Source: an uncultured Candidatus Peribacteria bacterium
Lineage (GTDB): Bacteria > Patescibacteriota > Gracilibacteria > Peribacterales > Peribacteraceae
Reading direction: 5' to 3'
DNA length: 64,000 nucleotides
Assembly: GCA_964391185.1 (NCBI GenBank)
Contig: CAYMIX010000002.1
Location: forward strand, 90,968-154,967
Shown here: one piece after another, positions 1 to 64,000 of the stretch
Layout of the letters: every line of letters starts with the position of its first letter
Position numbering within the stretch: position 1 is the stretch's first letter
The notes under the pieces: model-generated
The model's input: only the letters and a program-made list of their open reading frames with translations
Databases searched by the model: none
What the model was told of the DNA's origin: nothing
Position numbers and translations under genes: made by a program

Positions 1-593
1 AATTTTTTGAGGATGTCAGCACCATACTGAGAGTGCACGACTTCCAAGTGGAACTGCACGCTGTAAATATTTTTCGTTTCATTGGAAAGTGCTGCATTTG
101 CGCACGTATCGCTGCTCGCAGACACCACAAATCCCGGTGGCAACTTCGTTACTTCATCGCCGTGCGACATCCATACGACGAAGTTATGTGGCAGACCATC
201 AAAGAGCGGACCAGGTGTCATGACGCGGATTTCTGTGTGACCGTACTCTTTCACTTTGCCTGACTTCACTTCTCCACCCGCAACATGGGAAATCCAATGA
301 TGACCATAGCAAATTCCAAGGACTGGAATACCGAGTTCGAGAATTTTTGGATCAGCTTGCGGACTGCCTGCATCATACACACTCTGAGGTCCACCCGAGA
401 GGATGATTCCCGCCACGTCTTTGAGATCCGCAGCAGGAGTCTCCGGCGGAAGAATCTGCGAAAACGCTCCTGCTTCGCGCACACGGCGAGCAATCAGGTG
501 AGCGTATTGACCTCCGAAATCCAGAATGACGATCGAGCCGGGGTGGATTGAACCCGGCGAAGTACCTTTGGATGAAGTCGGGTGGGCTTCCAT
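1..593 (-). CDS. guaA: GMP synthase (glutamine-hydrolysing), N-terminal class-I amidotransferase domain; partial, continues past window start
   Basis: Own reverse translation from ATG 593: MEAHPTSSKG..GSIVILDFGGQYAHLIARRVREAGAFSQILP..GIPVLGICYGHH..SVQFHLEV. Open to position 1, so missing from the complete-ORF track. Confidence 0.85.
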   Translation of the reverse strand, partial: MEAHPTSSKGTSPGSIHPGSIVILDFGGQYAHLIARRVREAGAFSQILPPETPAADLKDVAGIILSGGPQSVYDAGSPQADPKILELGIPVLGICYGHHWISHVAGGEVKSGKVKEYGHTEIRVMTPGPLFDGLPHNFVVWMSHGDEVTKLPPGFVVSASSDTCANAALSNETKNIYSVQFHLEVVHSQYGADILKK

Positions 594-602
594 GGCGGAA
601 GT

Positions 603-1925
603 TTACGTATGTTGGCGTTTTTTGGCAATCGTAACTGCTGTAGCAATAAGCACCCACAGTCCGTAACTAACAGCCGCATCCTCAAATGCGTGAAGGAAGA
701 GTGCTGCGACACTGAGCCCGATGAATGCGACTCGCAACTCGTTTCTCGTAACTCGATTTATTCCACGGAACACTAACACCATAAGAGCGATATAAAGCGC
801 GAAGCCAATCCATCCCATCTCAGCTCCTATCTGTAAGTACCAGTTTTCCGGAAGGAACGGACAGGAACATACACGGTCCACCGGCTGCACTTGCGTATCG
901 CCAAGGAACACGCAGAGGTCCGGGCGAGCTGCCGCCCACGATGGATCGTCTGTTTCACGGAGTAATACGCATGCATCGCTCACACGATTGCTCGCTGGCC
1001 CCGCCATGCCCAATCCCCGTCCGAACGGATGACGGATCATTGTATGAATTGCTTGGATAGGACCTTCGATATGACCGCGTGACGATGTGATACGAACGAT
1101 GATCGACGGGAAGAAAATACTCAGGAGAATTGCCGCGGCAACAATCGTTCCACCGATGCTGAAGTGCATGCGGCGCGATGTTTGCTTGATATATGGCCAT
1201 GCGACAATCGCAACCATGATAAATGCAGATATCCATGCGGCGCGTGAGAAAGACATTGCTATCGCGATCAAACATACAATAGAGACAGCTTTCTTTCTCG
1301 TAATCGCAACAGCCAACGGAATAAGCATCCACAATCCCAACTGATTGGGACCACTCATGGTCGACTGGATTCTGCGAAGTCCCGTTTCCCCAATCATCTG
1401 GAATGCAGCGATTGGCTTACCAGGAACATAGAGCGAATGGAGATCTGAGTACCCGAGCCAGTGGAAGAATGCAGATGGAAGGAAGAAGCTGATGATTCCG
1501 TAGCCTGCGACAATCGAACCGACGATCAAGAGCGTCCTTTTTGCATGGATGAAAAAGAGTTCGGTCCACGGCACGCGACGCAAAACAAGGAATGCGACAA
1601 GCGGAACAAAGTCGTAGCGAAATCCAAAGGTGTAGAGGCTCCAGTTTTTGTGCGTCGTCATTGTGACGACAACAGATAGAACGAGCAGTGCGAGAATGAT
1701 TGCGTCGATTTTATCGATTCTTATTTTCGGGCGAGACATCAGCCACTCGATACCAGCGATGATAAGAATCAGCGCGAGCAGTCCTTCTTTCCAAAGAGCC
1801 AGCCAACTGAGAGGTCCTTGGTCTGGCCCGACAATGATTCGTGTTCCAACAGTGACCAAAAACGCATGAAACGGCAGCACCACAAAAAGCAGTAAGGAAA
1901 GCCATTCTCGAAGAGGTCGTAGCAT
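603..1925 (-). CDS. O-antigen ligase / Wzy_C-like polytopic membrane protein
   Basis: ORF 603..2012 has many hydrophobic segments and an SRAAWISAFIMVAIV region typical of the O-antigen ligase family. ATG 1925 (MLRPLREWLSLLLF) preferred as start. Confidence 0.55.
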   Translation of the reverse strand: MLRPLREWLSLLLFVVLPFHAFLVTVGTRIIVGPDQGPLSWLALWKEGLLALILIIAGIEWLMSRPKIRIDKIDAIILALLVLSVVVTMTTHKNWSLYTFGFRYDFVPLVAFLVLRRVPWTELFFIHAKRTLLIVGSIVAGYGIISFFLPSAFFHWLGYSDLHSLYVPGKPIAAFQMIGETGLRRIQSTMSGPNQLGLWMLIPLAVAITRKKAVSIVCLIAIAMSFSRAAWISAFIMVAIVAWPYIKQTSRRMHFSIGGTIVAAAILLSIFFPSIIVRITSSRGHIEGPIQAIHTMIRHPFGRGLGMAGPASNRVSDACVLLRETDDPSWAAARPDLCVFLGDTQVQPVDRVCSCPFLPENWYLQIGAEMGWIGFALYIALMVLVFRGINRVTRNELRVAFIGLSVAALFLHAFEDAAVSYGLWVLIATAVTIAKKRQHT

Positions 1926-1963
1926 TGCGTCGGCTGTAAAAGTTCTTACACTATACACCCCGC

Positions 1964-2389
1964 ATGACTGCCCCAGAATCATCATCGGCGGAGCAGCCAG
2001 AGAATGTTCCAATCCCAGATTATGAACATTTCAAACGATGGTGTGAAGCTGCCAAAACTAATCCCCTTTTGATCGAAGAATATTGTGATCGATTGCTCAC
2101 TCGCTGCCAAGAAGACGCTCGAATTTATATTTGTGCATTACTCAAAAAAGAACTGGCAGAAGTTCGCACAATAAAAACCGAACAAAGTTTTAAAGAACTT
2201 GTTGATCGCGTTGCTCGTACGATCGTTCGCTTGGAAATGCTTATGGCGACCAAGACGCCGTTGCCAGTAGAACCTACATCAAACATTCCACATCTCCGCG
2301 AAGTGGCTTCGGGCGCTTGGGCAAACTTAAAAGCTCGCTTTAAGTCTCTCATCTTCTGGCCTAAAGATCGCACCACTTTGCAGGACTGA
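1964..2389 (+). CDS. hypothetical protein (141 aa)
   Basis: Non-repetitive, helix-like sequence. Convergent 63-bp overlap with the next gene. No family recognised. Confidence 0.35.
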   Translation: MTAPESSSAEQPENVPIPDYEHFKRWCEAAKTNPLLIEEYCDRLLTRCQEDARIYICALLKKELAEVRTIKTEQSFKELVDRVARTIVRLEMLMATKTPLPVEPTSNIPHLREVASGAWANLKARFKSLIFWPKDRTTLQD

Positions 2390-3652
2390 TTCCACTGCAT
2401 CGATACACGCTGCACTGACATTTTTACCATAGAGCTGTGGCGCTTTTCGCATCTCCGCATTGTCCCATGCGAATTCGATCATCGCTTTGATGGCACCTGC
2501 ATCCTCTGGAGGAGCGATCAAGTTTCCACCATTGATGATAGATTCTGAACGATCAGATCCATACCGAAGGGTGACACATGGGATTCCCATCACATTCATT
2601 TCTTCCTGCATGGAACCAGAGTCAGTTGCACACACCGCAGCTTTACTCATTGCTGCAATCACATCCACGTATTCAGGCCACACATCGGAGAAAATAAAGT
2701 TCGAGTGATCCTTCGCGAGTTGCTCTACTTCTGTGGTGAGTCCAAATTTCTCGAAAGCGAACTTGGTCTGATTCATGTTAATCAGAAGTACAGTGCGACC
2801 ATCGAGAATCAAACTCTTCATCGCGTTATAAATAGACATGAAGCGCTTTTCATTTACGCAGTTTTCGCGGCGATGAATGCAGAACCGCACAAAGTTCCCG
2901 TCTTTCAATTGTGGATGACGTTCAAACACTGTTGATTCACTGATGCGCTCCATCGCTTCGTGTGTCGCATCAACAACTGAATTACCAACAACAAAGATGC
3001 GATCATTGGAGAAGCCTTCGCCGAGCATGAATTCCCTATCGAGTTCGACCGGAGCCAAGTGCACACCTGTCGCTGCTTCGCTCGCGCGTGTGTTGAACTG
3101 TTCTGGGTATGGCTCAAGGCTTCCACGTTCCCAGTTATTTCGATCCATAAGAAATGTTCGCCACTTGGCGACATCGAGATCTTTCGAAAATCCAAACTTC
3201 ACAAAGCTTGGTGTGAGCGTTCTAATTCCTGCTTCTACGTGCACAGAAGAGAATCCATTACAGAAGCCTGCATTGCTCGCGGCCATCGCTGTTGTCGTAT
3301 CACCGTGAACATATGGGATGACGATCTTATTGAGCTTCTTAAGTTCAGCGATCACAAAACCAAGGCGACCGATAATCTGGCTCACAACTTCATGCATCGA
3401 CCCACGAACGTTGAGATTGAAATCTGGTTCGACACCGAATTCTTTCAGCATTCCCCCACTGAGGTTTTCATCATAATGCTGGCCGGTGTGGCCAAGCAGC
3501 ACGAGATGACCACGCTTCTTCAATTCTTTGTACAAAGGCACCTGCTTGATAATGTCGGGCTTTGTCGCAATCAAAATAATGTGCACGTTGGTATCCTTGT
3601 GAGACCCAATGTCACTGAAGAAGCTTGCCGAGCGGTAAGTAATCTCGTTCAT
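2327..3652 (-). CDS. UDP-N-acetylglucosamine 2-epimerase family (Epimerase_2)
   Basis: LLGHTGQHYDENLSGGMLKEFGVEPDFNLNV and HVEAGIRT motifs. 441 aa. Confidence 0.75.
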   Translation of the reverse strand: MNEITYRSASFFSDIGSHKDTNVHIILIATKPDIIKQVPLYKELKKRGHLVLLGHTGQHYDENLSGGMLKEFGVEPDFNLNVRGSMHEVVSQIIGRLGFVIAELKKLNKIVIPYVHGDTTTAMAASNAGFCNGFSSVHVEAGIRTLTPSFVKFGFSKDLDVAKWRTFLMDRNNWERGSLEPYPEQFNTRASEAATGVHLAPVELDREFMLGEGFSNDRIFVVGNSVVDATHEAMERISESTVFERHPQLKDGNFVRFCIHRRENCVNEKRFMSIYNAMKSLILDGRTVLLINMNQTKFAFEKFGLTTEVEQLAKDHSNFIFSDVWPEYVDVIAAMSKAAVCATDSGSMQEEMNVMGIPCVTLRYGSDRSESIINGGNLIAPPEDAGAIKAMIEFAWDNAEMRKAPQLYGKNVSAACIDAVESVLQSGAIFRPEDERLKASF

Positions 3653-3702
3653 ACAGGCAGTTTAGCGCTGGACGAAGCGAAAGGACAGCGTAGAATAGTG
3701 CT

Positions 3703-3990
3703 ATGGAAGCGACAATCACGCCCGAACAAACCGTTGGGATAGAAGTAGAAGAAAGAATCATGCTCAAAGAACCAGTAGGCACTCGCTTCTTTACGCAGGA
3801 TCCTACTGAAGCACAAAGAATCCTCGATCATTTCGCGCTTAGCAGTGGTATCATCCGAGAGCGATGTGTCCATCTAGGCATTTACTTCGGGGGACAAGCT
3901 CAATGTGGAGAGGTACGCGTGAGAGGGCCGAGGGAAAAGATCGAAGGACTGCTCAATGAACTTCGTCCGACCAACATGATTATCGGATAA
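3703..3990 (+). CDS. hypothetical protein (95 aa)
   Basis: ORF directly preceded by TAGAAT-N6-ATG. No family recognised. Confidence 0.4.
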   Translation: MEATITPEQTVGIEVEERIMLKEPVGTRFFTQDPTEAQRILDHFALSSGIIRERCVHLGIYFGGQAQCGEVRVRGPREKIEGLLNELRPTNMIIG

Positions 3991-4737
3991 TTACGATCCT
4001 CTGTTCTGCGATTCATCTCCGAATGTAGTAAGATCGTCATGGAACATGTCTTTTGTGTAATCTGGTAAGAATTCTAAGCGATTGATTACACGTGTTTCCT
4101 TCAGATATGGATACAAATATTCATTCGAACGTGTCGGGGTTCCTGATTTGTGGCCAGTGCGAACGATCAAATCAACAGGACGGAAATCGATGCCTTGTTG
4201 AGGAAGGTCTAAGAAATTTTTAATACCTTCGATTCCATTGGGGCATCCTGCATCAAGCCATAACTTCAGTGCACGATCTTGTTCATCTAAACCTCCGTAA
4301 TCGAGCGCAACAGCTACTACCATTCCCGTTCGCTCACGCGTGTCATTCGTGATTTCATCAATAAGTTCGACGATTTTAGGAGCTTCTTCTCCTAAGCGAT
4401 CACGACGGCCCATGTGCACAAAACGCACATTTTTATTCTCAGGCCGATGCATGAAATTATCACGAAGATCTTTAAGATAGTGATCGAAAACAAAGTAAAG
4501 AATCTCTTTCTCCTTTGGATCACGATTGTCCATGTTGTCGGTTGAAAGTCCCCATGGCGCAATGATTCCAAAACACATTTCACGCGACGCTGTGATGACA
4601 GCCTTCACGCGTTCGCTGCCTTTGAAATATCCTTCCAAATACTGTTCAAGCGTTGGTTTATCTGTCCGGAAATGCTCCTTGGTCCACGTCCGATTTTTAT
4701 CGGGAATAAGGCCGACGAAGAGTCCTGGGTGATTCAT
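3991..4737 (-). CDS. divergent cis-prenyltransferase (undecaprenyl-diphosphate synthase family)
   Basis: PDKNRTW (cf. DGNRRWA), VRFVHMGRRDRL, ALDYGG and DLIVRTGH..RSNEYL line up with UppS motifs but are unusually diverged. Confidence 0.55.
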   Translation of the reverse strand: MNHPGLFVGLIPDKNRTWTKEHFRTDKPTLEQYLEGYFKGSERVKAVITASREMCFGIIAPWGLSTDNMDNRDPKEKEILYFVFDHYLKDLRDNFMHRPENKNVRFVHMGRRDRLGEEAPKIVELIDEITNDTRERTGMVVAVALDYGGLDEQDRALKLWLDAGCPNGIEGIKNFLDLPQQGIDFRPVDLIVRTGHKSGTPTRSNEYLYPYLKETRVINRLEFLPDYTKDMFHDDLTTFGDESQNRGS

Positions 4738-4791
4738 GAAGGTGCGAGACTCTAGTTCTTGACCATTGGGACGTCAACCAACGTGTACGAC

Positions 4792-5436
4792 TTACACAAT
4801 CTTCGCCGTGCTCTTTTGCTCCATTCCCTCAACCTTTCGCACTTCTTTCTTGGTGACGGTTTCACCATCAAACCAGTAAATGTACGGTGTGCAGAATGGA
4901 ATCTCGAGAGTTGCTGTCGTTTCCTCATCAAGATTATCCAAATGCATCATGATTGGGCGGAGGCTATTTCCGTGTGCTGCGACAATGACTGTCTTTCCCT
5001 CTTTCAGAAGAGGCTGAATATGTTCTTGGAAATACGGCCACACACGTTTCACACAATCTTCGATACTTTCACCATGTGGCGGACGCGTGGAAAAGCTGCG
5101 TCGCCAGAGATGAACCTGCTCTTCGCCGTATTTTTTCATCATCTCGGCCTTGTTTAACCCCTGCAGATCTCCGTAGTGACGTTCGTTCAATGCTTTGTCT
5201 GCAACCGTAGGTACATTAGTCTGCCCATGCCCTTCCAGAATTCCTTTAAGCGTTAGTTGGCTACGTGAAAGCGCAGAAACGAATGCGTTATCAAAGGTAA
5301 AGTCTTTTAATGATTTACCACATAACACGGCATCCTTAGCCCCTTGCTCGGTCAAAGGCACATCGGTCCAGCCGGTAAAACGGTTCTCAACGTTCCATAG
5401 CGATTGTCCGTGACGGACGAGAATAAGGGTTCCCAT
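4792..5436 (-). CDS. gpmA: 2,3-bisphosphoglycerate-dependent phosphoglycerate mutase
   Basis: LILVRHGQSLWNVENRFTGWTDVPLTEQG and AAHGNSLR motifs. Confidence 0.9.
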   Translation of the reverse strand: MGTLILVRHGQSLWNVENRFTGWTDVPLTEQGAKDAVLCGKSLKDFTFDNAFVSALSRSQLTLKGILEGHGQTNVPTVADKALNERHYGDLQGLNKAEMMKKYGEEQVHLWRRSFSTRPPHGESIEDCVKRVWPYFQEHIQPLLKEGKTVIVAAHGNSLRPIMMHLDNLDEETTATLEIPFCTPYIYWFDGETVTKKEVRKVEGMEQKSTAKIV

Positions 5437-5514
5437 ATGAGCACAAGCCTACCACAGGGTATCGACTGTCAAACGTCTTTTTGCTATAATAGGTAGATAC
5501 TAACATCAGTATAT

Positions 5515-5841
5515 ATGCACAAATTCCACGTTCATTCTCTGTCGCGCCGCAAATACAGCCACACCGTTGGATGGTCCGTTGTCCTCTGTATTGCGATAGT
5601 AATCGGCACTGCGCTCCTTGGCCGTGCGACACATAATTTTCGGGCGGCACTCACCGATAAACCAGACGTAGCGATCTATCTGCTGCTTCCAGATGAAGAA
5701 ATCGGGAACACAACACTCATTCGTGAATTTGATAATGAACGCGACTATCTCGCTGAAACTAAAGACGGACCAAAGCTGATTAAACTGAAGAAGGGCAAAG
5801 AAGAGTGGTTTGTGTCGCTGGTGGAAAAATTGCACCACTAA
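5515..5841 (+). CDS. hypothetical membrane-anchored protein (108 aa)
   Basis: N-terminal hydrophobic segment VGWSVVLCIAIVIGTALL. TGCTATAAT extended -10 at 5483-5490. Confidence 0.4.
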   Translation: MHKFHVHSLSRRKYSHTVGWSVVLCIAIVIGTALLGRATHNFRAALTDKPDVAIYLLLPDEEIGNTTLIREFDNERDYLAETKDGPKLIKLKKGKEEWFVSLVEKLHH

Positions 5842-5864
5842 AACATACTCTAAACAAACACACC

Positions 5865-6407
5865 ATGAGCGAAACAACGCACACGACAGAATCGGCGGAA
5901 TCACGCGATGAGATCGTTAAACATAACACTCACCTGATCATTCACAAGTTAGAACAAGTATCAGGAGACGAATCAATGGGAGGTAACGCAGGCTCCATGA
6001 CCATCGATGGAGAGATATGCTCTTGCACAACTGTGAATGGCTACATCAATCCACAAACCGGACAAATCATTGCTTTTGGCAATATTCAATCTCTCCCCGC
6101 AGACATCGACAAGCAGGGAACGTCGTTCAGCGTATCAATTCCCTTCAGCCTAACAAATGTGAATGCATGCCGACAGTGGCAGGCATCAGAGAGTATTCAT
6201 GAGTTACCACCACATGCACGCCAAATTTTCCTCGATAGCATGGCGGCCTGGATAGATTGGCGAGTCGAACAGAGTGCTGACATACCAGGAAAAATAGCTG
6301 CTTTTCGCAAGCAACGGGAACTTGAGCGAAAACAAGTTGCAGAGACGATAGAACAGAGTCGCAGTTTTTGGAGCAAACTTCTCGGTAGATTATTGGGAAA
6401 GAAATGA
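5865..6407 (+). CDS. hypothetical protein (180 aa)
   Basis: ORF 5805..6407. First ATG after the upstream stop is 5865 (MSETTHTTES). Confidence 0.4.
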   Translation: MSETTHTTESAESRDEIVKHNTHLIIHKLEQVSGDESMGGNAGSMTIDGEICSCTTVNGYINPQTGQIIAFGNIQSLPADIDKQGTSFSVSIPFSLTNVNACRQWQASESIHELPPHARQIFLDSMAAWIDWRVEQSADIPGKIAAFRKQRELERKQVAETIEQSRSFWSKLLGRLLGKK

Positions 6408-6535
6408 TCGCATCACCAATGCCCATCTACAATGCTATGCAGTATACGCATGGTTGTATTGTTATACTGTTCGCAAGTGGTTACGCGCGATGTTGCTTGC
6501 AACAAATTGAGCAATATAACAATAAAAGCTTAGTC

Positions 6536-7258
6536 TCAGCGATAACGTAGAACAAGAATCGGAAATGTAACTACAGCACGCCATATGCGGGGGAACCGCT
6601 TCGGCTCGTGAAGTAAGCGCCACAGCCATTCGAGCTTCATGTTTTGCATGAAACGCGGCGCGCGCTTTTTGGTGCCCGCGATAAAGTCGAATGTTCCACC
6701 CACGCCGATTGCAACGCGCACCGATGGCATATCTTTCATATGACGATCGATCCATTGATCTTGTTTGGGAGCACCGTACGCGACGAGTAATAACCTCGCA
6801 CCACTCGCATTGATGCGACGCACAATCGCAGTCGCATCGTCATCGCGTGGAGAGCCTGCGTACGTTCCAACGAGTTGCAATAACGGATTTGCACGCTGCA
6901 GCTTCTCCCCTGCTTTTTCTGCAACACCAGGGGCTGCCCCGAGCAAAAATACTGGCTCGTTCTTGGCAAGTTCTTCACAGAGTTTGATAACGGTATCAAT
7001 GCCAGTCACGCGCTCAGGCAGGTGTTGCCCCGTTTTCTTGGCTGCCCAAAGGAGTCCTGCGCTATCCGGAAGGTTCAGGGCAGTCTGGTTCATCAGCTCT
7101 TTGAACGATGCATTGGTGGACGCCTCCACGAGCATTTCGGCATTCGGTGTCATCACATGATGCTGTTGGTTCGATGCAAGCATCGCGCGGATACGTTCAA
7201 CTGCGCCTTCTCGGGTTATAGGATCGAGCGGGACGCCAAGAATGGTGACGCGAGACAT
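6536..7258 (-). CDS. WecG/TagA/CpsF family (GT26) glycosyltransferase
   Basis: VTILGVPLDPIT..HHVMTPNAEMLVEA..LLLVAYGAPKQDQWI..GVGGTFDF. ATG 7258 preceded by TATTCT-N6. Confidence 0.8.
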   Translation of the reverse strand: MSRVTILGVPLDPITREGAVERIRAMLASNQQHHVMTPNAEMLVEASTNASFKELMNQTALNLPDSAGLLWAAKKTGQHLPERVTGIDTVIKLCEELAKNEPVFLLGAAPGVAEKAGEKLQRANPLLQLVGTYAGSPRDDDATAIVRRINASGARLLLVAYGAPKQDQWIDRHMKDMPSVRVAIGVGGTFDFIAGTKKRAPRFMQNMKLEWLWRLLHEPKRFPRIWRAVVTFPILVLRYR

Positions 7259-7287
7259 ACCAATAGAATAGCGGTACAATCCACGCG

Positions 7288-7971
7288 ATGAAAAAGTCGA
7301 TTGCCATTATCGCGTTGTTGCTCAGTGCGTGTGCATTCCCTGCACAGCCACAAAACATGGATTCTTCATCATCAGCAACTGTGTCCTCCCGCGGAAGAAC
7401 AACTGAAGGCGACGATATGCCTATCACGGGAACAGGAAGTTACCAGGCGAATGAACGCTTGTTGCCTTCGGGTATGGTGGAAATCGGCAATGCCAATGCT
7501 CCCATTTCTCTCGTTGTAGTCACAAACTACGGATGCGCGTACTGCAAAGAATTCCAGAGCACGCTCATCAATCACGTTATTACCGATTACGTTCGCTCGG
7601 ACAAGGTGCGCATCAGCATTCTTCCGTTTGCACTTCAGAAATATACAGACAGCGAGAAGACTGCGGGAACACTTCTCTGCGCAGGACAATTGAGCAAAGG
7701 CTGGCCAATGCACCAAGTTCTCTTTGCGGAAAAGATGAACTCAAAGCCATACAACGACATGCTCACAATATTGCAGATGGACCGCGCACAGCTCGAAGCA
7801 TGTGCAGCTTCGGATAACATTCGCGCAACCATCGCAGCACAGCAGTCTGTCGCAAAGTCACTCGGTGTGAGCGTGGTACCAAGCTACTTCATCAATGGTC
7901 AGAGGTTTACGGGGCTACCTGAATACGCAGATCTGAGAGGACAGATCGAAGAGGTTATGACCCAGAATTAA
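7288..7971 (+). CDS. DsbA-like thioredoxin-fold lipoprotein
   Basis: MKKSIAIIALLLSAC lipobox and CAYC (CxxC) motif. Confidence 0.75.
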   Translation: MKKSIAIIALLLSACAFPAQPQNMDSSSSATVSSRGRTTEGDDMPITGTGSYQANERLLPSGMVEIGNANAPISLVVVTNYGCAYCKEFQSTLINHVITDYVRSDKVRISILPFALQKYTDSEKTAGTLLCAGQLSKGWPMHQVLFAEKMNSKPYNDMLTILQMDRAQLEACAASDNIRATIAAQQSVAKSLGVSVVPSYFINGQRFTGLPEYADLRGQIEEVMTQN

Positions 7972-8575
7972 GAGTACTACTTTCAAAATCATTTTCGCCC
8001 ATCTTCATATTTCCGCCGAGTAAACGGTAAGCCAAATAATGGGCAGTCAACACATCAAGTGTCGATCCATCGTATTTTCTGGGTCTCCATGCATATGCCT
8101 CTTCAGCAAGTAACATTGCATCCTTTTTTAAATCATGAATATAAGGAAGTGTTAATCCTGCAGTAGTAACAGTATGGGCAAACTGAAATGCCTTCTGGGA
8201 AATGTCGTATGGTGATTGGGAATTTGTAGTATCGCCAAAATATCGAGGCGCATCTTCTGAGGAAGCTATTGGATAAAAAGCTTCTTCCGTTATTAATTTA
8301 TGAGGCAAAAGATCGGAAGTGTATATTTTTGCACGCACTGTATGAAGATTACGAATAACAGTTAGATAGGCATTATGCGCCTTTCTATTCCTTCTTTCTT
8401 GAAAAAAATCTGCCATATATAAATCAGCACTTGTCTTAATTCCATAAGGAAAACAGCGCCAACTATCATGATCCGTTTGGATTTCTTCGCCTGAAGGATA
8501 CCTATCAATTAAACCAGTAAGATCTATCTCTCTTTCTCCAAGGATTTGCAGATGTGAATCAGCATTTGTTGCCAT
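7955..8575 (-). CDS. hypothetical protein (206 aa), AT-rich orphan
   Basis: Visibly AT-richer than its neighbours. No family recognised. Confidence 0.4.
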   Translation of the reverse strand: MATNADSHLQILGEREIDLTGLIDRYPSGEEIQTDHDSWRCFPYGIKTSADLYMADFFQERRNRKAHNAYLTVIRNLHTVRAKIYTSDLLPHKLITEEAFYPIASSEDAPRYFGDTTNSQSPYDISQKAFQFAHTVTTAGLTLPYIHDLKKDAMLLAEEAYAWRPRKYDGSTLDVLTAHYLAYRLLGGNMKMGENDFESSTLNSGS

Positions 8576-8634
8576 AAGAGGGAAATATTATTCTTATTTC
8601 AAAATGTTCGCAACAAAAATATCAATTCTATGTG

Positions 8635-8904
8635 TTAAGCTAAAGTAATCCGCACCAACTTCAATCGTGCCGCTTTCCCCGAAAGTATTTTCACGTTCAA
8701 CGGAGGCACGCCAAACAGTTCTCCGATAAATTTACACAGCGCGATGTTGCCTTTGCCATCTTCCGCAGGTGCTGCTATGTCTATTTTCACGCTGCCATCA
8801 TCAAGAATATCGATGAATTGCGATTGAGCAGCGTGCGGACGCACACGAAACATCAGATCAATGCGTCCTTCTTTCTCGAGTCGTTGGCGCAAGGCATCTA
8901 TCAT
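8635..8904 (-). CDS. DUF167 (YggU-like) protein
   Basis: RVRPHAAQSQF..IDIAAPAEDGKGNIALCKFIGELFGVP..VKILSGKAARLKLVRI. ATG 8904 preceded by TATCAT-N6. Confidence 0.7.
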   Translation of the reverse strand: MIDALRQRLEKEGRIDLMFRVRPHAAQSQFIDILDDGSVKIDIAAPAEDGKGNIALCKFIGELFGVPPLNVKILSGKAARLKLVRITLA

Positions 8905-8950
8905 GCGCGCATGATAGCGAAAGAAAATATACGATAAACATTGATACACA

Positions 8951-8986
8951 TAAAAGTAGGCCCGGCGCGTGTAGTACGCGCCGGGC
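8951..8986 (-). terminator. intrinsic terminator of the 83-aa GC-rich ORF
   Basis: Perfect 10-bp stem GCCCGGCGCG/CGCGCCGGGC with a 7-nt loop, then CTACTTTTA on the minus strand. Confidence 0.6.
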
Positions 8987-9017
8987 ACAGGTGCTCATTG
9001 AACCTTCACAGTAGGCA

Positions 9018-9269
9018 TCAAGCGGCTTTGAGACCGTAGTCGGCCAGCCTCGGGACCGGGCCCAGGGTACCACCCCCAAGCTCCTTCCACGTCGCACGGT
9101 AGATGCGCAAGTAATGCGCATAACCGTGAAGGTAGACAGTCTCCGGTCCACGATTGAACCTGTTGTCGGTCGGCTGCAGGGGGTTGTATCCCTGGCCGCT
9201 GGCAACATGCTGCCGAGCCTGCATCACCGCCAAGATTTCCCAGTGTGAATCCGCGGGCAAAATCTCCAT
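9018..9269 (-). CDS. hypothetical 83-aa protein in a ~60% GC islet
   Basis: Most protein-like of three overlapping frames. AAGGG SD 8 nt upstream. Own TTGACT-N18-TAAATA promoter (9355-9326) and terminator. Confidence 0.5.
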   Translation of the reverse strand: MEILPADSHWEILAVMQARQHVASGQGYNPLQPTDNRFNRGPETVYLHGYAHYLRIYRATWKELGGGTLGPVPRLADYGLKAA

Positions 9270-9366
9270 GCATTCAACCCTTAAATGAGCAACGGTTTAC
9301 TCACGGACGCTCCGTGAGAATGCGCTATTTATGCGGATTTGTAATGTAAAGTCAAGTATGCTTGCT

Positions 9367-10035
9367 TCACTTTACGCTTCCCTTCCTCCATTCGTCGATT
9401 TTGGCGTGATTCCCAGAGATTAAAATGTCTGGAACTTTCATGTCGCGGAACACTTCCGGGCGTGTGTAGTGCGGATATTCTTTCTTGCGACCGAGGCTTT
9501 TACTAAAGCTTTCATCCTGTGCGGATTCTTCTTTGCCGAGCACGCCTGGGATGTGACGAGCAACGGCATCGATGAGAACCATCGCAGGAAGTTCTCCACC
9601 GGTAAGCACATAATCCCCGATCGACAGTTCTTCATCGATCCATCCACCATCAATAATGCGCTGATCGATTCCTTCATAATGACCACAGAGAAGAATCAGC
9701 CAATCTTTTTTCGCAATTTTTTCGACACGCGTCTGTTTGAGCTTGGCACCACGTGGAGAAAAATAAATCCGGTGAGGTTTTAGCTGTTGGCTGTTGGCTT
9801 TTAGATCTGCTTCGATTGATTCGATAGCCTTCACCACCGGTTCACACATCATCACCATTCCGGCGCCGCCACCGTATGGACGATCATCGATCTGCTTGTA
9901 CTTCCCCTGGCCAAACTGTCGGAGGTCATGAAAACGCAGATCGAGAAGATCATTTTCACGCGCACGCTGGAGGATGCTCTCAGTCAGAGGGCCCTCAAAC
10001 ATACCGGGAAAGAGTGTAATAACATCCACGCGCAT
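9367..10035 (-). CDS. trmD: tRNA (guanine37-N1)-methyltransferase
   Basis: MRVDVITLFPGMFEGPL..DDRPYGGGAGMVM..IGDYVLTGGELPAMVLIDAV. Confidence 0.95.
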   Translation of the reverse strand: MRVDVITLFPGMFEGPLTESILQRARENDLLDLRFHDLRQFGQGKYKQIDDRPYGGGAGMVMMCEPVVKAIESIEADLKANSQQLKPHRIYFSPRGAKLKQTRVEKIAKKDWLILLCGHYEGIDQRIIDGGWIDEELSIGDYVLTGGELPAMVLIDAVARHIPGVLGKEESAQDESFSKSLGRKKEYPHYTRPEVFRDMKVPDILISGNHAKIDEWRKGSVK

Positions 10036-10165
10036 GGGGCTTACTATACAGGAAAAGTGACAAATAAACTGTACGAAATTCGGTAAAAGCCTTATGCTGA
10101 TTTCAGCATCAGATAATCAATGGCTTACCGGGCTATACCGTGAAATCGTATCTGTTGCGATAGGA

Positions 10166-10275
10166 TGCTTTGGAAGGGCCACCGTACCAAAGCACCTCCC
10201 TCCTGGCTGAGCTAGGAGGTTTCTCTTATGTCACTTTTTCAGATACCCTTTCCTAACCAATGTCCGAGATCCTGA
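10166..10275 (+). promoter_or_regulatory. structured leader: two hairpins, sequestered AGGAGG, 15-codon uORF overlapping the GT2 start
   Basis: TGCTTTGG/CCAAAGCA (10166-10194). CCTCCT (10199-10204) pairs with AGGAGG (10214-10219). uORF is ATG 10228 to TGA 10275. Confidence 0.35.
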
Positions 10276-11228
10276 TCGACATCTGCGTGCCCACTTGTAA
10301 CTCCAAAGCTGCATACCTGCAGCAGGCCATCGAGAGCGCACAGAAACAGACGGAGACGCGTTGGCATATGTACATCCATGATGATGGGTCTACTACCAAT
10401 GTAGAAGCAATTGTGAAGCCATACCTGACCGACAAGCGAATCACCTGGCACCCGAATCGCAAGAAGCTGGGTATCGGTGGAAACTGGAATGCTACTGTCG
10501 CACTTGGCACTGCACCATTCGTGCAATTCTTATTTCAGGATGATTGGTGGGAACCGAACTTTTTGGAGCGAGGAATCCACGCAATGCAGGATGAATCCGT
10601 TGGCATCGTGACACTCGGGCACAGGTACGTATCGGACGCTGATAATGAATTGATGAAGGGATACAACGCACTCGAGGAATTCCGGAAAAAAGAATATAAA
10701 CCTGGCACACATGATGGGCGTTCGGTGCTTAAACTCTGGCTCGAAAAAGAATTGCATCCGAACTTCGTCGGCGAGCCAGACTTCACGATGATGCGCCGGA
10801 GCGTGATGGAGAAAGCTGGGAAATATCTAGAAGACATGCCGCAGAACCTGGACATGGAATATGCGATGCGCATGCTCTTGGAAAGCAACTGGCATTTCAT
10901 CACCGATAACTGTGGCTATTTCCGCGTGCACAACGAGGCGACCTCGGCCATCAACCAACGCGAAGGCTATGGTGTGTTTGACCGGTTTCGCTGCTTCCAA
11001 GAAATCCTGAAGAAATTACCCGCAGGCGAAGATCGGGAGCTTGCCATGCGAGCCCGCAACCGCGCGCTCGACGACATGGCGCGCAAATATCTCGCACGCA
11101 GGAAAAGTGGAAAGACGACAAAGACAGGTGGGTCTGGCGGATCAGCATTCAAGAAATTTGCGATGCGGCATCCATTATTGATAGGAAGGACGATGATACG
11201 TGCATGGAAATCTGCTTCAGCGCTTTAA
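10260..11228 (+). CDS. family 2 glycosyltransferase
   Basis: ICVPTCNSKAAYLQQAIESAQKQT..YIHDDGSTT GT2 N-terminal signature. Confidence 0.8.
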   Translation: MSEILIDICVPTCNSKAAYLQQAIESAQKQTETRWHMYIHDDGSTTNVEAIVKPYLTDKRITWHPNRKKLGIGGNWNATVALGTAPFVQFLFQDDWWEPNFLERGIHAMQDESVGIVTLGHRYVSDADNELMKGYNALEEFRKKEYKPGTHDGRSVLKLWLEKELHPNFVGEPDFTMMRRSVMEKAGKYLEDMPQNLDMEYAMRMLLESNWHFITDNCGYFRVHNEATSAINQREGYGVFDRFRCFQEILKKLPAGEDRELAMRARNRALDDMARKYLARRKSGKTTKTGGSGGSAFKKFAMRHPLLIGRTMIRAWKSASAL

Positions 11229-11275
11229 CAAGCTAAAGCGCGACAAACAGATTATGTGGGTTATCATCGTGGGCT

Positions 11276-11881
11276 ATGCCCGTATTTGATCCACGTCTAT
11301 ACCGTCAAAAATACAGAAATGACACCATTCGCATGCGCGGGTGGGATTACGCCGGAACCGGATCATATTTCATTACGATCTGTACCGATGGGCGGGTACC
11401 GTGGTTTGGGGAAATACGACATGGGGTGATGGGGTTGTCGGGGATTGGGATGACCATTGATGAATATTGGCGATCGATACCAAATCATTTTGCGCACGTT
11501 AAATTGGATGAATTTGTGGTAATGCCCGATCATTTCCATGGAATCATTATCATGCAAAACCGCGCGCCGTCCGTTGTTGGACCGTCGTCATCGTTTGTAG
11601 AGACGTGCGAATCGCACGTCTCTACGACAATGCGGCCAACGACGGCACGGGGCGATACGAACGATAATTCATCCCATCATATCCCCCGTCCCAAACCCGG
11701 ATCATTGGGATCCATCATCAATCAATATAAATCCATGTGCACCAAACGCATTCGCCAAATGGGCCACGACAATTTTGCGTGGCAACCGCGATACCATGAA
11801 CATTTGATACGTTCAGAATCGGAAATGATCCGCATCAGAAAATACATCGTCGATAATCCATCGCAATGGAACGACAAATAA
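11276..11881 (+). CDS. REP-associated tyrosine transposase (RAYT, IS200/IS605-like HUH Y1 transposase)
   Basis: WDYAGTGSYFITICT, HUH motif MPDHFHGIII, C-terminal RKYIVDNPSQW (catalytic Tyr region). Confidence 0.8.
   Translation: MPVFDPRLYRQKYRNDTIRMRGWDYAGTGSYFITICTDGRVPWFGEIRHGVMGLSGIGMTIDEYWRSIPNHFAHVKLDEFVVMPDHFHGIIIMQNRAPSVVGPSSSFVETCESHVSTTMRPTTARGDTNDNSSHHIPRPKPGSLGSIINQYKSMCTKRIRQMGHDNFAWQPRYHEHLIRSESEMIRIRKYIVDNPSQWNDK
11597..11625 (+). repeat. perfect hairpin inside the RAYT gene, starts with GTAG
   Basis: GTAGAGACGTGCG-AAT-CGCACGTCTCTAC (13-bp stem). Outer CCGTCGT/ACGACGG arms extend it to 11583-11647. Confidence 0.8.
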
Positions 11882-11890
11882 TAAAAAAAA

Positions 11891-12799
11891 TTAAATCAAT
11901 TTCGCCATCAGATGATCAATCTTCTGCGGCACCACCTCTTCGATCAAGGTTGTTGTCTTGCCCTGACGTGGAACCAAGCGCTCGTAGAAGTGAGGCACTT
12001 CTTCGTTCTGATATAAAATGCCTGTCGCAATTTTTTCAGAAGTGTTGACGGCAAGCTCACGTGCTTTATTGAAATCTGATGTGTCGTGGTTTTCTACCTG
12101 ATAGCAGCGTTCGAGGAGATAATCCTGTGTCGCGAAGTAATTATAGGTGGGACATGCTTGGAGCATATCGACGAACGCAAATCCGCGATGATTGATCGCA
12201 GCTTTGAGGATCTCTGTCATCTGTGGAATGTTTCCCGAAAAGCCACGTGCCACGAATGTGGGCTCCAGCGAGAAGACGAAATCCATGCTCGCAAGTGTGT
12301 GCTCCGGCATTCCGTTTGGCGACGCATTCATTTTTTTATCCTGCCATGTCAGGCTACTCGCCTGGCCCGTCGTGAGCCCGTAGTTACCGTTATTGTGAAG
12401 TACGAAAACGATCGGATAGTTTGAGCGAATGGAATGCACCAGGTGACCAACGCCTTCAGAAAAGCTTGCTCCATCACCTCCAAATGCAAGCACCGGCAAA
12501 TTCATGTTCGCAAGCTTGGCGCCGGCGGCAAACGGCAACACGCGACCATGGAGACCATGAAAGCGATACCCAAGCAGTTTGTCAGATGTGTTTCCGTGAC
12601 AGCCAACGTCGTAACAGAGCAGTACCTGCCATGGGTGATAACCGGATTCCACAAGCGCGCGCTTCGTCGCAGTCCAGATCCCATAATCACCACAACCATT
12701 GCACCACGTACACGGGTTGGAACAATAGTAATCCTGCATCTTCGGCGCTTGCCCTGCACTGTTGGAAGAGCCGTTGTTTGTATCCAAGGGGATCGACAT
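11891..12799 (-). CDS. 2-oxoacid:ferredoxin oxidoreductase, beta (TPP-binding) subunit
   Basis: CTWCNGCGDYGI, GGDGASFSEGVGHL. Confidence 0.9.
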   Translation of the reverse strand: MSIPLDTNNGSSNSAGQAPKMQDYYCSNPCTWCNGCGDYGIWTATKRALVESGYHPWQVLLCYDVGCHGNTSDKLLGYRFHGLHGRVLPFAAGAKLANMNLPVLAFGGDGASFSEGVGHLVHSIRSNYPIVFVLHNNGNYGLTTGQASSLTWQDKKMNASPNGMPEHTLASMDFVFSLEPTFVARGFSGNIPQMTEILKAAINHRGFAFVDMLQACPTYNYFATQDYLLERCYQVENHDTSDFNKARELAVNTSEKIATGILYQNEEVPHFYERLVPRQGKTTTLIEEVVPQKIDHLMAKLI

Positions 12800-12801
12800 G
12801 G

Positions 12802-14565
12802 TTATGAAAGGTGAGCTGTAAGTTGCGTATGAATTTCATTCAAGAAGAACGGACGACCGTCGTACTTGAGAATGCGATCGTCGATTTTGATACCTGTTTC
12901 CTGACGAATCACCTGACCAAGTTGGCCGTTATGATTGCCTTCGATGAGCACAATCTTCTTCGCTTTTTTCTGCAGACGTTCAAAGCGCTCACCCTTCAGT
13001 GGCCATAAGTACGTGAAGTGTAAGTATCCAATTTTCTGACCATCAAAATCTGGCAATACATCGAGCAATGTCGCTTTCGTTGATCCCCAGCCGACAATCA
13101 ACAAATCCAATTTGGGATCCTCTTCGGTCACCTTTCCATCGACGTACAATTCTGGTTCCGGCAACACAGCTTTCAGAGTTTCGGATTTTCGCATGCGCTT
13201 GTCCATCTGCTCGATTGCATTGTTGGATGTCTCATTCACCGAACCATCGCCATTATGCTCATCACCCTGCGCGGCATACGTTGCAGCTTCGCTTCCAGGC
13301 AACCATCTCTTGGAGACCCCATCTTTTGCAGCAGGATCGTAGCGATCCATGCTGCGGAGCTGACGAAGTTCTGCAGGGTCGACAATCAATTTCCCGCGGC
13401 GAATGACCGGGCTCTGATCATACGGGCGCTGCGTGTACATCCCTTCGGCGATTTGCTTATCCGTGAGAAGAATCACCACCGTCTGATATTCTTCTGCGAT
13501 ATTGAACGCTTCGTTCACCAAAGAATATGCATCGTCACTATCGCTCGCGCTCATGACGCACCGTGAAAATTCTCCATGTCCTCCATTGATCGCAAGCAGC
13601 AAATCGCCCTGCGTGGTCCATGTTGGCAAACCCGTTGCTGGACCCGGGCGCTGTGCGAGCACAACAACGCATGGGTTTTCGATAATGCCATTGAGCGACA
13701 GTGTCTCCGTCATCAGATCAAATCCTCCGCCCGATGTCGCAGTAATTGCGCGCGTTCCCGCATGCATCGCACCACTCGCCATTTGCACCGCGGTGATTTC
13801 ATCTTCCGCTTGTTTGATAACCATCCCGGTTTCATTTTGAATCTCCGCGATGTAATTGAGCATCGGCGAAGATGGCGTCATCGGGTAGCCCGCATACAAA
13901 CGAACACCAGCATTCACCACGCCCAATCCCATTGCTTGGCTTCCTGTAAGAAAAAGCTGATCTTCCCACTCTTTTTTGGGCTTTGGAAGCTTGATCTTCA
14001 CCTCGTCTTCAAATGCTTTGAACGCTTCATATCCTTCATCGATGGCTTTCATGTTTGCCTCCAAAACATCTGGCTTATGTGCAAATTTCTCGCCAACCAC
14101 CGCCTTGAAATGCTCTTTATCACCTTTGACAGCTGCCCATGCAAATGCAGAAAAGACGACATTCGCAAGGATTGGTTTTGCATTAATTCTTTCCAACATT
14201 TCACCGATAGGAACGTAAATGACGGTGATATTGTGGTCCTTTAAAAATTTTTGATCATCAACAGAAAATTCCCACACGGCAGTGTCGTGAATAAGAACCC
14301 CTCCTTTTTTAAGATCGCGAATATTATGCTCGAAACCATGATGATTGAGTGCGATAACCATATTCACCGTTTCCTCCGAACAACGAATAAGCTTCGATGA
14401 AACATCTATTTGGTAGCTGCTGTGGCCACCTTTGATGAGCGACATGAATTCGCGATAGCCGAATACGCAGTAGCCCGCGCGCTTGAATGACTTGGCAAGA
14501 ATATCTCCGATAGAGATTAGCCCTTGCCCCGCAGCGCCGACGATTTTGATTGAGATACGAGGCAT
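12802..14565 (-). CDS. 2-oxoacid:acceptor oxidoreductase, alpha (fused gamma-alpha) subunit
   Basis: ISIKIVGAAGQGLISIGDILAK, GYPMTPSS. ATG 14565 shares one base with the flavodoxin stop (TGATG). Confidence 0.9.
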   Translation of the reverse strand: MPRISIKIVGAAGQGLISIGDILAKSFKRAGYCVFGYREFMSLIKGGHSSYQIDVSSKLIRCSEETVNMVIALNHHGFEHNIRDLKKGGVLIHDTAVWEFSVDDQKFLKDHNITVIYVPIGEMLERINAKPILANVVFSAFAWAAVKGDKEHFKAVVGEKFAHKPDVLEANMKAIDEGYEAFKAFEDEVKIKLPKPKKEWEDQLFLTGSQAMGLGVVNAGVRLYAGYPMTPSSPMLNYIAEIQNETGMVIKQAEDEITAVQMASGAMHAGTRAITATSGGGFDLMTETLSLNGIIENPCVVVLAQRPGPATGLPTWTTQGDLLLAINGGHGEFSRCVMSASDSDDAYSLVNEAFNIAEEYQTVVILLTDKQIAEGMYTQRPYDQSPVIRRGKLIVDPAELRQLRSMDRYDPAAKDGVSKRWLPGSEAATYAAQGDEHNGDGSVNETSNNAIEQMDKRMRKSETLKAVLPEPELYVDGKVTEEDPKLDLLIVGWGSTKATLLDVLPDFDGQKIGYLHFTYLWPLKGERFERLQKKAKKIVLIEGNHNGQLGQVIRQETGIKIDDRILKYDGRPFFLNEIHTQLTAHLS

Positions 14566-15023
14566 CAGAGTTTTGGTACAAGTTGATCGACCCAATTCTT
14601 TATGTGTGCCTCTTGGCCATATGGCTCATTCACAACGCGCAATGACGGCTCAATAATGACACCCCCATGAGCATGCACATAATCTTCCAAATGAGTCAGT
14701 GCACCGACTAAAAAATGATAGCGGTCATCACCAAGTCCCATAAGCGCAACACGCTTGCCGTTGAGATCTACCTTGGCCGCACGATCTTTCAAGAATGCAA
14801 ACATGTGCGGATTCGGCTGTCCTTCGACTGACGCCGTGTTCCATGAGCCCGATGCCAAAACGAGTACGTCACCCTTCGCCAAGTCTTCCGGCTGTGCGAG
14901 CTCAGCACGCTGCACTTCTACCCACACCTGTGGAGCAACCGCCTTGAGCTGTTCTATCACCTGCCCCACTACGTATTCGGTGTGACCACTGGTGGATGCG
15001 TAGATGATATGAAGTGAAGGCAT
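14565..15023 (-). CDS. short-chain flavodoxin
   Basis: LHIIYASTSGHTEYV FMN-phosphate loop. 152 aa. Confidence 0.85.
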   Translation of the reverse strand: MPSLHIIYASTSGHTEYVVGQVIEQLKAVAPQVWVEVQRAELAQPEDLAKGDVLVLASGSWNTASVEGQPNPHMFAFLKDRAAKVDLNGKRVALMGLGDDRYHFLVGALTHLEDYVHAHGGVIIEPSLRVVNEPYGQEAHIKNWVDQLVPKL

Positions 15024-15065
15024 ATTGTTGCCGCTACTCTAGCCTTTTTGAGGAGCTCGCGCATG

Positions 15066-15096
15066 TGAAAAGAGCTGACAACGAGCCAGCTCTTCA
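15066..15096 (-). terminator. intrinsic terminator of the GC-rich secreted-protein gene
   Basis: Minus strand GAAGAGCTG-gctcgttgt-CAGCTCTTTTC. Confidence 0.6.
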
Positions 15097-15122
15097 CTCT
15101 CTGGAATCCGACAACAGAGCCT

Positions 15123-15743
15123 TTACCTCTTCGTGATCTTAAGATCGGCGAGAATCGACCCCTTCGCAATGCCCGCATTGGGCTCGCGCGTGTAGATCAT
15201 GAGCTTCTCGCCGGTCAGCCCTTTGGGGACTTCGGCGACAAGCGTCTTTTTGTCGTCGACCGAGACTGTGATCGTCGCCTTCGTAGCTTCGATCTTGATC
15301 TTGAACTCTTCTCCTTTCGGGAAGGGCATTCCACCCTTTTCTCCGAGACGAGGCATGACCTCCTTGCCATCGACAAAGTGTTGCACGATGACGTGCTGCG
15401 CCGACGGATTGAATCGCACGAGCACTGCGTTCTCAGCTTCGTAGAAGTTCGCCTTGCTCTGTTTACCTGTCGCGAAAAACGCGAACGTCAGGTGGTCTGG
15501 GTATTTCTTTTCCAGATCGCCTTCCGTCCACTTCCATGTCGCCGTGACGGTCGCACCATCGGGAAAGTCCTGAAGGGACACCAGCGTCCCGCGATTGCGG
15601 ATTGTTGCGGTTCCGTCCTTGATCTTGGCACTAGGCTCGAGCTCTTCGACACCAACCTTGAAGTTGATGATCTCCATCCACTCGATCGGTGCGGCGGCGC
15701 CAAGAAAACAGGTCAGAGCGACTGCGGTCAGGATCTTCTTCAC
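15123..15743 (-). CDS. hypothetical secreted beta-rich protein (~57% GC islet)
   Basis: GTG 15743 (VKKILTAVALTCFLGAAAP signal-like) with AAGGA SD 7 nt upstream. The ORF is open up to ATG 15836. Confidence 0.5.
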   Translation of the reverse strand: MKKILTAVALTCFLGAAAPIEWMEIINFKVGVEELEPSAKIKDGTATIRNRGTLVSLQDFPDGATVTATWKWTEGDLEKKYPDHLTFAFFATGKQSKANFYEAENAVLVRFNPSAQHVIVQHFVDGKEVMPRLGEKGGMPFPKGEEFKIKIEATKATITVSVDDKKTLVAEVPKGLTGEKLMIYTREPNAGIAKGSILADLKITKR

Positions 15744-15771
15744 AGCAGGGTCCTTTTTTAGGAGGTCAGAC

Positions 15772-15781
15772 GGGGGGGGGG
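15772..15781. repeat. G10/C10 homopolymer tract
   Basis: Counted directly. Lies 29 nt upstream of GTG 15743 (or inside the coding sequence if ATG 15836 is used). Confidence 0.9.
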
Positions 15782-15910
15782 TGATAGAACAACCAGAGAG
15801 TAATGCATACTTTACATTCATCCACCATTCTGTCAATCGTAAAAATTGGCTTAAAACTGCTTAAAATATATGTTTTGATGGTTTTAAAGCTTTTTTTAAG
15901 GTATAATTAC

Positions 15911-17995
15911 ATGATGTCCTTACTGAACCCAACATCGGTCGCCGTGATCGGCGCTTCTGCCCAGGAAGGCAAAGTTGGGCATGATGTGCTGAAAAATTTG
16001 GTCACGCAGGGGTATGAAGGCCCAGTGTTCCCCATCAATCCAAAAGGTGGAGAGATTTTGGGAAAAACTGTGTACGTTTCCATCAAAGACACATCAATTG
16101 TTCCAGACCTCGCAGTGATCGTGATCCCCGGAAAACTGGTTCCAGATTCACTCAAAGAATGTGGTGAACGCGGCATCAAAAACGTGATCGTCATCAGCGC
16201 AGGATTTGGCGAAGTGCATACAGAAGAAGGAAAAACATTAGAGAAGCAACTCATCGATATCGCACATCAATACGGTATCACGTTGATCGGACCAAACTGT
16301 CTTGGAATTGTCCGACCAGGCATCAAGATGAACGCATCGTTTGCGAAAGAACTTCCACCTGCTGGGAACATCGCGGTTATCTCACAATCAGGTGCGATGG
16401 GTGTAGCACTCATGGACGGAGCGATTGGTTTCGGACTTGGATTCTCTGCATTCGTGAGTGTTGGCAACAAAGCAGTCATCGATGAATCAGCAATGCTCCG
16501 CATGATGGCGGATGACACAGAAACCAAAGTGATTGGGTTCTATCTCGAGAGCATCAAAGACGGTCAGAAATTCTTGGAAGCAATTGATTATGCACACAAC
16601 AAGAAATCGATCGTGCTGCTCAAGGCAGGTGTTTCTGAACATGGTCGTGCTGCCGCATCTTCGCACACGGGTGCACTTGCTGGAAGCGATGCAGCTATCG
16701 AGGCATTGTGCGCACAGACAGGAATCCATCGTGCACATTCAACGGAAGAATTCTTGGATCTCCTCAGTGTTCTTTCATTGGAACCAACGCTCCCAAGTAA
16801 CCGCATTGCAATCATCACCAATGCAGGTGGACCTGGCATCCTCGCGACGGATGCGGCAGAAATGAAAGGACTGAAAATGCCTGCGCTTTCTGCCCTCATA
16901 GAAGCCGACCTCAAAACAAAACTCGTTCCAGCTGCGAGCACCGCAAACCCAATTGACGTGATTGGTGATGCCGGAGCAGACCGCTACGAAGCAGCAATTC
17001 TCGCATGTAAAAAGGATCCAAATATTGATGGTATCGCTGTGCTCCTCACACCTCAGGTCATGACGCCGGTGGCAGATGCTGCACGTGCAATTGTAAAGGT
17101 AATGAAGGATGTGCCACTAATGCCAGTGGTGACTGCGTTCATGGGTGGAGAATCTGTGCGTGAAGGAAAGAAGATTCTGCGCGAAGCAGGAATCCCAACA
17201 TTTGCGACACCCGAAAGAGCAATCAATGCACTTGCTGCGTTGCGCGCTAAAGCGTGTCACCCTGAGCGCGACGAAGGGCAGACACGCGGTTCTATGGTTC
17301 GCCGAGCTCACCATGACACCGCGCAAGAATTACTAAAGAATCACAGCGGGCTCTTGGACGAAGAAACCACGACGAAACTCTTCGAACTGTACGAATTGCC
17401 GATGCCAAAGGCCGCACTCACACACACCGCAGAAGATGCTGTGCGCATCGCAGAACAGCTTGGGTATCCGGTGATTATGAAGATCAGTTCTCCGCAGATT
17501 TTGCATAAGACGGACATGGGTGGCGTGCGTGCGAACATCAAGAATGCAGCTGAGGTTACACTCGCCTTCCGCGACATCATGAGTGCAGTCCAGGAAAATG
17601 CTCCGACTGCAGACGTGAAAGGAATTTTGGTTCAGCAATTCTTACCTGTTGGAAATGAATTCATCGTCGGTGCTGTCCACGATGCATCATTTGGTCCGCT
17701 GATTATGGCTGGCCTCGGTGGTATTTACACAGAACTCTTCCGCGATACCGCATTCCGCATTGCCCCTGTCACAACAGACGAAGCGTACCGCATGCTCACA
17801 GACCTGGAAGCATGGAAGCTCCTGCTTGGTATGCGCGGCAAAGCACAGTCAGATATCGAAGCATTCGCCGGTCTTATTAGTCGCGTTTCTCAAATGGTCA
17901 TCGATTGTCCCCAGATAAAAGAACTCGACCTCAACCCCGTTCTTGTCCGAAGTGATGGACTCACAGTGGCGGATGCGAAAGTCGTGCTTGGTTAA
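15911..17995 (+). CDS. ADP-forming acetyl-CoA synthetase (acetate--CoA ligase), fused alpha/beta
   Basis: LNPTSVAVIGASAQEGKVGH CoA-binding domain, succinyl-CoA-ligase-like middle part, C-terminal ATP-grasp. TATAAT 15902-15907 puts the likely start at ATG 15914/15911, not 15803. Confidence 0.85.
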   Translation: MMSLLNPTSVAVIGASAQEGKVGHDVLKNLVTQGYEGPVFPINPKGGEILGKTVYVSIKDTSIVPDLAVIVIPGKLVPDSLKECGERGIKNVIVISAGFGEVHTEEGKTLEKQLIDIAHQYGITLIGPNCLGIVRPGIKMNASFAKELPPAGNIAVISQSGAMGVALMDGAIGFGLGFSAFVSVGNKAVIDESAMLRMMADDTETKVIGFYLESIKDGQKFLEAIDYAHNKKSIVLLKAGVSEHGRAAASSHTGALAGSDAAIEALCAQTGIHRAHSTEEFLDLLSVLSLEPTLPSNRIAIITNAGGPGILATDAAEMKGLKMPALSALIEADLKTKLVPAASTANPIDVIGDAGADRYEAAILACKKDPNIDGIAVLLTPQVMTPVADAARAIVKVMKDVPLMPVVTAFMGGESVREGKKILREAGIPTFATPERAINALAALRAKACHPERDEGQTRGSMVRRAHHDTAQELLKNHSGLLDEETTTKLFELYELPMPKAALTHTAEDAVRIAEQLGYPVIMKISSPQILHKTDMGGVRANIKNAAEVTLAFRDIMSAVQENAPTADVKGILVQQFLPVGNEFIVGAVHDASFGPLIMAGLGGIYTELFRDTAFRIAPVTTDEAYRMLTDLEAWKLLLGMRGKAQSDIEAFAGLISRVSQMVIDCPQIKELDLNPVLVRSDGLTVADAKVVLG
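17254..17320 (+). repeat. family A palindromic repeat inserted in frame in the acd interdomain linker
   Basis: GTGTCACCCTGAGCGCGACGAAGGGC...ATGGTTCGCCGAGCTCACCATGAC. Translated as CHPERDEGQTRGSMVRRAHHDT. Confidence 0.75.
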
Positions 17996-17996
17996 C

Positions 17997-18031
17997 TCGT
18001 TCTGCGTGCTTCGAAGCACGAATCAACGAAT
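17997..18031. repeat. family B hairpin repeat just after the acd stop
   Basis: 16-nt perfect palindrome CGTGCTTCGAAGCACG followed by AATCAACGAATCA. Confidence 0.7.
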
Positions 18032-18105
18032 CATGGAACATGCTTTTTCTCTGGAAGAAGTCTTTACTTTTACACAGGGCCCTTTAGTCTAACGAGGAAT
18101 TTTGA

Positions 18106-19089
18106 TTGTTCCCCTTTTCACCGTTTATGAAGTTCAAAACCCTGTACCGCCGCACAATCGAGATCGGCATGGACGCTGACGTTCGCGGCAAGAAACAGCT
18201 CGAAAAAATGCTTAAAAAACAAGCTGATAAGTACAAGAAGCTCGAAGGACGCGAGAAAGAAATGTTCGACGAAGAGCGCACATGGAACCCATACAGCGAC
18301 TCTCGTCTCATCAACGGTACCGGCGAAGAAGATATCAAACGCATCCTTGTGGGTATCGACATGGAATCTCAGGAAGTGCTGTTGGCCGATCGCCTCCGCG
18401 AACGCGGGGAGAAAATCGACTGTATCATGACGCACCACCCAGAGGGCCGTGGACTTGCGGACCTCGATAAAGTGATGGGCCTTCAGGTAGATATCATGGC
18501 TTCCGTAGGGGTACCAGTGAACCACACGGAAGCACAGCTTCGCCCACGTCAGGAACGTATTTGGCGCTCCATCCACGCAGATAACCTCTTCCGCACAGAG
18601 CGCGTAGCTGAGCTCCTCGGTTTCCCGATGTTCAGCTGCCACACGGTGACAGACAACTTGGTCTGGCGCTTCATGGAGAAAAATATTTGCGCTAAGCCAT
18701 TCGATACGTTGGATGAAATCATCAACGCGATCTACGACATTCCTGAATACAAATACTACGCTAAGCGCGGAAACCCACCAATTATTGTGAACGGTTCCGG
18801 TAGCTCACGCCCAGGAAAAATCGTCGCGACAGAATTCACCGGAGGAACAAACGGACCAGAGGAATTCTTGGAAGAACAATCACGCGCTGGGGTAGGAACA
18901 ATCCTTTCCATGCACGTCACAGAAAAGACATTGGAAGAAGCACGCAAGCATCACGTAAATATGATCCAGTGCTCCCACATGGCTTCTGACGGAATTGGTA
19001 TCAACTTGCTCTTCGATATCCTCTCCAAAGAAGAGAAAAAATTAGAAATACTTCCTGTATCAGGATTTATCCGCGTCGCACGCAAGTAA
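18106..19089 (+). CDS. NIF3 (DUF34)-like metal-binding protein
   Basis: ILVGID..KIDCIMTHHPEG and C-terminal CSHMASDG resemble NIF3 motifs. TTG start 6 nt after GAGGAA. Confidence 0.45.
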   Translation: MFPFSPFMKFKTLYRRTIEIGMDADVRGKKQLEKMLKKQADKYKKLEGREKEMFDEERTWNPYSDSRLINGTGEEDIKRILVGIDMESQEVLLADRLRERGEKIDCIMTHHPEGRGLADLDKVMGLQVDIMASVGVPVNHTEAQLRPRQERIWRSIHADNLFRTERVAELLGFPMFSCHTVTDNLVWRFMEKNICAKPFDTLDEIINAIYDIPEYKYYAKRGNPPIIVNGSGSSRPGKIVATEFTGGTNGPEEFLEEQSRAGVGTILSMHVTEKTLEEARKHHVNMIQCSHMASDGIGINLLFDILSKEEKKLEILPVSGFIRVARK

Positions 19090-19093
19090 TAAA

Positions 19094-19170
19094 GTAAGGA
19101 GGGTATGGGGTGTAAGGAGAGTTTTGGGGGTTACCCCCATTACTCCCCAGACCTTCATTACCCTCCTTAC
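19094..19170. repeat. family C imperfect palindrome
   Basis: GTAAGGAGGGTA (19094-19105) pairs with TACCCTCCTTAC (19159-19170). Inner GGGGGTTACCCCC hairpin. Confidence 0.75.
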
Positions 19171-19210
19171 CTATTCAGTAAAAGCAATATTAGCTACCGC
19201 TTCGACCAAG

Positions 19211-19348
19211 TTACTTCGCACAAGTGCATCCATCATCCATACGGTCCACGCAACCCTCCATACAAATTTTTCCACCGCACTCAGGACATGTGTTGATTGT
19301 TAGGCCGCAAGAGCCGCAGATTGCTGGTTCTGTTGTCGTGTCTTCCAT
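19211..19348 (-). CDS. candidate 45-aa Cys-rich (8 Cys) zinc-ribbon-like miniprotein
   Basis: Own translation: MEDTTTEPAICGSCGLTINTCPECGGKICMEGCVDRMDDGCTCAK. Below the ORF-track size cutoff. No SD seen. Confidence 0.3.
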   Translation of the reverse strand: MEDTTTEPAICGSCGLTINTCPECGGKICMEGCVDRMDDGCTCAK

Positions 19349-19443
19349 AGAAAATCAAAGGTAAAGAATATGTGTATTCTCTGCGGAATCGGCTACCACT
19401 GCAAGGATCTTCCGCTAGAATCTCAGCTATCTGAAGAAGGGTT

Positions 19444-20178
19444 ATGTCGTCGCTTTTCTCTATCATCGGCCAGTCGTACGCATTTTGCAGGAAGCAACAC
19501 GCCATCGCGCACGCGACCTTCTGGTTTCTGTTTTTGCCATCGCTTGCGACAGCACTCTTAGCTGATTATGCATTGATCAATAAAGCATTCATTCATCAGC
19601 GCCCGGAAATAAATATTCTCTTAAATTTGGCATACGTCGCATTTAGCTTAATGATCGTATGGGGAACGGTGTGCGTACTACACATTGGGAAGCGCTTACT
19701 ACAGGCAAAATCTGGCCGAACACGGTCGTCATTCAAAACAGTTCGCATGCAGGCGGGGCCATTCTTCATCCCCTTTTTGCTCACGAGTATTTTACGAAGT
19801 ATCTTCACAATGCTCTGGACCCTTCTCTTGATAGTCCCAGGAATCATATATTTCGTCCGTACGCTGTTTTTCCCCGTTATCGTTATCTGTGAAGGCATCG
19901 CGTACAGGCCCGCTCTCAAGCGTAGCCAAGAGATCGTCCGCGGACACACGATGTCCGTATTGTTAAATGCTCTCTGCCTCACCGTACTAACTTTCTTCCC
20001 CGCCGTCGCACTGGATCTCATCTTCTCGCACATTGCAACAAACGCACCATTCGCCATACTTCTCGCCGCGAATGTCGCATCATCTATCCTCACATCGTTT
20101 GCACTCGTACTTTATTTGCTCAGCTTGATTCAACTGTTCGATTACTATCGTCCACCTACGGGGCCGGTGTCGAATTGA
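19444..20178 (+). CDS. hypothetical polytopic membrane protein (244 aa)
   Basis: About 6 hydrophobic helices. GAAGAAGGG SD-like motif upstream. Confidence 0.5.
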   Translation: MSSLFSIIGQSYAFCRKQHAIAHATFWFLFLPSLATALLADYALINKAFIHQRPEINILLNLAYVAFSLMIVWGTVCVLHIGKRLLQAKSGRTRSSFKTVRMQAGPFFIPFLLTSILRSIFTMLWTLLLIVPGIIYFVRTLFFPVIVICEGIAYRPALKRSQEIVRGHTMSVLLNALCLTVLTFFPAVALDLIFSHIATNAPFAILLAANVASSILTSFALVLYLLSLIQLFDYYRPPTGPVSN

Positions 20179-20597
20179 TTACGGACGACGTCTGTTCCAA
20201 TAAAACCCGAACCGATAAATACTTCCATACTAATCATATCGTCAATGCGCTGGCGAACAGCAATCGTATTTTGGCTTACCCCATTCAATAACTCTTCCAT
20301 ATTTCTTTGTAATGTTTCACGATTCGTCACGCCCCATAGCACCTGATTATCCTGAACAAGATCAACGGATGAATTATGCCCATCCACGCCTTCACTTATT
20401 TCAATAAAACGACTTTCGACCATGTACGGAATTTGCTCCATACGATCAACTAAAGGCGTTTCACCAATTTCGTGTTGTGCTAGCCGAAAACGAATTTTCT
20501 GCTTTATGGCTTCATCAAGATCATTGCGCTCCAAAAACTTCTCAAGAAGTTCAGGATAAAAATTTTCATCTGGCACGTATCTTTGAGCTTCAGACAT
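20145..20597 (-). CDS. hypothetical protein (150 aa)
   Basis: ATG 20597 (MSEAQRY) preceded by TATCTT-N6. No family recognised. Confidence 0.45.
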   Translation of the reverse strand: MSEAQRYVPDENFYPELLEKFLERNDLDEAIKQKIRFRLAQHEIGETPLVDRMEQIPYMVESRFIEISEGVDGHNSSVDLVQDNQVLWGVTNRETLQRNMEELLNGVSQNTIAVRQRIDDMISMEVFIGSGFIGTDVVRNQFDTGPVGGR

Positions 20598-20647
20598 GAC
20601 GTTAAGATAGAGAAATTTCCTCAAAAAAAGAATACAATTCATCCTCT

Positions 20648-21475
20648 ATGACCTGGGGTTTAGCTTTATCTGGCGGCGCAGCGTATGGCTTGGCGAATGC
20701 CGGCGTATTGAAAGTACTTGAACACGAAGGACTCAAGCCCAACTACATTGCAGGAAGTAGTATGGGTGCCATCGTCGGGGCGCTGTATGCATTTACCGGA
20801 TCGACCGCAGTACTCGATGAACTCACATCATCTCTCACGATGCGCAATGTCGCGCGCTGGAGCGATGAGCCACTCAAGAATGGCTTACACGGCGGAATCT
20901 TTAGCCAAGAAATTTCGAAACACATCCACGATATTGTGGGCGATGCGACGATTGGAGACTGCAAAATCCCCTTCGTCTGTATCGCGGGACGCGTAAAAGC
21001 TCCCATCACGTGGCACAAGATCGTCATGCCAGGATTTGCTGATGAAGTGACTGCGAGCATCGAACCAGTAACGTTTGAACCTGAGACAAAACTGCTCGAG
21101 GCTCTGATGGCAACGAGTGCGATTCCGGTCATTTTCTCACCAGTAAAGATCGCAGAAGAGGAATATATCGATCTCGTGCATTTTGGGGCGATCCCCGCTC
21201 GCTCACTTCGAGCTGTCTATCATCCTGATGTCATCATCGGAACAAATACGACGCCAGTGTACAAAGATCTAATGAAGTACTTGCCGCAAGGCTGGCAAGA
21301 ATTCATGCAGCGTGGCTACAACGAAATGGCGATAAGCAAAGATGCTTGTGACCTTGTCATTTCACCGGCAATGACCGGTGCACCATTCAGGTTTGATAAA
21401 GCAGCAGAATTTGTGAAGGCGGGCGAAGAGGCTGTCGAACAAGCGCTATCGGATATCAAAAAACTCATTTCATAA
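20648..21475 (+). CDS. patatin-like phospholipase
   Basis: GLALSGGAAYGLANAGVL (GxGxxG) and AGSSMGA (GxSxG). Confidence 0.8.
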   Translation: MTWGLALSGGAAYGLANAGVLKVLEHEGLKPNYIAGSSMGAIVGALYAFTGSTAVLDELTSSLTMRNVARWSDEPLKNGLHGGIFSQEISKHIHDIVGDATIGDCKIPFVCIAGRVKAPITWHKIVMPGFADEVTASIEPVTFEPETKLLEALMATSAIPVIFSPVKIAEEEYIDLVHFGAIPARSLRAVYHPDVIIGTNTTPVYKDLMKYLPQGWQEFMQRGYNEMAISKDACDLVISPAMTGAPFRFDKAAEFVKAGEEAVEQALSDIKKLIS

Positions 21476-21511
21476 ACACACCCACTTTTCGTGTGAGATG
21501 AATGTATGTCC

Positions 21512-21856
21512 TCACTTCGATACGTGCTCTACCAACTTCTTGAACGTCTCTGGCTCGTGAATAGCGAGCTCGGAGAGAACCTTACGGTCGAGCTTAATGC
21601 CCTTCTTAGAAAGCTGGTTGATGAAGATGGAATACTTTCCACCTGCCTCGCGGATAGCTGCGTTAAGACGAACAATCCACAATGAGCGGAAGTTGCGTTT
21701 CTTCTTGCGGCGATCCATGAATGCGTGCTGACCCGCCTTGATCATGCGCTCCTTAGCTTTCACGAAAGTGCTGTGGCCAAGGCCCTGATACCCCTTGGTG
21801 AGCTTCTTTACTTTCTTGTGCCTGCGATGACGGACGACGCCGCGCTTAGTACGCAT
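21512..21856 (-). CDS. rplT: 50S ribosomal protein L20
   Basis: MRTKRGVVRHRRHKKVKKLTKGYQG. Confidence 0.95.
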   Translation of the reverse strand: MRTKRGVVRHRRHKKVKKLTKGYQGLGHSTFVKAKERMIKAGQHAFMDRRKKKRNFRSLWIVRLNAAIREAGGKYSIFINQLSKKGIKLDRKVLSELAIHEPETFKKLVEHVSK

Positions 21857-21857
21857 G

Positions 21858-22052
21858 TTAGAGAGACGGGAGGAGTTGTCTGATATTGGCAATGTTCGTC
21901 GGGTGCAACATCAACGTGCGGTTCTTGCGCTTTTGACGCTTGCTCTTTTGCGACAGCAAGTGACTGCGGCCGTGGCGCTTCATGGCGAGTTTGCCAGAAC
22001 CAGTCTTGCGAACTCGTTTCTTAGCGCCGCTGTGTGACTTAAGCTTACCCAT
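21858..22052 (-). CDS. rpmI: 50S ribosomal protein L35
   Basis: MGKLKSHSGAKKRVRKTGSGKLAMKRHGRSHLL. Confidence 0.95.
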   Translation of the reverse strand: MGKLKSHSGAKKRVRKTGSGKLAMKRHGRSHLLSQKSKRQKRKNRTLMLHPTNIANIRQLLPSL

Positions 22053-22120
22053 AGGAAAAATTCGGACGAACGGGGCGGCAGTATACGGAAATCTAACTAG
22101 TGTGCAAAGGGAAAATTACT

Positions 22121-22191
22121 AAGTAATAAGGGTATTGGGGGTATTGGGGGTAAGGAGGGCACCCTAAATACACCCCATACTCCCCTTACTT
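22121..22191. repeat. family C imperfect palindrome in the infC-rpmI spacer
   Basis: AAGTAATAAGGGTATTGGGGGTATTGGGGGTAAGGAGGG ... ATACACCCCATACTCCCCTTACTT. Confidence 0.75.
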
Positions 22192-22202
22192 AAACACAAG
22201 AA

Positions 22203-22694
22203 TTATTTAGCAGCTGGCCGCATGACGGCAATAAATTGATTCCCCTGCATCTTTACGTCCTGTTCTACCTCTGCGACGTCTTTGAGGCTTTCCATAAGGC
22301 CTTTGAGCTTCTGGATCGCGTAGTTCTTGTTTGTAAGCTCGCGTCCGCGGAGGCGAACGGCGAACTTCACCATGTGGCGTTCACCAAGGAATTCCTTCGC
22401 ACGATCGATCAAACGGTCCAAATCGTGCTTTTCTGTACGAAAACCGAAGCGCAACATTTTGGTTTCTGACTGCTTGCTGTGTGCCTTCTGCTTCTTTTCC
22501 TTCTTTTGGAGCTGATACAGGAAGTGACCGAAATCCCCGATCTTCACCACCGGTGGCACTGCTTTAGGCGATACTTCAATAAGATCCATCTCCAATGCCT
22601 TCGCACGAGCAATAGCCTCGGCAATCGGGAGCTTTTCTGCGTCGCCTTCATCGCTGATAAGCAACACTTCAGGTACCGTGATTTGCTCATTCAT
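22203..22694 (-). CDS. infC: translation initiation factor IF-3
   Basis: MNEQITVPEVLLISDEGD..VKIGDFGHFLYQ..FGFRTEKHDL. ATG 22694 taken as start (the true start codon could be non-canonical). Confidence 0.9.
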   Translation of the reverse strand: MNEQITVPEVLLISDEGDAEKLPIAEAIARAKALEMDLIEVSPKAVPPVVKIGDFGHFLYQLQKKEKKQKAHSKQSETKMLRFGFRTEKHDLDRLIDRAKEFLGERHMVKFAVRLRGRELTNKNYAIQKLKGLMESLKDVAEVEQDVKMQGNQFIAVMRPAAK

Positions 22695-22819
22695 GCGAGG
22701 TCGCTTTTCGAGCTTCTGCTGATTTTTTCCGTACGGGTGGCGCTGGCGCAAACAAAAAATGGGGAATGGATGTGTTCAGAAACATATCGGAAATTGGCTT
22801 AATGGTCAATATTCTGACC

Positions 22820-22868
22820 GTTGTTCTTCGTTGATTCGTTCTTCGAAGTCGAAGTAACGAAGAACGAG
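22820..22868. repeat. family B hairpin repeat
   Basis: TCGTTCTTCG (22836-22845) pairs with CGAAGAACGA (22858-22867), then GTTAACG. Confidence 0.75.
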
Positions 22869-23735
22869 TTAACGTGCACGTACGTACGCGCTTAGAGTCA
22901 TCGCCACATGAACAAGTCCATTCCCCGCGTCACGGTACGCAGCAGTATCGACTGTCAGCAAGCGGGATGGCCACATCTTCTGCTCGCGCAAAATAGGACC
23001 CAAGTCTTTCATCAGTTCTTTTGCCTCACGTAACTCATCAGAATAGAAGAAGTTCATGAGAGCAGTTTCCGATGCTGGAGACACGAATGACTTCTTCAAT
23101 TGTTCCTCGTACGGCTTTGGCTCTTCGGCGTAACGCAAGAGATCGGTACTGAGGAACTGCTCGAGTGCCGCAATGGCTGCAGGGTTTTCCTGTTCTGTCA
23201 GGGCAAGTGCAGCATCGATATCATCCTGCGAAAGGAGATCGCCGACTGTGAGCAATCCCGAAATATCTGTGAAAAGAAGGAGCTGTTTCAGACCGTCTGG
23301 CGTGAGGTCGGCTTCAAATGTGATAGGTAATGATTGAACACCCTCGGAAACATCTTCGCGTTCCCCTATCCTGATATCAGAAAAAGATGTGAGTAAACGT
23401 TTCTGTTCCAAGTAGGAAAACACGACGTCGAATGTTGCGAGCAAGCGATCGATGTCATCTTCCTGAGGAAGCACATACAAATGAAGGAGATCGAGTTGTG
23501 ACCCGCCACGGACTTCTGCCTGCACCTCGGCAATTTCATTTTGTTCCTGAAGAAGTGCGATACGCTTTTCCATTTGTGGAAGAGCAATTGCTGCAGGCAA
23601 CCCCACTTCGCGCATATCGCGCACAGCTCCCGCATGCATCCAGAGGAGTGCTGCAGAGCTCACAAGCATGCCTCCAGCGATCATCAGATGATGCTGAGAA
23701 GTGAGCCGTTGAAGGTTAGAGAGAAGCGATTTCAT
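22869..23735 (-). CDS. hypothetical membrane-anchored coiled-coil protein (PilO-like topology)
   Basis: ATG 23735 (MKSLLSNL). One TM, then a coiled coil. The upstream part of the track ORF is read-through of a family A repeat (KCHPERRRR). Confidence 0.4.
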   Translation of the reverse strand: MKSLLSNLQRLTSQHHLMIAGGMLVSSAALLWMHAGAVRDMREVGLPAAIALPQMEKRIALLQEQNEIAEVQAEVRGGSQLDLLHLYVLPQEDDIDRLLATFDVVFSYLEQKRLLTSFSDIRIGEREDVSEGVQSLPITFEADLTPDGLKQLLLFTDISGLLTVGDLLSQDDIDAALALTEQENPAAIAALEQFLSTDLLRYAEEPKPYEEQLKKSFVSPASETALMNFFYSDELREAKELMKDLGPILREQKMWPSRLLTVDTAAYRDAGNGLVHVAMTLSAYVRAR

Positions 23736-23757
23736 AAGAAGATAAACACATAGTAAG

Positions 23758-23787
23758 TTTGCCCTTCGTCTCCGCTCAGGGTGACAC
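23758..23787. repeat. family A half-element (reverse orientation)
   Basis: Reverse complement is GTGTCACCCTGAGCGGAGACGAAGGGCAAA. It supplies the last codons and TGA stop of the gene ending at 23776. Confidence 0.7.
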
Positions 23788-24387
23788 TTTTTGGTTGATG
23801 ACGAACTGAAGAACGAACGGCGAATGGAATGAACCATCGTCCAATTGTTCACGAGTGAAGGAAGGTTTATCGAGATCGGAAATAAACGAAAGTTTGGAAA
23901 CTTCTTCGACAAATGCAGCAAGTACCGTCATCGATCGAGTACCGATATTTCGCACATCACCTTCGACGGTGACGCTTAATCCATCAATCGAGATTTTGGA
24001 GACTGCTACGGCGTCTGCTTCGTCACCCAAGCGCGATGCTGCCTGGCGCAATTCTTCACGTATATCTGTAAGTGAAAGCTGTCCGATTTTTTCCTGTTTG
24101 AGAGCGGTGTACGTTTCATCGGTGATTGGCAAAACCAAACGCACGCGTTCGCCTTCCTGTTGAGAAAGGTCCGCTGCCAATTGTTTCTGATATGCAACGA
24201 TCTGACGTGGGTTCATCGAAAGACCACTCTGCTGATGGAGTTGCGTGAAGCGTGGCAGAAGGAATACATAGGAGATCAATAACAACGTAAACAGCACACC
24301 CGAAAACGTGAGCATTGGCATGGCCATTCGCTCTACGATTGCAGCTTTGAGAGGAGCCGTTTCTGGTGTTTGTTCGAGTTCAGACAT
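23776..24387 (-). CDS. PilN-like (fimbrial assembly) membrane protein
   Basis: N-terminal TM LTFSGVLFTLLLISYVFLL, coiled coil, C-terminal alpha/beta domain. Topology-level call only. Confidence 0.4.
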   Translation of the reverse strand: MSELEQTPETAPLKAAIVERMAMPMLTFSGVLFTLLLISYVFLLPRFTQLHQQSGLSMNPRQIVAYQKQLAADLSQQEGERVRLVLPITDETYTALKQEKIGQLSLTDIREELRQAASRLGDEADAVAVSKISIDGLSVTVEGDVRNIGTRSMTVLAAFVEEVSKLSFISDLDKPSFTREQLDDGSFHSPFVLQFVINQKVSP

Positions 24388-24435
24388 TTCCCCTTATTAT
24401 AGCATAAATAGTCATATTCGACTATGGAAGGACAT

Positions 24436-24465
24436 TTGACATACTTAAAAAGGGTGAAATAATGT
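24436..24465 (+). promoter_or_regulatory. sigma70-like promoter TTGACA-N18-TAATGT
   Basis: Read directly. The TTGACAT/ATGTCAA 7-bp inverted repeat spans both boxes. Confidence 0.4.
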
Positions 24466-24491
24466 CAAAGTTGTTCAGCAGACCATTCACA

Positions 24492-24505
24492 CCCCCCCCC
24501 CCCCC
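24492..24505. repeat. C14 homopolymer tract abutting the SD
   Basis: Counted directly. Followed immediately by GAAGGAGCTAATGC-ATG (24520). Confidence 0.9.
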
Positions 24506-24519
24506 GAAGGAGCTAATGC

Positions 24520-24891
24520 ATGCAATTGCTTTATTGCCTGCCAGAGGAACGCGAAGAGTATCCGGAAATGGAGACTAACTGGAAGGCGTACCTGCGCGGA
24601 CCACATTGGAACCTCGCCAAGTTCTGCGTCATCCAGGGACCTCAGGAAGAACTGGGCTTGATCTTTTCGACAAGCAACGAGCACGCCTCCATGGCTTCGC
24701 TCCTGCTGAAGAGCCTGGACCTTGATCGATCAGCCTTTCTCTATGCTGGGACGATGCTCCCAAGCAAGAGGCAGTTCGCATTTGGTTCCATCACCTGCTG
24801 CGAGCAATTTGGCAAAGATGAGCCTGCGGATCCCGATACGGCAAAGCAGAAGCTGCTCGACGCGCTGAAGCATGACAAGATCATCAACTGA
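24520..24891 (+). CDS. hypothetical 123-aa protein (~57% GC islet)
   Basis: Strong SD GAAGGAG 7 nt upstream and a strong terminator downstream. Confidence 0.55.
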   Translation: MQLLYCLPEEREEYPEMETNWKAYLRGPHWNLAKFCVIQGPQEELGLIFSTSNEHASMASLLLKSLDLDRSAFLYAGTMLPSKRQFAFGSITCCEQFGKDEPADPDTAKQKLLDALKHDKIIN

Positions 24892-24904
24892 ATAACATAC
24901 GAAT

Positions 24905-24940
24905 CCCCATCCGGCCATCCGGCTGGGGTTTCTTTTTTAT
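24905..24940 (+). terminator. intrinsic terminator
   Basis: CCCCATCCGG-ccat-CCGGCTGGGG followed by TTTCTTTTTTATTTCTTTTTTT. Confidence 0.8.
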
Positions 24941-25722
24941 TTCTTTTTTTGCGACGAAGAACTCATCGCCCACAACACTTCAAACCACGCTTTAAACGCA
25001 TCAGCCAAGTACGCATTTTCGATACGCACAATGGTCGATTCATCGTCATAGGCGAAGAGCGCAATCACATCACCGAAGATCACCGTATCAGTCTTGAACT
25101 GAATGTTCTTTGGAATGATGCGAACTTCGTAATCTTCATGCTGCGGGACATCACGGATGTACTCACGAGCCATGGGATTATCAACCATGAGATCCCGTCC
25201 ACGGAGATTAATGTCTTGACCAAAAATGCGCGCAACAATGTTTCCATCGAAGGTGTTATACATTGATTCCGCATTGAGCATCCCCACGAAATCATGCACG
25301 AGGATTTCCTTATAGATTTGGCGCATTCCTTCCAAGCCTTGCAGCATGGTGACCCGAGGTTTCCCAGGCAATGGCGACGTGAGGCCTGAGAGCATCGGTA
25401 ACACACCTTGAATAAGCGGTTCCAAGGACTTCAATTCACGCTCGCGGTCCTGCACGAATGTGAGCAGCCGCTCAGGCGGTTCTGCGACGAAGTGAATCAC
25501 CGCTCCCCGCTCGATTTCGGAGACTAATCCTTTCTCTCCCAAGCTACGCAGTATCAGATACGTATGGCTGCGGGATTGCTTGGCTGCCTTTGCCACCTGT
25601 GTGGCACGGGCCATTTTGAGCGGCAATACAGCCAGGTAAATCTCGATCTCTTTATCATCTAAGCCAATACGTCGCAGAAGAGGACGAATGGAGTCTGAAG
25701 CGGCGGAAGAAGTGCGTGGCAT
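24937..25722 (-). CDS. TrmB-family transcriptional regulator
   Basis: IGLDDKEIEIYLAVLPLKMARATQVAKAAKQSRSHTYLILRSLGEKGLVSEIERG winged-HTH plus a C-terminal effector-like domain. Confidence 0.75.
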   Translation of the reverse strand: MPRTSSAASDSIRPLLRRIGLDDKEIEIYLAVLPLKMARATQVAKAAKQSRSHTYLILRSLGEKGLVSEIERGAVIHFVAEPPERLLTFVQDRERELKSLEPLIQGVLPMLSGLTSPLPGKPRVTMLQGLEGMRQIYKEILVHDFVGMLNAESMYNTFDGNIVARIFGQDINLRGRDLMVDNPMAREYIRDVPQHEDYEVRIIPKNIQFKTDTVIFGDVIALFAYDDESTIVRIENAYLADAFKAWFEVLWAMSSSSQKKK

Positions 25723-25726
25723 ATGT

Positions 25727-25744
25727 TGTCTATAATTATAGACA
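25727..25744. promoter_or_regulatory. operator candidate 1: perfect 18-bp palindrome
   Basis: TGTCTATAATTATAGACA (GTCTA-N6-TAGAC core). Contains TATAAT on both strands, 5 nt from the regulator ATG. Confidence 0.5.
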
Positions 25745-25794
25745 TTACGACTTTATAAGTAAAGAAAGGGCTTATATTAGATGTTATTTGTTGG

Positions 25795-25810
25795 TCTAGT
25801 TTAATAGACA
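25795..25810. promoter_or_regulatory. operator candidate 2: GTCTA-N6-TAGAC
   Basis: GTCTAGTTTAATAGAC. Overlaps the -35 (TAGACA) of promoter TAGACA-N17-CATAAT (25805-25833). Confidence 0.45.
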
Positions 25811-25899
25811 AAATACATATTCGATGTCATAATGGCATTGCACAGTCAATCAACGTGAGAGACGTGCACTAGTCATTCACTTCAAGAAGGAATAACGCA

Positions 25900-26001
25900 A
25901 TGAAACACGACGAGATTGGGCTGATGCTTCTGGTGACCGTTATCGGATTCGGAATTATCGTGATTGGAATCATCGTGGCCCACACGATCCGCATGTGGTG
26001 A
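25900..26001 (+). CDS. candidate 33-aa single-pass membrane micropeptide
   Basis: Own translation: MKHDEIGLMLLVTVIGFGIIVIGIIVAHTIRMW. AAGGA SD upstream. Promoter and terminator flank it. Confidence 0.45.
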   Translation: MKHDEIGLMLLVTVIGFGIIVIGIIVAHTIRMW

Positions 26002-26037
26002 ATGATCCGCTCAAGCCCTCGCGGCCTGAGCACCCCG

Positions 26038-26070
26038 AACTCTAGTCGATGGACTAGGGTTTTTCTTTTG
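26038..26070 (+). terminator. intrinsic terminator
   Basis: CTAGTC-gatg-GACTAG stem extended by flanking pairs, then TTTTTCTTTTG. Confidence 0.7.
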
Positions 26071-26078
26071 TTAAAAAT

Positions 26079-26306
26079 TCACCGCACTCCCACCTTCTTT
26101 TTTAAACGTGTGATCTGGCGACCATGGGCTTTCATGATTGAAATATTTTTATCTATATTATGAAGATGAATCAGAATCTGATCGATTTTATTCTTTAGAT
26201 GATCGAATTCTTTATCCGTTCCATCAGATTCTTGTGCGAAGGTAATTTGAAATTCATCTTTTTTCATAGGACTTCCGAGGCTATGTGATGCTTTTTGCAA
26301 AAACAA
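26079..26306 (-). CDS. hypothetical small coiled-coil protein, AT-rich
   Basis: 75-aa ORF. No family recognised. Confidence 0.3.
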   Translation of the reverse strand: MFLQKASHSLGSPMKKDEFQITFAQESDGTDKEFDHLKNKIDQILIHLHNIDKNISIMKAHGRQITRLKKKVGVR

Positions 26307-26358
26307 GACCTAGCGCTTTAAAGCACTAAAGCATCAGCCGTATTTCCGTAGACACTCC

Positions 26359-26392
26359 CTATTATTCCAGTACTCTATTATTCCAGTATTCT
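26359..26392 (+). repeat. 16-bp tandem direct repeat (2.2 copies) upstream of prfB
   Basis: CTATTATTCCAGTACT CTATTATTCCAGTATT CTATTTCC. Confidence 0.8.
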
Positions 26393-26407
26393 ATTTCCCC
26401 CTTTCCG

Positions 26408-27497
26408 ATGGACGAACTTCTTCAGAAGCTTCAGGAATTGCAATCGGCAGTGAACATGGGAAAGGACTCTCTTTGAGGCACGACAAGTTCCTCAGCAGAT
26501 AGCCACGTTGGAAACCAAGGCAGCCGCGCCGACTATTTGGGATGACCAAAAAGCTGCGAATGAATTATTCGCACAGCTTCGTGGACTCAAGAAGCAATGG
26601 GAACCGGTGATAGAACTCAAGAGTGATGTTGATAGTTTGGTCGAGATGATTCCGATGGCATCAGCAGATGACCTCGCGGGAATGCAAACTGATTACGAAG
26701 CAATGCTCAAGCGTTGGCAGGTACTAGAACCAATGTTGTACCTCAGCGCAGAGTTCGATCACAACAACGCATACGTCACCATCAGCGGAGGAGCTGGAGG
26801 AACAGAAGCTCAAGACTGGGCCGGGTTCTTGCTGCGCATGTATTTACGCTACTGCGAACGCATGGAATGGAAGACGACGCTCCTCGATAAAACAGACGGA
26901 CAAGAAGCGGGCATCAAGACTGCAACGTTCCTCGTGGAAGGAGATCCTGCCTACGGATATCTGAAATGCGAAAAGGGTACACACCGCTTGGTACGACTCT
27001 CCCCTTTCAATGCAAAAAGTCTGCGCCAGACAAGCTTCGCGCTTGTGGAAGTGCTGCCGGAAATAAAGAACACCGATGAAATCAAAATCGAAGCGAAAGA
27101 TATCCGTGTCGATACGTATCGCTCGGGAGGCGCGGGAGGACAACACGTGAACAAGACTGACTCTGCGATTCGCATCACGCACTTACCTACAAATATTGTT
27201 GTCGCATGTCAGACAGAGCGAAGCCAGATCCAAAACCGTGAGCGCGCGTTCAACATGCTCTACGCAAAGCTCCTCGAAAAAAAGCGCCAGGAAGAGCTCG
27301 ATCAAAAACATGAACTGAAAGGCGCATCACAATCCGCGGACTTCGGTCAGCAGATTCGTTCGTACGTATTGCATCCGTATCAGATGGTGAAAGACCTCCG
27401 CACGGATTATGAAACATCGGATACACAGGGTGTATTAGACGGGGACATTCAAAGCTTTATAGATGCAGAACTAAAACTTCTCGCCCGCGAGGGATAA
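26408..27497 (+). CDS. prfB: peptide chain release factor 2, with programmed +1 frameshift at 26471-26476
   Basis: Frame 0 reads MDELLQKLQELQSAVNMGKDSL then TGA at 26474. The +1 frame continues EARQVPQQIATLETKAAAPTIWDD..SGGAGGQHVNKTDSAIRITH. Confidence 0.92.
26462..26478 (+). other. RF2 recoding site (internal SD-like AAGGA, CTT TGA G slippery stop)
   Basis: AAGGACTCTCTTTGAGG. Classic CUU-UGA shift site. Confidence 0.85.
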
Positions 27498-27500
27498 CCA

Positions 27501-28265
27501 TCATTTAGTGCGTGGATTGAGTGGTACAAATATACTTGTGCGCTTTTTGTATTCCGCAAAGCCAGGCTTGGTTGCCATGCGCGCTTCTGCAAGGGGCACG
27601 CCTGATACAAACAAAATAAGAAGTGTGATTGATATCGGTCCAGCAAAACTAAGCCATGCACTTGCAGCCGCAAAAGCAATGATTCCAATACCCCACCATT
27701 GCACCACCTCGCCGAAATAATTTGGATGGCGTGAATAACGCCACAAACCGTTCATCATCAGCTTCCCTTTGCTCTTTGCATCACGAACAAACGCAGAAAG
27801 TTGGCGATCTGCCATCGTCTCAACAATAAAACCAATAATCCATACAGCCGTACCTACCATGGCCACCGGGCCTATGCGCGTATCAGAGGAGCGCGATGCG
27901 ATGAGTAGTGGACTTATTACAATAAACAACAGAACAGACTGAAGCACGTAGACCTGTAAAAAGCTCCGCACGATAAACCATGTGCCCCATTGTTTCCTCC
28001 ATGTTGCATAGCGATGATCTTCATCTGTACGAGCAATCCTACGACCAATGTGCCATGACAAACGCACGCCCCACACAATGATAAGTGTTGCGATCGTGCG
28101 TGCTGTGACACTTTCAGCAGCATACGATGCAAACAAGAATGCTGAGATACACACCGCATTAAAACCCCAGGCCATATCAGCCACATCATTTCTTTTGAGT
28201 ATGAGGGAAATGATAAACCACGCGCATGTGAGACTCGCCAAGAGAAGTGCTACCTGCAAGATCAT
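27501..28265 (-). CDS. DUF1295 / steroid 5-alpha-reductase-like membrane protein
   Basis: LWRYSRHPNYFGEVVQWWG motif. ATG 28265 lies 2 nt after the upstream stop. Confidence 0.7.
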   Translation of the reverse strand: MILQVALLLASLTCAWFIISLILKRNDVADMAWGFNAVCISAFLFASYAAESVTARTIATLIIVWGVRLSWHIGRRIARTDEDHRYATWRKQWGTWFIVRSFLQVYVLQSVLLFIVISPLLIASRSSDTRIGPVAMVGTAVWIIGFIVETMADRQLSAFVRDAKSKGKLMMNGLWRYSRHPNYFGEVVQWWGIGIIAFAAASAWLSFAGPISITLLILFVSGVPLAEARMATKPGFAEYKKRTSIFVPLNPRTK

Positions 28266-28267
28266 GA

Positions 28268-28666
28268 TCAACGTGCGAAGAAGCGAACGATCATCACGGC
28301 AATCACTGAAACTGCCCCCGAAAGAAATGCGCCCCATGCAAGATCCACAACAGTGACAACCAATGGCCAGTTTTTAACCACAGCCTGATTCGTGAGGTCA
28401 TACGTAGCGTAGGCCACAAGACCGAGGAATGCGCCATTCAAGAAAATACGAAGCACGGAATCAGATAGATGTGGAGTTACCACAAAGTATGAAAGCGCCC
28501 CTACATACAATGCATAAAAAAGAATGGCCGCCCACCACTGAGGGCTCTCAGACATCAGAAAACCGATGTGTGTTTTGTAGAAATTTCTCGCCACTAACCC
28601 GAGCCACAAACCGTCGAGTATTAGGAATGAAACGAGGGTCGCGAAGTATGTGATGATTATGTGCAT
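28268..28666 (-). CDS. DUF2177-like membrane protein
   Basis: MHIIITYFATLVSFLILDGLWLGLVARNFY. Confidence 0.6.
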   Translation of the reverse strand: MHIIITYFATLVSFLILDGLWLGLVARNFYKTHIGFLMSESPQWWAAILFYALYVGALSYFVVTPHLSDSVLRIFLNGAFLGLVAYATYDLTNQAVVKNWPLVVTVVDLAWGAFLSGAVSVIAVMIVRFFAR

Positions 28667-29400
28667 ATGAGGGAACTTACCACTTCCCACTTATCACTCA
28701 AAAGTTCTTCATAATATTTCCCCTTCTTCCAATAAATTTTCCGTGCCTTCGCAGACTTTTTTGATCGAATGATGCGACAACGATCCCCTTCCACCTGAAG
28801 CGCTGCACAATCATCGAGTGCAATCGCAACCCCACGAACCTTCTTCATCATATTCTTGAGGCTCTTCGGACGATCTTTCTCGGTGTTGTAGTGAGGACAG
28901 TGAAGCGCATCAATCAGTCCTAACGTCTTCACCCGAATATAATCCGCTGAGGGATTACTGAACTTGAGCGAATCAGAATTTCCTTCGCGGAACCAACAGA
29001 TGGACCCGGCGGATAACCCGCAACAAACAGTTCCCTTCTTTGCAACTGCGATCAGAAGTTTATCAACTCCCAATTTTCTCCACAGTTTCATCATCCGCAT
29101 GGTGTTTCCTCCTCCAACATAGATGATGTCTGCACGTTTAATGCGCGCCGCGATTTCTTTGGATGACGGCCGATCACGATATAAGAGAAGTGTTTCGACG
29201 GTGCATCCCAAACGATCTCCATATTGTTTGATAAATGCTTCGGTATACGGAATAGAATCTTCACTCGCAGTCGGAATAAACAACACTCGTGGATGTTTCT
29301 TCTTCGCCATCTTCACAATTTCCTGGTCAATCAATGTGGTTGCAGGTTTGTTCTTGGGACGATGAATACTTCCTCCTCCGATGGCGATGACGTGGAGCAT
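28657..29400 (-). CDS. peptidase S51 (dipeptidase E / cyanophycinase-like)
   Basis: VIAIGGGSI, IYVGGGNTMRMM, GLSAGSICWF. ATG 29400 preceded by TACAAT-N6. Confidence 0.75.
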   Translation of the reverse strand: MLHVIAIGGGSIHRPKNKPATTLIDQEIVKMAKKKHPRVLFIPTASEDSIPYTEAFIKQYGDRLGCTVETLLLYRDRPSSKEIAARIKRADIIYVGGGNTMRMMKLWRKLGVDKLLIAVAKKGTVCCGLSAGSICWFREGNSDSLKFSNPSADYIRVKTLGLIDALHCPHYNTEKDRPKSLKNMMKKVRGVAIALDDCAALQVEGDRCRIIRSKKSAKARKIYWKKGKYYEELLSDKWEVVSSLICT

Positions 29401-29433
29401 GGCGAAATTGTACACTTCTTATGCACTGAACTC

Positions 29434-30363
29434 TTATTGATTCCTTGGATCAGTCGCGAGTTGCCCAATTCCATGATGCCAATGAATAAAACCATTCGCT
29501 CCACCGCAATTTTGATAAATCCAGACAACGTGTTCGGGCTTAGTGCATACGAGTAATTTTTGATGTCCAACTGGACCAAAGGCACAAATAAGAACTCTTC
29601 CATTGGGAACCGTGCTCAGCACATTATCGACCGTATCGAAAGTATCTTTTATAGGTAAGGGCAGCAAGAACATCGCGGCTGTTGCGTTTTTTTCATTTAC
29701 ACCAATTTCCTGCGGACGCTCTGTAACTCTTGGAACATCTTTACGATCACGATTTAAATCAAAAATAGTGACACTTCCAAGGCCTCTAGATCCACTGACT
29801 GTTGGTACATATGGCGAGGCAGCAGAAGCGCCTGAAGCAGTTGCTACTGCCGTGACAGTTGGCCATGTCTCATTACTTACTTGAATACTCGCAGGGGGAA
29901 TACCAATGTCCTCCGGATTTTTACCAGCTGTTTTGAGCAAACCCAATATCTGCAGTAATTGTGTTCGAAATGTGTAGGCCCTCGGATCAAATACAGACAT
30001 TTGCAACCAAAGCTCTTGTGCTTGTATTAATGCAAGAGAGCTTGATGAATCTTCGATATTGCGTCCATAAATTTCTTTAAAAGCCGTACATACTTTTGCC
30101 CAATTTTCCGATGTTAGTGGACAATCAAGAAAGGCCATCCTCACACCTTCTGGACATGAAATGCTATAAGCAAATCGTATGGCATTAGGAAAGGGACTGC
30201 CTATTTGCAATGTAACTACTTCATCCTCACCAACAACGTTTGCAAAATTCTGAAGCGTCATTCCAGCATCTGTTTGTCTGCTAGCATCTCCCGATTTCAA
30301 AATATCGAATTTGAGTCGCGTAGCATCCAACTGCAGCTGAGATAATTTATCTAAAAACTTCAT
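29434..30363 (-). CDS. hypothetical protein (309 aa), AT-rich orphan next to tRNA-Ser
   Basis: The track ORF 29434..30825 reads through the tRNA. The first ATG after the tRNA is 30363 (MKFLDKLSQ). Confidence 0.5.
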   Translation of the reverse strand: MKFLDKLSQLQLDATRLKFDILKSGDASRQTDAGMTLQNFANVVGEDEVVTLQIGSPFPNAIRFAYSISCPEGVRMAFLDCPLTSENWAKVCTAFKEIYGRNIEDSSSSLALIQAQELWLQMSVFDPRAYTFRTQLLQILGLLKTAGKNPEDIGIPPASIQVSNETWPTVTAVATASGASAASPYVPTVSGSRGLGSVTIFDLNRDRKDVPRVTERPQEIGVNEKNATAAMFLLPLPIKDTFDTVDNVLSTVPNGRVLICAFGPVGHQKLLVCTKPEHVVWIYQNCGGANGFIHWHHGIGQLATDPRNQ

Positions 30364-30500
30364 ATTCTTCTCTCTGCCTTCGTGCCTCAGGTTGAACTGA
30401 CCTGTCGCAATTTCGTTTTGCCCCTCATTACCCCCAGCCGCAGCAAGATTACTGACCATAATAATATAATTATTGCACAAATATTTAGTATGTAAAGCAA

Positions 30501-30592
30501 TGGCGGAGAGAGAGGGATTCGAACCCTCGAGACCCTTTTGGGGCCTACGCGATTTCGAGTCGCGCGCCTTCGACCAACTCGGCCATCTCTCC
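30501..30592 (-). tRNA. tRNA-Ser (anticodon CGA), CCA encoded
   Basis: Folded by hand: acceptor GGAGAGA/TCTCTCC, anticodon stem CGCGA/TCGCG with loop CUCGAAA, long variable arm, T-arm GAGGG-TTCGAAT-CCCTC. Confidence 0.95.
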
Positions 30593-30761
30593 AGTTCCGC
30601 TGCAACGCACAATCCTTCCACCCTGTGCGCTGAGCGGAGGCCATTGTGAAGCCATGATGTGAGCTTTGGCAAGCATGTGTCATAAGGCGATCCGACGGCA
30701 AATAGAGACCTCGTCAATTGCTTATTCACTCGACAATTCAACGTGAATTTGCGATTGAGGC

Positions 30762-30791
30762 TTGCAAAAGGGTTTGAAAGGCCCCTAGAAT
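30762..30791 (+). promoter_or_regulatory. sigma70-like promoter TTGCAA-N18-TAGAAT
   Basis: Read directly, 33 nt upstream of ATG 30824. Confidence 0.45.
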
Positions 30792-30823
30792 CCCTATCAC
30801 ATTTATTCATTACCCCCAGATCC

Positions 30824-31183
30824 ATGAGTTACGTAGTTGCCTCCAAGGTAAAAGAACTCGTCAATGGTAAGGGCATGATGGCATCCGGTGACCTCGCAGA
30901 ACACCTCAGCAAGCACGTTGAGATGTGGCTCGGCCAGGGAATCAAGGCTGCTCAGGCCAATGACCGTAAGACAGTTCGCGGCGCTGATTTGCTCGTCTTC
31001 GCTCCAGGCAAGATGGCACTTACAGTTGCTTCCAAGGTTAAGGAATTCGTCAATGGCAAGAACATGATGTCTGCTGGCGACCTCGCCGAGCACGTCAGTG
31101 GTCTTGCTGAATGGCTTCTCGAAACGGCAGTAAAGCGCGCAGGTGCTAACGGCCGCAAGACAGTCCGCGGAGAAGATCTATAA
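30824..31183 (+). CDS. tandem (doublet) histone-fold protein, DUF1931-like
   Basis: Two 63-aa repeats: VASKVKELVNGKGMMASGDLAEHLSKHVEMWLGQGIKAAQANDRKTVRGADL and VASKVKEFVNGKNMMSAGDLAEHVSGLAEWLLETAVKRAGANGRKTVRGEDL. The C-terminal A(N/H)GRKT(V/I)(R/K)xED(L/I) matches the archaeal histone L2/alpha3 signature. Confidence 0.6.
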   Translation: MSYVVASKVKELVNGKGMMASGDLAEHLSKHVEMWLGQGIKAAQANDRKTVRGADLLVFAPGKMALTVASKVKEFVNGKNMMSAGDLAEHVSGLAEWLLETAVKRAGANGRKTVRGEDL

Positions 31184-31208
31184 TAGATCTCTTCATTAAA
31201 GCTAGAAA

Positions 31209-31232
31209 TAAAGCCCCGTAAGGGGCTTTTTT
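31209..31232 (+). terminator. intrinsic terminator
   Basis: AAGCCCC-GTAA-GGGGCTT followed by TTTT. Confidence 0.85.
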
Positions 31233-31263
31233 CGTGGAGCAAAGCCGCTAAACTATGCCAACA

Positions 31264-31353
31264 ATGACGATCGCTGTTGTAGGCACCCGTCTTCGTTCAC
31301 CTCGGGCGAACTACGCCGGGCAGGCCGGCTACTTCCCCTCTTCTACTAAATGA
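31264..31353 (+). other. 29-codon uORF starting with a synonymous copy of the first 8 ugd codons; stop overlaps the ugd ATG (ATGA)
   Basis: ATGACGATCGCTGTTGTAGGCACC versus ugd ATGACTATAGCCGTAGTTGGTACC. Both encode MTIAVVGT. The remainder is a family E repeat. Confidence 0.35.
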
Positions 31354-32720
31354 CTATAGCCGTAGTTGGTACCGGGTACGTTGGGCTCGTAAGCGCCGCA
31401 TGTTTCGCGGAGCTTGGGCACACGGTGTGGGGCGTGGATATCGACCCGGCAAAAGTTGCGATGCTTAAGGAAGGAAAAAGCCCGATCTACGAACCGGGAC
31501 TCGAAGAACTTCTGAAGCAGGGCCTCGCAAGTGGACGACTTATTTTCACGACTGATTTAAAAGAAGCACTTCCACATGTATCCATCCTCTTCTCCGCTGT
31601 TGCGACTCCACAGGGTGAAGATCACAAAGCCGACCTGCGTGCGATTTTTGCGGTGGCAGAAACTGTCGCATCGTATGCAGAAAAACCTTTACTCTTCGTC
31701 AATAAATCGACTGTTCCTGTTGGAACAGGAGAGAAGTGCGAAGATCGCATCAACGCAAAACTGAAAGAACGTGGAAAAGATTTCCATATCACTGTGGTCA
31801 GTAACCCCGAATTCCTCCGTGAAGGAATGGCGGTGCCAGACACGATGATGCCGGAGAGGATTGTGGTTGGAATCAATGGGAGAAATCAGAAGAATCAGAA
31901 GAATGAAGGCTCCTCTGATTCTTCTGATTCCTTTGACTCCTCTGAATCCTTAATGGAGGAACTGTATCGCCCCATCACCCGCGTCGGTAAGCCTTTGATT
32001 TTTATGTCCCGCGAGAGTGCGGAGATCGTGAAGTACGCAGCGAATGCATTCCTCGCGACGAAGATCAGCTTTATCAACATGCTCACAGAGCTTGCGGAAA
32101 AGACTGGTGGAAATATTCGCGACATCGCCACAGGTCTTGGATTAGACAGTCGCATCGGACCACGATTCCTCCATGCTGGAATTGGTTACGGTGGAAGTTG
32201 CTTTCCTAAGGATGTGAAAGCTCTGATGGCGACGGCAAAGGAATACAACGTGCCGATGCCGATAGTAGAAGCAGTTGATGCAGTGAACGATTATCAGAGG
32301 AAGCGATTCATCGAATTGATTCTGAAAAATCTCCCAGCGAATTCAGCGGTTGCAGTCTGGGGTCTCGCATTTAAACCAAAGACCGATGATATGCGCGAAG
32401 CTCCGAGTATTGATGTGATCCACGCACTTATTGGCGCAGGCCATACCGTGAAAGCGTATGACCCAGCAGCGATGGAACGTGCGAAACCACTGATGCCACC
32501 AAACCTCGTGTATACCCCTTCTGCAATGGAAGCGATCCCAGGAGCGGATGCATTGATCGTGGTAACAGAGTGGGATGAGTTCCGAGGAGCAGACTTAAAA
32601 GCTATCAAACAATCGATGCGCGGTGACCTCCTTTTTGATGGTCGTAATATCTATGAGCCAGCTGAAGTAAAAGAAGCTGGTTTGCGATACTATGGCATCG
32701 GTATTTCCTCTCAATTATGA
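31350..32720 (+). CDS. ugd: UDP-glucose 6-dehydrogenase
   Basis: MTIAVVGTGYVGLVSAACFAELGH..GGSCFPKDV. Confidence 0.9.
   Translation: MTIAVVGTGYVGLVSAACFAELGHTVWGVDIDPAKVAMLKEGKSPIYEPGLEELLKQGLASGRLIFTTDLKEALPHVSILFSAVATPQGEDHKADLRAIFAVAETVASYAEKPLLFVNKSTVPVGTGEKCEDRINAKLKERGKDFHITVVSNPEFLREGMAVPDTMMPERIVVGINGRNQKNQKNEGSSDSSDSFDSSESLMEELYRPITRVGKPLIFMSRESAEIVKYAANAFLATKISFINMLTELAEKTGGNIRDIATGLGLDSRIGPRFLHAGIGYGGSCFPKDVKALMATAKEYNVPMPIVEAVDAVNDYQRKRFIELILKNLPANSAVAVWGLAFKPKTDDMREAPSIDVIHALIGAGHTVKAYDPAAMERAKPLMPPNLVYTPSAMEAIPGADALIVVTEWDEFRGADLKAIKQSMRGDLLFDGRNIYEPAEVKEAGLRYYGIGISSQL
31880..31950 (+). repeat. family D hairpin repeat inserted in frame in ugd
   Basis: AATCAGAAGAATCAGAAGAAT..GATTCTTCTGATTC (13-bp stem). 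Encodes GRNQKNQKNEGSSDSSDSFDSSES. Confidence 0.75.
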
Positions 32721-33679
32721 AAGTTCTCCTCACTGGTGCTGCAGGATTCATCGGCTTTCACACTGCCAAGCGTTTGCTTGAGCGTGGTGATACGGTGATC
32801 GGATTTGATAACCTGAACCCTTACTACGACCCAAAACTTAAAGAAAAGCGTTTGGAGATGCTCAAGGAAATCCCGGGATTTACGTTCATCAAAGGAGATC
32901 TGAAAAACATGGAGGATCTTGAAAAGGCATTTGCATTACTTGGAGGCGGCGACGATACACGTGTGTGCCACTTAGCCGCACAAGCGGGCATCCGCCACAG
33001 CATCGACCATCCAGAAATCTTCGTGGCAGATAACATCGATGGAACGAACTTTGTGTTGGAATGCTGCCGCAAGTACAAAGTCGGAGGATTTATTTATGCT
33101 TCGACAAGCGCCGTCTATGGCGATAACAAAGAGTCCCCTTTCAGTGAAGAACATAAGACGGACCTCCCGATCAGCTTGTACGGTATGAGCAAGAAAGCGA
33201 ATGAACTCCAGGCATATTGCTATCACCGCTTGTTCGGTCTCAAGTGCACTGGGCTCCGATTCTTCACCGTCTATGGACCATGGGGACGCCCAGATATGGC
33301 GCTGTTCCTCTTTACGAGCTGGGCACTCAAAGATGAGCCAATGCAGATCTTCGGGCAGGGCAAAATGAAGCGCGACTTCACGTACGTGGATGACATTGTT
33401 TCGGGCATCGTCGCTTCGCTCGATAAAAACTATGACTATGAAATCTTCAACCTGGGAGGTGGAAAAACAGAAGAATTAATGAGCTATGTTTCTGCCGTCG
33501 AACAAGCTGTCGGAAAGGAAGCGAAGAAGGAATATCTCCCGATGCAGCAGGGTGACGTCGTGGCTACATCAGCAGATATTTCGAAGGCTCAGAAGATGCT
33601 TGGCTACGACCCAAAGACGCATATCTCAGAAGGTGTGCCGAAATTCGTGCAGTGGTATAGGGAGTATTATGGGTTGTAG
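32717..33679 (+). CDS. UDP-glucuronate 4-epimerase (SDR)
   Basis: MKVLLTGAAGFIGFHTAKRLLERGDTVIGFDNLNPYYDPKLKEKRL..YGMSKKANE. ATGA overlap with the ugd stop. Confidence 0.8.
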   Translation: MKVLLTGAAGFIGFHTAKRLLERGDTVIGFDNLNPYYDPKLKEKRLEMLKEIPGFTFIKGDLKNMEDLEKAFALLGGGDDTRVCHLAAQAGIRHSIDHPEIFVADNIDGTNFVLECCRKYKVGGFIYASTSAVYGDNKESPFSEEHKTDLPISLYGMSKKANELQAYCYHRLFGLKCTGLRFFTVYGPWGRPDMALFLFTSWALKDEPMQIFGQGKMKRDFTYVDDIVSGIVASLDKNYDYEIFNLGGGKTEELMSYVSAVEQAVGKEAKKEYLPMQQGDVVATSADISKAQKMLGYDPKTHISEGVPKFVQWYREYYGL

Positions 33680-33718
33680 GATTCAGAAGATGCAGACGAT
33701 TCAGAAGAATCAGAGGAA
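33680..33718. repeat. family D repeat (intergenic copy)
   Basis: GATTCAGAAGATGCAGACGATTCAGAAGAATCAGAGGAAC. Confidence 0.7.
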
Positions 33719-33743
33719 CCGGGCTTTTCTTCATTCTATAACA

Positions 33744-33771
33744 TTGACCGGGGAGCAGTTTTTCGCATAAT
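33744..33771 (+). promoter_or_regulatory. sigma70-like promoter TTGACC-N16-CATAAT
   Basis: Read directly. GGAGG SD lies 7 nt before ATG 33813. Confidence 0.45.
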
Positions 33772-33812
33772 GCAGCGGCGAACCGTTCTTTCCCGAAACC
33801 ACGGAGGCGCTG

Positions 33813-34700
33813 ATGAATCACGAGCAATTAACGAAGAGGCTGAAGCTGCTGATGGGAGTGATGGGATTGGCCTGCGGAATCATGTGCAGGTCGTTCCACA
33901 TGTCACCGGTTGAAGCCGTCCTGACGACGCTGACGACCGCAGCCGCAATATTCGCATGGCTGCTCACCCAGTGTCCGAAGCAGCGACGACGCTACGTCGC
34001 AATCAGGATCCTCGCGATCCTGGTCACCTTCCTCGTTTTCAGCCTTGCAGGGTATGCAATCTACCCTGCTCTGAACACGCGTTCGCACAAGGCCGACCCC
34101 GTCGCGGGTCGGCCGGTTTTAAGCAACTCGAAAGAACCCCCTTCACAGCATCATGCTATGAAGGGAGCGAATACTGCTCAACAGAATCCTTTCTGTTGTG
34201 TCTTGAAAGAGTCAGCGGCTGCTGTAGTGCGGGTCCGGGAAGTAGTGGACCAGCCAGATCACTGCGGGCAACGTCGACACAGCGGATGCCCAGAAGATCA
34301 TCCTGGGCACCAGACTATCTTCGACCATCTGCTGTCGGGCCAAGGCCTCTGCCACCATTCCGAGAAGTGGCAGGATGACCCACACCAAGCAACACATGAT
34401 CCGGCGCCAGAAGAACGCCTCCTTCGTACATCCCCGCTTTTGCCTTGTGGCCCCCATCAATCTATTAATGACAGAGGACCCAAAGTTCTCGGCTGGGGGT
34501 GCGCCTGGGATGATAATCGTCGGACCCCAGGTGCTGGTTTCATTGGCCAGCTGTGCCCTCTTCCTCAAGGCATTGCGGTAGCGCCGAAGCGCGACCACAA
34601 AGCCGCAGACACAGAGAACAACCGCCAGCGCCGCAAGAATCAAGAGACCGTTCGACATGACCAACTCCAGAAAGGGTTTGCCCCGAAGGGCTGGAAATGA
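33813..34700 (+). CDS. hypothetical 3-TM membrane protein; 3' end uncertain (~58% GC islet)
   Basis: The N-terminal ~95 aa are convincing (3 TM, promoter, SD). The distal 150 codons are H/Q/D/P-rich and fully antisense to ORF 34212..34658. Confidence 0.4.
   Translation: MNHEQLTKRLKLLMGVMGLACGIMCRSFHMSPVEAVLTTLTTAAAIFAWLLTQCPKQRRRYVAIRILAILVTFLVFSLAGYAIYPALNTRSHKADPVAGRPVLSNSKEPPSQHHAMKGANTAQQNPFCCVLKESAAAVVRVREVVDQPDHCGQRRHSGCPEDHPGHQTIFDHLLSGQGLCHHSEKWQDDPHQATHDPAPEERLLRTSPLLPCGPHQSINDRGPKVLGWGCAWDDNRRTPGAGFIGQLCPLPQGIAVAPKRDHKAADTENNRQRRKNQETVRHDQLQKGFAPKGWK
34091..34120 (+). terminator. terminator-like hairpin inside the open reading frame
   Basis: GGCCGACCC-cgtcgc-GGGTCGGCC followed by GGTTTTAA. 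Confidence 0.35.
34212..34658 (-). CDS. hypothetical 3-TM membrane protein (148 aa)
   Basis: ATG 34658 with GGAG 7 nt upstream. TM segments LLILAALAVVLCVCGFVVAL, IMCCLVWVILPLLGMVAEAL and IFWASAVSTLPAVIWLV. Confidence 0.5.
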   Translation of the reverse strand: MSNGLLILAALAVVLCVCGFVVALRRYRNALRKRAQLANETSTWGPTIIIPGAPPAENFGSSVINRLMGATRQKRGCTKEAFFWRRIMCCLVWVILPLLGMVAEALARQQMVEDSLVPRMIFWASAVSTLPAVIWLVHYFPDPHYSSR

Positions 34701-34785
34701 GCAGATAATAGGTAGTATATAGACTATTGCTAAATTATCAATACTATGTTATTATAATAACAACAAACATCCTTCCCCCCTTACT

Positions 34786-35016
34786 ATGGCTACTAAGCCA
34801 CAGTCCCGGTACCAGCGCCTTGTCGCAGGATTTGCCGCTTCCGCCTTCGCTCTGCTCACGATGTTGAGCATCCAGCAGCACGAGGCAAATACTGTTACTG
34901 CAGAAGTGGTTCGCCACCCTGCTGTGATGACGAACTACCGTAATGGCTGTCTCGTTATCAAGAATAAGAACCAGCGCTTGGTGACGAATAACTATCGTTT
35001 CTGTAAGACGAAGTAA
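34786..35016 (+). CDS. hypothetical 76-aa signal-anchored protein
   Basis: LVAGFAASAFALLTML hydrophobic N-terminus, 2 Cys. TATAAT at 34753-34758. Confidence 0.45.
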   Translation: MATKPQSRYQRLVAGFAASAFALLTMLSIQQHEANTVTAEVVRHPAVMTNYRNGCLVIKNKNQRLVTNNYRFCKTK

Positions 35017-35045
35017 TCCGGCTTCGCCTACGGGCTACGCCGCGA

Positions 35046-36263
35046 CTACTTTCTAACCCAGACTTCAAACGGCAGGCCCTGAAGTAACACAAAGTGTGTA
35101 CTTCGGGGCAGGCCGGCAATGGATTCCCATCCGGCTTGCTGCTCTAGTTCCTTACAGGACTGGAGACAAACAACTGCCCTCGCAGTATCAAGATAATCCA
35201 TAACAAACCTCCGCACCGGGGTTTTACTCGCGTGCTGCCACTCATGACCAAAAGAACCATTGATCAAGAGTTCGCCCGAGCCCGATTGTTCATCGATAGT
35301 CTTCATCACAGACGAAGCAAGAGACGGTGCGTATTGTGGCGGACGCAATCCCGTCATCATTAAGATGGTGATAAACGGTACGCCGAGAACAATTGCTGCA
35401 CGGATAGTTGGACGACTTTTGAGAACAGGGAACATTCCCGCGATAAAGAGCGGCGTGAACAGTATCGCGTAGTAGTCGTAGCGAGAAAGGAAGATGTACG
35501 CGCCAACAAGGACAAAACTTCCGAGCAACCCAAATGTTGGTTTGCGTAGCAATCCAATGGTTCCAAAAAGACTCAGGACAATGCTGCCACCGAGCGCCCA
35601 TACCCATCCTGTCTCCGCGATACGCTGGATCAATGTCTGGGAGACATCTTTATCAGCGTGCATAAACATACTCGCAGCTGCGAGTGGATTTGTTAGTGTA
35701 TACAGCGCGAGCAATAAGACTGGGACGATGCAGATAGTCAGCGCTTGTGATTTGCTAATAGAAGACCGCCAGAGAAGCGATAGGACTAGCGGACCAAATA
35801 GTACGGCCTGGTACGCCGTGAAGAGGCTGGCGAGCCATAGGAGGCCAATGAGCCATGCGTGTGTGGCGTCGTCTTTGTGCTTGAGGAACAACCAGACGAA
35901 TACGAGCATCTGGAGCGCGGTCAGTGGTGCCATCATGACTGTACCTGCGGCGTAGATAACCGATGCAGAGAAAAGCCAACCGAACGCCAAGGACAATCGT
36001 GAGAGCAACGGATAGTTCCGCGCAGCATCCAGAATCAGCCACACTGCCTGGATGAGTAACGTTGCGAGGACGATGCGCCAGAATATTTCCTGATACTGCC
36101 AGCCATCAAGCAAACTCAGAATCCACCGTGCAAGTGGTGGATGTGGATAGGGAATATCCAAAAGATATTTTGCTTCATCCGTGCGAACCCCAAGATACGT
36201 CTGCCATCCAGCGAGGATGAACGCGTAGACTTGCAGGCCGATGATCGCTTTTAGTCGGCGCAT
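35046..36263 (-). CDS. GT-C fold glycosyltransferase (family 39 / ArnT-PMT-like) membrane protein
   Basis: Early DEAKYLLDIPYPHPPL loop motif and >=10 TM. 13-bp overlap with the upstream GT2. Confidence 0.6.
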   Translation of the reverse strand: MRRLKAIIGLQVYAFILAGWQTYLGVRTDEAKYLLDIPYPHPPLARWILSLLDGWQYQEIFWRIVLATLLIQAVWLILDAARNYPLLSRLSLAFGWLFSASVIYAAGTVMMAPLTALQMLVFVWLFLKHKDDATHAWLIGLLWLASLFTAYQAVLFGPLVLSLLWRSSISKSQALTICIVPVLLLALYTLTNPLAAASMFMHADKDVSQTLIQRIAETGWVWALGGSIVLSLFGTIGLLRKPTFGLLGSFVLVGAYIFLSRYDYYAILFTPLFIAGMFPVLKSRPTIRAAIVLGVPFITILMMTGLRPPQYAPSLASSVMKTIDEQSGSGELLINGSFGHEWQHASKTPVRRFVMDYLDTARAVVCLQSCKELEQQAGWESIAGLPRSTHFVLLQGLPFEVWVRK

Positions 36264-37219
36264 GGGATTGGTTTAGAATTTCCAAAAAGCCATTCGTAAC
36301 AAGTTTCTTCATCATTACCACGATGATGCTGACGATGCATAAATGTGAATCCTTCTTTTGTAACAGACTCCAGAGACATATCGGAAATTAGCCAACCTTG
36401 TTCAGTTTCTAATTGCTTGAGTGATTCCTGAATGCGCGCATAATCGTTGATTAACGGAAATAGTAAGAACGCTTTTGCTCCAAGAACGATAAAAAGAAAG
36501 AGGACGACAGCAAAAAATAATACCTTCTGAACCCGATGCAGGGCGATACGAATCAACTGCCACAAAAGTTGGAATGTAACCTTAGCTGAAAGTTTGCTCT
36601 CGCCATGTTTGCGCATGTGGAAGTGCAGAGGAACTTCTGCAGTCTTGGCATTTTTCGGAAGATGCGCGAGGACTTCGAGAAGAATTTTGAACCCCGTTGG
36701 ACGCAGTTTCGTCGCGATCTTTTTGTACACATCTGCTTTGATCGCGAAGAATCCACTCATCGGATCACTCACTTCTACTGAAGGTAATTTACGAGAAAAG
36801 AACGTTGCCACTTGGCTGCCGATACGACGACTACCTTCCCACTCTCCCACACTTCCCCCTTCGATGTAACGCGATGCAACGGCAATGTCTGCACCCTCTT
36901 CGATTTTGTCTGCGAGCTGTGTAATGAGGATAGGATCGTGCTGAAGATCTGCATCCATGACTATTAGTGTTGTACCTTTGGCCATATTGAAACCTTCGAC
37001 GACAGCAGATGAAAGGCCACGTCGACCGACGCGTCGGAGGACCCGGAGCATGTGATAATCGGCCATCATCGCCTCGGCCTTTTCCCAGGTTTTATCCGGT
37101 GAATCATCATCAACAATAATTACTTCGAAAGGCCGTTTACCCATCACTTCCGTAATACGCTTAAGGAGTTCATTGAGATTCGCCGATTCGTTATATGTAG
37201 GGAGGATAATGGATAACAC
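36251..37219 (-). CDS. GT2 polyprenol-phosphate hexose synthase (Dpm1/Ppm1-like) with C-terminal TM extension
   Basis: LSIILPTYNESANL..FEVIIVDDDSPDKT..MDADLQHDP. GTG 37219 preceded by CATAAT-N6. Confidence 0.8.
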   Translation of the reverse strand: MLSIILPTYNESANLNELLKRITEVMGKRPFEVIIVDDDSPDKTWEKAEAMMADYHMLRVLRRVGRRGLSSAVVEGFNMAKGTTLIVMDADLQHDPILITQLADKIEEGADIAVASRYIEGGSVGEWEGSRRIGSQVATFFSRKLPSVEVSDPMSGFFAIKADVYKKIATKLRPTGFKILLEVLAHLPKNAKTAEVPLHFHMRKHGESKLSAKVTFQLLWQLIRIALHRVQKVLFFAVVLFLFIVLGAKAFLLFPLINDYARIQESLKQLETEQGWLISDMSLESVTKEGFTFMHRQHHRGNDEETCYEWLFGNSKPIPCAD

Positions 37220-37223
37220 GGTC

Positions 37224-37300
37224 GAATTATGAAGTATGAATCAAGAATTATGAAGCTAAAGCGGAAATCCCGTAATTCACACTTCATAATTCGTAATTCT
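37224..37300. repeat. family G repeat cluster in a divergent intergenic region
   Basis: GAATTATGAAG at 37224 and 37245. Inverted copy CTTCATAATTC at 37282. CGTAATTC occurs twice. Confidence 0.75.
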
Positions 37301-37327
37301 CGGTTCACTGCTACAATCCACCGCACA

Positions 37328-38242
37328 ATGAAGATTTTGGTTACAGGCAGCTCCGGCACCATAGGAACCCGCCTCTGCGAGAAGCTTCTCGAACGTGGCG
37401 ATGAGGTCATGGGCGTCGACTGGGTACCGAACAAATGGCAGCCATCAGTACAAAAAGTGACGACAATCGTCGACCTCCGTGATGCACAGGCCCTAGAAGC
37501 TGAAAGCCAAAAGCTGAAAGCTGACGTATGTATTCACCTCGCAGCCAACGCCCGCGTGTACGAACTCGTCGAACATCCAGAGAGGGCGCTCGATAACTTC
37601 ATCACGCTTTTTAACACACTCGAGTTCTGCCGGAAGAACAATATCAAGAAGTTCATGTTCGCTTCGTCGCGCGAGAGTTACGGCAATATCAAAGCTGAGA
37701 AATATCGTGAAGATATGGTGCGCGTAGAGAATTGCGAAAGCCCTTACACCGCAAGTAAAGTCGGAGGAGAAGCTTTGGTCGAGGCTTACAGACGTTGCTA
37801 CGGAATTGATCAGATCACATTCCGGTTCTCCAATGTGTACGGCGCCTACGATGATTCCGAGCGCGTGGTCCCACTCTTCTTCCGCAAAGCTCGTGCAAAT
37901 GAATCGATGCATATCTTCGGGAAAGAAAAGTGCTTGGACTTCACATACATCGATGACTGCGTGGGTGGAATCATGGCTGCTTTTGATCACTTCGATACCG
38001 CAAAAAATGATACGTACAACTTGGCTTTCGGCGAAGGAACAACAGTGGTACGCCTCGCTGAACGCATCAAAGAACTTCTTGGAAGCACGTCAGAATTCAC
38101 TTACGGAGAAGCTCGCACAGGTGAAGTAACGCGCTACATCGCGGACATTTCCAAGGCCAAGAAGGCATTCGGTTACAACCCACAGTATTCGTTCGATCAA
38201 GGAATCGAAGCGGCTGTGGAGTGGTATAAGGCGAATACGTGA
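37328..38242 (+). CDS. NAD-dependent epimerase/dehydratase (SDR)
   Basis: MKILVTGSSGTIGTRLCEKLLERGDEV..YTASKVGGE. Confidence 0.8.
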   Translation: MKILVTGSSGTIGTRLCEKLLERGDEVMGVDWVPNKWQPSVQKVTTIVDLRDAQALEAESQKLKADVCIHLAANARVYELVEHPERALDNFITLFNTLEFCRKNNIKKFMFASSRESYGNIKAEKYREDMVRVENCESPYTASKVGGEALVEAYRRCYGIDQITFRFSNVYGAYDDSERVVPLFFRKARANESMHIFGKEKCLDFTYIDDCVGGIMAAFDHFDTAKNDTYNLAFGEGTTVVRLAERIKELLGSTSEFTYGEARTGEVTRYIADISKAKKAFGYNPQYSFDQGIEAAVEWYKANT

Positions 38243-38246
38243 CGCA

Positions 38247-38275
38247 TTGACATAAAAACATAAAATTATTAAAAT
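38247..38275 (+). promoter_or_regulatory. consensus promoter TTGACA-N17-TAAAAT ending 6 nt before ATG 38282
   Basis: Read directly. Best single example of the leaderless architecture. Confidence 0.6.
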
Positions 38276-38281
38276 GCAAAT

Positions 38282-38695
38282 ATGGTTCTCGGAATTTATC
38301 CCGAAAACGAAGGGCAGGAACAGATAAAAATTTGTAATCCGGATTCATTCGAGGGAGAAAAAACATACACGTTTGATCCCCCACTTGATATTGCAACGGT
38401 GTCATTTTTAAATGAACACTTCTGCGGTCATCCACCAAAGATGCAAAAACCAACATTTCTTGTGCAAGACATTCGCAAGGCAGGTCTGAAGGAAGGGAAA
38501 TTCATTGGCCTTGCGAAAACGAGCAATCCAAGAATACGAACTGGATCATTCGTCTGTACAATGGAATTTCGTAATCGCGCTACCGGGAACATGGAAACTA
38601 CACGATATGTTGCACTCGTAAAATTTTCCAGAGGTGCTGCTGAAGGCGTCACGATTAATGTACGCGAAAAAGTGGTAGATGCTCTTCACCCATAA
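38282..38695 (+). CDS. hypothetical protein (137 aa), AT-rich orphan
   Basis: No family recognised. Confidence 0.5.
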   Translation: MVLGIYPENEGQEQIKICNPDSFEGEKTYTFDPPLDIATVSFLNEHFCGHPPKMQKPTFLVQDIRKAGLKEGKFIGLAKTSNPRIRTGSFVCTMEFRNRATGNMETTRYVALVKFSRGAAEGVTINVREKVVDALHP

Positions 38696-38696
38696 T

Positions 38697-39254
38697 TTAC
38701 TTCACATACAACACCGCATCTCCTTTCACCTGCGTCGGTTTGATGCCAGGTATTTTGAACGAATGCGACACCACGCGTGTTCCTGGTTTGAGCTGAGGCC
38801 AGATAACTTCTTTAAAGAGTTTCATTTTTTGGATCAATAGATAACACACAATCACATCCGCATCGCTGAAATCTTTCTGCCAGAAATCTCCATAACGGAC
38901 TTCGACTGTTTTGTACCGACGCGCCTTCCACTTTGCGAGCAATAGAGTGGGAACAGAGAGTTCGTAGCCAACGGCAACTGCGCCTTTTTCTGCTGCAGCA
39001 ATAAGCAAACGCCCGTCACCGCATCCAAGATCGTAGACTGTATCACCGCGTTTGATGACTGCGAGCTCGATCATGTGATCGGCAGTTTTCTTGGAAGTGG
39101 GAACGAATGGCGGAGCGCCCTGCATCACCAAGCGAATAACCGGAAGACAGATGACGACAATGACTGCCCAGATAATCAAAATACCAATGTGCGACGGCCC
39201 AAGAGCAATCGCAAGAACAAGAGAAGCCATCAGTAGAACTGCTTCCAGGACCAT
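38697..39254 (-). CDS. membrane-anchored class I SAM-dependent methyltransferase
   Basis: Two N-terminal TM, then VYDLGCGDGRLLIAAAEKGA (motif I). Confidence 0.7.
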   Translation of the reverse strand: MVLEAVLLMASLVLAIALGPSHIGILIIWAVIVVICLPVIRLVMQGAPPFVPTSKKTADHMIELAVIKRGDTVYDLGCGDGRLLIAAAEKGAVAVGYELSVPTLLLAKWKARRYKTVEVRYGDFWQKDFSDADVIVCYLLIQKMKLFKEVIWPQLKPGTRVVSHSFKIPGIKPTQVKGDAVLYVK

Positions 39255-39332
39255 GCTCTAAATGTATCATGCTTTCTTTTCTTCGTGATACGCCATGGTT
39301 CGTCGGGCTCACCACAGGTTTTCAAGGAACTA

Positions 39333-40988
39333 TCACGAATCCTTCTGTTTGGATTCGTGATATGTCATTTCTAGATTCACCTCCCACAAATTCATATTGT
39401 CCGTCTTTCCTGCGACAATGTTATCCACTGCCATCATTGCTGTGAGCATGCTGTGATCTTGGTTGTTGTAACGGTGCATGCCGTTGCGGCCAATCAAGTA
39501 CAGATTTGGAATCGTATTCACGTAATCACGCACAACATCCAAATGATCATACATTCCCCAGTAGGCTGGATACGCTTTGGGCATGCGGAGGACACAGGCG
39601 TCGATGAGATCTTCTTTTTTGCAGAAACCAATTTTTTCCATTTCGCTGATGCCGAGTTCGATCAGTTTTTCATCATGCATTTCCCACAAATCTCCACCTT
39701 CATTGACGAAATATTCGAGACCGATCCATGTCGTGTTTTTATAATCTGCCACCATGTAGGGGCTCCAGTTATTGAAGATCTGAATACGACCGACACGTAC
39801 GCCACCTTCCTGCACGTAGATCCAATTATCTGGAACACTGGTGACAGTTTTTACTCCACCCTCTTGGACGTTCAATTTTTTGAGGAGCAAACCGACAGTA
39901 AGAAAATCGCGATAATGGAGGCCTTCAGCCACCTCCACCACTGGCACAGGCGGACGCGGTGTCATCATGCCAATGAGATGCTTGATCGGCATCGTCGAGA
40001 AGAAGTAATCGCATGCGACTTCGACAGTTTCATGCGTGTCGACGTTTTCTAATGTCGCAGATTCGATGCGACCATTGTGTACACGCACACCGGAAACGCG
40101 CGTTTTCATCCGCACTTCTCCACCCATTTCTTTTACGAGCTTTGTGACCTCTTCCCACATTTGTCCTGGGCCATACTTAGGATAAAAGAATCGTGTGATA
40201 AGACTTGTCTCACGTTCTTCTTGAGCTTTCTTAAAATCGCTCGAGACGAGATCTTTGAATGCATGTGCAACGGCGCGCTTAAGCGATAAGCCTTTCACGC
40301 GTTGTGCGCCCCAATCTGCGCGGATCGCACTGCAGGGAACACCCCACACTTTCTCGGTGTAGGCTTCGAAAAATGTTTTATACAAACGATCGCCAAAGCG
40401 ATTTCGATAAAACGCATCGAGGTACGTTTCATCTTTGAGAGGAACGATCTGACGCTTAATGTAACTACAGCCAATGAGGAATGTATTCCATATACCCAAA
40501 CGCTTCGCCACCAGAAACGTGATGCCGATCGGATATGGAAAGAAATGCTTGTGATAGAAAATGCGACTCATGCGCGGCCTCTGTAACATCACCGCATCTT
40601 CCTTCTCAGGATCTGGTGCTCTTGGTTGGGACTTAGGACTTAGGACATTGGACTTGGGATTATCCCTAAGTCCTACCTCCGACGTCCCATGTCCTTCCTC
40701 GGTGGAGGGATAATCAACTTCATGTCCCTTTTCAATATCATCAGCCGATGGTGCGCCTTGTAGTGGCAAAATATTGAACCACCAATCCATCACACGTTTT
40801 TCTTTGCTGAAGAACCGGTGACCACCGATATCGATACGATTGCCTTTGTAATTATATGTCTGGGCGATGCCACCGATTGCGTCTGTCGTTTCACAAACGA
40901 TCGGATGAACGTCAGAACGCTTCAGAAGTTCGTACGCAGCTGTGAGCCCTGCTGGTCCTGCGCCTGCAATAATAGCAACTTTAGACAT
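39333..40988 (-). CDS. NAD(P)/FAD-dependent oxidoreductase (amine-oxidase / Glf-like fold)
   Basis: [24 protein letters not shown] dinucleotide-binding motif. The track N-terminal extension ([15 protein letters not shown]) is a family E repeat. Confidence 0.75.
40625..40680. repeat. family F repeat inserted in frame in the oxidoreductase
   Basis: GGACTTAGGACTTAGGAC tandem plus GGACTTGGGATTATCCCTAAGTCC palindrome. Encodes [18 protein letters not shown]. Confidence 0.65.
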
Positions 40989-41109
40989 AGTAGAGAGTAT
41001 AACCAGACCGGCGACCTGCCCACCGTAGCTCCACAGAGCGAAGGCGGGTAGTCGCAACCTTCTTCGTCATAATAAGTTGCGGAACCATACCATACAGTTG
41101 GCTTCTATC

Positions 41110-42321
41110 CTACGATGTACTGTGCGTTCCCCACTGATCACGAATGAATCCTTTGATGCCGCCAGGGATAACTGGAACAACGAGAATCATCCATGAAAGA
41201 ATCGCCATCATATCTATAAATAATGGCAGTGCAGCAATCGAATAATCAGGGAGAAATGTCCCCTTCCACGAAAGAAACAAATAGAAGAACTGGAAGTGCA
41301 ATGTGACGATCGCAATCGGAATGAGTAACCGATACTTCACCAGCAATGGGATGCTGGCCAATGCCAAAAAGAGCACGGACATCTCCATGTAGAAGTGGTC
41401 CATATGATCGAGCAATGCGGCGAGGATGTAGGCTATCAGGAACGCAACACCAAGCGCACGAGCCAACCGAATATCCTTCCAGAATTGACGCGGATAGAGC
41501 AACGAAAATACTCCGAGTAACATCAGGATTGGTGACGAGTGAACGAGATTCCCCTGCCCCGTTTTCCCCGGATCTGGGAAATAGAAATTGTGAATGGAGA
41601 ACAACATCTGCACACCGTGTGCGGCATTGAGTGGGAATCGCCACCACACAAATACATTTGCCTGCGTAATGTCTGGGTGCGCACCGACGATGATGTGACC
41701 AACTTGCAGGTACTGCATGACGACGTATGCGATTGGAATTGGCAACATCAGGAGAATCTGCATCCAGCCGCGACGAATGACAGACTCATGTATGGTCGGC
41801 TTCCAAAAAAGAAACAGTGGAAGCAGCGCGATGGCAAATGGTTTCGTCAGAATTGCAAATGCCCACGGCAACCAGGCCCACGCTGAACCTCGCCCACGGA
41901 GACCGATGGTTATCAGTGTGAGCAGCGTGAAGGATGCAAAGGTAAAGCCTTGGAACGCCATAAAAGCAAAAAATGGCATGAACGCCGTCGCATAGGCAAA
42001 GAACACTGACTGCAGTCGATCACGCAGAAGATGTTTTGCTGCAAAATAGGCAGCAAGTGGCAAAAAGAATGCGCACGCTACTTGGAAGTAGGCATTTAAT
42101 GCGTAGGAAGGCGCAATCAGATAAAAGGGCAGCGCAAGAAATGATGACCCCTGAAAACCAGGAATGGAGAGATCGAGCTGCCCGCGCGCGAGTGCATCAA
42201 TGAACTTTTGATAATGGCCGTGATCATCTTGTGGTATAACGTTTGTGCGCCAAAAAACAATGGCTGTGACTATCTGAATGCAGATGAGGTGAAACGCCGG
42301 CTTTGAAAAAAGACGTTTCAT
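41110..42321 (-). CDS. polytopic membrane protein, putative GtrC-type (GT-C-like) glycosyltransferase
   Basis: >=10 TM. ATGA overlap with the upstream GtrB-like GT2. Call is from context only. Confidence 0.45.
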   Translation of the reverse strand: MKRLFSKPAFHLICIQIVTAIVFWRTNVIPQDDHGHYQKFIDALARGQLDLSIPGFQGSSFLALPFYLIAPSYALNAYFQVACAFFLPLAAYFAAKHLLRDRLQSVFFAYATAFMPFFAFMAFQGFTFASFTLLTLITIGLRGRGSAWAWLPWAFAILTKPFAIALLPLFLFWKPTIHESVIRRGWMQILLMLPIPIAYVVMQYLQVGHIIVGAHPDITQANVFVWWRFPLNAAHGVQMLFSIHNFYFPDPGKTGQGNLVHSSPILMLLGVFSLLYPRQFWKDIRLARALGVAFLIAYILAALLDHMDHFYMEMSVLFLALASIPLLVKYRLLIPIAIVTLHFQFFYLFLSWKGTFLPDYSIAALPLFIDMMAILSWMILVVPVIPGGIKGFIRDQWGTHSTS

Positions 42322-43046
42322 GAAGGGAATAAGCGCTTAACCAACGGGAAACGAATGCGGAGCACAGAGAGAAATGCCTCTTTGATTTCGTGCGCCGAAA
42401 GGTTCGAAATGCCGCGACGGCGATTTACAAAAACAACTGGAACATCGTGCACTTTAAAGCCCTTTTTGTGTAGCTGATACGCCACTTCTGAGAGAACGAC
42501 ATACCCTTTGGCATCGATACGATCCATATCGATAGCTTCAATAGCTTTACGTGTGTAGCAGCGGTATCCATTCGTGTAGTCCGTCATGGGAATACCCAAA
42601 ACCAACCGGGCATATCTATTGGCCCATCGACTGAAGAACGTGCGTCTCCATCCCCATTCGTGGATTTCACTCGTGGGAAGATATCGCGACCCAACGACGA
42701 AATCGCAGGTTTTAATTTTCTCCAAGATCATCGGAATTTCGTCAGGCTTGTGTGAGAAGTCTGCATCCATCTCAAGAAATAAATCGTATCCTTTCTCCAA
42801 ACCAAAACGAAAACCTGCAAGCACGGCGGATCCGCGACCCCCCTTCCCCTTGCGCGAAATTAAATGCAATCGACCGTTACGCGATGGAATGAGATCTGCA
42901 ATCAGTGTCGATGTTCCATCGGGCGATTCGTCATCCACAACCAAGACATCAATCTCCGGAGATTGTTTAAGAACAGCATCTATTAACTGCGCAATATTCT
43001 CGCGCTCGTTGTAGCTAGGGATGATAACTAAAATTTTACCGGACAT
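42318..43046 (-). CDS. GT2 polyprenol-phosphate hexose synthase (GtrB/Dpm1-like)
   Basis: KILVIIPSYNERENI..VLVVDDESPDGT..EMDADFSHKP. Confidence 0.85.
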   Translation of the reverse strand: MSGKILVIIPSYNERENIAQLIDAVLKQSPEIDVLVVDDESPDGTSTLIADLIPSRNGRLHLISRKGKGGRGSAVLAGFRFGLEKGYDLFLEMDADFSHKPDEIPMILEKIKTCDFVVGSRYLPTSEIHEWGWRRTFFSRWANRYARLVLGIPMTDYTNGYRCYTRKAIEAIDMDRIDAKGYVVLSEVAYQLHKKGFKVHDVPVVFVNRRRGISNLSAHEIKEAFLSVLRIRFPLVKRLFPS

Positions 43047-43065
43047 AAATCCTAGTCATCATAGC

Positions 43066-43500
43066 TTAGACAATCGCAACATCCACCTGCTCTTTCTTCT
43101 TAAAAATAAATCCGTGTGAGAGCGCATAGTTCCACGCCGCACCAACGCCGACCGCTGCGATTTTAGCAGGCAGATAGTGTACGCCAATCCAGAGTAACGC
43201 ATTGGAGATCAGCGCATTGGAAGCAATCGAAACACCATAAACAATGCCAAATTTTACCAATTGATTACCATACGACTTCTCACGATTGCGGAAGGTGAAG
43301 AATTTATTTGCGAAGAACACGAACGTAGCGCCAACGAGCGATGAAAGGATAACCGCGATGCGTTCATCAATCTGAAAAGTTTCGACAAAGAATGTAAGAG
43401 ACGTAAGATCGCACACAAAGCCAATGCCGCCGCAGATAATAAACTTCCACAGCTGCGAAGCATGTGTCCGAACATGTTGGTTCTGCAATACTTTTTTCAT
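43066..43500 (-). CDS. GtrA-family membrane protein
   Basis: 144 aa, 4 TM. LWKFIICGGIGFVCDLTSLTFFV..NYALSHGFIFK. Confidence 0.85.
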   Translation of the reverse strand: MKKVLQNQHVRTHASQLWKFIICGGIGFVCDLTSLTFFVETFQIDERIAVILSSLVGATFVFFANKFFTFRNREKSYGNQLVKFGIVYGVSIASNALISNALLWIGVHYLPAKIAAVGVGAAWNYALSHGFIFKKKEQVDVAIV

Positions 43501-43639
43501 AAATTGGGTGATGGAACTATTGATGACGAATATCTATATACATTACGACAGCTATTGAATTGTTACATTGTTAACAAGCAAAAAACATCCTTTATCGCCT
43601 GCGAACAATATAGCAATTTAACAATGTGAAGATAGATAA

Positions 43640-44593
43640 TCAGTCAGGAAGGCCGTTCCATGAGTCGTACGTTTTTTTAAGTCCATCCTTCAGCGATGTC
43701 CAATCCATTGCTTGTAATGCAGGATGCATTGGGAGCATGGGAATAGTTCGCGAACCAATAACCTTGCTTGTATCGTATTGAATCGGAAGATCGGGACGCA
43801 CCAAATCGCGAATACCTTCCGCTAAAACCTTCATGGGGACAACATCATTGGAGGTAATGTATTGTATGCCGGTTGCACCTTCATCCATGAGTGTGAACAC
43901 GGCCTTTACGAGATCTTCTACATATAAAAATGCCCGCTCTTGTGAGCCATCTCCCCACACTTTGAGCGCATCGTTCGCATCGCGTGTCTTTACCATAAGA
44001 GCTGGAATTACGTTACCCTCTTCGTTGAACGTATCACGGGGACCATATACACCGACCGGACGAAGGATCAGTAATGGGAATTGGCGCTGGCGCGAAGCGG
44101 TAAGCCACAAGGTGCAGCAAATCGCTTTGCCCAAAACATACCCATCGATTTTATCTGACTGTGCGATAGCAATGGGATCGAGTGTAGGTGGCACGTTTGC
44201 CGTGCTGAAGAATGTCACCGGAATGCTGCGATCTTTTTCTTTAAGACCATCGAGCAACGCCAAGGTCATGCGAACATTATCGTTGGTAACATCACTTGGA
44301 CGTTTGTGGTGATATTCCACATTACGGCGACTGGAAGCAAGATGAATGACTTCATCGACACCATCAACAAGCTCAGCACAGTATTCCGCGCTGCGTAAAT
44401 CTCCTTCGATCCAATCGATTTCTGCACGACGAGCAGAAAGGTGGCGATAGTTTTGGGCACGCAATGGCACGCGGACTTTCGCACCACGATCAAGAAGCTG
44501 TTCGACAAAAAAACTGCCGATAAAACCTGTGCCACCCGTTACTAATACTGACTTACCTTTCCATTTCTTTGTCATACTGCCAAAGGGTATCAC
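43640..44593 (-). CDS. NAD-dependent epimerase/dehydratase (SDR); start 44593 (GTG) or 44575 (ATG)
   Basis: KSVLVTGGTGFIGSFFVEQLLDRGAKV. TAGAAT at 44604-44599. Confidence 0.75.
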   Translation of the reverse strand: MIPFGSMTKKWKGKSVLVTGGTGFIGSFFVEQLLDRGAKVRVPLRAQNYRHLSARRAEIDWIEGDLRSAEYCAELVDGVDEVIHLASSRRNVEYHHKRPSDVTNDNVRMTLALLDGLKEKDRSIPVTFFSTANVPPTLDPIAIAQSDKIDGYVLGKAICCTLWLTASRQRQFPLLILRPVGVYGPRDTFNEEGNVIPALMVKTRDANDALKVWGDGSQERAFLYVEDLVKAVFTLMDEGATGIQYITSNDVVPMKVLAEGIRDLVRPDLPIQYDTSKVIGSRTIPMLPMHPALQAMDWTSLKDGLKKTYDSWNGLPD

Positions 44594-44603
44594 AGGAAAT
44601 TCT

Positions 44604-44697
44604 AAATCCTAAGCACTAAACTCTAAACAAATCCTCATTTGGAAAAACGTTATTTATTTGAATTTGTTTAGAACTTAGAATTTAGTGCTTAGGATTT
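44604..44697. repeat. 94-bp imperfect palindrome between gmd and the SDR gene
   Basis: AAATCCTAAGCACTAAACTCTAAACAAAT ... ATTTGTTTAGAACTTAGAATTTAGTGCTTAGGATTT. Confidence 0.8.
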
Positions 44698-45796
44698 ACT
44701 GCAATGCTGCAGATAAACCTCCTGCTGCAGAAAGATGTGAATCTAGATTCACGTTCGCCGGAAGCAACACACCGTGTGTTTTGCAGTCTGCCTCCATCAT
44801 GATGTGTGCGAGCTCATGGAGCTGCGTCTTGGCTTCCCAACCAAGAACATTTTTCGCCTTTGATGCATCACCAATCAACAAATCGACTTCCGCAGGACGA
44901 ATATATGAGGGATCGATCGCGACGATCGTTTTGCCTGTGCGCGTATCGATGTAGTGCTCTTCGAGACCTTCACCACGGCGTTCAAAGGGAATGCCTGCGA
45001 TTGTGAGGCAGATCTCTACGAATGAACGAACTGATTCCGTGCGGCCTGTAGCAAGAACGAAGTCATCTGCTTTTTCCTGCTGAAGCATGCGCCACATTCC
45101 TTCGACATACTCTTTGGCATACCCCCAGTCGCGCTTGGCATCGAAGTTACCGAGATAGAGGCAATCGAGCTCCCCTGCGAGCATGCGCGCGATGCTCAAG
45201 GTAATTTTGCGTGTAACGAAGTTTTCGCCACGACGTGGAGATTCGTGGTTGAAGAGGATTCCGTTCACCGCAAACATCCCGTAACTCTCGCGATAGTTCT
45301 TAGTAATGTAGAAAGAATATGCCTTCGCACATCCATACGGGCTACGAGGATAGAATGGCGTGTTTTCGTTTTGAGGAGTTTCAAGCACCTTTCCATACAA
45401 TTCACTCGAGCTCGCCTGGTAGAACTTTGTTTTCAAACCTGTCGTACGAATTGCCTCGAGTAAGCGGACAGTTCCTGAACCCGTGATATCTGCGGTGTAT
45501 TCCGGCATATCGAAGCTCACTCCGACATGACTCTGCGCTGCAAGGTTATAAATTTCATCGGGCTGGACCATCTGAAGAACGCGAACCAACGAACTGGAAT
45601 CGCCCAAATCTCCATAGTGCAATGTGAGGTTCACCCGGGTTGTATGTGGATCGCTAAAGAGATGATCAATGCGTCCGCGGTTGAATGTGGAAGCGCGACG
45701 GACCAACCCATGCACTTCGTACCCTTTGGAGAGCAGGAGCTCTGCCAAGTACGAACCATCCTGGCCGGTGATACCCGTGATAAGAGCTTTAGGCAT
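44696..45796 (-). CDS. gmd: GDP-mannose 4,6-dehydratase
   Basis: [51 protein letters not shown]. Confidence 0.95.
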
Positions 45797-45900
45797 GTAA
45801 GACGAGCAAAAAGAGGTTATAGTATAGCTGATTTATCCTTCTCACGACAAACACCAGGGGTATTCGTGCACAAAGCAGTTATATGCTATATTTTGGGCAT

Positions 45901-46929
45901 ATGGCTGCGTTAAAAGGTTTGGCAGAAGACTGCCGTGCATTCCTCAAGGGTAAACGCATCGTCATTACCGGCGGACACGGTTTTTTGGGGTCAAATGTGC
46001 GAGCATATTTGGATAAAATGAACATTTCATATGTGGCTCCCACCCACGCAGAAATGGACGCGGAAAATACCGATGACCTGCGGAAATATATCCGTGAAGG
46101 TGATTATGTCCTGCACCTTGCCGCTCTCTGCGGCGGTATTCGAGTAAACACCGCACGCCCACATGATCTCTTTGAACGAAATTTGCGTATGGGTCTTGCG
46201 GTATTAGACGTGTGTGCGGAGAAAAAAATCAGCAAACTCCTCGTGATTGGAACAGTCTGTGAATACCCGGATGCCGCGCCAGTTCCACTGAAAGAAGAAA
46301 CTATGTGGAATGGACTACCCAATCGCGATACCGGCGCTTATGGAATGGCGAAGCGCATGCTCCTCTACTACGGCATTGAGTTTGAAAAAGTTCTCCCCTT
46401 CTCCATCACGCACTTAATCCCAACGAACATCTACGGACCACACGATCATTTTGATCCTATCAACGGACATGTGATCCCTGGGATGATCGCTCGTATGTAC
46501 GAAGCAAAATTGCGTAACGACCCAACCTTCTCCGTATGGGGCAGTGGCACACAAACCCGCGAATTTATTCACGCGGAAGACGTGAGTCGCGCCCTGTTAC
46601 TCGGCCTATGCAAAGACACTGGCCCGCATGCAATCAACCTGGGATCAGGTCGCGAAATCACCATCGCACATATTGCACAGTTGATTAAGCAGTATCTTGG
46701 ATTCGAAGGAAAGATCATTTTTGATGTTACCGCACCAATCGGTTCCAAACGACGCCAGCTGGATACCGCGCGCGCTAAAACACTCCTAGGATTCGAAGCA
46801 ACAATCGAACTGGAAAAGGGGCTTAAAGAATTGGTGGAATATTACCTCTACAATCACGCAGAAGCCTCGACAAGCGTGCACAGGAGATCAACTTCTTCGC
46901 TCGTGAGTTCAGGATTGTTGGGGAAGTAA
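45901..46929 (+). CDS. GDP-L-fucose synthase family epimerase/reductase (Fcl or ColC-type)
   Basis: KRIVITGGHGFLGSNV..YGMAKRM..NIYGPHDHF..GSGTQTREFIHAEDV. Confidence 0.8.
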   Translation: MAALKGLAEDCRAFLKGKRIVITGGHGFLGSNVRAYLDKMNISYVAPTHAEMDAENTDDLRKYIREGDYVLHLAALCGGIRVNTARPHDLFERNLRMGLAVLDVCAEKKISKLLVIGTVCEYPDAAPVPLKEETMWNGLPNRDTGAYGMAKRMLLYYGIEFEKVLPFSITHLIPTNIYGPHDHFDPINGHVIPGMIARMYEAKLRNDPTFSVWGSGTQTREFIHAEDVSRALLLGLCKDTGPHAINLGSGREITIAHIAQLIKQYLGFEGKIIFDVTAPIGSKRRQLDTARAKTLLGFEATIELEKGLKELVEYYLYNHAEASTSVHRRSTSSLVSSGLLGK

Positions 46930-48035
46930 AACCCTTGTGCATGGACCAAATCCGCATGTGGAAGATGTGCAGCTGGTAACACCTTCTTCCAGAAGGGATG
47001 GTTTGCGATGTTGCCAGCGATCACCGGGCGAATCTCTACGCCAGCAGCTTCAAACCGTTGAATAATAGATGCAAGGATGTCTTCAGATTGCGCGATGAGT
47101 GGCATGGCAAAGTTGGAGACGCGCTCTATGTGATGAGCACTGAGAGCGTAATAGAGATCTGGACGTTTTGCTGCAGCCGCATGGAAACGCTTGAAGTTTG
47201 CTTCACGCTTTTGAATCGTGCTTTCGAGCATCGGCAGTTGGACTGATCCGAGGAATCCGGTGATCTCCGTCGGACGCAAATTGTAGGCAGATTCGTAGAA
47301 TGTATATCGCGCATGGAAATCATCGACATGGTTTTCGGCACGCATTTTCTTCTGCATTTCTACAGGAAGACTTCGGTCCCAACCGTGCGCACGCACCATC
47401 ACCATCATGTGATACAACTCTTCATCGTCGGTACAGATAATGCCTCCTTCGATAGTAGAAAGATGATGTCCGACGAAGAATGAACAGGTGGATGCAATAC
47501 CATAATTTCCGAGGAGTTTTTCTTTGTAACGTGTCCCCAACGATTCGCAGTTATCTTCGATGAGAATCACATGATGTTCGTCACACAAGTTTTTGATCGC
47601 ATCGATATCACCACAAAAACCAAGCACGTTCGTAATGAAGAATGCCTGGAGATCGTTGATGTGCTTTTTGAGTTCGTCAGCCGTAACGTTTAAGTGATCC
47701 ACACTGCAATCGATGGCAACCGGCACCAATCCCAACTGCATCAGAGGCATGACGTTTGTGGCCCATGTGAGAGCGGAAACACCAACCTTATCGCCGCGCT
47801 TCAGTCGACCAAGGTTAATAAGCGATTGAATGAGATCGAGGTTGGCTGTGCTGCCATTGCTCACAAGCACCGCATATTTTCGCTCCTGGAACGTAGCGAA
47901 TTCGCGTTCAAACTGGACACAATGTTCGCCCATACTCAGACGCGATGATTTTCTGATGAAATCCGCGAGCTTATCTTTCGTCTGCTCTTCCTCAAAAAAA
48001 GTCGAGCGCATCAATGGAATTCTGATACTTGTCAT
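46854..48035 (-). CDS. DegT/DnrJ/EryC1-fold sugar 3-dehydratase-like enzyme (ColD/RfbH-like; His replaces the PLP lysine)
   Basis: SFFVGHHLSTIEGG, where aminotransferases have SFxxxK. HGWDR motif. ATG 48035 preceded by TATCAT-N6. Confidence 0.6.
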   Translation of the reverse strand: MTSIRIPLMRSTFFEEEQTKDKLADFIRKSSRLSMGEHCVQFEREFATFQERKYAVLVSNGSTANLDLIQSLINLGRLKRGDKVGVSALTWATNVMPLMQLGLVPVAIDCSVDHLNVTADELKKHINDLQAFFITNVLGFCGDIDAIKNLCDEHHVILIEDNCESLGTRYKEKLLGNYGIASTCSFFVGHHLSTIEGGIICTDDEELYHMMVMVRAHGWDRSLPVEMQKKMRAENHVDDFHARYTFYESAYNLRPTEITGFLGSVQLPMLESTIQKREANFKRFHAAAAKRPDLYYALSAHHIERVSNFAMPLIAQSEDILASIIQRFEAAGVEIRPVIAGNIANHPFWKKVLPAAHLPHADLVHAQGFYFPNNPELTSEEVDLLCTLVEASA

Positions 48036-48068
48036 GTTCATATGATACCAAATACATATCGAACATGC

Positions 48069-48101
48069 TCGTTCTTCGTTCATTCGTGCCTCGAAGAACG
48101 A
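48069..48101. repeat. family B hairpin repeat
   Basis: TCGTTCTTCG/CGAAGAACGA stem, followed by ATTAACGAATCAAC. Confidence 0.75.
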
Positions 48102-48102
48102 A

Positions 48103-49293
48103 TTAACGAATCAACCTCGTAATCGCATCAGATACAATCTTTTTGACCGCCTCCTCTGAAAATAGTTTATGAGCTTTGGCATAAGCGGCATCCGCCTGCT
48201 TCTGGCGACGAACGTAATCAGATAATTCTATGAGATGATCGACGTATTCGTCAGGGGTATCTGCGAGCATTATTTCTTTCCCTGGTTCGAAGTGGTAACC
48301 GGCAATCTTCGTTGTGATAAGAGGAATGGAACGACACAATGGTTCGAATACTTTCTGCTGCATACCATGCCCAGTAATCCACGGGCAGAGTGCAATATCC
48401 ATTTTGGAAATAAATTCACCGAGATCCGGAACGAACCCAACAGGTTGCGCGTCGTCACCGAGATATTCTTTATACCGATCCATCGGGAACTTGCTGCCCG
48501 TGAAGTGGAACCGGAACTTCCCCGGAGCACGCTTGCGGACAATCGGCAGAATCTTTTCGATCATGTATTCAAGCGCATCACGATTGTGTCCCATGTTGTA
48601 GTTCGAGCTCAGGAACACGACATCGAGAACTTCTTTATGCTGATGCGTTTTGTGCGCAAAGCATTTGGATAAACCACGCAGCGGCAACGTACCCGTGTGC
48701 TTGGCTCCGCGACTCTTGTACCAATCCTCTTCTACTGGAGTAATGCCAAAGATGAAGTCCGATTCCTTTGCAGCAATCGTCTCACCCGGATATTTCGGAA
48801 GGGACTTGATAATGGACTTCAGTGACCATCCATTTTCATCACGACAGTTTGCAGGTTCATTGAGTGACGACTTCATGATCGTTGGAATGCCGTATGGCTT
48901 GAGCAGTCTCAACGTTGGCCAAAGCAAGGTGTATTCAATCCATGCGAGATCTGGCTTGAATCGTTCGACCTCTTCTTTCACAACACGTTCGTATTCAGGA
49001 TCGGTGTATTCCAGAGCCGCACCATCGAGTAATGCTGGAGATGCGAGGATGCGTGGAATCCTTTTGAGAGCTAATTGATATGGATGCTGGACATAGGGAA
49101 GAAGCGTCAGCGGAATATTCAGCTCAGCAAATGCGCGTTCGACATCTTCACGTGGTTGCCACTTATGAATCTTGGCAATTACATGGAGTTCGTACCCCAA
49201 GCTCTGCATCTGCTTTAAACCATTAAAGCGGTCCTGCTGGCAGGCGCCAGTGACGGGGTAAGGGACCCAGGGTGTTAAAACTAATATCTTCAC
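48103..49293 (-). CDS. GT4-like (GT-B) glycosyltransferase
   Basis: VKILVLTPWVPYP. C-terminal E..(7)..E-type region. GTG 49293 preceded by TATCCT-N6. Confidence 0.7.
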   Translation of the reverse strand: MKILVLTPWVPYPVTGACQQDRFNGLKQMQSLGYELHVIAKIHKWQPREDVERAFAELNIPLTLLPYVQHPYQLALKRIPRILASPALLDGAALEYTDPEYERVVKEEVERFKPDLAWIEYTLLWPTLRLLKPYGIPTIMKSSLNEPANCRDENGWSLKSIIKSLPKYPGETIAAKESDFIFGITPVEEDWYKSRGAKHTGTLPLRGLSKCFAHKTHQHKEVLDVVFLSSNYNMGHNRDALEYMIEKILPIVRKRAPGKFRFHFTGSKFPMDRYKEYLGDDAQPVGFVPDLGEFISKMDIALCPWITGHGMQQKVFEPLCRSIPLITTKIAGYHFEPGKEIMLADTPDEYVDHLIELSDYVRRQKQADAAYAKAHKLFSEEAVKKIVSDAITRLIR

Positions 49294-49336
49294 GGGTTTA
49301 GGATACACGAAACAGCGTTCAGTTAACGGGTTAATT

Positions 49337-49361
49337 CGTTAATTCGTTCTTCGAATTAACG
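49337..49361. repeat. family B hairpin repeat
   Basis: CGTTAATTCG-ttctt-CGAATTAACG, inside a run of TTAAC(G) units (49321-49380). Confidence 0.75.
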
Positions 49362-49391
49362 CATTAACAAATTAACGTTAGACTCAGTTTA

Positions 49392-50165
49392 ATGAAAAAC
49401 CTCGTCCTGCTTTGGCGATTACTTACAACAGTAAGGAACTGGCCAGTCTATTTCCTCAATAGATTTGGCTACATGAACAATAAAAGCGAGGTTCATTTTC
49501 ATCTGTGGAACGGCATGACCATCGTCGGACGACCATTTTCCATCGACCGTGCGATCATTAATGAAGAGTGGTTGGACCGATGTTACGAACCAAATCAGTC
49601 GGGAATTCATTTCGATTGGAAGGCATGCACAACGATTCTCGATATCGGATCTCACATTGGAACATTTACATTGTATGCAGCTGCTAAAGCCCCGAATGCG
49701 CACATCACTGCGTTCGAACCGGAGCCAACGAATGCAGCAATGTTGCGACGTAATATCGAGATCAATAATCTCGGCAATCGTGTGAAGGCAGTCGAAGCTG
49801 CAGTCAGTGGAACGAATGGAACGATCACGCTCAATATGACCAAAGCGAGTGGAAGCGGAGGACATTCCATCTATTCCTATACATCTGATGCCAAGACGAT
49901 CGAGGTGCCGATGGTGTCACTTTCATCGATTCTCAAAGACATCCAACACTGTGACTTTTTGAAGATCGACTGCGAAGGTGCGGAGTATGAAGCGTTTTAT
50001 AATCTGAGCGATGAAGAGTTTAAAAAGATCGGATTCATCGCGATGGAATATCATCACTTTTCGAAAGATCCGACACATACGCCTGTGCATTTGAAGAAGT
50101 TCTTGGAGGACAAAGGATTCAAGGTAATGGAGCCGGCGAAGTCATTGTTCTTCGCGCATAGATAA
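49392..50165 (+). CDS. FkbM-family methyltransferase
   Basis: ILDIGSHIGTFTLYAAAKAPNAHITAFEPEPTNAAMLRRNIEINNL. Confidence 0.8.
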   Translation: MKNLVLLWRLLTTVRNWPVYFLNRFGYMNNKSEVHFHLWNGMTIVGRPFSIDRAIINEEWLDRCYEPNQSGIHFDWKACTTILDIGSHIGTFTLYAAAKAPNAHITAFEPEPTNAAMLRRNIEINNLGNRVKAVEAAVSGTNGTITLNMTKASGSGGHSIYSYTSDAKTIEVPMVSLSSILKDIQHCDFLKIDCEGAEYEAFYNLSDEEFKKIGFIAMEYHHFSKDPTHTPVHLKKFLEDKGFKVMEPAKSLFFAHR

Positions 50166-50174
50166 GCCGCCGAC

Positions 50175-50268
50175 GTCACCCTGAGGTGCCCGCACTATGG
50201 ATTCGGGGCTCATCGTCGCTTCGCTCCGATTCGCACCTCACCATGACGTGCGGGCCTCGAAGGGTGAC
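50175..50268. repeat. family A composite palindromic element
   Basis: GTCACCCTGAGGTGCCCGCAC ... GCACCTCACCATGAC GTGCGGGCCTCGAAGGGTGAC. Confidence 0.8.
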
Positions 50269-50344
50269 GGCGTGCTTAGCAAAGGTGGCAAAAGACCCAT
50301 TCCAATGACTAGCCGAAAAATTCGTCCTACCCTACAATTTCCGC

Positions 50345-51616
50345 ATGGAGAAGCTGTCAGTATGCATCGTCGGCTTGGGATACGTCGGCCAACCATTGGC
50401 TTACGCCTTTGCGAAGCACGGCTTCCCTGTTTCGGGTTTTGATATTTTCGAAAAGCGCATTGAGGAACTGAAGTCTGGATTTGATCGAACGAATGAGCTC
50501 AGCAAAGAAGAGCTCGCATCAGTAAGCATCACCTACAGTTCCGATCCATCCGTCATTGGTAATGCGAAGGTGGTGATTATCGCTTTGCCAACTCCCGTCG
50601 ATGACAACAACAAGCCTGACCTCAAAATCCTCGAGGCTGGAACACACACTGTTGGAAAGCAGCTCAAAAAAGGAATGGTCGTCGTGTATGAATCAACAGT
50701 GTACCCGGGAGTCACCGAAGAAATTTGCGGACCAATTCTCGAACAAGAATCAGGACTGAAATCTGGAATAGACTTCACGTTGGGCTACTCGCCTGAACGC
50801 ATCAACCCCGGAGACAAGCAACACACGGTGGAAACGATCATCAAGATTGTGTCCGGACAGGACGAAAAGACGACGGACATTTTGTGTGATTTGTATGGAT
50901 CGATTGTGAGCGCAGGAATTCACCGCGCATCAAGCATCAAAGTAGCAGAGATGGCGAAGGCAATCGAGAACGCTCAGCGCGATATCAACATCGCATATAT
51001 CAACGAAGTGGCGATGCTCTGTAATCACCTCGGTATCAGAACGAAAGATGTGCTCGATGCCGCAGGCACCAAGTGGAACTTCCTCAAGTTCCAACCAGGG
51101 CTTGTGGGTGGACACTGCATCGGCGTTGATCCTTTTTACCTGGTAGAAAAAGCACGTCGGCTCGGCATGAACACGCAGCTGATTACCGCAGGCCGCAGCA
51201 TCAATGATGGCATGGCGAACTTCATCGCTGACAGAGTAACTGGCGCGCTCAAGACACCGATCGATAACGCGCGCATCCTCGTCCTAGGACTCACCTTCAA
51301 AGAAGACGTGCCAGATACGCGCAACAGCAAAGTGCACGACGTGATCAACGCTCTCAAAGATCGTGGAGCAACGGTAGAAGCGCATGATCCATTCCTGACA
51401 GATGCAGCGTTGGGAGCCATGAAGCTGACGCCAGGCTCACTCGAAAAAGGACCATATGATGCAGTGATGCTCCTGGTTCCTCACAAGCAATATCTGGAAG
51501 CTCCTGTTCAAACGATCATCAATGCGACGCAAGAGGGAGGTGTGGTGTACGACTTGAAGTCGCTGCTTGATGCGAATACGATTGTAAATCAGAAGAGGCA
51601 ATATCTAAGCCTCTAA
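50345..51616 (+). CDS. nucleotide-sugar (UDP-N-acetylhexosamine) dehydrogenase, TviB/WbpO/Cap5O-like
   Basis: VGLGYVGQPLAYAFAKHGFPVSGFDI..GGHCIGVDP. TACAAT-N6-ATG. Confidence 0.8.
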   Translation: MEKLSVCIVGLGYVGQPLAYAFAKHGFPVSGFDIFEKRIEELKSGFDRTNELSKEELASVSITYSSDPSVIGNAKVVIIALPTPVDDNNKPDLKILEAGTHTVGKQLKKGMVVVYESTVYPGVTEEICGPILEQESGLKSGIDFTLGYSPERINPGDKQHTVETIIKIVSGQDEKTTDILCDLYGSIVSAGIHRASSIKVAEMAKAIENAQRDINIAYINEVAMLCNHLGIRTKDVLDAAGTKWNFLKFQPGLVGGHCIGVDPFYLVEKARRLGMNTQLITAGRSINDGMANFIADRVTGALKTPIDNARILVLGLTFKEDVPDTRNSKVHDVINALKDRGATVEAHDPFLTDAALGAMKLTPGSLEKGPYDAVMLLVPHKQYLEAPVQTIINATQEGGVVYDLKSLLDANTIVNQKRQYLSL

Positions 51617-51623
51617 ATTATAA

Positions 51624-52529
51624 ATGAATAACCGTTCACTTCCCTATTGGGCAAAAGGAGCGCTGGCTGGATTGCTATTCCCTGTGATTATTTTTGCCGC
51701 TGCTTTCTTGGGCATCGATTCATATGACGAAACGATACAAATAATGCTAATGCCACTGTGGCTGGCTGGATTCGCAGCAGGAACCGGAGGCTTCACGCCA
51801 ATGGTGATCGTCATGTTTATTTTTGGATTTCTGTCCTATGCACTTGTAGGAAGTGTACTGGGGATGCTTATTGAGAAAATTCCTAGTCCTAACGGCAGGA
51901 AGCTGGCTGTAGCTTTAATAATCGTTGCATTATTTGCTGCTGCCGCAGCAGTTACTTGGGGCGCACAAAAGCAAACCGATGTTTACCAACGTGTTGGCTA
52001 CACGGTTCAAGATTGCATCGACAAAGAACCTGATGAACACAGTAAAATCACGTGTATCGACATTGTTTACCGGCGTTTCGCTCCAGATCCCGCGACATGT
52101 TTGCTGCTCTCATCCAACGATTCGCTCCTTAGAATGTGCACTGAATATGTGGCAAGCGAAGCAAAGGATGCGAGTGTTTGTAATGCATTTAACGAAAGTC
52201 AGCAGGCAAAAGATTACTGTCTTAGCTTCATTCCGAAAGATGCCGGCAATGTTGCGGATTGCGAATTAATCAAATCTGAAATGCAGCGATATCAGTGCTA
52301 CAACAGTGCAGCATGGGCAGCGAGAGACTTTGCACTATGCAGCAAAATGCCTTTCAACAATCCTTACGAACCGGCACCGAATAAACAGTGGTGCATCAAA
52401 TGGCTAGCTCAGAATGCGTTTTTCGACTGCACCGGCGACGCTGCATGTATCGCAGTGATTTGCGATTCTATTGTGGATCCAGAAGCGAAAGGAGTCTGTA
52501 CATGGACACTTAGTGAGCTTCAGAAATAG
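51624..52529 (+). CDS. hypothetical membrane protein with extracytoplasmic Cys-pair repeat domain
   Basis: 3-4 N-terminal TM, then at least 5 units each with two Cys 11-15 residues apart. Confidence 0.5.
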   Translation: MNNRSLPYWAKGALAGLLFPVIIFAAAFLGIDSYDETIQIMLMPLWLAGFAAGTGGFTPMVIVMFIFGFLSYALVGSVLGMLIEKIPSPNGRKLAVALIIVALFAAAAAVTWGAQKQTDVYQRVGYTVQDCIDKEPDEHSKITCIDIVYRRFAPDPATCLLLSSNDSLLRMCTEYVASEAKDASVCNAFNESQQAKDYCLSFIPKDAGNVADCELIKSEMQRYQCYNSAAWAARDFALCSKMPFNNPYEPAPNKQWCIKWLAQNAFFDCTGDAACIAVICDSIVDPEAKGVCTWTLSELQK

Positions 52530-53039
52530 CTAGCGTCGTTCAAATGCATATCGCAGCAGCCCATACGCACTCACCATATGCACTTTTGAAGATGTGAGAA
52601 CTTTCTGAATGGCTTCGTCGAAAGGCATTTCATGCACTTCGATAAGTTCATCATGATCTTGTTCAAGCGGACTCTCGAAGAGACCATGACCGACATAGAT
52701 ATGATTCGTAATCACGATCGAATCAGACAGATTACCCGTACAATATTTTTTCAAATCCTTGGCATCGAAACCTGTTTCTTCGCGCAGTTCACGATGTGCT
52801 GCGACAAGGAGATCCGCTTCTTTGTCGGCTTTTCCACTCGGTAGCATCCAAATATATTCACCATAAAACGCACGAAATTCGCGGAGCATCAGAATCGTTC
52901 CTGGTGTTTTGAAAGCAATGATATGAACAGAATCATTGCGATGTACGCGTACGGATTTCTTGATACGACCATCAGGAAGAGGTGCTGTATCGAGTGTGAC
53001 GCGCCAGTCGAATTGATTGAAAAGTTCTTCTGAAGTCAT
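52530..53039 (-). CDS. NUDIX hydrolase
   Basis: Nudix box GKADKEADLLVAAHRELREETGF. TATCAT-N6-ATG. Confidence 0.8.
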   Translation of the reverse strand: MTSEELFNQFDWRVTLDTAPLPDGRIKKSVRVHRNDSVHIIAFKTPGTILMLREFRAFYGEYIWMLPSGKADKEADLLVAAHRELREETGFDAKDLKKYCTGNLSDSIVITNHIYVGHGLFESPLEQDHDELIEVHEMPFDEAIQKVLTSSKVHMVSAYGLLRYAFERR

Positions 53040-53050
53040 AACCGAATGAT

Positions 53051-53090
53051 ACTCCCCATACCCCCATTACCCCCAACACTCGCCTTACTG
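53051..53090. repeat. family C half-element (C-rich arm)
   Basis: ACTCCCCATACCCCCATTACCCCCAACACTCGCCTTACT. Confidence 0.65.
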
Positions 53091-54695
53091 CAGTGTCCAC
53101 AAGCTCCATCCCTCCTCTTTTTTGATCATCTTAAACAAGGACTCGTCGATAGCCCAATCCGGCCTTTCCTTCTCATTCCACAAAAGTTTCGTCACATGAT
53201 ATTTCTCCAGGTATGGACGAGGATTTGCACGAACTGCACCGCACACAGCATTCGCCTTCGCGATACTTTCTTGAAATTCTGCTTCTGTTTCTTGGTTGCG
53301 AATCACCTTCAATCGTTCCTCCGCATGCACAACAAGACCCGCGTAGTCGATAGGCTCACCGAATACTTCCGAGAGGCACGCACGTTCTTCGTATTCTTCA
53401 TCCGTCACTAGCAAGAAGCCTGAGTATTCCGTAAATACCACATCGTGATTCGTATACGATGCAATGATATCTGCTGATTTGCGGTCTGTGAGAACCGTCT
53501 GTTTTTCCGTACCCAAGGCATCGAATGATGAGGCAAGATGTTGATATGCCATCGCTGATTCATCCGGCACTTGGAATGCATACAGTCGTCCGCCTTGATC
53601 GGAGATACCTGTCATCAGTGGCAATACACAGAGCATGACGACTACAACTGCATCCCATCGGAACATGCGATAGTGAATGATCGCGACTATCAATAAAATT
53701 ACTGCGATATATAGATATTGAATATAATGCGACGAGAACGACATCACGGTTCCGTGGATAATCTGCTGGTTGTACATCAGGGCGAGTGCAACAAGCATCG
53801 CAAGAAGAGGCAGCATTCTCCGACGAACGTCGCTGCGACGGAAAAGCCAGCAGGCACCAATGCATATGAGAACTGTCAGCACACTACGAATGATTGACTC
53901 CGGCATGTGCGACTGAACTAAGCCAATGCGATCAGATACTGCTTGAAAAAGCGGATGCGAACGAATCATCAGCAAGCGATACACCGTCGGACCACCTGTT
54001 ATCAGTGCTCCAAGAATGCCGAACGGCAGCGTTTTCCAATAAGCAGATTTATTCGTCACTGACTTGTCGATCAGGATGCCAATACACAGAAGTGCTGCGA
54101 ACGCATAGAGAAATGTCCATGCCCAGAGGTACACGCCGGTGGTAAACCCAAGGAGCAATCCTGCGAAGAGCGCGCGCCATTTCGTTGGCACTTCGTACCA
54201 TCGCCAAAAGAGCAGCAGTGTACTCATGACAATCGGCATGCTGAAGCCCGGGTGGAAGTACCGTTTGCCGAACGCGATCAGCCAGAAAAAGAAGATCGAT
54301 GAAAGTATCGAAAGCCACCAGCTTGCGCCAAACTTACGAGCGAGAGCAAATCCAAGCGGAATCATCAGGGGTGTAATAAAAATGCTTAAGAATAGAACGA
54401 GCAACGGCGCGGAGATTCCCGTCCAGAAAAGCAACGCACCGATCGCTTCTTCTAAGCCTGGAGATTGCGGACCGCTGGGTGCATCTGCACCTGTCCACAC
54501 ACCGTTAGATGCATCGGAAAAAGGATGCAGAAGCGCGTGCTGTGTGCGGATCATGTACATCCCCTCTTCGCTTCCGCCAAAAGGAACTAATCCACGGAAA
54601 TCTGCCTGACGCGTTGCGAGTAACGGCTGCCAAGCGATGATGATCGCACCGATCATGGTGATGAGCGCGATAATGATGGAGCGTTTTACGACCAT
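53085..54695 (-). CDS. large polytopic membrane protein with C-terminal soluble domain (putative glycosyltransferase partner)
   Basis: >=10 TM. ATG 54695 overlaps the upstream MTase-GT2 stop by 10 nt. Confidence 0.5.
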   Translation of the reverse strand: MVVKRSIIIALITMIGAIIIAWQPLLATRQADFRGLVPFGGSEEGMYMIRTQHALLHPFSDASNGVWTGADAPSGPQSPGLEEAIGALLFWTGISAPLLVLFLSIFITPLMIPLGFALARKFGASWWLSILSSIFFFWLIAFGKRYFHPGFSMPIVMSTLLLFWRWYEVPTKWRALFAGLLLGFTTGVYLWAWTFLYAFAALLCIGILIDKSVTNKSAYWKTLPFGILGALITGGPTVYRLLMIRSHPLFQAVSDRIGLVQSHMPESIIRSVLTVLICIGACWLFRRSDVRRRMLPLLAMLVALALMYNQQIIHGTVMSFSSHYIQYLYIAVILLIVAIIHYRMFRWDAVVVVMLCVLPLMTGISDQGGRLYAFQVPDESAMAYQHLASSFDALGTEKQTVLTDRKSADIIASYTNHDVVFTEYSGFLLVTDEEYEERACLSEVFGEPIDYAGLVVHAEERLKVIRNQETEAEFQESIAKANAVCGAVRANPRPYLEKYHVTKLLWNEKERPDWAIDESLFKMIKKEEGWSLWTLQ

Positions 54696-56077
54696 TTGAT
54701 AATGCGAGCACCTTTGAAGAACATTTTGGTAAGTAACCAACCGTGACCAAATGGACTGAGCTTAGTCGTTCCATATGAGCGCTCCATATAGTGCACAGGA
54801 GTTTCGCGGATTTTGCGGTGCTGACGCGCGACACCAAGGAAGACATCGAAATCTCCGAAAGGATCCATACGCGTCGTCATTCGTGGATAATCGCTTCGAT
54901 AAAACGCTTTCACAGGCGAAAGTACATCGACGATCTTCTGCCCAAACAGCCAGGAAAACATCATGCTGAAGATTTTATTACCGAGGAGATTCAGAGCTGG
55001 CATCGCTTCTCCACGCATCGGATACATCAGGCGTGACGCATTCACGCATTCTGCTTTTCCCGCGACCAGAGCGTGATAGAGCTTTGGTAATTCGCTTGGA
55101 TGCACGGTGTAATCGCCATCGTAGATCACCAGCACATCACCGGTGGATTCACGAATACCATGATGCAGCGCATCGCCTTTTCCACGGCCAGGTTGCTTGA
55201 GTCCACGAATGGTCAGAGGACCGTTGTATTCTAAGATCGCTTGTTGAATCTCCTCCCACGTTCCATCGTTGGAATGACCTTCGATGAAGAGAAGTTCCGT
55301 CTTGGTTCCAAACTGCGGCATTGCATTGATAATCTGACGAACGTTTCCTTTTTCGTTACGGACAGCAGAAAGAACCGTCACAGAATGCTCAGGATGTTGC
55401 AAAGGAATCGGCCGCGCGATGATTGTTTGGATCATGCACAAACGTTGGAACACCGGCAGTGTTGCGATAAATCGATTGAAGAAACCGGCGATCAGCGGAA
55501 TCGAGACAGGGCACAAAATACGCCCACTGTGTTCGACGACTTCAAACCCTGCGAGTGAAAGCATGTTCTCAAGCGCATGATACGAGAGCCAGTTCTGCGC
55601 AGGGAACCGTGTTTTTATATGCAGCCATTCACCAACTTTGAAGATAGGACTCCAGAGAAAGTTGAACGTGGTGATAACAAGACGTGTGCGATCCTCACAT
55701 AATTTTTTACGAATATCTTCCAAGGCAATCTGCACATCTGGAACATAGTTAATCGTATCGAGGAGCAACACGTACTCATGCTTTTGACTGTGATGAAGAG
55801 CTCCAACTGTATCAACATCGTAGGTGCTAGATGTATCTGCTTTTGCTTTCTCAATCATTTTCTCAGAGAAGTCGATACCGACTTTATGCGCCTGAGGAAG
55901 TGCGGAAAGTACTGTGCCAATTCCACAACCGAGATCAATCACAGATGCATCCTCGGGAATAAGTGACTTCAACCATCGAATACGATCACGATAAAGAACT
56001 GCATGACGCCGTGCATCACGAGAACGTTTAGACGCGAGTTGATCAAAATATTGCCGGCGGTCATCTAAAGAATTCAT
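54686..56077 (-). CDS. fusion: class I SAM methyltransferase (N) + GT2 glycosyltransferase (C)
   Basis: VIDLGCGIGTVLSAL motif I, then VTVLSAVRNEKGNV..FIEGHSNDGT..VIYDGDYT. Confidence 0.7.
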   Translation of the reverse strand: MNSLDDRRQYFDQLASKRSRDARRHAVLYRDRIRWLKSLIPEDASVIDLGCGIGTVLSALPQAHKVGIDFSEKMIEKAKADTSSTYDVDTVGALHHSQKHEYVLLLDTINYVPDVQIALEDIRKKLCEDRTRLVITTFNFLWSPIFKVGEWLHIKTRFPAQNWLSYHALENMLSLAGFEVVEHSGRILCPVSIPLIAGFFNRFIATLPVFQRLCMIQTIIARPIPLQHPEHSVTVLSAVRNEKGNVRQIINAMPQFGTKTELLFIEGHSNDGTWEEIQQAILEYNGPLTIRGLKQPGRGKGDALHHGIRESTGDVLVIYDGDYTVHPSELPKLYHALVAGKAECVNASRLMYPMRGEAMPALNLLGNKIFSMMFSWLFGQKIVDVLSPVKAFYRSDYPRMTTRMDPFGDFDVFLGVARQHRKIRETPVHYMERSYGTTKLSPFGHGWLLTKMFFKGARIIKWS

Positions 56078-56093
56078 CTGAAACGGGAGTCTA

Positions 56094-57518
56094 TCAGGTT
56101 GCGATAGTGAGCACGACCATGACAATGCCGCCAACGACATAACTCACGTAATCCTTCAGTGCGAACACAATAGGATCATCGTGCATTTTGCCACGACGAG
56201 CCTGTATCCAAATACGCGTAATCCAATAGAGAATGAGCGGAATCACTGCCCATAAATATTCCGGATAGGCATAGAGCCGCGTCACTTGGTCACTGGTGAT
56301 ATATAACGCAAGAACCACCGCAGCGATAAACCCGCTCGCCGCACCAAGTATCTGAACCATGTTCCTATCGCCCGTCACATAGCTACGACCGGCGATCGTG
56401 TGCTTTTGTTCGCGAGCAGAACTTTCAAGTTCGGAATAGCGCTTAACAAGTGCAAGGCTGAAGAAGAAAAACATGGCGAACACAAGTAGCCACACCGAAT
56501 ACTGCAGGCCGGATGCTTCGTGCCCAGCGATGATACGAACGCTATAAAGTGCTGCAAGTACGAGGACATCGATAAACATCAGCTGCTTGAGATACAACGA
56601 ATATGCAAGTGTCAGAATGAAATACCCAACAAGTACCAAGCTAAAGCTCGCTGGCAATTGTGATGCAGCAATGCCAGAACCTATGAGCAATAACGGTACA
56701 GCAGTGATCGCAATAGGAATGGGAAGATCCCCCGAAGCGAGAGGACGAAAACGCTTACGTGGATGCGCGCGATCGGATGCAAGATCGAGCAAATCATTCA
56801 GTAAATACACACACGATGTACAACAGCAGAAAGCGATAAGCGCAATAAGGCCATTGAGCATAATCGAACCATTTCCCAATGCGTGACCCGTCACAAATGG
56901 CACAAAAATCAGCGCATTTTTGGTCCACTGATACGGACGGATCGCGCGAACAAACGCTCGTACGACAGACTTTTTATCATGAAATTCTTTATCAACAAAA
57001 CCCAAAGCTTTGGCTGCACGACGAATACTTTCAGGCGCATTTACGACGATCGCTTTGCGCGCATCTTTCCATACGTTCATATCCACTTTTGCATTGCCGA
57101 TATAATCAAACCCTTTGTGACCGAAGCGTTCAACGAGCAGCTTTGCTTTGTTGTTACCTGTAAGATTGATGCCACTACCTGAACCAATTACTTCATCGAA
57201 TACACGAACGTAATCAGCTGCCTGTTGCGCCATGAGCGTTGGTGTTCCTGTGACCAATAATAACTGACGACCTTCTGCGCGTTGTTCACGAAGGTACGCG
57301 AGCAGTGTTTCGTGATACGGCAAAACAGTTACATCGAGCGCGACAAGCGCTGCGACACGTTCTTTGAAAACACTCTTCCCTTGCAGAAGCCAAAACGGAA
57401 GCACAAACAATAAGTGTGGCTGCTTTTTGAGGAGCAATACAACTGCTTCCCACATCGCATCAGTGCGGAGAAGTGTCCCATCAAGGTCTACGCACAAAGG
57501 GATGGATGGATGTTCCAC
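56094..57518 (-). CDS. fusion: HAD-like phosphatase (N) + UbiA-family polyprenyl-phosphate phosphoribosyltransferase-like (C)
   Basis: CVDLDGTLL (DxDxT), then NDLLDLASDRAHPRKRFRPLASG (UbiA NDxxDxxxD). GTG 57518 preceded by TATACT-N6. The ORF is open to 57554. Confidence 0.7.
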   Translation of the reverse strand: MEHPSIPLCVDLDGTLLRTDAMWEAVVLLLKKQPHLLFVLPFWLLQGKSVFKERVAALVALDVTVLPYHETLLAYLREQRAEGRQLLLVTGTPTLMAQQAADYVRVFDEVIGSGSGINLTGNNKAKLLVERFGHKGFDYIGNAKVDMNVWKDARKAIVVNAPESIRRAAKALGFVDKEFHDKKSVVRAFVRAIRPYQWTKNALIFVPFVTGHALGNGSIMLNGLIALIAFCCCTSCVYLLNDLLDLASDRAHPRKRFRPLASGDLPIPIAITAVPLLLIGSGIAASQLPASFSLVLVGYFILTLAYSLYLKQLMFIDVLVLAALYSVRIIAGHEASGLQYSVWLLVFAMFFFFSLALVKRYSELESSAREQKHTIAGRSYVTGDRNMVQILGAASGFIAAVVLALYITSDQVTRLYAYPEYLWAVIPLILYWITRIWIQARRGKMHDDPIVFALKDYVSYVVGGIVMVVLTIAT

Positions 57519-57561
57519 GAATGGAGTATAGAGCAGATGACAGGTACTATGCACCGGTCAC

Positions 57562-58710
57562 ATGGCATCTCTTTTTAGAAATTATTGGGCACTCGTTGCG
57601 GTTGCAATTGGCATTGCCGCAATCGTCGCGATAAACATTTCGTATTACGAGTGGAACATTACTTCTATGTTCCATTTGGATCACACAATTGCTGATGTCC
57701 ACCCACTCCAGCCAGGATTTGTTATACTCGAAATGCCAGGTTACGACGGTGCGCAGTACTACCAAGTCGCACGCAATTTGCCGATGCTTTTTGCACCAAG
57801 TAGATGGAGTGAGCTCACCACACATATTCCACTGTCGTATGCGTACCAACGCATTCTCCTCCCCGTCGTCGCATACGGCGTTTCATTTGGAAAAGAGGCC
57901 GCGCTTCCATATGCATTCCTCATTATTAATATTTTTTCGTTAGTTCTGGCTACGTGGATTATTTTCAAACATTCTGGAGGAAAATGGCTCCCTACTCTTG
58001 CGTTTGCCTTCTGTCCTTCGGCAATGGTTGGGCTGCATTTTGTGCTCGCTGAACCCTTAGCACTTTTGATTCTCGCATTGTTCCTTACGCGATACACCAA
58101 ACTCCAGAAGCTTGGCTGGATCGATATACTCCTGCTTGCTTTGCTCGTGCTCTCACGCGAAGTGAACATTCTTTTCGCAGGAATTGTCCTCGTGTATTCA
58201 CTCTACAAACAGCAATGGAAAGATGCTGCGTTGGCGCTGATTCCAATCGCTGTATTCCTCGCATTGCACGGACTTTTGTACCAAATCTTTGGCGATATTC
58301 CATTCCTTACAAGTGCTGGCGCTCGACAGTTCCCCTTCTCTGCTCCACTAAAAGTCCTACTCGGTATGCGCGGCTACGACATGTACACACTTTCCTCTGT
58401 CGCACTCTTCCTCGGCTTCACGCTCCCCGCATTCGTATGGTCGATCTATCGAATTATAAAAGGTGATCGCAGCTTCCCGACGTTCGGACTCTTTCTATTC
58501 CTTTGCTTGATGCTCACGCTGGCTGATTACATTTGGGGATCTATTACAAGCGTTGGTCGTGTCATCACGCCAATGTATCCACTCGCTATCGTCGCTTTCA
58601 TGAATGCAGATTCTCGCATTGCTCAACTAATCACATTGGCAATCCTACTGATTGGCCTTGGAGCTGGGCTTGGCCTCGCATTCATTGTTCACCCATTCAC
58701 ACTTTCCTAA
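57562..58710 (+). CDS. polytopic membrane protein (putative GT-C-like partner of the downstream GT2)
   Basis: About 10 TM. The stop overlaps the next ATG (TAATG). Confidence 0.5.
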   Translation: MASLFRNYWALVAVAIGIAAIVAINISYYEWNITSMFHLDHTIADVHPLQPGFVILEMPGYDGAQYYQVARNLPMLFAPSRWSELTTHIPLSYAYQRILLPVVAYGVSFGKEAALPYAFLIINIFSLVLATWIIFKHSGGKWLPTLAFAFCPSAMVGLHFVLAEPLALLILALFLTRYTKLQKLGWIDILLLALLVLSREVNILFAGIVLVYSLYKQQWKDAALALIPIAVFLALHGLLYQIFGDIPFLTSAGARQFPFSAPLKVLLGMRGYDMYTLSSVALFLGFTLPAFVWSIYRIIKGDRSFPTFGLFLFLCLMLTLADYIWGSITSVGRVITPMYPLAIVAFMNADSRIAQLITLAILLIGLGAGLGLAFIVHPFTLS

Positions 58711-59381
58711 TGCCACCTGACTTGAGCATCATTGTGCCCGTCTATAACGAGGAACGAACACTCGCGACGATCATGCATGCGCTTGCGGAGAAGTGCCCAC
58801 ATGCGCAGATCATTTATGTGGATGATGGATCAAGGGATGCATCGCTGAATATTCTTCGTGATCATATGAAATCGGACGATGTAGTGCTCACGAAACCAAA
58901 TGGTGGCAAAGGCTCTGCAATCCGCATGGGACTTGAACGCGCTGAAGGAATGTACACGGTCATTCAAGATGCTGACCTGGAATATGATCCTGCGGAGATC
59001 GCGATGCTCGTCGATGAAGCAAAGAAAAATCCAGGATCTGCAGTCTTCGGTTCGCGCTTTCTGAAACAGAATCCGAACATTTATAAGATCTTCCTGATGG
59101 GCAACAAAGTGCTCACGGCGTGGCTGAATATTCTCTACGGATCGAAGCTCACTGATAGTTATACCTGCTACAAACTTCTCCCGACGGATTTGTTCCGATC
59201 GCTCGAACTAACCTCGAGAGGCTTCGAACTCGAAGCAGAAATCTGCGCAAAGTGCCTCAAGAAAAAGATTCCAATTCATGAAGTTCCAGTGACATACAAA
59301 CCCCGAACCATCGAAGAAGGGAAGAAGATCAATTGGAAGGATGCGTATAAAGGGATAGCGATGATGTGGCGGTTGCGGTGA
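58710..59381 (+). CDS. GT2 glycosyltransferase (Dpm1-like)
   Basis: LSIIVPVYNEERTL..IIYVDDGSRDAS..QDADLEYDP. Confidence 0.8.
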   Translation: MPPDLSIIVPVYNEERTLATIMHALAEKCPHAQIIYVDDGSRDASLNILRDHMKSDDVVLTKPNGGKGSAIRMGLERAEGMYTVIQDADLEYDPAEIAMLVDEAKKNPGSAVFGSRFLKQNPNIYKIFLMGNKVLTAWLNILYGSKLTDSYTCYKLLPTDLFRSLELTSRGFELEAEICAKCLKKKIPIHEVPVTYKPRTIEEGKKINWKDAYKGIAMMWRLR

Positions 59382-59446
59382 AGTAAGGAGGTACGGCAGT
59401 AATGAGATAAGGATGTCCCTCCTTGCCTCCATACATCCTTACTTTT
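59381..59446. repeat. family C-like palindrome acting as a probable bidirectional terminator
   Basis: TAAGGATGT (59408) pairs with ACATCCTTA (59433), then CTTTTTT. Outer AAGTAAGGA/TCCTTACTT arms. Confidence 0.65.
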
Positions 59447-60271
59447 TTAACGTCGTCGTTGGCTCTGCGCTAAGAGCCCCATCGCAAAGATCAGCATCGC
59501 GATGCAGAAGATCATCACGAATAATGTTGGGGAATGAACCCACCACGCTGTGCTTGTTCCAACGATGAAGACGATGAGTGAAAGCAGAAGGAAGAGTTTG
59601 ATCGGATTGAAGTACACGACAGACTCGGTGATGTATTGGAGGGTGCGAAGAGAATCGCGGAAGATGCGAACTTTGCTGTGGCCTATACGTTTGCGGTAAT
59701 CGATTGGGAGATACGCAACCATTTTTCCTGTGAAGAAATACGCGAGCGTCATGGTTGTCGGCAAACTGAAGCCATTACAGAGGTGCGAGAAATACTCCGT
59801 GATCTGGCTTTTGCGGAAAGCGCGCATACCGGAATTGATATCTGGAATGTGACGACCAGTTGCGAATTCGGAAATGAAACGGAAGATGAACCGTGCGAAT
59901 ACTTTGAATGGTGAGCCCCAGTAATACTTCCCTGTTCGCGCTCCGACGACCAAGTCATAGCCACCTTCGAGCATTTTTACGAATTCTGGAATCCGGTCTG
60001 CAGGATACGTGCCATCGCTGTCCATCATGATAATGATATCGCCCGATGCGCGGACAATTCCGTCTTTGATACTGCGGCCAGCACCGAGCGGCAAACCATG
60101 ATGCAACACTACAACTGCAGATGCTTGAGCAATTTCCGCTGTTTTGTCCGTAGAACCATCATTGACGACGATAATGTCTGCTTCTGGAACAACAGCGCGG
60201 ATCTCGTCGATGACGCCAGCGATGGCTAGTTCTTCATTGAAAGCCGGGAGGATGACAGTGAGACGGGACAT
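59447..60271 (-). CDS. GT2 glycosyltransferase with C-terminal TM helices
   Basis: LTVILPAFNEELAI..IIVVNDGSTDKT..MDSDGTYP. Confidence 0.8.
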   Translation of the reverse strand: MSRLTVILPAFNEELAIAGVIDEIRAVVPEADIIVVNDGSTDKTAEIAQASAVVVLHHGLPLGAGRSIKDGIVRASGDIIIMMDSDGTYPADRIPEFVKMLEGGYDLVVGARTGKYYWGSPFKVFARFIFRFISEFATGRHIPDINSGMRAFRKSQITEYFSHLCNGFSLPTTMTLAYFFTGKMVAYLPIDYRKRIGHSKVRIFRDSLRTLQYITESVVYFNPIKLFLLLSLIVFIVGTSTAWWVHSPTLFVMIFCIAMLIFAMGLLAQSQRRR

Positions 60272-60387
60272 TGGCTAGCCAGCATACACCGATAAACCCA
60301 TGAGAAAATCAAAATAACAAATAGCAAAGAAAGATCTCAAATCCTAAGTAATCAATAGCTTAAACGGGTGGGAGCGCGCCGATTGGG

Positions 60388-60487
60388 GTCCTTCGTGGCT
60401 CGCGACGATGTGTCATGGTGAGGTGCCCCGTCGAGGGGCCACGAACCATCACATCGCTCGCACCTCAGGATGACACCCCTTCGGCGC
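60388..60487. repeat. family A composite element (reverse orientation)
   Basis: Reverse complement reads GTGTCATCCTGAGGTGC..ATGGTTCGTGGCCCCTCGACGGGGCACCTCACCATGAC..CGAAGGAC. Confidence 0.75.
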
Positions 60488-60509
60488 ACAAAGCAGGTAT
60501 AATCCCTGT

Positions 60510-62324
60510 ATGTGCGGTATCGCCGGACTCTCCGGAGAACATCGGCAAACGATTGAAGCGATGACCAACTGTCTGGTCCATCGCGGTCCTGACGGTAATG
60601 CGATTTGGACCGGAAACGGAGCAAGCTTGGGCCACGCTCGCCTCGCAATCTTGGACCCTCGCCCTGAAGGTGATCAGCCAATGTGGAATGACGATAAAAC
60701 GATTGCGATCGTCTACAACGGAGAAATCTACAACTACCGCGAACTCCGCGACATCGAGAATCTGAAGTGTAAAACCACAACTGATACAGAAGTGATCCTA
60801 AAGCTCTACGAAAAGTACGGAACAGATTTCATTCACCGACTCCGCGGAATGTTCGCTTTCGGTATGTACGATACGAAGAAAAAGCTATGGACGCTCGCTC
60901 GCGACAGCAAAGGAATTAAGCCGCTCTTCATCGCACATCCGAATAATCAATTAGCTTTTGCATCCGAAATGCGAGCACTGATGCGCGCAATGCCAAGTAA
61001 GCCTGCAATTAACATGACTGCGCTCTCGCAATATATGCGATTGCAGTATGTTCCGGGTCCTCAAACGCTGTGTGTAGGAATTGAATCCTTGCCCCCAGGA
61101 ACAATCTTGGAATGGCATGAGGGTACTGAGACCCGAAAGAAGTTTGAACCAAAGGAAGAGGCCTCGTATGCATCCAAGAACGATTTTAAGGAACACTTCC
61201 CGACTGTAATGGACGATATTGTTCATCAACATTTAGTTTCTGATAAACCGGTTGGTATTTATCTCAGTGGAGGAATCGATTCATCGGTCGTGTTGCACCA
61301 CATGAGTAAACACGCAGCAAAGCCGATCAAGACGTTTACTGTACGTTTTGATGCAACGGAAGAAGAAGGTTCTGCGCGCTTTAATACTGATGCCGAACTG
61401 GCGAAGAAAACCGCAGAACATTACGGAACAGATCATCATGAAATATTCCTCACAGCGGAAGCTTATAAAGATCTCTATAAAGAAACCGCTCGAGCACTCG
61501 ATCAACCAAATGCAGACTCTGTGTCAGTGGCTCAGGTATTGCTTTCCCGTGAAGCAAAGAAGCACGTCGACGTTGTGCTCACCGGCGCGGGAGGTGACGA
61601 ATTATTCGGCGGCTATCCACGCTATCGCATTGCTCGTGTGCTCCAGGCAACTGGCCTGATTCCATCAATGGTTCGATCGCAAACAGGAAAGATCATGGGC
61701 TATCCGCATGATGTCTTGGCGATGACGCCTGGTGCACGACTTGCGGAACGATTACTCGCACGGCCAATGAGTGAACTCACACCGATTATCAAAGGCGAAT
61801 GGCTCGATGAATCAGCGACGACAAAACTCTTCGCAGAAAGGTTCGATGCACTTAAGACTTTTGATCCTGTCCGCGCCTTCATGGAATTCGATCGTCACTT
61901 GTGGCTGATCGATGAATCATTACGCCTCGCTGATGCAACAACAATGGCACACGGCGTCGAAGCACGCGTTCCGTTTGTAGACGAGCGAATCATTGCCGCA
62001 TCGCACGCAACGCCTGCGGCTTGGCACGCAACACTAACGAAGACGAAAGCACTACTCAAAGATACGTACCGCGGAATTCTTCCAGATCATCTCTATACAT
62101 TGAAGAAGGCTTCATTCTATCCCCCGCTCGCCAAGTGGCTCCGCCGCGAAGCTGCACCGCTCGCAGAAGAAATGATCGCAAACAAACGCATCCAGGAATT
62201 GTTTGATGCAGAGGAACTGCAGAAAGAATTCTATGAACACCGCGAGAAAAAGGTGTATCGGTTGCACACGCTCCAAGCACTTATTCAACTAAGTAACTGG
62301 TTTGAGACGGTGTATGACGCTTAG
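60510..62324 (+). CDS. asnB: asparagine synthase (glutamine-hydrolysing)
   Basis: MCGIAG N-terminal nucleophile, SGGIDSS PP-loop. TATAAT-N6-ATG. Confidence 0.9.
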   Translation: MCGIAGLSGEHRQTIEAMTNCLVHRGPDGNAIWTGNGASLGHARLAILDPRPEGDQPMWNDDKTIAIVYNGEIYNYRELRDIENLKCKTTTDTEVILKLYEKYGTDFIHRLRGMFAFGMYDTKKKLWTLARDSKGIKPLFIAHPNNQLAFASEMRALMRAMPSKPAINMTALSQYMRLQYVPGPQTLCVGIESLPPGTILEWHEGTETRKKFEPKEEASYASKNDFKEHFPTVMDDIVHQHLVSDKPVGIYLSGGIDSSVVLHHMSKHAAKPIKTFTVRFDATEEEGSARFNTDAELAKKTAEHYGTDHHEIFLTAEAYKDLYKETARALDQPNADSVSVAQVLLSREAKKHVDVVLTGAGGDELFGGYPRYRIARVLQATGLIPSMVRSQTGKIMGYPHDVLAMTPGARLAERLLARPMSELTPIIKGEWLDESATTKLFAERFDALKTFDPVRAFMEFDRHLWLIDESLRLADATTMAHGVEARVPFVDERIIAASHATPAAWHATLTKTKALLKDTYRGILPDHLYTLKKASFYPPLAKWLRREAAPLAEEMIANKRIQELFDAEELQKEFYEHREKKVYRLHTLQALIQLSNWFETVYDA

Positions 62325-62382
62325 CAGAATGGTTCGTCGGGCTCACCATGACACAAGACGTGTCACCCTGAGCGCGGCGAAG
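62324..62382. repeat. family A element flanked by a 15-bp direct repeat
   Basis: ATGGTTCGTCGGGCTCACCATGAC..GTGTCACCCTGAGCGCGGCGAAG. GGTGTATGACGCTTA occurs at 62309-62323 and 62383-62397. Confidence 0.8.
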
Positions 62383-62394
62383 GGTGTATGACGC

Positions 62395-62763
62395 TTAAGA
62401 ACGTTTGGGAATCTTTAGAGCCATCGGTGGGAAAGGTGCAGCTGCATAAACTACTTTCTGCTTACTTCCATCATTTTGAGTTCGCAACTGAATAGAGAAA
62501 TGTTTCGCTCTAACTCTAGTAACAAGATGGATCCCCACTTGGTGTTCTTTGAAAAAAAGCTTACATCCAGATCGCTGGATAACTTCACGAATCCTTTCAA
62601 TTTCTTCTGCAGAAGCCTCTATAGGAAATTTTCGCCCCTCCAAACTAGCAAACCATCGATTGAGCCTTTCAAGAACCGGCTTCATAATAGCATCAATCCC
62701 TTCAATGAGACTATCAGCTTGTTCTTGAACTGATGCCAAAGAATCTGGAAGATCCGCGTCCAT
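62395..62763 (-). CDS. hypothetical protein (122 aa), AT-rich orphan
   Basis: TTGACA-N18-TAGTAT promoter ending 9 nt before the ATG. No family recognised. Confidence 0.45.
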   Translation of the reverse strand: MDADLPDSLASVQEQADSLIEGIDAIMKPVLERLNRWFASLEGRKFPIEASAEEIERIREVIQRSGCKLFFKEHQVGIHLVTRVRAKHFSIQLRTQNDGSKQKVVYAAAPFPPMALKIPKRS

Positions 62764-62798
62764 AGGGCGCGTATACTATTGAATTTTTACACAAATTG

Positions 62799-64000
62799 TC
62801 AATCCAACGCAAACTGCTTAAGATACGCCTCCCTCTCCTTCATCCGATCCTCCGGAATATTCTCCTTCCTGAGCACACAGTTACCGAGAACAAGGTAATC
62901 CATGTGCGTGTGGAGGAAGCAATTCAGTGCATCTTTTGGTGATTCCACGATTGGCTCTCCACGCACGTTGAACGATGTGTTGATGATCACCGGGCAGCCC
63001 GTCTTCTTTTCGAACGCTTTGATGAGATCGTAGTACCGTGGGTTTTGATCGCGGCGAACTGTTTGGATGCGAGCGGAACCATCGACATGGGTGACAGCGG
63101 GGATTTCGGAACGCTTCGATTCATGCACATCAGCAACCAAGAGCATGTACGGGCTTTCACGATCCAACTCGAAGTAATCCTTCGCGCGTTCCTCTAATAC
63201 GGTTGGGGCAAACGGACGGAATGATTCACGGAATTTGATCTTGAGGTTCACTTTCTGCCAGTTCTCTTTGTTGCGGGCATCCGCAATGATCGAGCGGCAA
63301 CCGAGTGAGCGTGGACCGTATTCCATGCGTCCCTGGAACCAACCGATAACGTTGTGCCCTTCGAGGAGACCTGCAACAGTTTCGATAAGTTCATGATCGC
63401 CGTATTTGTCGTACGGCATGTTCTGATCTTTCAAGAACTGCTCGATCTGTTCCTGAGAATATTCATTCCCTAAGAACACATGACTCAAGCGTGGCACGGC
63501 TTTTCCTTTGAACTGCTTGTGCCAAATTGCGAGTGCAACACCGAGCGCTCCACCAGCATCACCAGCTGCAGGCTGAATAAAGATATCTTTGTACAAACCT
63601 GAGCGCAGAATCTTTCCGTTCGCAACACAGTTGAGCGCCACACCTCCAGCGAGACAGAGGCAATCGGATGGTGCGATTTTCTTTGCGTGTGCGGCGATCT
63701 TCAACATCACTTCTTCCGTAATTTCCTGCAGCGAACGCGCGACATCTTTGTGGAATTGCTCGAGCTTACTTTCACCTTTGCGTGTCTTGTGACCGAAGAG
63801 TTTTTCGATTGCGGAACCTGTCATCGTATCTCCGTATTCATAATTGAAATACTTCATGTTCAGCGTGAAACTGCCATCTTCAGCCACGTTTATCAGCTGA
63901 CGCATTTCGTTCATGTATTTTGGCTCACCATATGGAGCCAAGCCCATCACCTTATATTCCGCACTGTTCACACGGAACCCGAGATAATACGTGATTGCGG
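62799..64000 (-). CDS. carbamoyltransferase (NodU/CmcH family), C-terminal ~400 aa; 5' part beyond window end
   Basis: YKVMGLAPYGEPKY..NTSFNVRGEPIVESPKDALNCF. The frame stays open upstream of 63971 (..AITYYLGFRVNSAEYKV). Confidence 0.85.
   Translation of the reverse strand, partial: AITYYLGFRVNSAEYKVMGLAPYGEPKYMNEMRQLINVAEDGSFTLNMKYFNYEYGDTMTGSAIEKLFGHKTRKGESKLEQFHKDVARSLQEITEEVMLKIAAHAKKIAPSDCLCLAGGVALNCVANGKILRSGLYKDIFIQPAAGDAGGALGVALAIWHKQFKGKAVPRLSHVFLGNEYSQEQIEQFLKDQNMPYDKYGDHELIETVAGLLEGHNVIGWFQGRMEYGPRSLGCRSIIADARNKENWQKVNLKIKFRESFRPFAPTVLEERAKDYFELDRESPYMLLVADVHESKRSEIPAVTHVDGSARIQTVRRDQNPRYYDLIKAFEKKTGCPVIINTSFNVRGEPIVESPKDALNCFLHTHMDYLVLGNCVLRKENIPEDRMKEREAYLKQFALD

Follow-up and report, generated by a model that had tools for sequence, protein, structure and literature searches.

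Does the TA-rich hexamer that stands at a fixed distance before many start codons in this window (the whole stretch of 64,000 nucleotides analysed here) belong to the mRNA or to the promoter? The host is an uncultivated CPR bacterium of the family Peribacteraceae with a genome of 1.48 Mb, in which about a quarter of the genes carry a -10 box 6-8 bases upstream of an ATG or GTG start. Leaderless layouts are well known from mycobacteria and Deinococcus, and leaderless genes have been shown experimentally in Deinococcus deserti; we found no published description of this layout for the Peribacteraceae lineage. In this study we conclude that the fusion of the -10 box to the start codon very probably reflects leaderless mRNAs made from ordinary sigma-70-type promoters. 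From sequence features we infer transcription start sites at the start codon, and the mRNAs of the box-bearing genes probably begin with that codon itself.

Sites in the window

Read back from the window, all 19 sites listed in a preliminary description of this DNA have the hexamer, spacing and start codon given there (Table 1), and the TTGACA-N17-TAAAAT array noted upstream of the ORF at 38282 is present. Most of the flagged starts are supported by Pfam alignments or by the N-termini of orthologues. The ORFs at 3703, 20597 and 38282, three of the 12 flagged ATG genes, are only putative because they have neither a Pfam family nor an orthologue in the 160-kb syntenic stretch of the congener G002; for the 38282 ORF, no homologue was found in 40 other genera of the family.

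The candidates at 593, 39254, 45901, 26646, 28666, 24387 and 44575 were absent from the earlier list.

Table 1 Start-proximal hexamers in the window, with the equivalent site in the congener G002 where available
Feature	Gene	Signal	Strand	Hexamer, spacer, start	Remarks
UDP-GlcNAc 2-epimerase-like	2327-3652	3650..3664	-	TAAACT-N6-ATG	First start in ORF; Pfam Epimerase_2; G002 TATTCT-N6-ATG
Putative 95-aa ORF	3703-3990	3691..3705	+	TAGAAT-N6-ATG	Divergent from 3652, 50-bp gap
WecG/TagA glycosyltransferase	6536-7258	7256..7270	-	TATTCT-N6-ATG	G002 TATTCT-N6-GTG, aligned codon
DsbA/thioredoxin-like	7288-7971	7275..7290	+	TACAAT-N7-ATG	29 bp from divergent start 7258
DUF167/YggU	8635-8904	8902..8916	-	TATCAT-N6-ATG	G002 MIETFR, TACCAT-N7-ATG
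trmD	9367-10035	10033..10048	-	TATAGT-N7-ATG	
ADP-forming acyl-CoA synthetase	15914-17995	15902..15916	+	TATAAT-N6-ATG	Second in-frame ATG 15911; CoA_binding_2 from residue 8
Putative 150-aa ORF	20145-20597	20595..20609	-	TATCTT-N6-ATG	
Peptidase S51	28657-29400	29398..29412	-	TACAAT-N6-ATG	Pfam domain from residue 5; G002 TACGAT-N6-ATG
GT2 glycosyltransferase	36251-37219	37217..37231	-	CATAAT-N6-GTG	GT2 domain from residue 3
Putative 137-aa orphan ORF	38282-38695	38247..38284	+	TTGACA-N17-TAAAAT-N6-ATG	
FAD/NAD(P)-binding oxidoreductase	39333-40988	40986..41001	-	TATACT-N7-ATG	NAD_binding_8 from residue 7; G002 TACACT-N9-ATG
DegT/DnrJ aminotransferase	46854-48035	48033..48047	-	TATCAT-N6-ATG	G002 TATCAT-N6-ATG
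GT1/GT4 glycosyltransferase	48103-49293	49291..49305	-	TATCCT-N6-GTG	
FkbM methyltransferase	49392-50165	49379..49394	+	TAGACT-N7-ATG	Divergent from 49293
UDP-glucose/GDP-mannose dehydrogenase	50345-51616	50333..50347	+	TACAAT-N6-ATG	Pfam N-terminal domain from residue 6; G002 TATACT-N6-ATG
NUDIX hydrolase	52530-53039	53037..53051	-	TATCAT-N6-ATG	G002 TACGAT-N8-ATG
HAD-UbiA prenyltransferase fusion	56094-57518	57516..57530	-	TATACT-N6-GTG	
Asparagine synthase (AsnB)	60510-62324	60498..60512	+	TATAAT-N6-ATG	MCGI N-terminus, catalytic Cys is residue 2; G002 TAAACT-N6-ATG, MCGIAG
Extra candidate, 608-aa gene	Runs off left window end	591..605	-	TAAACT-N6-ATG	ATG at 593; N-terminus not aligned in G002
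Extra candidate, 185-aa gene	38697-39254	39252..39266	-	TACATT-N6-ATG	Not conserved in G002
Extra candidate, 342-aa gene	45901-46929	45889..45903	+	TATTTT-N6 or TATATT-N8, then ATG	
Extra candidate	26646		+	N7	
Extra candidate	28666		-	N7	
Extra candidate	24387		-	N8	
Extra candidate	44575		-	N8	

Genome-wide enrichment at a fixed spacing

Genome-wide, TAnnnT is enriched over shuffled controls, the comparison proposed in the preliminary description. In our own set of 970 complete genes with their 5'-proximal candidate starts, the hexamer precedes ATG at N6 135 times, against a local background of 30.9 (Poisson 3e-43) and a mean of 31.6 (sd 5.4) in 200 dinucleotide shuffles. The chance rate of about 1/60 per position assumed previously is correct: 30.9 matches among 1962 candidate starts were measured as background, which corresponds to 1.6%. 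Once background is subtracted, the layout is used by roughly one fifth to one quarter of the genes overall and by about 30% of those that are operon-first.

GTG starts share the peak of ATG (22 at N6 against 11.3, P=0.003; TAnAAT-N6-GTG, 7 against 0.5, P=1.6e-6), and TTG starts show neither excess nor peak among the 970 genes. This matches the rule established in mycobacteria, where a 5'-terminal ATG or GTG is necessary and sufficient and TTG or CTG is not (PMC4633059). The view that leaderless GTG initiation would be unusual holds for E. coli only: mycobacteria accept a 5'-terminal GTG, and the Peribacteraceae genome has a GTG peak too.

Promoter or ribosome signal

Shine-Dalgarno (SD) pairing is scarce here. 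The 3' tail of the 16S rRNA reads CAUCUCCUU in place of CCUCC, and among genes that lack such a -10 box only some 5% are preceded by an SD-like motif; Candidatus Peribacter riflensis is likewise SD-scarce and lacks CCUCC (PMC10783764). In box-less genes the DNA just before the start is poor in G and rich in pyrimidines, so that some non-SD signal on leadered mRNAs probably exists in this genome. An S1 homologue with four domains is present. The same observations lend support to an account in which the hexamer is itself such a signal, a non-SD ribosome- or S1-binding element in a longer leader transcribed from further upstream, comparable to GeneMarkS-2 group B (for example Bacteroidota). We regard this account as improbable, since the signature of the hexamer is exactly that of a sigma-70 -10 element: relaxing T-12, A-11 or T-7 leaves no excess, so that these three positions are obligatory. 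Moreover, a -35 TTG and a TGn element lie at promoter distances and move with the hexamer. In the positional logo TTG occupies -35 to -33 for N6 and shifts by 1 nt for N7 and 2 nt for N8; its counts at spacers of 16, 17 and 18 bp are 17, 27 and 14 (expected 5.8, 2.9 and 2.1), with the peak at 17. TGn is enriched (22% against 6%), and a G at -14 accompanies the hexamer. The -35 element is weak, TTG at 16-18 bp being found in only about 18% of these promoters, and when 20 kb of the window were scanned with a strict promoter consensus, fewer matches were obtained than in shuffles.

Gene order points the same way. A box at N6-8 precedes 42% of operon-first (divergent) genes, against 14-16% at control spacings, and 22% of closely following genes (control about 9%), whereas in group B the motif stands before every gene (PMC6028130). 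TTG starts, which function with ribosome-binding sites, would also be expected to share the peak if the hexamer acted on the mRNA. The hexamer behaves as a sigma-70 -10 box.

Position of the first transcribed base

If the promoters are real, most leaders could still measure 1-5 nt, with polymerase starting 5-6 nt after the -10 box and strictly leaderless mRNAs forming a minority. In favour of this, N7, N8 and N9 spacers, all in excess for ATG among the 970 genes (84, 85 and 55), together outnumber N6 (224 against 135), and the preference for a pyrimidine at -1, so marked at N6 (C or T in 132 of 151 starts, 87%), is weaker at N7 and N8. However, the starts lie in a Y(-1) R(+1) Y(+2) context whose purine follows the box at a distance of 7-8 bp, and published start-site data place bacterial transcription starts 7 bp downstream of the -10 box on a Y-R-Y element, the eighth base being next-best (PMC12641261). 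The A of an N6 start is the seventh base and that of an N7 start the eighth. Furthermore, ATG shows no excess at N5 and shorter spacings in the 970 genes, as expected if the start-codon purine itself must be reachable as +1. Short leaders as the general rule thus appear unlikely; at N8 and N9, a leader of 1-3 nt is as likely as none.

Still less probable is that starts were picked because TAnnnT happened to precede them in AT-richer intergenic DNA: for 7 of the 19 starts the ORF contains an earlier in-frame start, and with every 5' candidate admitted, control spacings N14-16 match 9-14% of genes, but for the set as a whole this is refuted by the shuffles (maximum 46), by the agreement of starts with Pfam boundaries and orthologue N-termini, and by a sharp N6 peak in counts made without annotation or start choice (TANNNT-Nk-ATG, the ATG opening at least 100 codons: N6 202 against about 85, N7 182 against about 125, N8 142 against about 70). 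Chance is expected to account for about one third of the individual N6-8 matches across the genome. A single site that no orthologue supports may therefore be false, and chance is possible for 3703, 20597 and 38282.

Conservation

In orthologues from across the genus and family, the distance from box to start is preserved although the bases change, and this includes all three GTG genes. Among the listed sites with a congener orthologue, TAnnnT stands at N6-N8 in 10 of 16, at N9 in two more, and as an imperfect TATTCG at N6 in one. The GT2 gene (37219) has GTG at the same codon in 10 of 15 orthologues across the family, eight of these 10 with TAnnnT-N6. Orthologues of the GT1/GT4 gene (49293) in G001 and G002 have MKILVLTPW as their N-terminus, an ATG in place of the GTG, and TATTCT or TATTCG at N6. 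For the HAD-UbiA fusion (57518), G001 and G002 have TATACT-N6-GTG, and G004 and G006 TATACT-N6-ATG at the equivalent position. Across 27 Peribacteria orthologues of trmD the N-terminus M/V-RIDV is kept, with TAnnnT at N6 in 12, six of them GTG-started. The spacing is longer in the congener for 15914 and 24387; indeed, the acyl-CoA synthetase (15914) has the same N-terminus in G002 and TATAAT-N19, and would be leadered there. Of seven other sampled Peribacteraceae genomes, six show a strong signal and one a weak signal; in the rest of the phylum its occurrence is patchy. Taken together, the positional peak, the -35 and TGn elements, the Y-R-Y context, the operon-first bias and this conservation argue for the leaderless reading first put forward in the preliminary description.

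Discussion

In the mechanism that we propose, a sigma-70-type promoter would lie at such a distance that the first transcribed base is the A or G of the start codon, RNA polymerase initiating 7-8 bp downstream of the -10 box on a Y-R-Y element (pyrimidine, A/G, T). The resulting mRNA would have neither a 5' UTR nor an SD site, and a ribosome with initiator tRNA on board would bind its 5'-terminal AUG or GUG directly, the route known from mycobacteria and Deinococcus.

Most downstream cistrons rely on stop/start overlaps. As had been suggested for operon-internal genes, the 219 close co-directional pairs include 45 with a -4 overlap (ATGA) and 17 with a -1 overlap (TAATG/TGATG). These peaks resemble termination-reinitiation coupling, which concerns non-first cistrons and thus complements the fusion of -10 box and start while being distinct from it.

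With its rare SD sites and a 16S tail devoid of CCUCC, the genome also resembles the SD-scarce class (Peribacter riflensis, with 7% SD genes; Flavobacteriia; SR1; some reduced endosymbionts). Work on that class scored rRNA-mRNA pairing only and did not describe a promoter-start fusion. Its main members, the Flavobacteriia, have leadered mRNAs with A-rich upstream regions, unlike the predicted leaderless genes of Peribacteraceae.

The closest match is GeneMarkS-2 group C, the leaderless architecture of Actinobacteria and Deinococcus-Thermus (PMC6028130), for which there is experimental proof from Mycobacterium tuberculosis and M. smegmatis (PMC4633059). As in group C, operon-first genes have a Pribnow box 6-8 nt ahead of their start codon, the layout extends to 25-50% of transcription units and the SD site is absent; 5'-terminal ATG and GTG but not TTG starts, and Y-R-Y at +1, are likewise shared with this group and with mycobacteria. 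Unlike in group C, where the remaining genes use SD sites, these are almost absent from the Peribacteraceae genome (about 5%) and the anti-SD core is mutated; the layout is also predicted here from sequence, in a CPR/Patescibacteria lineage with a 1.5-Mb genome. The predicted Peribacteraceae layout thus fits the known group C architecture, for which the lineage is new.

Results

In the window, all 19 start sites that the preliminary description had read as leaderless were recovered with the TAnnnT hexamer, spacer length and start codon that it gave them, and the chance rate that it assumed, 1 in 50-60 per position, agrees with the measured 1.6%. Spacers are written as N6 to N9, for the number of nucleotides between the hexamer (-10 box) and the start codon. 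The genome-wide enrichment that it had called for was found as well. With our own simple and conservative coding-potential caller (970 complete genes, 77% coverage, candidate starts limited to at most 150 nt from the first start of the ORF), TAnnnT precedes ATG at N6 in 135 genes, at N7 in 84, at N8 in 85 and at N9 in 55, for a local background of 30.9; no excess is seen in this set at N5 or shorter spacings. The N6 count has a Poisson P of 3e-43, and when the 40 nt upstream were shuffled 200 times with dinucleotides preserved, the count was 31.6 +/- 5.4 and never rose above 46. An annotation-free count of TANNNT-Nk-ATG, limited to ATGs that start an open frame of 100 codons or more and set against the same codon phase, yielded 202 against about 85 at N6, 182 against about 125 at N7 and 142 against about 70 at N8, and control triplets gave no peak in this genome-wide count. 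The TAnnnT-start pattern is beyond chance by a wide margin; for single sites that lack the support of an orthologue, the false-positive risk is roughly one in three.

The -35 element, the extended -10 and the spacing show that the hexamer belongs to a real promoter and is not an mRNA motif. T-12, A-11 and T-7 are obligatory, no excess being left when one of them is replaced. The relaxed -10 definitions NAnnnT, TAnnnV and TBnnnT were rejected for lack of positional excess, and the leaderless fraction therefore cannot be enlarged by a looser -10. In the logo of the N6 set, T, T and G stand at -35, -34 and -33 relative to the start codon, corresponding to a 17-bp spacer, together with a G at -14 and A-rich hexamer positions 4 and 5. 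This TTG is displaced by one base in the N7 set and by two in the N8 set, and is thus tied to the hexamer, not to the start codon. Among 321 promoters, TTG occurs 17, 27 and 14 times at spacers 16, 17 and 18, against 5.8, 2.9 and 2.1 for intragenic TANNNT (58 in all against about 11 expected), and TGn is present in 22% against 6%. The -35 is weak in most promoters. A strict sigma-70 consensus scan of the window between 36 and 56 kb returned fewer matches than shuffles and recovered only two flagged promoters; because the -35 elements are too weak for its 9-of-12 rule, the scan is uninformative either way.

In 132 of 151 N6 cases a pyrimidine (C or T) directly precedes the start codon. The resulting pyrimidine, A/G and T, with the purine as the seventh (N6) or eighth (N7) base after the hexamer, equals the 'start element' published from mapped start sites of 49 bacteria, a pyrimidine-purine-pyrimidine at a transcription start site (TSS) located 7 bp downstream of the -10; TSSs co-localise with it in 93% of cases if it is centred 7 bp downstream and in 79% if 8 bp (PMC12641261). 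From the position of this purine we infer that the predicted TSS falls on the first base of the start codon.

The three GTG starts are all supported by comparison with relatives. At 37219, a GT2 gene, GTG occupies the same codon (V-L-S-I-I-L-P-T-Y-N) in 10 of 15 family orthologues, the others having ATG, and TAnnnT lies at N6 in 8 of the 10 GTG cases. At the position equivalent to 57518, in the HAD-UbiA gene, TATACT-N6 is followed by GTG in two congeners and by ATG in two others. For the GT1 gene at 49293, the proteins of congeners start MKILVLTPW, with ATG at the same codon and TATTCT or TATTCG at N6. Furthermore, the M/V-R-I-D-V start of trmD (10035) is kept in 27 Peribacteria orthologues, with TAnnnT at N6 in 12, of which 6 on GTG. 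Genome-wide, GTG at N6 is counted 22 times against 11.3 (P=0.003) and TAnAAT-N6-GTG 7 times against 0.5 (P=1.6e-6); TTG shows no N6 excess in the genome-wide gene set, and the count in relatives is 0. In two high-GC family members GTG is as frequent at N6 as ATG (7 against 0.5 and 11 against 1.0 per 100 kb). The start codons bearing the signal are restricted to ATG and GTG.

Genes with a divergent upstream neighbour, which are hence operon-first, carry a box at N6-8 in 42% of cases, against 14-16% at control spacings. A box at N6-8 of operon-first genes, characteristic of group C, the GeneMarkS-2 class of leaderless-type genomes, is thus found in this genome. For genes less than 30 nt after a co-directional gene the figures are 22% and about 9%. 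Once background is subtracted, between about a fifth and a quarter of all genes have the signal, and among operon-first genes the share is roughly 30%. Within operons, the stop/start overlaps noted earlier are indeed frequent, with 45 ATGA and 17 TAATG/TGATG among 219 close pairs. The window also holds back-to-back divergent pairs (see table). In the closest of them 4 bp separate the two -10 boxes, each -35 would fall inside the opposite gene, and the two promoters, sharing the same DNA, must therefore compete.

Start-codon assignment was examined with protein families and orthologues. Pfam domain boundaries agree with many flagged starts, the domains beginning within 2-8 residues (residue 5 for peptidase S51, 6 for UDP-glucose dehydrogenase, 8 for CoA_binding_2, and residue 3 after the GTG for the GT2 domain of 37219), and the asparagine synthase at 60510 starts M-C-G-I, with its catalytic Cys as residue 2. 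Seven of the 19 flagged starts lie downstream of a longer in-frame alternative. Orthologue N-termini are conserved from the flagged codon, and ATG and GTG interchange at that codon. In a 160-kb syntenic stretch of G002, a congener with 50-80% protein identity whose upstream DNA cannot be aligned, TAnnnT at N6-N8 is kept for 10 of the 16 listed sites that have an orthologue (see table) and for an additional candidate at 44575; at the kept sites, hexamer and spacer sequences differ between the window and G002. For 10035 and 40988 the G002 box is at N9, and for 49293 an imperfect TATTCG stands at N6. The spacing is N19 for 15914 and N14 for 24387, an unlisted N8 candidate, which implies a short leader in these two G002 orthologues. 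For the putative ORFs at 3703, 20597 and 38282, neither a Pfam family nor an orthologue in the 160-kb G002 stretch was detected; the last also has no homologue in 40 other Peribacteraceae genera, and it is preceded by the best consensus promoter of the window.

Features of the window and of the rRNA region (window coordinates unless a contig is named)
Feature	Position	Strand	Remark
Divergent pair, own -10 box each	7256-7290		start codons 29 bp apart
Divergent pair, own -10 box each	3650-3705		start codons 50 bp apart
Divergent pair, own -10 box each	20595-20650		start codons 50 bp apart
Divergent pair, own -10 box each	49291-49394		start codons 98 bp apart
Sites kept in G002	3652, 7258, 8904, 29400, 48035, 50345, 53039, 60510, 37219, 57518		
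Best consensus promoter	38247-38695		TTGACA-17-TAAAAT-N6-ATG ahead of a putative 137-aa ORF
Strong SD, AGGAGG	10199-10262		8 nt before ATG 10228
Tandem repeats, period 7-9 nt	37224-37299, 49330-49377, 53049-75, 22130-90, 26359-95, others		intergenic
tRNA-Ser(CGA)	30501-30592	-	inside mechanical 463-aa ORF 29434-30825 (-)
515F region of 16S	C2:220232		end of contig C2
16S anti-SD core, with downstream GGGAG/GGGAA	C1:~980-1040		outside the window; loci L196-L225

Short tandem repeats are common in intergenic DNA. Genome-wide there are 733 arrays, 40% of them in the 23% of the genome outside gene calls; some include -10-like hexamers, and heptamer arrays around the -10 are similar in relatives, such as GCTGAAA x4 before trmD at the locus L001. 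As a promoter feature these repeats (7-9 nt) were rejected, since their frequency upstream of leaderless-type starts (12%) is much the same as upstream of other starts (11%), so that there is no specific link. Rfam detected one tRNA in the window and nothing else; it lies within a mechanically called ORF, so that this ORF is not a gene in at least its 5' part.

The window corresponds to C2:90968-154967 of a genome of 1.476 Mb (31 contigs, 48.8% GC), which uses the standard genetic code. The TrmD of the window shares 66-78% identity with TrmD from MAGs that bear the label Candidatus Peribacteria, Peribacteraceae or Peregrinibacteria, and about 50% with all else, which places the organism in the CPR/Patescibacteria family Peribacteraceae. 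The same N6-N8 statistic was applied to 100-kb samples of other genomes, small samples whose negatives are soft. Of seven further Peribacteraceae genomes, six give a clear signal (P 2e-5 to 7e-12) and the seventh a weak one, and 27 pooled Peribacteria trmD loci give an N6 peak of 35 against about 7. Two of six class-level relatives are weakly positive, the other four nil or borderline; among eight other members of the phylum, the signal is strong in one, modest in three and nil in four. The trait is thus seen in every family member sampled, with a patchy distribution in the phylum.

The 16S 3' end, on contig C1, reads ...GGAUGGAACAUCUCCUUACC, the anti-Shine-Dalgarno (anti-SD) core CCUCC being changed to UCUCC. 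This tail is common to most of the family; four genera have UUUCC, two have kept CACCUCCUU with the canonical CCUCC, and class-level relatives have mostly kept CCUCC. About 6 nt downstream of the core, GGGAG/GGGAA covaries with the core changes, and the sequences suggest that the 16S tail pairs with the 3' trailer as a hairpin in precursor rRNA. The 16S gene itself is split between the end of contig C2 and the start of C1, which are thus probably adjacent. In four relatives (G005, G007, G010 and G073), the match to the 3' 196 nt of 16S is broken into two to four pieces, separated by gaps of between about 70 nt and about 0.9 kb, which suggests 16S genes with insertions, as known for CPR.

An AGGAG or GGAG peak at -13..-9 is present in only about 20-30 of the 648 genes that have no -10 box at N6-8. 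The genome thus combines a CCUCC-less tail with a low SD fraction, the two marks of the SD-scarce class. An AGGAGG, among the genome's few strong SDs, shows that SD-led initiation still exists there; it precedes a short upstream ORF that sits in the 224-bp gap after trmD and ends near the GT2 start at 10260. Genes without a box at N6-8 are G-poor and pyrimidine-rich at -25..-1 (G 9-18% against about 24% genome-wide), and the top 5-mers before leadered genes (TTTCC, TTTTC, TTCCT, TTCCC and TCCTC) are 3-6 fold over the -70..-56 control; this stretch may be a non-SD leader signal. Ribosomal protein S1 was discarded as a correlate, a four-domain homologue being present in all 31 genomes checked and hence uninformative.

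Discussion

CPR bacteria can hardly be cultivated, and their ribosomes are reduced. The picture obtained here from sequence comparison is that of a lineage-wide architecture of predicted leaderless genes, of the group C kind, in a CPR family where SD/anti-SD pairing is largely lost. A large share of the mRNAs is probably leaderless, with GUG as well as AUG, which constrains translation initiation in CPR. In practice, gene callers tuned to SD will misplace starts in Peribacteraceae MAGs, and the -10/start fusion could serve as a cheap and accurate start predictor in this family and in the CPR lineages that bear the signal. Heterologous expression of CPR genes would likewise face native upstream regions without a ribosome-binding site.

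Whether the Peribacteraceae are part-way through abandoning SD initiation is, in our judgement, evenly balanced. In such a scenario, operon-first genes would be expressed from leaderless mRNAs starting with AUG or GUG, with high-GC members using GUG as often as AUG; later cistrons would rely on stop/start reinitiation or on G-poor pyrimidine leaders; and within the family the anti-SD, once released, would decay in steps, CCUCC giving way to UCUCC and this to UUUCC. If true, this would provide a natural series for the order of losses, SD use against anti-SD. With its graded series of anti-SD decay, this one family lends itself to comparative study.

The mechanism as such has been described before. 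Our literature search found no publication on leaderless promoters in CPR, Patescibacteria or Peribacteria, and promoters and start signals are not mentioned in the Peribacteria genome paper (PMC4736985). Ca. Peribacter riflensis has been classified as 'SD-scarce, lacking a conserved CCUCC', with 7% SD genes (PMC10783764); SD scarcity (class iv of that survey) was thus already known for Peribacter, whereas the promoter-start fusion is absent from the survey's description. In group C genomes (Actinobacteria, Deinococcus-Thermus) the Pribnow box lies 6-8 nt from the start, as in this genome, whose figure falls inside the 25-50% reported for that group (PMC6028130). Leaderless GTG is poor in E. 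coli, whereas in mycobacteria a 5'-terminal ATG or GTG is necessary and sufficient, TTG and CTG being ineffective (PMC4633059). The earlier remark that leaderless initiation on GTG would be unusual thus holds for E. coli but not for mycobacteria, nor does it fit the ATG/GTG pattern found here; in the light of the mycobacterial rule, it is E. coli-centred. That rule was established by experiment, and the same codon pattern is seen in this Peribacteraceae genome.

Follow-up and report, generated by a model that had tools for sequence, protein, structure and literature searches.

An in-frame REP doublet in the interdomain linker of a fused acyl-CoA synthetase gene from a Peribacteria genome

The fused acyl-CoA synthetase gene and its interdomain linker

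The window, which is the whole stretch of DNA analysed here, covers 64,000 nucleotides from an uncultured Candidatus Peribacteria bacterium (contig CAYMIX010000002.1), whose genome is a metagenome-type assembly of 31 contigs and 1.48 Mb (labelled G000, with contigs C1, C2 and so on). A gene of 694 codons at 15911..17995 on the forward strand was assigned by its Pfam and PDB matches to the fused ADP-forming acyl-CoA synthetases (ACD-like). Its Pfam domains are CoA_binding_2, Succ_CoA_lig, Ligase_CoA_2 and ATP-grasp_5, and the best PDB match of the protein is 8wzu_A, which is also fused (E = 1e-148). Judged from these sequence matches, the protein has the five-domain fused alpha-beta architecture of the ACD enzymes and is homologous to their alpha and beta subunits. 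The alpha-subunit-like half (residues 1-448; 15911..17254, forward strand) ends in ..ERAINALAALRAKA and aligns over residues 3-448 with the alpha subunit 4xyl_A and over residues 5-446 with 2csu_A. The beta-subunit-like ATP-grasp half (residues 472-694; 17324..17992, forward strand) starts with AQELLKNHSGLLDEE, carries the ATP-grasp_5 domain, and aligns with 1wr2_A and 4xyl_B over residues 472-693 and 480-693, respectively. The nearest ACD homologue is about 72% identical, and the gene order flavodoxin-POR-ACD is kept in the majority of the related loci that were retrieved (L053 differs).

Between the PDB matches of the two halves, which end at residue 448 and resume at residue 472, lies a segment of 22 residues, C449-T470, that is encoded by an inverted repeat doublet. 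The element is in frame and exactly at the alpha/beta junction, as the first-pass annotation had read from the sequence. The disordered linker that this annotation expected from structure prediction was recovered in part. In the AlphaFold model of the protein (pTM 0.79), pLDDT falls below 50 at residues 449-452 and 454-460, and the part of the linker encoded by the first repeat unit is predicted to be disordered, whereas residues 461-475 are predicted to be helical.

Structure of the in-gene doublet

The 67 bases first reported at 17254-17320 were confirmed as quoted, and they are read in frame within the 694-codon gene, with the conceptual translation CHPERDEGQTRGSMVRRAHHDT from 17255. At positions 17254-17323, two units of a TGTC-tagged REP family form a canonical inverted doublet; the unit plan of the family is TGTCA-NNN-TGAG-loop-CGAA-N'N'N'. 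Unit A (17254..17285, forward strand; strict core 17256-17278) reads GTGTCA-CCC-TGAG-CGCGA-CGAA-GGG-CAGACAC and encodes CHPERDEGQT. It matches the strict unit pattern given below (G000:C2:108223-108242) and folds as a local hairpin in RNA folding, and its loop CGCGA recurs in an intergenic copy at C8:7001. Unit B, on the reverse strand at 17294..17319, reads GTGTCA-TGG-TGAG-CTCGG-CGAA-CCA-T, encodes MVRRAHHDT and also matches the strict pattern (G000:C2:108265-108284, reverse strand); its plus-strand sequence, ATGGTTCGCCGAGCTCACCATGACAC, is identical over 26 nt to an intergenic copy at C6:80010. The spacer between the units (17286..17293, forward strand) pairs in the RNA fold with 17319-17323 to form an outer stem, CGCGG/CCGCG, that encloses unit B, and a spacer-plus-flank stem of this kind also encloses unit B in the intergenic doublets C6:79974 and C4:87355.

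The in-gene doublet is convergent, with a CCC and a TGG unit at 16-nt spacing, and five other doublets of the genome are alike. When it was aligned by MAFFT to four doublets from intergenic DNA of this genome, 33 columns were invariant, so that the similarity to the intergenic copies persists on formal alignment. Against shuffled sequence, its folding energy gives z-scores of only -1.4 (RNA) and -1.1 (DNA), which are not significant. The covariation of the stems across the family, described below, is the better evidence for the hairpins. A known RNA family was rejected, as Rfam gave no match in the whole window at gathering thresholds or in 17150-17420 at E <= 1.

The repeat family in the genome and in the window

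The strict unit pattern, GTCANNNTGAGN{5,6}CGAA, has 52 matches genome-wide, and the reversed pattern, which served as control, has 0; in total the genome holds about 90 REP units, or about 93 under relaxed rules. The membership of 17254-17320 in a repeat family, claimed in the first-pass annotation, stands on these counts, but the two supposed half-motifs are complete hairpin units in inverted arrangement. Exact copies of GTCACCCTGAG and CTCACCATGAC number 27 and 50, respectively, in the 1.48-Mb genome. In the window, GTCACCCTGAG occurs 5 times at no more than one mismatch, compared with 0.58 times in shuffles, none of which reached 5 (0/100).

Each unit is a small hairpin composed of TGTCA, a variable 3-bp stem, a UGAG/CGAA internal motif, and either a loop of 5-6 nt or a nested hairpin. 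The TGTCA tag is present in all 52 strict units (each preceded by T) and GTGTCA in 42 of them, while ACGTCA also starts longer composites. The stem triplets are fully complementary in 45 of the 52 strict units, with at least 5 stem types (CCC/GGG in 17/52), against an average of 16 and a maximum of 28 in shuffles. A unit is 22-23 nt long, and the doublet in the ACD gene measures 62 bp. The genome contains 13 doublets (6 convergent, 7 divergent, 0 tandem), every one of which combines a TGG unit with a CCC, TCC, GCC or CAC unit. Of the 52 strict units, 41 fall outside ATG-ORFs of 120 codons or more, and the mean density in the non-ORF DNA of the genome is about 1 unit per 5 kb. Collectively, these are short multi-copy palindromes with a terminal TGTC tag, mostly extragenic near gene ends and paired as inverted dimers, and the family belongs to the REPs. 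A string search of the literature for a related repeat sequence gave no match.

Elsewhere in the window the family is intergenic, in agreement with the first reading of the DNA: the copies at about 23762, 39295, 50176, 60389 and 62330 all lie between ORFs. They include a single unit with a CCC stem and the loop CGGAGA (23762..23784, reverse strand), a nested composite of 89 nt in the order A-left .. B-like .. A-right (50176..50264, forward strand), and a nested composite of 85 nt with a TCC outer unit around a TGG unit (60389..60473, reverse strand). At 62330..62384 (forward strand), a divergent doublet with a TGG and then a CCC unit lies directly 3' of the upstream gene's stop codon. This doublet is flanked by a 14-bp direct repeat which, together with the independent doublets found at one locus (see below), is an indirect sign of REP mobility.

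RAYT-like genes

A RAYT-like gene of 201 codons with an IS200-type Y1 transposase fold, identified by NCBIfam and Pfam, lies at 11276..11881 on the forward strand and is a candidate mobiliser of the REP units. It scores 64.5 bits against NCBIfam REP_Tyr_transpos (NF047646), under the 80-bit cut-off, and 24.6 bits against Pfam Y1_Tnp, over the 23-bit cut-off; for a second RAYT-like copy, located elsewhere in the genome at L021:1459-1893, the NF047646 score is 85.4 bits. Neither gene has an adjacent REP unit of the TGTC-tagged family, and the number of RAYT-like genes does not track REP counts among the relatives, so they are candidates only. RAYT-like matches reach 19 in one relative's genome. 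A simple relation of REP count to RAYT presence was rejected, since G002 and G004 have 42-45 REP units and no RAYT-like match, whereas G009, with 7 matches, lacks units.

Linkers of the orthologous genes

The same linker is filled by doublets in about 10% of 120 orthologues, which is above the mean REP density in the non-ORF DNA of the genome, and some site preference or selection may act there. The expected absence of the insert from relatives holds for the nearest homologues (P0002 and P0003 are without a doublet, and P0008 has at most a decayed remnant) but not for several more distant Peribacteraceae orthologues, which carry REP doublets at the same place. A private recent insertion missing from all relatives was rejected, as homologues are equally long and several of them have the motif pair. 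The doublets of the orthologues are of many kinds: the linkers of P0084, P0037 and P0026 carry a subfamily with 6-nt loops, that of P0055 has CGGAGN loops in a different reading frame, and that of P0080 holds a flipped doublet, with a TGG unit followed by a reversed CCC unit. Such differences in subfamily, frame and orientation point to separate acquisitions or overwrites instead of an inherited linker, and the original reading of the element stands despite the orthologue doublets. On the tree, the doublet-bearing linkers are scattered beside doublet-free sister genes.

Across six orthologues with a doublet, mean identity within the element is 84% at the nucleotide level and 80% at third codon positions, while the same six genes outside the element show 62-73% and 35-49%, respectively. 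Selection on the protein cannot account for this pattern. To judge by their loops and stems, the in-gene copies each match the repeat variant of their own genome. The in-gene loops of G000 are CGCGA and CTCGG, in a family of mostly CNCGA, and those of G042 are CTCGT and CCCGT on a TGC/GCA stem, in a family of C[CT][CT]GT; TGC units other than the in-gene copy number 7 in G042 and 0 in G000. In P0030 the in-gene loops are CTTGC and CCTGC.

The pair P0084 and P0117 differs at one position in the first 1295 nt, diverges at nt 1295-1397 (TPERA codons and linker) and diverges again at 1659-1724. A tract of about 100 nt covering the linker has been swapped between them, in DNA that is otherwise identical. 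In conclusion, the ACD linker is a permissive site that has been written over repeatedly, not an ancient conserved insert.

A perfect REP unit is also carried by SufB of the same genome, at about C1:7390-7412, where it coincides with the native motif HPELV and leaves the length unaltered, a precedent for overwriting. The interpretation of its CHPELVEG as a second in-frame insertion was rejected, since the protein aligns gap-free to E. coli SufB. We tentatively consider that REP units might act as overwriters, in that short-patch conversion from dispersed copies would repeatedly rewrite similar stretches, would hold in-gene copies to the current repeat variant of the genome, would renew the ACD linker, and may recode conserved motifs, as in SufB, where CHPELVEG would have replaced (Q/E)HPELVK(K/Q). 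If this were true, REP families would be a steady source of protein change in reduced genomes, independent of transposition.

Origin and role of the linker sequence

The ACD linker is probably, and we hold this with good confidence, a tolerated in-frame REP doublet at a site that REPs have filled several separate times in relatives. A REPIN-like heterodimer of the TGTC-tagged family, dispersed in the Peribacteria genome and its relatives, occupies the tether between the alpha-like and beta-like halves, which is probably the only part of the ACD gene free of structural constraint. Read in a stop-free frame, the doublet would yield the 22 residues C449-T470, a peptide that we infer to be a tolerated spacer with no function of its own. 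The copy in the present genome is presumably young and would derive from other copies, by transposition or by short-patch gene conversion or recombination, with a RAYT-like transposase of the genome as the putative mobilising enzyme. The first-pass interpretation is supported and its observation confirmed, with a wider scope, as the insert is not private to this genome. Of its two alternatives, tolerated or exapted, the former is the better word and nothing was found in support of the latter.

Exaptation, by which the hairpin pair in the mRNA would pause ribosomes at the boundary of the two halves or mark a processing site, the in-frame ATG of unit B would start a separate beta-like chain, or the peptide itself would be needed, is unlikely. 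An in-frame ATG from unit B is present in 5/6 doublet-bearing genes, but L024 has ATA instead, and the spacer at 17286-17293 shows no obvious ribosome-binding sequence. Several kinds of palindrome or repeat recur in the linker across the family (besides REP doublets, GGTCACC heptamers in P0117 and, in L004, the palindrome AGCCACTAG), and its occupancy seems above the genome-wide non-coding REP density; however, sister genes are intact with unrelated linkers of similar length. The predicted helix at residues 461-475 also counts towards exaptation, and the unremarkable fold z-score against it. Furthermore, the doublet is found in two orientations and several frames, so that conservation extends neither to the peptide nor to a particular RNA strand.

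We regard as quite improbable a single ancient insertion in the ACD ancestor of the Peribacteraceae, which would have been passed on by vertical descent, staying nearly intact in a few lineages and decaying elsewhere. Such an event would fit what six genes have in common, namely unit A ahead of unit B, one reading frame (CHPE..EG ... MVRRAHHD) and a downstream boundary 7-8 codons ahead of SGLLDE, as well as the similar length of linkers with and without a doublet and the spacer ACACGTCT common to P0019 and P0084. However, the excess of third-position identity inside the element needs a force beyond descent, and a single insertion was rejected as the main account on four further grounds: the two units vary in concert in their loops, which fit the family of each genome, other genes have flipped or re-framed doublets, the tree is patchy, with the doublet carried by just one member in several clades, and near-identical alleles have different linkers, as in the differently filled pair P0084 and P0117. 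An assembly artefact, in which two contigs were joined through a shared repeat and the in-gene doublet is unreal, is scarcely credible: the assembly is of metagenome type with 31 contigs and repeats are classic join points, but the doublet spans just 62 bp, the reading frame continues through it, the two halves are parts of a single orthologous gene within a conserved gene order, and independent NCBI, JGI, ENA and Logan assemblies show doublets at the same place.

With a tolerated and repeatedly refilled linker as the preferred reading, the REP population would be active enough to enter coding DNA even in a 1.5-Mb CPR genome, and the interdomain tether would behave as intergenic DNA that need only keep frame. 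The repeated filling of one linker would offer a natural series for protein sequence made and replaced by palindromes, with two orientations, several frames and otherwise identical alleles. For annotation, CHPExxEG and MVRRAHHD peptides in these genomes would be taken as repeat read-through and not as protein motifs.

Comparison with known repeat systems

In REPIN-RAYT systems (Bertels and Rainey 2011, PMC3116915; PMC3337134), inverted REP pairs with a short spacer form a within-genome population. The Peribacteria doublets are likewise inverted, with a short spacer and a within-genome population, and RAYT-like genes are present. In contrast to REPINs, the arms of a Peribacteria doublet always differ in the 3-bp stem (TGG versus CCC or TCC), so that folding yields two local hairpins in place of a single long one. 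The RAYT-like genes are also without flanking repeats, so a cognate RAYT flanked by its REPs is lacking, and they are multi-copy in relatives instead of single-copy.

The Rickettsia RPEs (Ogata et al. 2000, as cited in PMC10969869 and PMC3733652) are described there as palindromic elements lying in frame in housekeeping genes and read through at fold-compatible sites; RPE-1-type elements are about 100-150 bp and Rickettsia-specific. As far as these accounts go, the ACD doublet resembles RPEs in behaviour only, being in frame and read as an extra peptide. The insert measures 62 bp and consists of two 22-nt units, its host is a CPR genome of free-living type, and the same linker has been struck repeatedly in different lineages, unlike the RPEs as described in those sources. 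Organism, length and sequence all differ, and the element is not an RPE.

The closest likeness is to the REPs of Di Nocera, De Gregorio and Rocco (2013, PMC3733652), which in the passages compared are hairpins with a terminal CGTC, many copies having TGTC, with stems of 8-9 positions and loops of 4-5 nt. They are mainly extragenic and mainly inverted dimers, often heterodimers, with negligible head-to-tail dimers, and a minority lie wholly within ORFs, where dimers encode 20-30 residues. The host studied here is a CPR bacterium (Peribacteria), not named in those passages. The supplementary text of that paper contains neither the conserved UGAG/CGAA motif combined with a 3-bp stem that co-varies freely nor the 85-90-nt nested composites, and the strings TGAGC and CGAAGG are likewise absent from it. 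Within the same passages, the Peribacteria family shares the stem and loop sizes, the extragenic bias and the minority of copies inside ORFs, and it agrees in its tag (TGTCA in 52/52 units), in its inverted heterodimers (13/13 doublets) and in the 22 residues of its insert. Intragenic REP dimers and Rickettsia RPEs have already been described, and the ACD doublet is a further case of a known kind.

In-frame REP doublet of the ACD gene

The gene for a fused ADP-forming acyl-CoA synthetase (ACD; 15911-17995, plus strand) spans 694 codons and carries CoA_binding_2, Succ_CoA_lig, Ligase_CoA_2 and ATP-grasp_5 domains. Among solved structures, its product is closest to 8wzu_A (E = 1e-148), a fused ADP-forming 4-hydroxybutyrate-CoA ligase, and the flavodoxin and pyruvate:ferredoxin oxidoreductase genes that adjoin it in most fetched related loci fit a putative acetate-forming, ATP-yielding acyl-CoA synthetase. 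The first-pass annotation had placed a REP-like element in frame as the interdomain linker. On re-reading, the quoted bases (17254-17320) agree exactly and lie inside the gene, and family membership, frame and junction position were all confirmed. The alpha subunit of a split archaeal enzyme (4xyl_A) aligns to residues 3-448, and beta-subunit homologues align from residue 472 (1wr2_A) or 480 (4xyl_B); the doublet formed by units A and B (17254-17323) encodes C449-T470 and therefore fills exactly the gap between the 4xyl_A and 1wr2_A matches. Since its reading frame has no stop codon, a single fused chain is, on the sequence, the only reading. An AlphaFold model (24-sequence alignment as input; mean pLDDT 85, pTM 0.79) bears out the expected linker disorder at residues 449-452 and 454-460 (pLDDT <50), but not at 461-475, where a continuous helix is predicted across the B-encoded residues and the first native residues of the beta-like half.

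The TGTCA-tagged REP family

In the genome under study (1.48 Mb, 31 contigs), GTCACCCTGAG and CTCACCATGAC have 27 and 50 exact matches, respectively, with a chance expectation of <1. The minus-strand reading of unit B, GTCATGGTGAGCTCGACGAACCAT, shares its plan with unit A, GTCACCCTGAGCTCGACGAAGGG. With all copies listed, the layout is TGTCA-NNN-TGAG-(loop)-CGAA-N'N'N', and what had been described as half-motifs of one element are instead two complete units of the same family. The strict pattern GTCANNNTGAGN{5,6}CGAA has 52 matches, each directly preceded by T, and the backwards control none. Although the search imposed no triplet complementarity, the triplets are fully complementary in 45 of the 52 units (shuffled pairings: mean 16, maximum 28), as TGG/CCA (19), CCC/GGG (17), TCC/GGA (7), GCC/GGC (1) and CAC/GTG (1) stems. 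An extra hairpin or an entire nested unit sometimes takes the place of the loop, and the resulting composites measure 85-90 nt.

Pairing into doublets accounts for 26 of 48 simple units. The 13 doublets are inverted without exception, with no tandem case, and each joins a TGG unit to a CCC, TCC, GCC or CAC unit. The in-gene doublet is of the standard convergent CCC/TGG type with a 16-nt spacer, and its likeness to the intergenic doublets persists column by column on formal alignment; Rfam matched no family to it. Elsewhere in the window, a minus-strand ORF (24387..23776) stops at a TGA within a REP unit (CCC-TGA-G; 23762-23784, minus strand). Direct copies of the 14-bp sequence GTGTATGACGCTTA, at 62310-62323 and 62384-62397, bracket the divergent doublet (62330-62384), and the upstream gene (60510-62324) has its stop codon in the first copy. 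Target-site duplication is one possible origin of these copies, albeit an unusual one for mobilisation of the IS200/RAYT type. The window also contains a different repeat, GTAAGGAGGGTATGGGG / CCCCATTACCCC.., present as a 38-nt inverted pair at 19094-19170, just 3' of the gene after ACD, and again at 22132-22159 and 53061-53088.

Doublets in orthologous linkers

Judging by the names of its ACD homologues, the organism belongs to Peribacteria/Peregrinibacteria of the candidate phyla radiation. The ACD homologues are of equal length (685-700 residues), and protein alignment shows the motif pair also in the linker columns of P0004 (CHPELDEG..MVRRAHHDT), P0006 (CHPEPVEG..ILRQAQHDK), P0018, P0019 and P0030. 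An insert private to this genome is thus ruled out; the expected absence in relatives holds for sisters with unrelated linkers, but not for these orthologues. On a tree computed with the linker columns left out, doublet-bearing sequences are scattered, each beside sisters with unrelated linkers; the linker of the sister P0008 is a decayed remnant at most. At the DNA level, the REP units of the doublet-bearing orthologues are intact or nearly so. Among six doublet-bearing genes, the element averages 84% nucleotide identity (80% at third codon positions) and the remainder of the gene 62-73% (35-49%), an excess that descent under protein selection cannot give.

The in-gene units match the repeats of the genome that carries them. 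In the genome under study, the ACD gene and the other copies alike have CNCGA-type loops, and G042, the genome of P0019, has C[CT][CT]GT loops throughout. The B unit of P0019 has a TGC/GCA stem with seven further copies in G042 and none in the genome under study; the in-gene loops of P0030 are CTTGC and CCTGC. The linkers of P0084, P0037 and P0026 hold a doublet of a 6-nt-loop subfamily (GCCGCT, GGCACT), that of P0055 a CGGAGN-loop doublet in a different frame (VTLSGAEER..FDSAHHDR), and that of P0080 a flipped doublet, TGG unit first and CCC unit reversed (PVMVSSSNHD..ALRRAQGD). These are clearly separate events. The scattered tree, the genome-matched loops, the other frame and the flipped orientation speak against simple inheritance as the main account, and REP doublets have entered the linker at least four separate times.

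Linkers without a REP doublet consist of other repeat-like DNA (L031:1351-1500; L004:2821-2952; L003:2797-2940): three GGTCACC heptamers in tandem and, further downstream, one inverted copy in P0117 (L031), the palindrome AGCCACTAG..CTAGTGGCT in G003 (L004) and CCGCAC/GTGCGG hairpins in G002 (L003).

Linker exchange and other in-frame units

P0084 and P0117 differ by one nucleotide in their first 1295 nt and then diverge at nt 1295-1397, a tract that takes in the TPERAVAAMAAL codons (~10 synonymous changes) and the linker. A second divergent tract lies at nt 1659-1724. P0026 and P0040 repeat this mosaic pattern at the protein level, and the two pairs thus indicate that recombination swaps the linker on the time scale of strain divergence. 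The second tract (L030 gene) lies in the ATP-grasp half (..NVQKSHNSLPITHNQSPTING.. vs ..NVQKSQ--LPITNNQLPVING..), maps to a variable loop (columns 590-610 of the homologue alignment) and is surrounded by isolated single-base differences only.

Outside the window, the SufB motif of this genome reads CHPELVEG and is encoded by tgtcaccctgagctcgtcgaaggg, a perfect REP unit (C1:7390-7412, locus L032); relatives have (Q/E)HP(E/D)LV(K/Q)(K/Q) in other codons, for example gagcaccccgagctcgtcaagaaa. The alignment to E. coli SufB (DHPELVRKY) is gapless with length unchanged, which rules out an insertion, and the unit looks as if written over native sequence already resembling it. Three further genes outside the window hold in-frame units. 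A CarA-like gene (C3:23797-23831) reads a TCC-type unit backwards as PFDSAQDD; compared with solved CPS small-subunit and CPS1 structures, this is an insert of 7 residues. A MutY-like gene (C3:3848-3937) has a 90-nt nested composite (..ACHPSRHRHVMVRSESERSDDEPRTIGGAPQDDV..) just before its WHAALMDYG motif. A PP-loop (MurL-like) gene (C4:91011-91092) carries a CAC-stem unit and a duplicated TGG unit as CHTELGEVRHKEGMVRGSSELTMTPHHDT, four residues before the PP-loop.

Origin and probable tolerance of the doublet

The simplest account of the in-gene doublet is tolerance: if the tether needs length alone and has no other structural role, any stop-free sequence would survive there, and a REP population active in Peribacteraceae genomes would keep landing in it. 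A functional role of the hairpins or the peptide may also be considered, as the doublets occupy about one tenth of 120 orthologous linkers, above the mean density of ~1 unit per 5 kb in non-ORF DNA; against a specific function, genes that are intact have doublets in either orientation and in several frames, or linkers of wholly unrelated sequence. The element had been called either tolerated or exapted, and these variants favor tolerated. Independent assemblies carry doublets at the same place in the gene, which makes an assembly artefact very unlikely.

The doublet may have been written in by transposition or by short-patch conversion or recombination. Conversion has some support as the route of entry because the P0084/P0117 tract reaches into conserved flanking codons and the SufB unit left the length unchanged. 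One of two RAYT-like genes in this genome (11276-11881) precedes the ACD gene by 4 kb and has the HUH motif HFH, ..WQPRYHEHLIR.. and an extra mid-gene low-complexity stretch of ~50 residues. No REP units of the TGTCA-tagged family were found beside either gene, and RAYT-like gene counts do not track REP counts among 40 relatives, so these candidate mobilisers of the doublets are unproven.

Comparison with known systems

CGTC-tagged REPs, defined by Di Nocera and colleagues (PMC3733652), frequently have the tag TGTC, with stems of 8-9 positions and loops of 4-5 nt; inverted dimers predominate, often as heterodimers, and no dedicated flanking transposase is evident. A minority are located within ORFs; dimers there encode 20-30 residues, and Rickettsia RPE-4 and RPE-6 are equated with CGTC families (PMC3733652). 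In-frame Rickettsia RPEs are the classic example of repeat read-through (PMC10969869). Every feature compared agrees with the CGTC-tagged REPs: the tag, the unit size, the number of copies, a bias to extragenic sites, inverted heterodimers and an insert of 22 residues. Unlike REPIN-RAYT systems, which have a flanking RAYT gene, the RAYT-like genes here are without flanking REP units. In-frame REP read-through is already known, and by this comparison the ACD doublet is a further example. Three aspects go beyond the textbook case: doublets have filled one interdomain linker time and again, in independent events across a bacterial family; otherwise identical alleles have exchanged linkers; and a conserved SufB motif was apparently overwritten by a REP unit.

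Follow-up and report, generated by a model that had tools for sequence, protein, structure and literature searches.

A fused doublet of alpha3-truncated bacterial histones in the Peribacteria

The stretch analysed here, a 64,000-nucleotide window from a contig of an uncultured Candidatus Peribacteria bacterium, carries on its plus strand a gene for a 119-residue protein of 12.7 kDa (computed pI 9.48, net charge +4; Table 1). An initial annotation of the window had described it as a histone-fold doublet gene standing alone with its own promoter and terminator, and the reading frame that it gave, from ATG to TAA, holds. The order prfB, tRNA-Ser, histone gene and ugd is syntenic in 15 Peribacteria MAGs, and the histone gene and the downstream ugd-epimerase gene are kept together in 13 of the 13 doublet loci that reach far enough downstream. 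Around the histone gene lie prfB, a tRNA and genes for sugar-nucleotide enzymes, with no conserved partner gene adjoining. The histone gene directly adjoins tRNA-Ser(CGA); in the stretch between prfB and the tRNA, gene content varies among genomes and the orientation of the tRNA flips. Comparison of the doublet with 14 orthologs gave dN/dS values of 0.06-0.15. Because the orthologs all begin with MSYVV and the plus-strand frame is under strong purifying selection, we rejected a 146-aa GTG-started ORF (30743) and two antisense ORFs (30803-31093 and 30952-31242) that compete for the same DNA. The doublet is a real, conserved, stand-alone gene of an uncultured, ultra-small CPR bacterium.

Table 1. 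Features of the histone-doublet locus, in window coordinates
Feature	Position	Strand	Basis
Distal motif CGTCAATTGCTT	30712..30723	+	Near-invariant across 15 aligned upstream regions
-35-like element TTGCAA	30762..30767	+	Promoter scan
-10-like element TAGAAT	30786..30791	+	Promoter scan; 18 nt past the -35
5' leader, short, pyrimidine-rich, no Shine-Dalgarno	30792..30823	+	Sequence
Histone-doublet ORF, 119 aa	30824..31183	+	ATG at 30824
Histone fold 1, aa 1-56	30824..30991	+	AF2 secondary structure, phmmer, half-specific conservation
Linker, aa 57-63, LVFAPGK	30992..31012	+	Column frequencies; modelled pLDDT >90
Histone fold 2, aa 64-119	31013..31180	+	AF2, phmmer, R105 invariance, NJ tree
Stop TAA, then in-frame TAG	31181..31183	+	Sequence
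Intrinsic terminator AAAGCCCC-GTAA-GGGGCTTT, T-run 31227-31232	31210..31232	+	RNA fold

The TTGCAA-N18-TAGAAT promoter proposed initially was recovered by a promoter scan, with 9 of 12 consensus matches over the -35/-10 pair, and it is conserved across orthologs. Around the -35 lies a conserved core, CTTGC (30761-30765), in which CTTG is invariant and the next C nearly so across 15 loci; the -10 reads TAGAAT or TACAAT in 14 of the 15 and diverges in the remaining one (L014). The positions of both elements are kept in the 14 orthologous loci with upstream sequence and in two singlet loci, excepting the -10 of L014. Further upstream, the distal motif (consensus CGTCAATTGCAT, with the palindromic core CAATTG) is 39 nt from the -35 here and about 50 nt from it in one ortholog group, and it also precedes the singlet histone genes of two loci (L016 and L018). 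It is possibly a regulator site or a promoter-upstream element. We rejected it as a genome-wide repeated site: allowing up to two mismatches, the window holds 6 matches against 10 expected, that is, no enrichment. The C/T-rich leader is common to all orthologs. Shine-Dalgarno-like motifs occur at about 10% of 48 ORFs, which marks the genome as SD-poor, and Ca. Peribacter riflensis is likewise SD-scarce and lacks CCUCC (PMC10783764). An Rfam search for RNA elements in the leader and its vicinity returned the tRNA alone. Downstream, the claimed strong terminator folds as GCCCC-GTAA-GGGGC followed by T6, at -16.6 (centroid) to -18.9 kcal/mol with a z-score of -2.4, and every ortholog has an equivalent GC hairpin and T-run 3' of the gene. 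A simple terminator scan missed this hairpin.

Residues 1-56 and 64-119 align without gaps at 35 of 56 identical positions (63%; BLASTP, E 3e-22), in agreement with the internal duplication of 63-residue period and roughly 60% identity noticed at the outset. The two halves match at 64% of DNA positions, with synonymous sites saturated, so this is an old duplication rather than an artefact of assembly. The linker that joins them follows a conserved L-x-F-x-P-G-K pattern in the column frequencies of 33 main-clade doublets. AF2 places the elements of fold 1 at residues 6-15 (alpha1), 16-23 (L1), 24-45 (alpha2), 46-52 (L2) and 53-56 (alpha3), and those of fold 2 at 69-77 (alpha1) and 87-108 (alpha2), followed by L2 and a short alpha3 that reaches the C-terminus. 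Candidate triplets and longer multiplets (P0001, P0003, P0009, P0034 and others) were discarded, being 119-aa doublets or 56-aa singlets whose upstream starts had been miscalled.

Profile and structure searches both gave a histone-fold match. The protein scores 24.0 bits against PF00808 (CBFD_NFYB_HMF), above the gathering cut-off of 21.4 (E 4.7e-5), and 43 of 46 doublet homologues match this profile at E<0.01. The AF2 model (pLDDT 97, pTM 0.88) contains alpha1-L1-alpha2-L2-alpha3 in each repeat. Its best whole-chain Foldseek matches are all double histone folds, namely HMk (1f1e, E 3.5e-5, TM 0.67), giant-virus doublets, among them those of Melbournevirus, and single-chain H2A-H2B; matches in a viral structure library were giant-virus histone doublets only. 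Half-chain searches retrieved HLp at TM 0.94-0.95 (0.6-0.9 A) and HBb at TM 0.81. In the single-chain model the two halves pack antiparallel, a predicted pseudodimer equivalent to a histone dimer. Both the histone fold of each half and the pseudodimer had been proposed initially, and the profile score, the model and the leading Foldseek matches speak for them. The claimed helical topology stood too, but not the full archaeal alpha3, which here is a single turn (residues 53-56 and 116-118) following a 22-residue alpha2. Schwab et al. 2024 (PMC11390915) define alpha3-truncated prokaryotic histones by an alpha3 of 3-4 residues and an alpha2 that falls 4-5 residues short of the nucleosomal one, and by their predicted helices both halves fit this definition. 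The L2 R-K-T motif and the Arg-Asp clamp (R48-K49-T50...D55 and R111-K112-T113...D118) are invariant or near-invariant in 46 sequences.

An analogy had also been drawn with DUF1931-type proteins such as Aq_328 and with HMk. The double fold in one chain is indeed common to all of these, but membership of DUF1931 did not survive: the protein scores 14.3 bits against PF09123 (cut-off 21.8), matching profile positions 21-53 of 138 alone, and Foldseek hits to DUF1931 structures (1wwi, E 7.9e-3; 1r4v, E 0.1) are weaker than that to HMk. The DUF1931 proteins (Aquifex Aq_328, 1R4V; Thermus 1WWI) are bacterial single-chain double histone folds as well, but they form a separate sequence family of about 150 aa in which the DNA-binding residues, invariant in the Peribacteria doublet, are reportedly missing. 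No role is known for Aq_328 or 1WWI, which are without DNA-binding residues (PMC13088155; PMC11390915), and DUF1931 doublets are thought not to bind DNA (PMC11390915). Assignment to the archaeal nucleosomal histones (NCBIfam NF043032) was rejected at 25.2 bits against a cut-off of 50. HMk (Methanopyrus kandleri, 1F1E) and the Marseilleviridae doublets (7N8N, 9CVT), matched at E 3.5e-5 to 1.8e-4 and TM 0.6-0.67, likewise build a pseudodimer from two folds in one chain; they differ in being nucleosomal-type, with full-length alpha2 and alpha3 and four-helix-bundle tetramerisation, are only 16-18% identical to the Peribacteria doublet, and stem from independent duplications. The doublet form appears to have been reached independently in several lineages (Altimarinota, Nitriliruptorales, Poseidoniales).

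To our knowledge, characterisation has reached only two bacterial histones: HBb bends or coats DNA as a dimer, and HLp wraps it as a tetramer. The Peribacteria protein is a doublet of short, alpha3-truncated histones of this HLp/HBb type, its halves being 36-40% identical to HLp (Leptospira) and HBb (Bdellovibrio). In phmmer searches of the PDB, half 1 matched HBb (8fvx/8cmp, E 3.3e-6) and HLp (9qt0, E 5.3e-6), and half 2 matched HLp (6.3e-6), HTkC (1.1e-3) and HBb (4e-3). HLp (Leptospira perolatii; 9QT0-9QT2; PMC12701072), which with HTkC represents the face-to-face (FtF) histones, is 36-38% identical and has the same fold length, down to L1 and the single-turn alpha3, and both proteins end in an Asp and a hydrophobic residue; also kept in the doublet are the A-S-K of its 'paired ends of helices', its L1 glycine and L2 threonine, and its RD clamp. 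The Peribacteria protein is fused and asymmetric, whereas the 63 residues of HLp make up a singlet, four copies of which assemble symmetrically and wrap about 60 bp (PMC12701072); HLp T56 is replaced here by Lys. HBb (Bd0055 of Bdellovibrio bacteriovorus; 8FVX, 8CMP, 9EZZ; PMC10627809, PMC11317129) is the best match of half 1, at about 40% identity, and shares the shortened alpha2, the truncated alpha3, the alpha1 S-K-x-K, the RKT loop and the RD clamp. It is, however, a singlet; its L1 is longer by one residue (N22), its C-terminal tail is longer too, and it lacks the FtF Asn and Arg found in the doublet.

We mapped the FtF residues by aligning the halves to HLp with phmmer, using the numbering of PMC12701072. 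The HLp tetramer residues R49/N53/R55 are present in half 2 as R105/N109/R111, each 100% conserved in the 33 main-clade doublets, whereas half 1 has A42/N46/R48, the Arg at the R49 site having been replaced (82% Ala in the same set) and the C-terminus of this half not being free. At these sites, then, Asn stands in both halves (N46 and N109 are both invariant) and the R49-type Arg in half 2 only; the halves differ further in M34-W35 versus W97-L98. In an NJ tree half 2 clusters with singlets. Half 1 is the derived half and half 2 the ancestral-like one.

Those singlets, 56-aa proteins of Peregrinibacteria such as ALM10226.1 of Ca. Peribacter riflensis, belong to the same lineage, share the MSYVVASKVKE start and are 55-59% identical to each doublet half. 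Their genes have the promoter arrangement, distal motif and terminator of the doublet, with prfB nearby, and in one of them (L016) tRNA-Ser and the gene order are identical to those of the doublet loci as well. Unlike the doublet, each consists of one fold and must homodimerise, its alpha2 lacks Trp, and the KRA-x-x-NGRKTVR interface residues are kept in all copies. The singlets are evidently the ancestors of the doublet. Because they carry the same promoter arrangement, and one of them occupies the same prfB/tRNA-Ser position, in-place duplication and fusion are indicated, and the computed comparisons put the origin of the doublet at this very site. Within the Peribacteria (Peregrinibacteria, CPR), a 56-aa singlet gene underwent tandem duplication and in-place fusion and retained its terminator, its promoter and the motif upstream of it. 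ALM10226.1 appears in Supplementary Table 1 of Hocher et al. 2023, and the Peregrinibacteria and Patescibacteria entries listed in the accessible part of that table are singlets only; we found no paper that discusses histones of either group.

The initial annotation had further remarked that the window holds no HU/IHF-type gene. By tblastn, neither the window nor 15 related loci, a small part of each genome, contain an HU/IHF-like sequence. The absence thus stands, but it carries no weight as evidence, because the window covers about 5% of a genome of about 1.2 Mb and because hupB is annotated in the complete genome of Ca. Peribacter riflensis, where a singlet relative also occurs. Since a related complete genome has HU, the role of main nucleoid protein need not fall to the histone. 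Leptospira has no HU, in contrast to at least one Peribacter genome. Codon bias in the doublet gene is the strongest of 49 window ORFs: its effective number of codons, 38.3, lies below the 51.5 +/- 4.0 of the 48 others (lowest 39.1), and 11 of 12 lysine codons are AAG, although 3.3% of length-matched chunks from other genes are equally biased and 119 codons make a weak expression proxy. Judged by its sequence, the doublet is probably a highly expressed core gene of its CPR lineage. It would in this resemble HBb, whose stand-alone gene is highly expressed alongside HU.

Residues invariant in 46 doublets (S7, R48, K49, T50, R52, D55, S70, K73, R105, R111, T113 and R115) map to the DNA contacts and the RD clamp of HLp and HBb, both of which bind DNA in crystal structures (PMC12701072, PMC11317129), and the mapping finds DNA-contact residues in both halves. 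Some contacts are not kept: HBb K16/HLp K21 correspond to N14/N77, and HBb R57 to A54/E117. The net charge of the whole protein is modest, and some orthologs have a half 2 close to neutrality (pI 6.1-6.4). We infer the DNA binding, abundance and oligomeric state of the doublet, whose most likely function is that of an abundant, sequence-non-specific nucleoid (DNA-packaging) protein; the conserved DNA-contact residues, basic pI, codon bias and conserved promoter speak indirectly for it. Each half retains the residues that touch DNA phosphates in the HLp and HBb crystals: the A-S-K start and second lysine of alpha1, the glycine of L1, and in L2 the R-K-T motif, held in place by the Arg-Asp clamp. 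The pseudodimer would most likely bind DNA non-specifically, bending or wrapping it, with the paired ends of alpha1 and a symmetric pair of L1/L2 sites as its contacts, and next to HU it would act as an abundant nucleoid-associated protein. Fusion has let the halves diverge, and the tetramer Arg and a free C-terminus survive in half 2 only; given that distribution, any higher-order assembly is probably a dimer of doublets joined mainly via half 2. We put the probability of this reading as a whole, an in-place-fused double alpha3-truncated histone that acts as a non-specific DNA-binding pseudodimer and abundant nucleoid-associated protein with assembly led by half 2, at about 0.7.

Its most serious competitor, which we hold to be rather unlikely, is a strict stand-alone DNA-bending pseudodimer that, like the HBb dimer or HU, does without face-to-face assembly; fusion would then stabilise the dimer, a possible advantage in a tiny cell if the protein is present at low concentration. 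That half 1 matches HBb as well as HLp fits such a protein, and since half 1 has lost the R49 equivalent (A42) and has its C-terminus buried in the linker, a closed torus with two equal interfaces would not be able to form as it does in HLp (PMC12701072). Schwab et al. did not obtain confident multimers of HBb-like 'bacterial dimer' histones (PMC11390915). Those histones, however, lack the interface residues (PMC11390915), whereas half 2 retains the whole R/N/R triad, R105 included, and both invariant Asn residues are in place. Moreover, the C-terminus of the doublet is identical in kind to that of HLp, down to its hydrophobic last residue, and the halves superpose better on HLp than on HBb.

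A bolder variant, for which the odds are clearly poorer still, is that fusion has produced an obligately asymmetric histone 'heterodimer' that has one FtF interface left and would assemble on DNA unlike either the HLp tetramer or the HBb dimer, possibly as a hinged open dimer of doublets or as a polar stack. If true, such an assembly would be a distinct histone-based chromatin unit for ultra-small CPR cells.

Non-chromatin roles have been proposed for DUF1931 pseudodimers and for eukaryotic TAF or Sos histone domains. By analogy, the doublet might be a histone-fold scaffold or partner and not a general DNA binder, which we consider improbable. The known bacterial double folds without DNA-binding residues (Aq_328, 1WWI; PMC13088155, PMC11390915), the modest net charge with a half 2 near neutral in some orthologs, and the HU of a related genome would suit this role. 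Against it stand the failed DUF1931 threshold, the invariance of the R-K-T, A-S-K and RD-clamp residues in both halves, the DNA-bound crystals of the nearest solved relatives, HLp and HBb, and the lack of a conserved partner gene beside the histone. Finally, although the adjoining tRNA, the changeable prfB-tRNA stretch and the recognised category of phage histones (PMC11390915) might suggest recently acquired mobile or viral cargo at a tRNA integration hotspot with no core chromosomal role, this is highly implausible and already largely refuted by the synteny with ugd-epimerase in 13 loci, the strong purifying selection, the promoter arrangement common to singlet relatives (one at the same position), the lack of any phage match by tblastn or of any phage-type structural match, and the location of the variable genes beyond the tRNA, on the side opposite the histone.

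The doublet thus belongs to a known kind of protein, the bacterial histones, and what is new is its fused alpha3-truncated form. In the reviews that we searched, the bacterial double histone folds described are of the DUF1931 type, thought not to bind DNA (PMC11390915); fusion into a doublet is now also seen for the DNA-binding, alpha3-truncated type. Because the protein is small and easy to express, its assembly and DNA binding are directly testable. It offers a first handle on the chromatin of Patescibacteria, a subject on which we found no literature, and a natural experiment on fusion, in which the DNA contacts are symmetric and the oligomerisation surface has turned asymmetric.

The 119-codon open reading frame (ORF) reported at 30762-31232 is the single gene of that region, and its product, the doublet, consists of two related halves: an ungapped alignment of residues 1-56 (half 1) with 64-119 (half 2) has 35/56 positions identical (63%, E 3e-22), in line with the internal duplication of about 60% identity described in the initial annotation. 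The DNA of the two halves is 64% identical with synonymous sites saturated, so the duplication is, by its sequence, ancient and not an assembly artefact. Against 14 orthologs, dN/dS is 0.06-0.15. A longer, GTG-started ORF (30743) is an artefact of mechanical calling, as every ortholog starts with MSYVV and the upstream part lacks protein-level conservation; antisense ORFs over the gene are artefacts of the same kind.

Coordinates of the histone gene and its associated elements (window positions unless a locus is named)
Feature	Position	Strand	Remark
Histone doublet gene	ATG 30824 to TAA 31181-31183	+	119 aa
-35 hexamer	30762-30767	+	
-10 hexamer	30786-30791	+	
Distal motif CGTCAATTGCAT	30712-30723	+	12 nt, core palindrome CAATTG; conserved in aligned upstream regions
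Distal motif in singlet loci	L016 about 4935-4946; L018 about 1144-1155		
Terminator (GC hairpin + T-run)	31210-31232	+	3′ of gene here and in all orthologs

The doublet scores above the cut-off of the Pfam histone model PF00808 (CBFD_NFYB_HMF; 24.0 bits against 21.4) and under that of the NCBIfam archaeal-histone model. Membership of the DUF1931 family, which the initial annotation drew on for comparison, is ruled out by a score of 14.3 bits against a cut-off of 21.8. Among PDB sequences, the two characterised bacterial histones match best, Bdellovibrio HBb at E 3e-6 (8fvx/8cmp) and Leptospira HLp at E 5e-6 (9qt0); half 2 alone matches HLp (6e-6) better than the archaeal face-to-face histone HTkC (1e-3) and HBb (4e-3). 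An AlphaFold2 model built from an alignment of 46 doublets (pLDDT 97, pTM 0.88) places helices at residues 6-15, 24-45 and 53-56, and at 69-77 and 87-108 before a final turn; the alpha1-L1-alpha2-L2-alpha3 topology anticipated for each half thus occurs twice, with alpha3 reduced to one turn. In Foldseek searches of the PDB, all top matches were double histone folds (Methanopyrus kandleri HMk, E 3.5e-5; Melbournevirus doublets; engineered single-chain H2A-H2B), 1wwi and 1r4v, both of the DUF1931 type, ranked lower, and a viral structure library returned giant-virus histone doublets only. Taken together, the predicted topology and these matches support well, as a prediction, the earlier view that the two folds of one chain would form a pseudodimer. 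One half superposes on a single HLp chain with TM 0.94-0.95 (0.6-0.9 A) and on HBb with TM 0.81. By predicted fold and by sequence, the doublet is an alpha3-truncated prokaryotic histone, intermediate, in the scheme of Schwab et al. 2024, between 'face-to-face' and 'bacterial dimer' histones and nearer HLp.

In crystal structures of HLp and HBb, three elements contact DNA phosphates: the first turn of alpha1 (A/T-S-K plus the lysine two residues on), L1 (T/S and G) and L2 (K/T-T, fixed by an Arg-Asp clamp) (PMC11317129, PMC12701072). Across 33 main-clade doublets, the equivalent positions are conserved in both halves (half 1/half 2: A6/A69, S7/S70, K8/K71, K10/K73, G22/G85, R48/R111, K49/K112, T50/T113, R52/R115 and D55/D118). 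Because these positions are kept in both halves and the protein is basic (pI 9.5), we infer that the doublet would bind DNA non-specifically through a surface with two-fold pseudo-symmetry. In the literature reached, bacterial double histone folds are of the DUF1931 type, which is said to lack DNA-binding residues (PMC13088155; PMC11390915).

The halves diverge at the positions where HLp builds its tetramer. HLp R49, N53 and R55 touch the partner's C-terminal residues (PMC12701072); half 2 has R105, N109 and R111 at 100% conservation, and its C-terminal Leu is free, whereas half 1 has A42, N46 and R48 and continues into a conserved linker, L-x-F-x-P-G-K. The alpha2 tryptophans, missing in the nearest singlets (56-aa, one-fold relatives), are staggered (M34-W35 versus W97-L98), which fits asymmetric core packing. 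By analogy with HBb, the doublet might instead be a stand-alone DNA bender, and this is the main rival; our best guess from the residue pattern is that two doublets join as a dimer, with half 2 as the main junction. HBb coexists with HU in Bdellovibrio, and the same is probably true of the Peribacteria histone: as first noted, no HU/IHF gene is found in the window, a small part of the genome, and the annotation table of the complete Candidatus Peribacter riflensis genome has hupB (K03530, 92 aa) beside topA (PMC4736985 supplement).

All 15 related doublet loci from species-representative genomes belong to Candidatus Peribacteria or Peregrinibacteria metagenome-assembled genomes (72-87% identity). 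In the protein database, 119-aa doublets make up about 50 clusters, named 'hypothetical protein' at NCBI and 'histone H3/H4' at JGI. In loci long enough to show it, prfB is commonly followed by a variable stretch, tRNA-Ser(CGA), the histone gene, ugd and an epimerase gene, in that order. Other Peribacteria have singlets; Hocher et al. 2023 had already tabulated several of them in their supplement, ALM10226.1 of Ca. Peribacter riflensis among them. Because two singlet loci share with the doublet a CTTGCA-N17/18-TAGAAT promoter, the distal motif GTCAATTG(C/A)AT, a terminator and a nearby prfB, and one also tRNA-Ser, the doublet arose in place, when a singlet coding region was duplicated and fused. 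Half 1 and half 2 sequences fall into separate clades of a neighbour-joining tree, that of half 2 adjoining the singlets. In doublets from Altimarinota, Nitriliruptorales and others, the two halves of a protein group with each other, a sign of independent duplications that is tentative, as the tree has 56 columns and no bootstrap. When 1.8 billion cluster representatives were searched with a profile, 1460 relatives emerged; dozens of separate doublet clusters (114-135 aa) are among them, and some of these are archaeal (Poseidoniales). Six relatives (P0116, P0120, P0124, P0129, P0131 and P0135) are HBb-like doublets that combine L2 motifs of the RKTVM type with the longer L1 seen in Bdellovibrionota histones. 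They and the doublets of Altimarinota, Nitriliruptorales and Poseidoniales suggest several independent fusions of alpha3-truncated histones. Four distant relatives (P0100, P0114, P0187 and P0195) carry an N-terminal hydrophobic, signal-peptide-like segment ahead of a conserved SKPKEIVVVGSKVKE start, with one or two histone folds behind it; they look like exported or membrane-anchored proteins, which would be odd for DNA binders.

At saturated divergence, both hexamers of the reported TTGCAA-N18-TAGAAT promoter are kept in 14/15 aligned upstream regions, and the distal motif is conserved likewise; the strong terminator was also borne out. The distal motif lies 39-53 nt 5′ of the -35 hexamer, in two spacing classes, in all singlet and doublet histone genes examined from Peribacteria, and has no further copy in the window; it may serve as a binding site for a regulator, perhaps in autoregulation. 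Codon usage is the most biased of 49 window ORFs (effective number of codons 38.3 versus 51.5 +/- 4.0; AAG for 11/12 lysines; no GCG, GTG or CTG), consistent with, though not proof of, high expression. The short, pyrimidine-rich leader (30792-30823) has no Shine-Dalgarno (SD) motif, a genome-wide property: about 10% of 48 long window ORFs carry a motif resembling SD, and a published listing gives Ca. Peribacter riflensis as SD-scarce and without a CCUCC anti-SD (PMC10783764). Many window genes have a TAnAAT-like -10 about 10-30 nt from the ATG and pyrimidine-rich leaders (for example 31325-31349 and 30792-30823), which with the SD scarcity suggests very short leaders or leaderless mRNAs and agrees with the missing anti-SD.

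Among the neighbours, prfB (release factor 2; 26408-27497, +) has a classical programmed +1 frameshift: the ATG at 26408 starts a 22-codon frame ending in CTT TGA G (26471-26477), and the +1 frame runs on into the 329-aa ORF listed from 26508. SD pairing stimulates this frameshift in E. coli, which makes it notable in a genome that elsewhere uses such pairing little. The stretch from prfB to tRNA-Ser(CGA), whose orientation flips among Peribacteria genomes, spans about 0.3-6 kb with variable gene content across the 15 doublet loci; here (27501-30592) it encodes a DUF1295 membrane protein and a Peptidase_S51 protein and includes a 309-aa ORF (29437-30363, -) with no Pfam match and no counterpart in other loci. 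The listed 463-aa ORF (29434-30825, -) is a calling artefact, because it crosses the tRNA-Ser gene and the histone promoter; the real gene within it plausibly begins at an internal Met (MKFLDKL..., 30363). UDP-glucose 6-dehydrogenase (31350-32720, +) has a low-complexity insert, NQKNQKNEGSSDSSDSFDSSES (about residues 176-200), separating its N-terminal and central domains.

Our literature search found no published work on histones in Patescibacteria or Peregrinibacteria. Hocher et al. mention singlet and doublet size classes in general terms; the alpha3-truncated doublet architecture is recurrent in public data, with no description found in the literature. Histone doublets evolved repeatedly, so this one is unsurprising in principle; it offers a clean, testable instance of asymmetry enabled by fusion and a first way into CPR chromatin.
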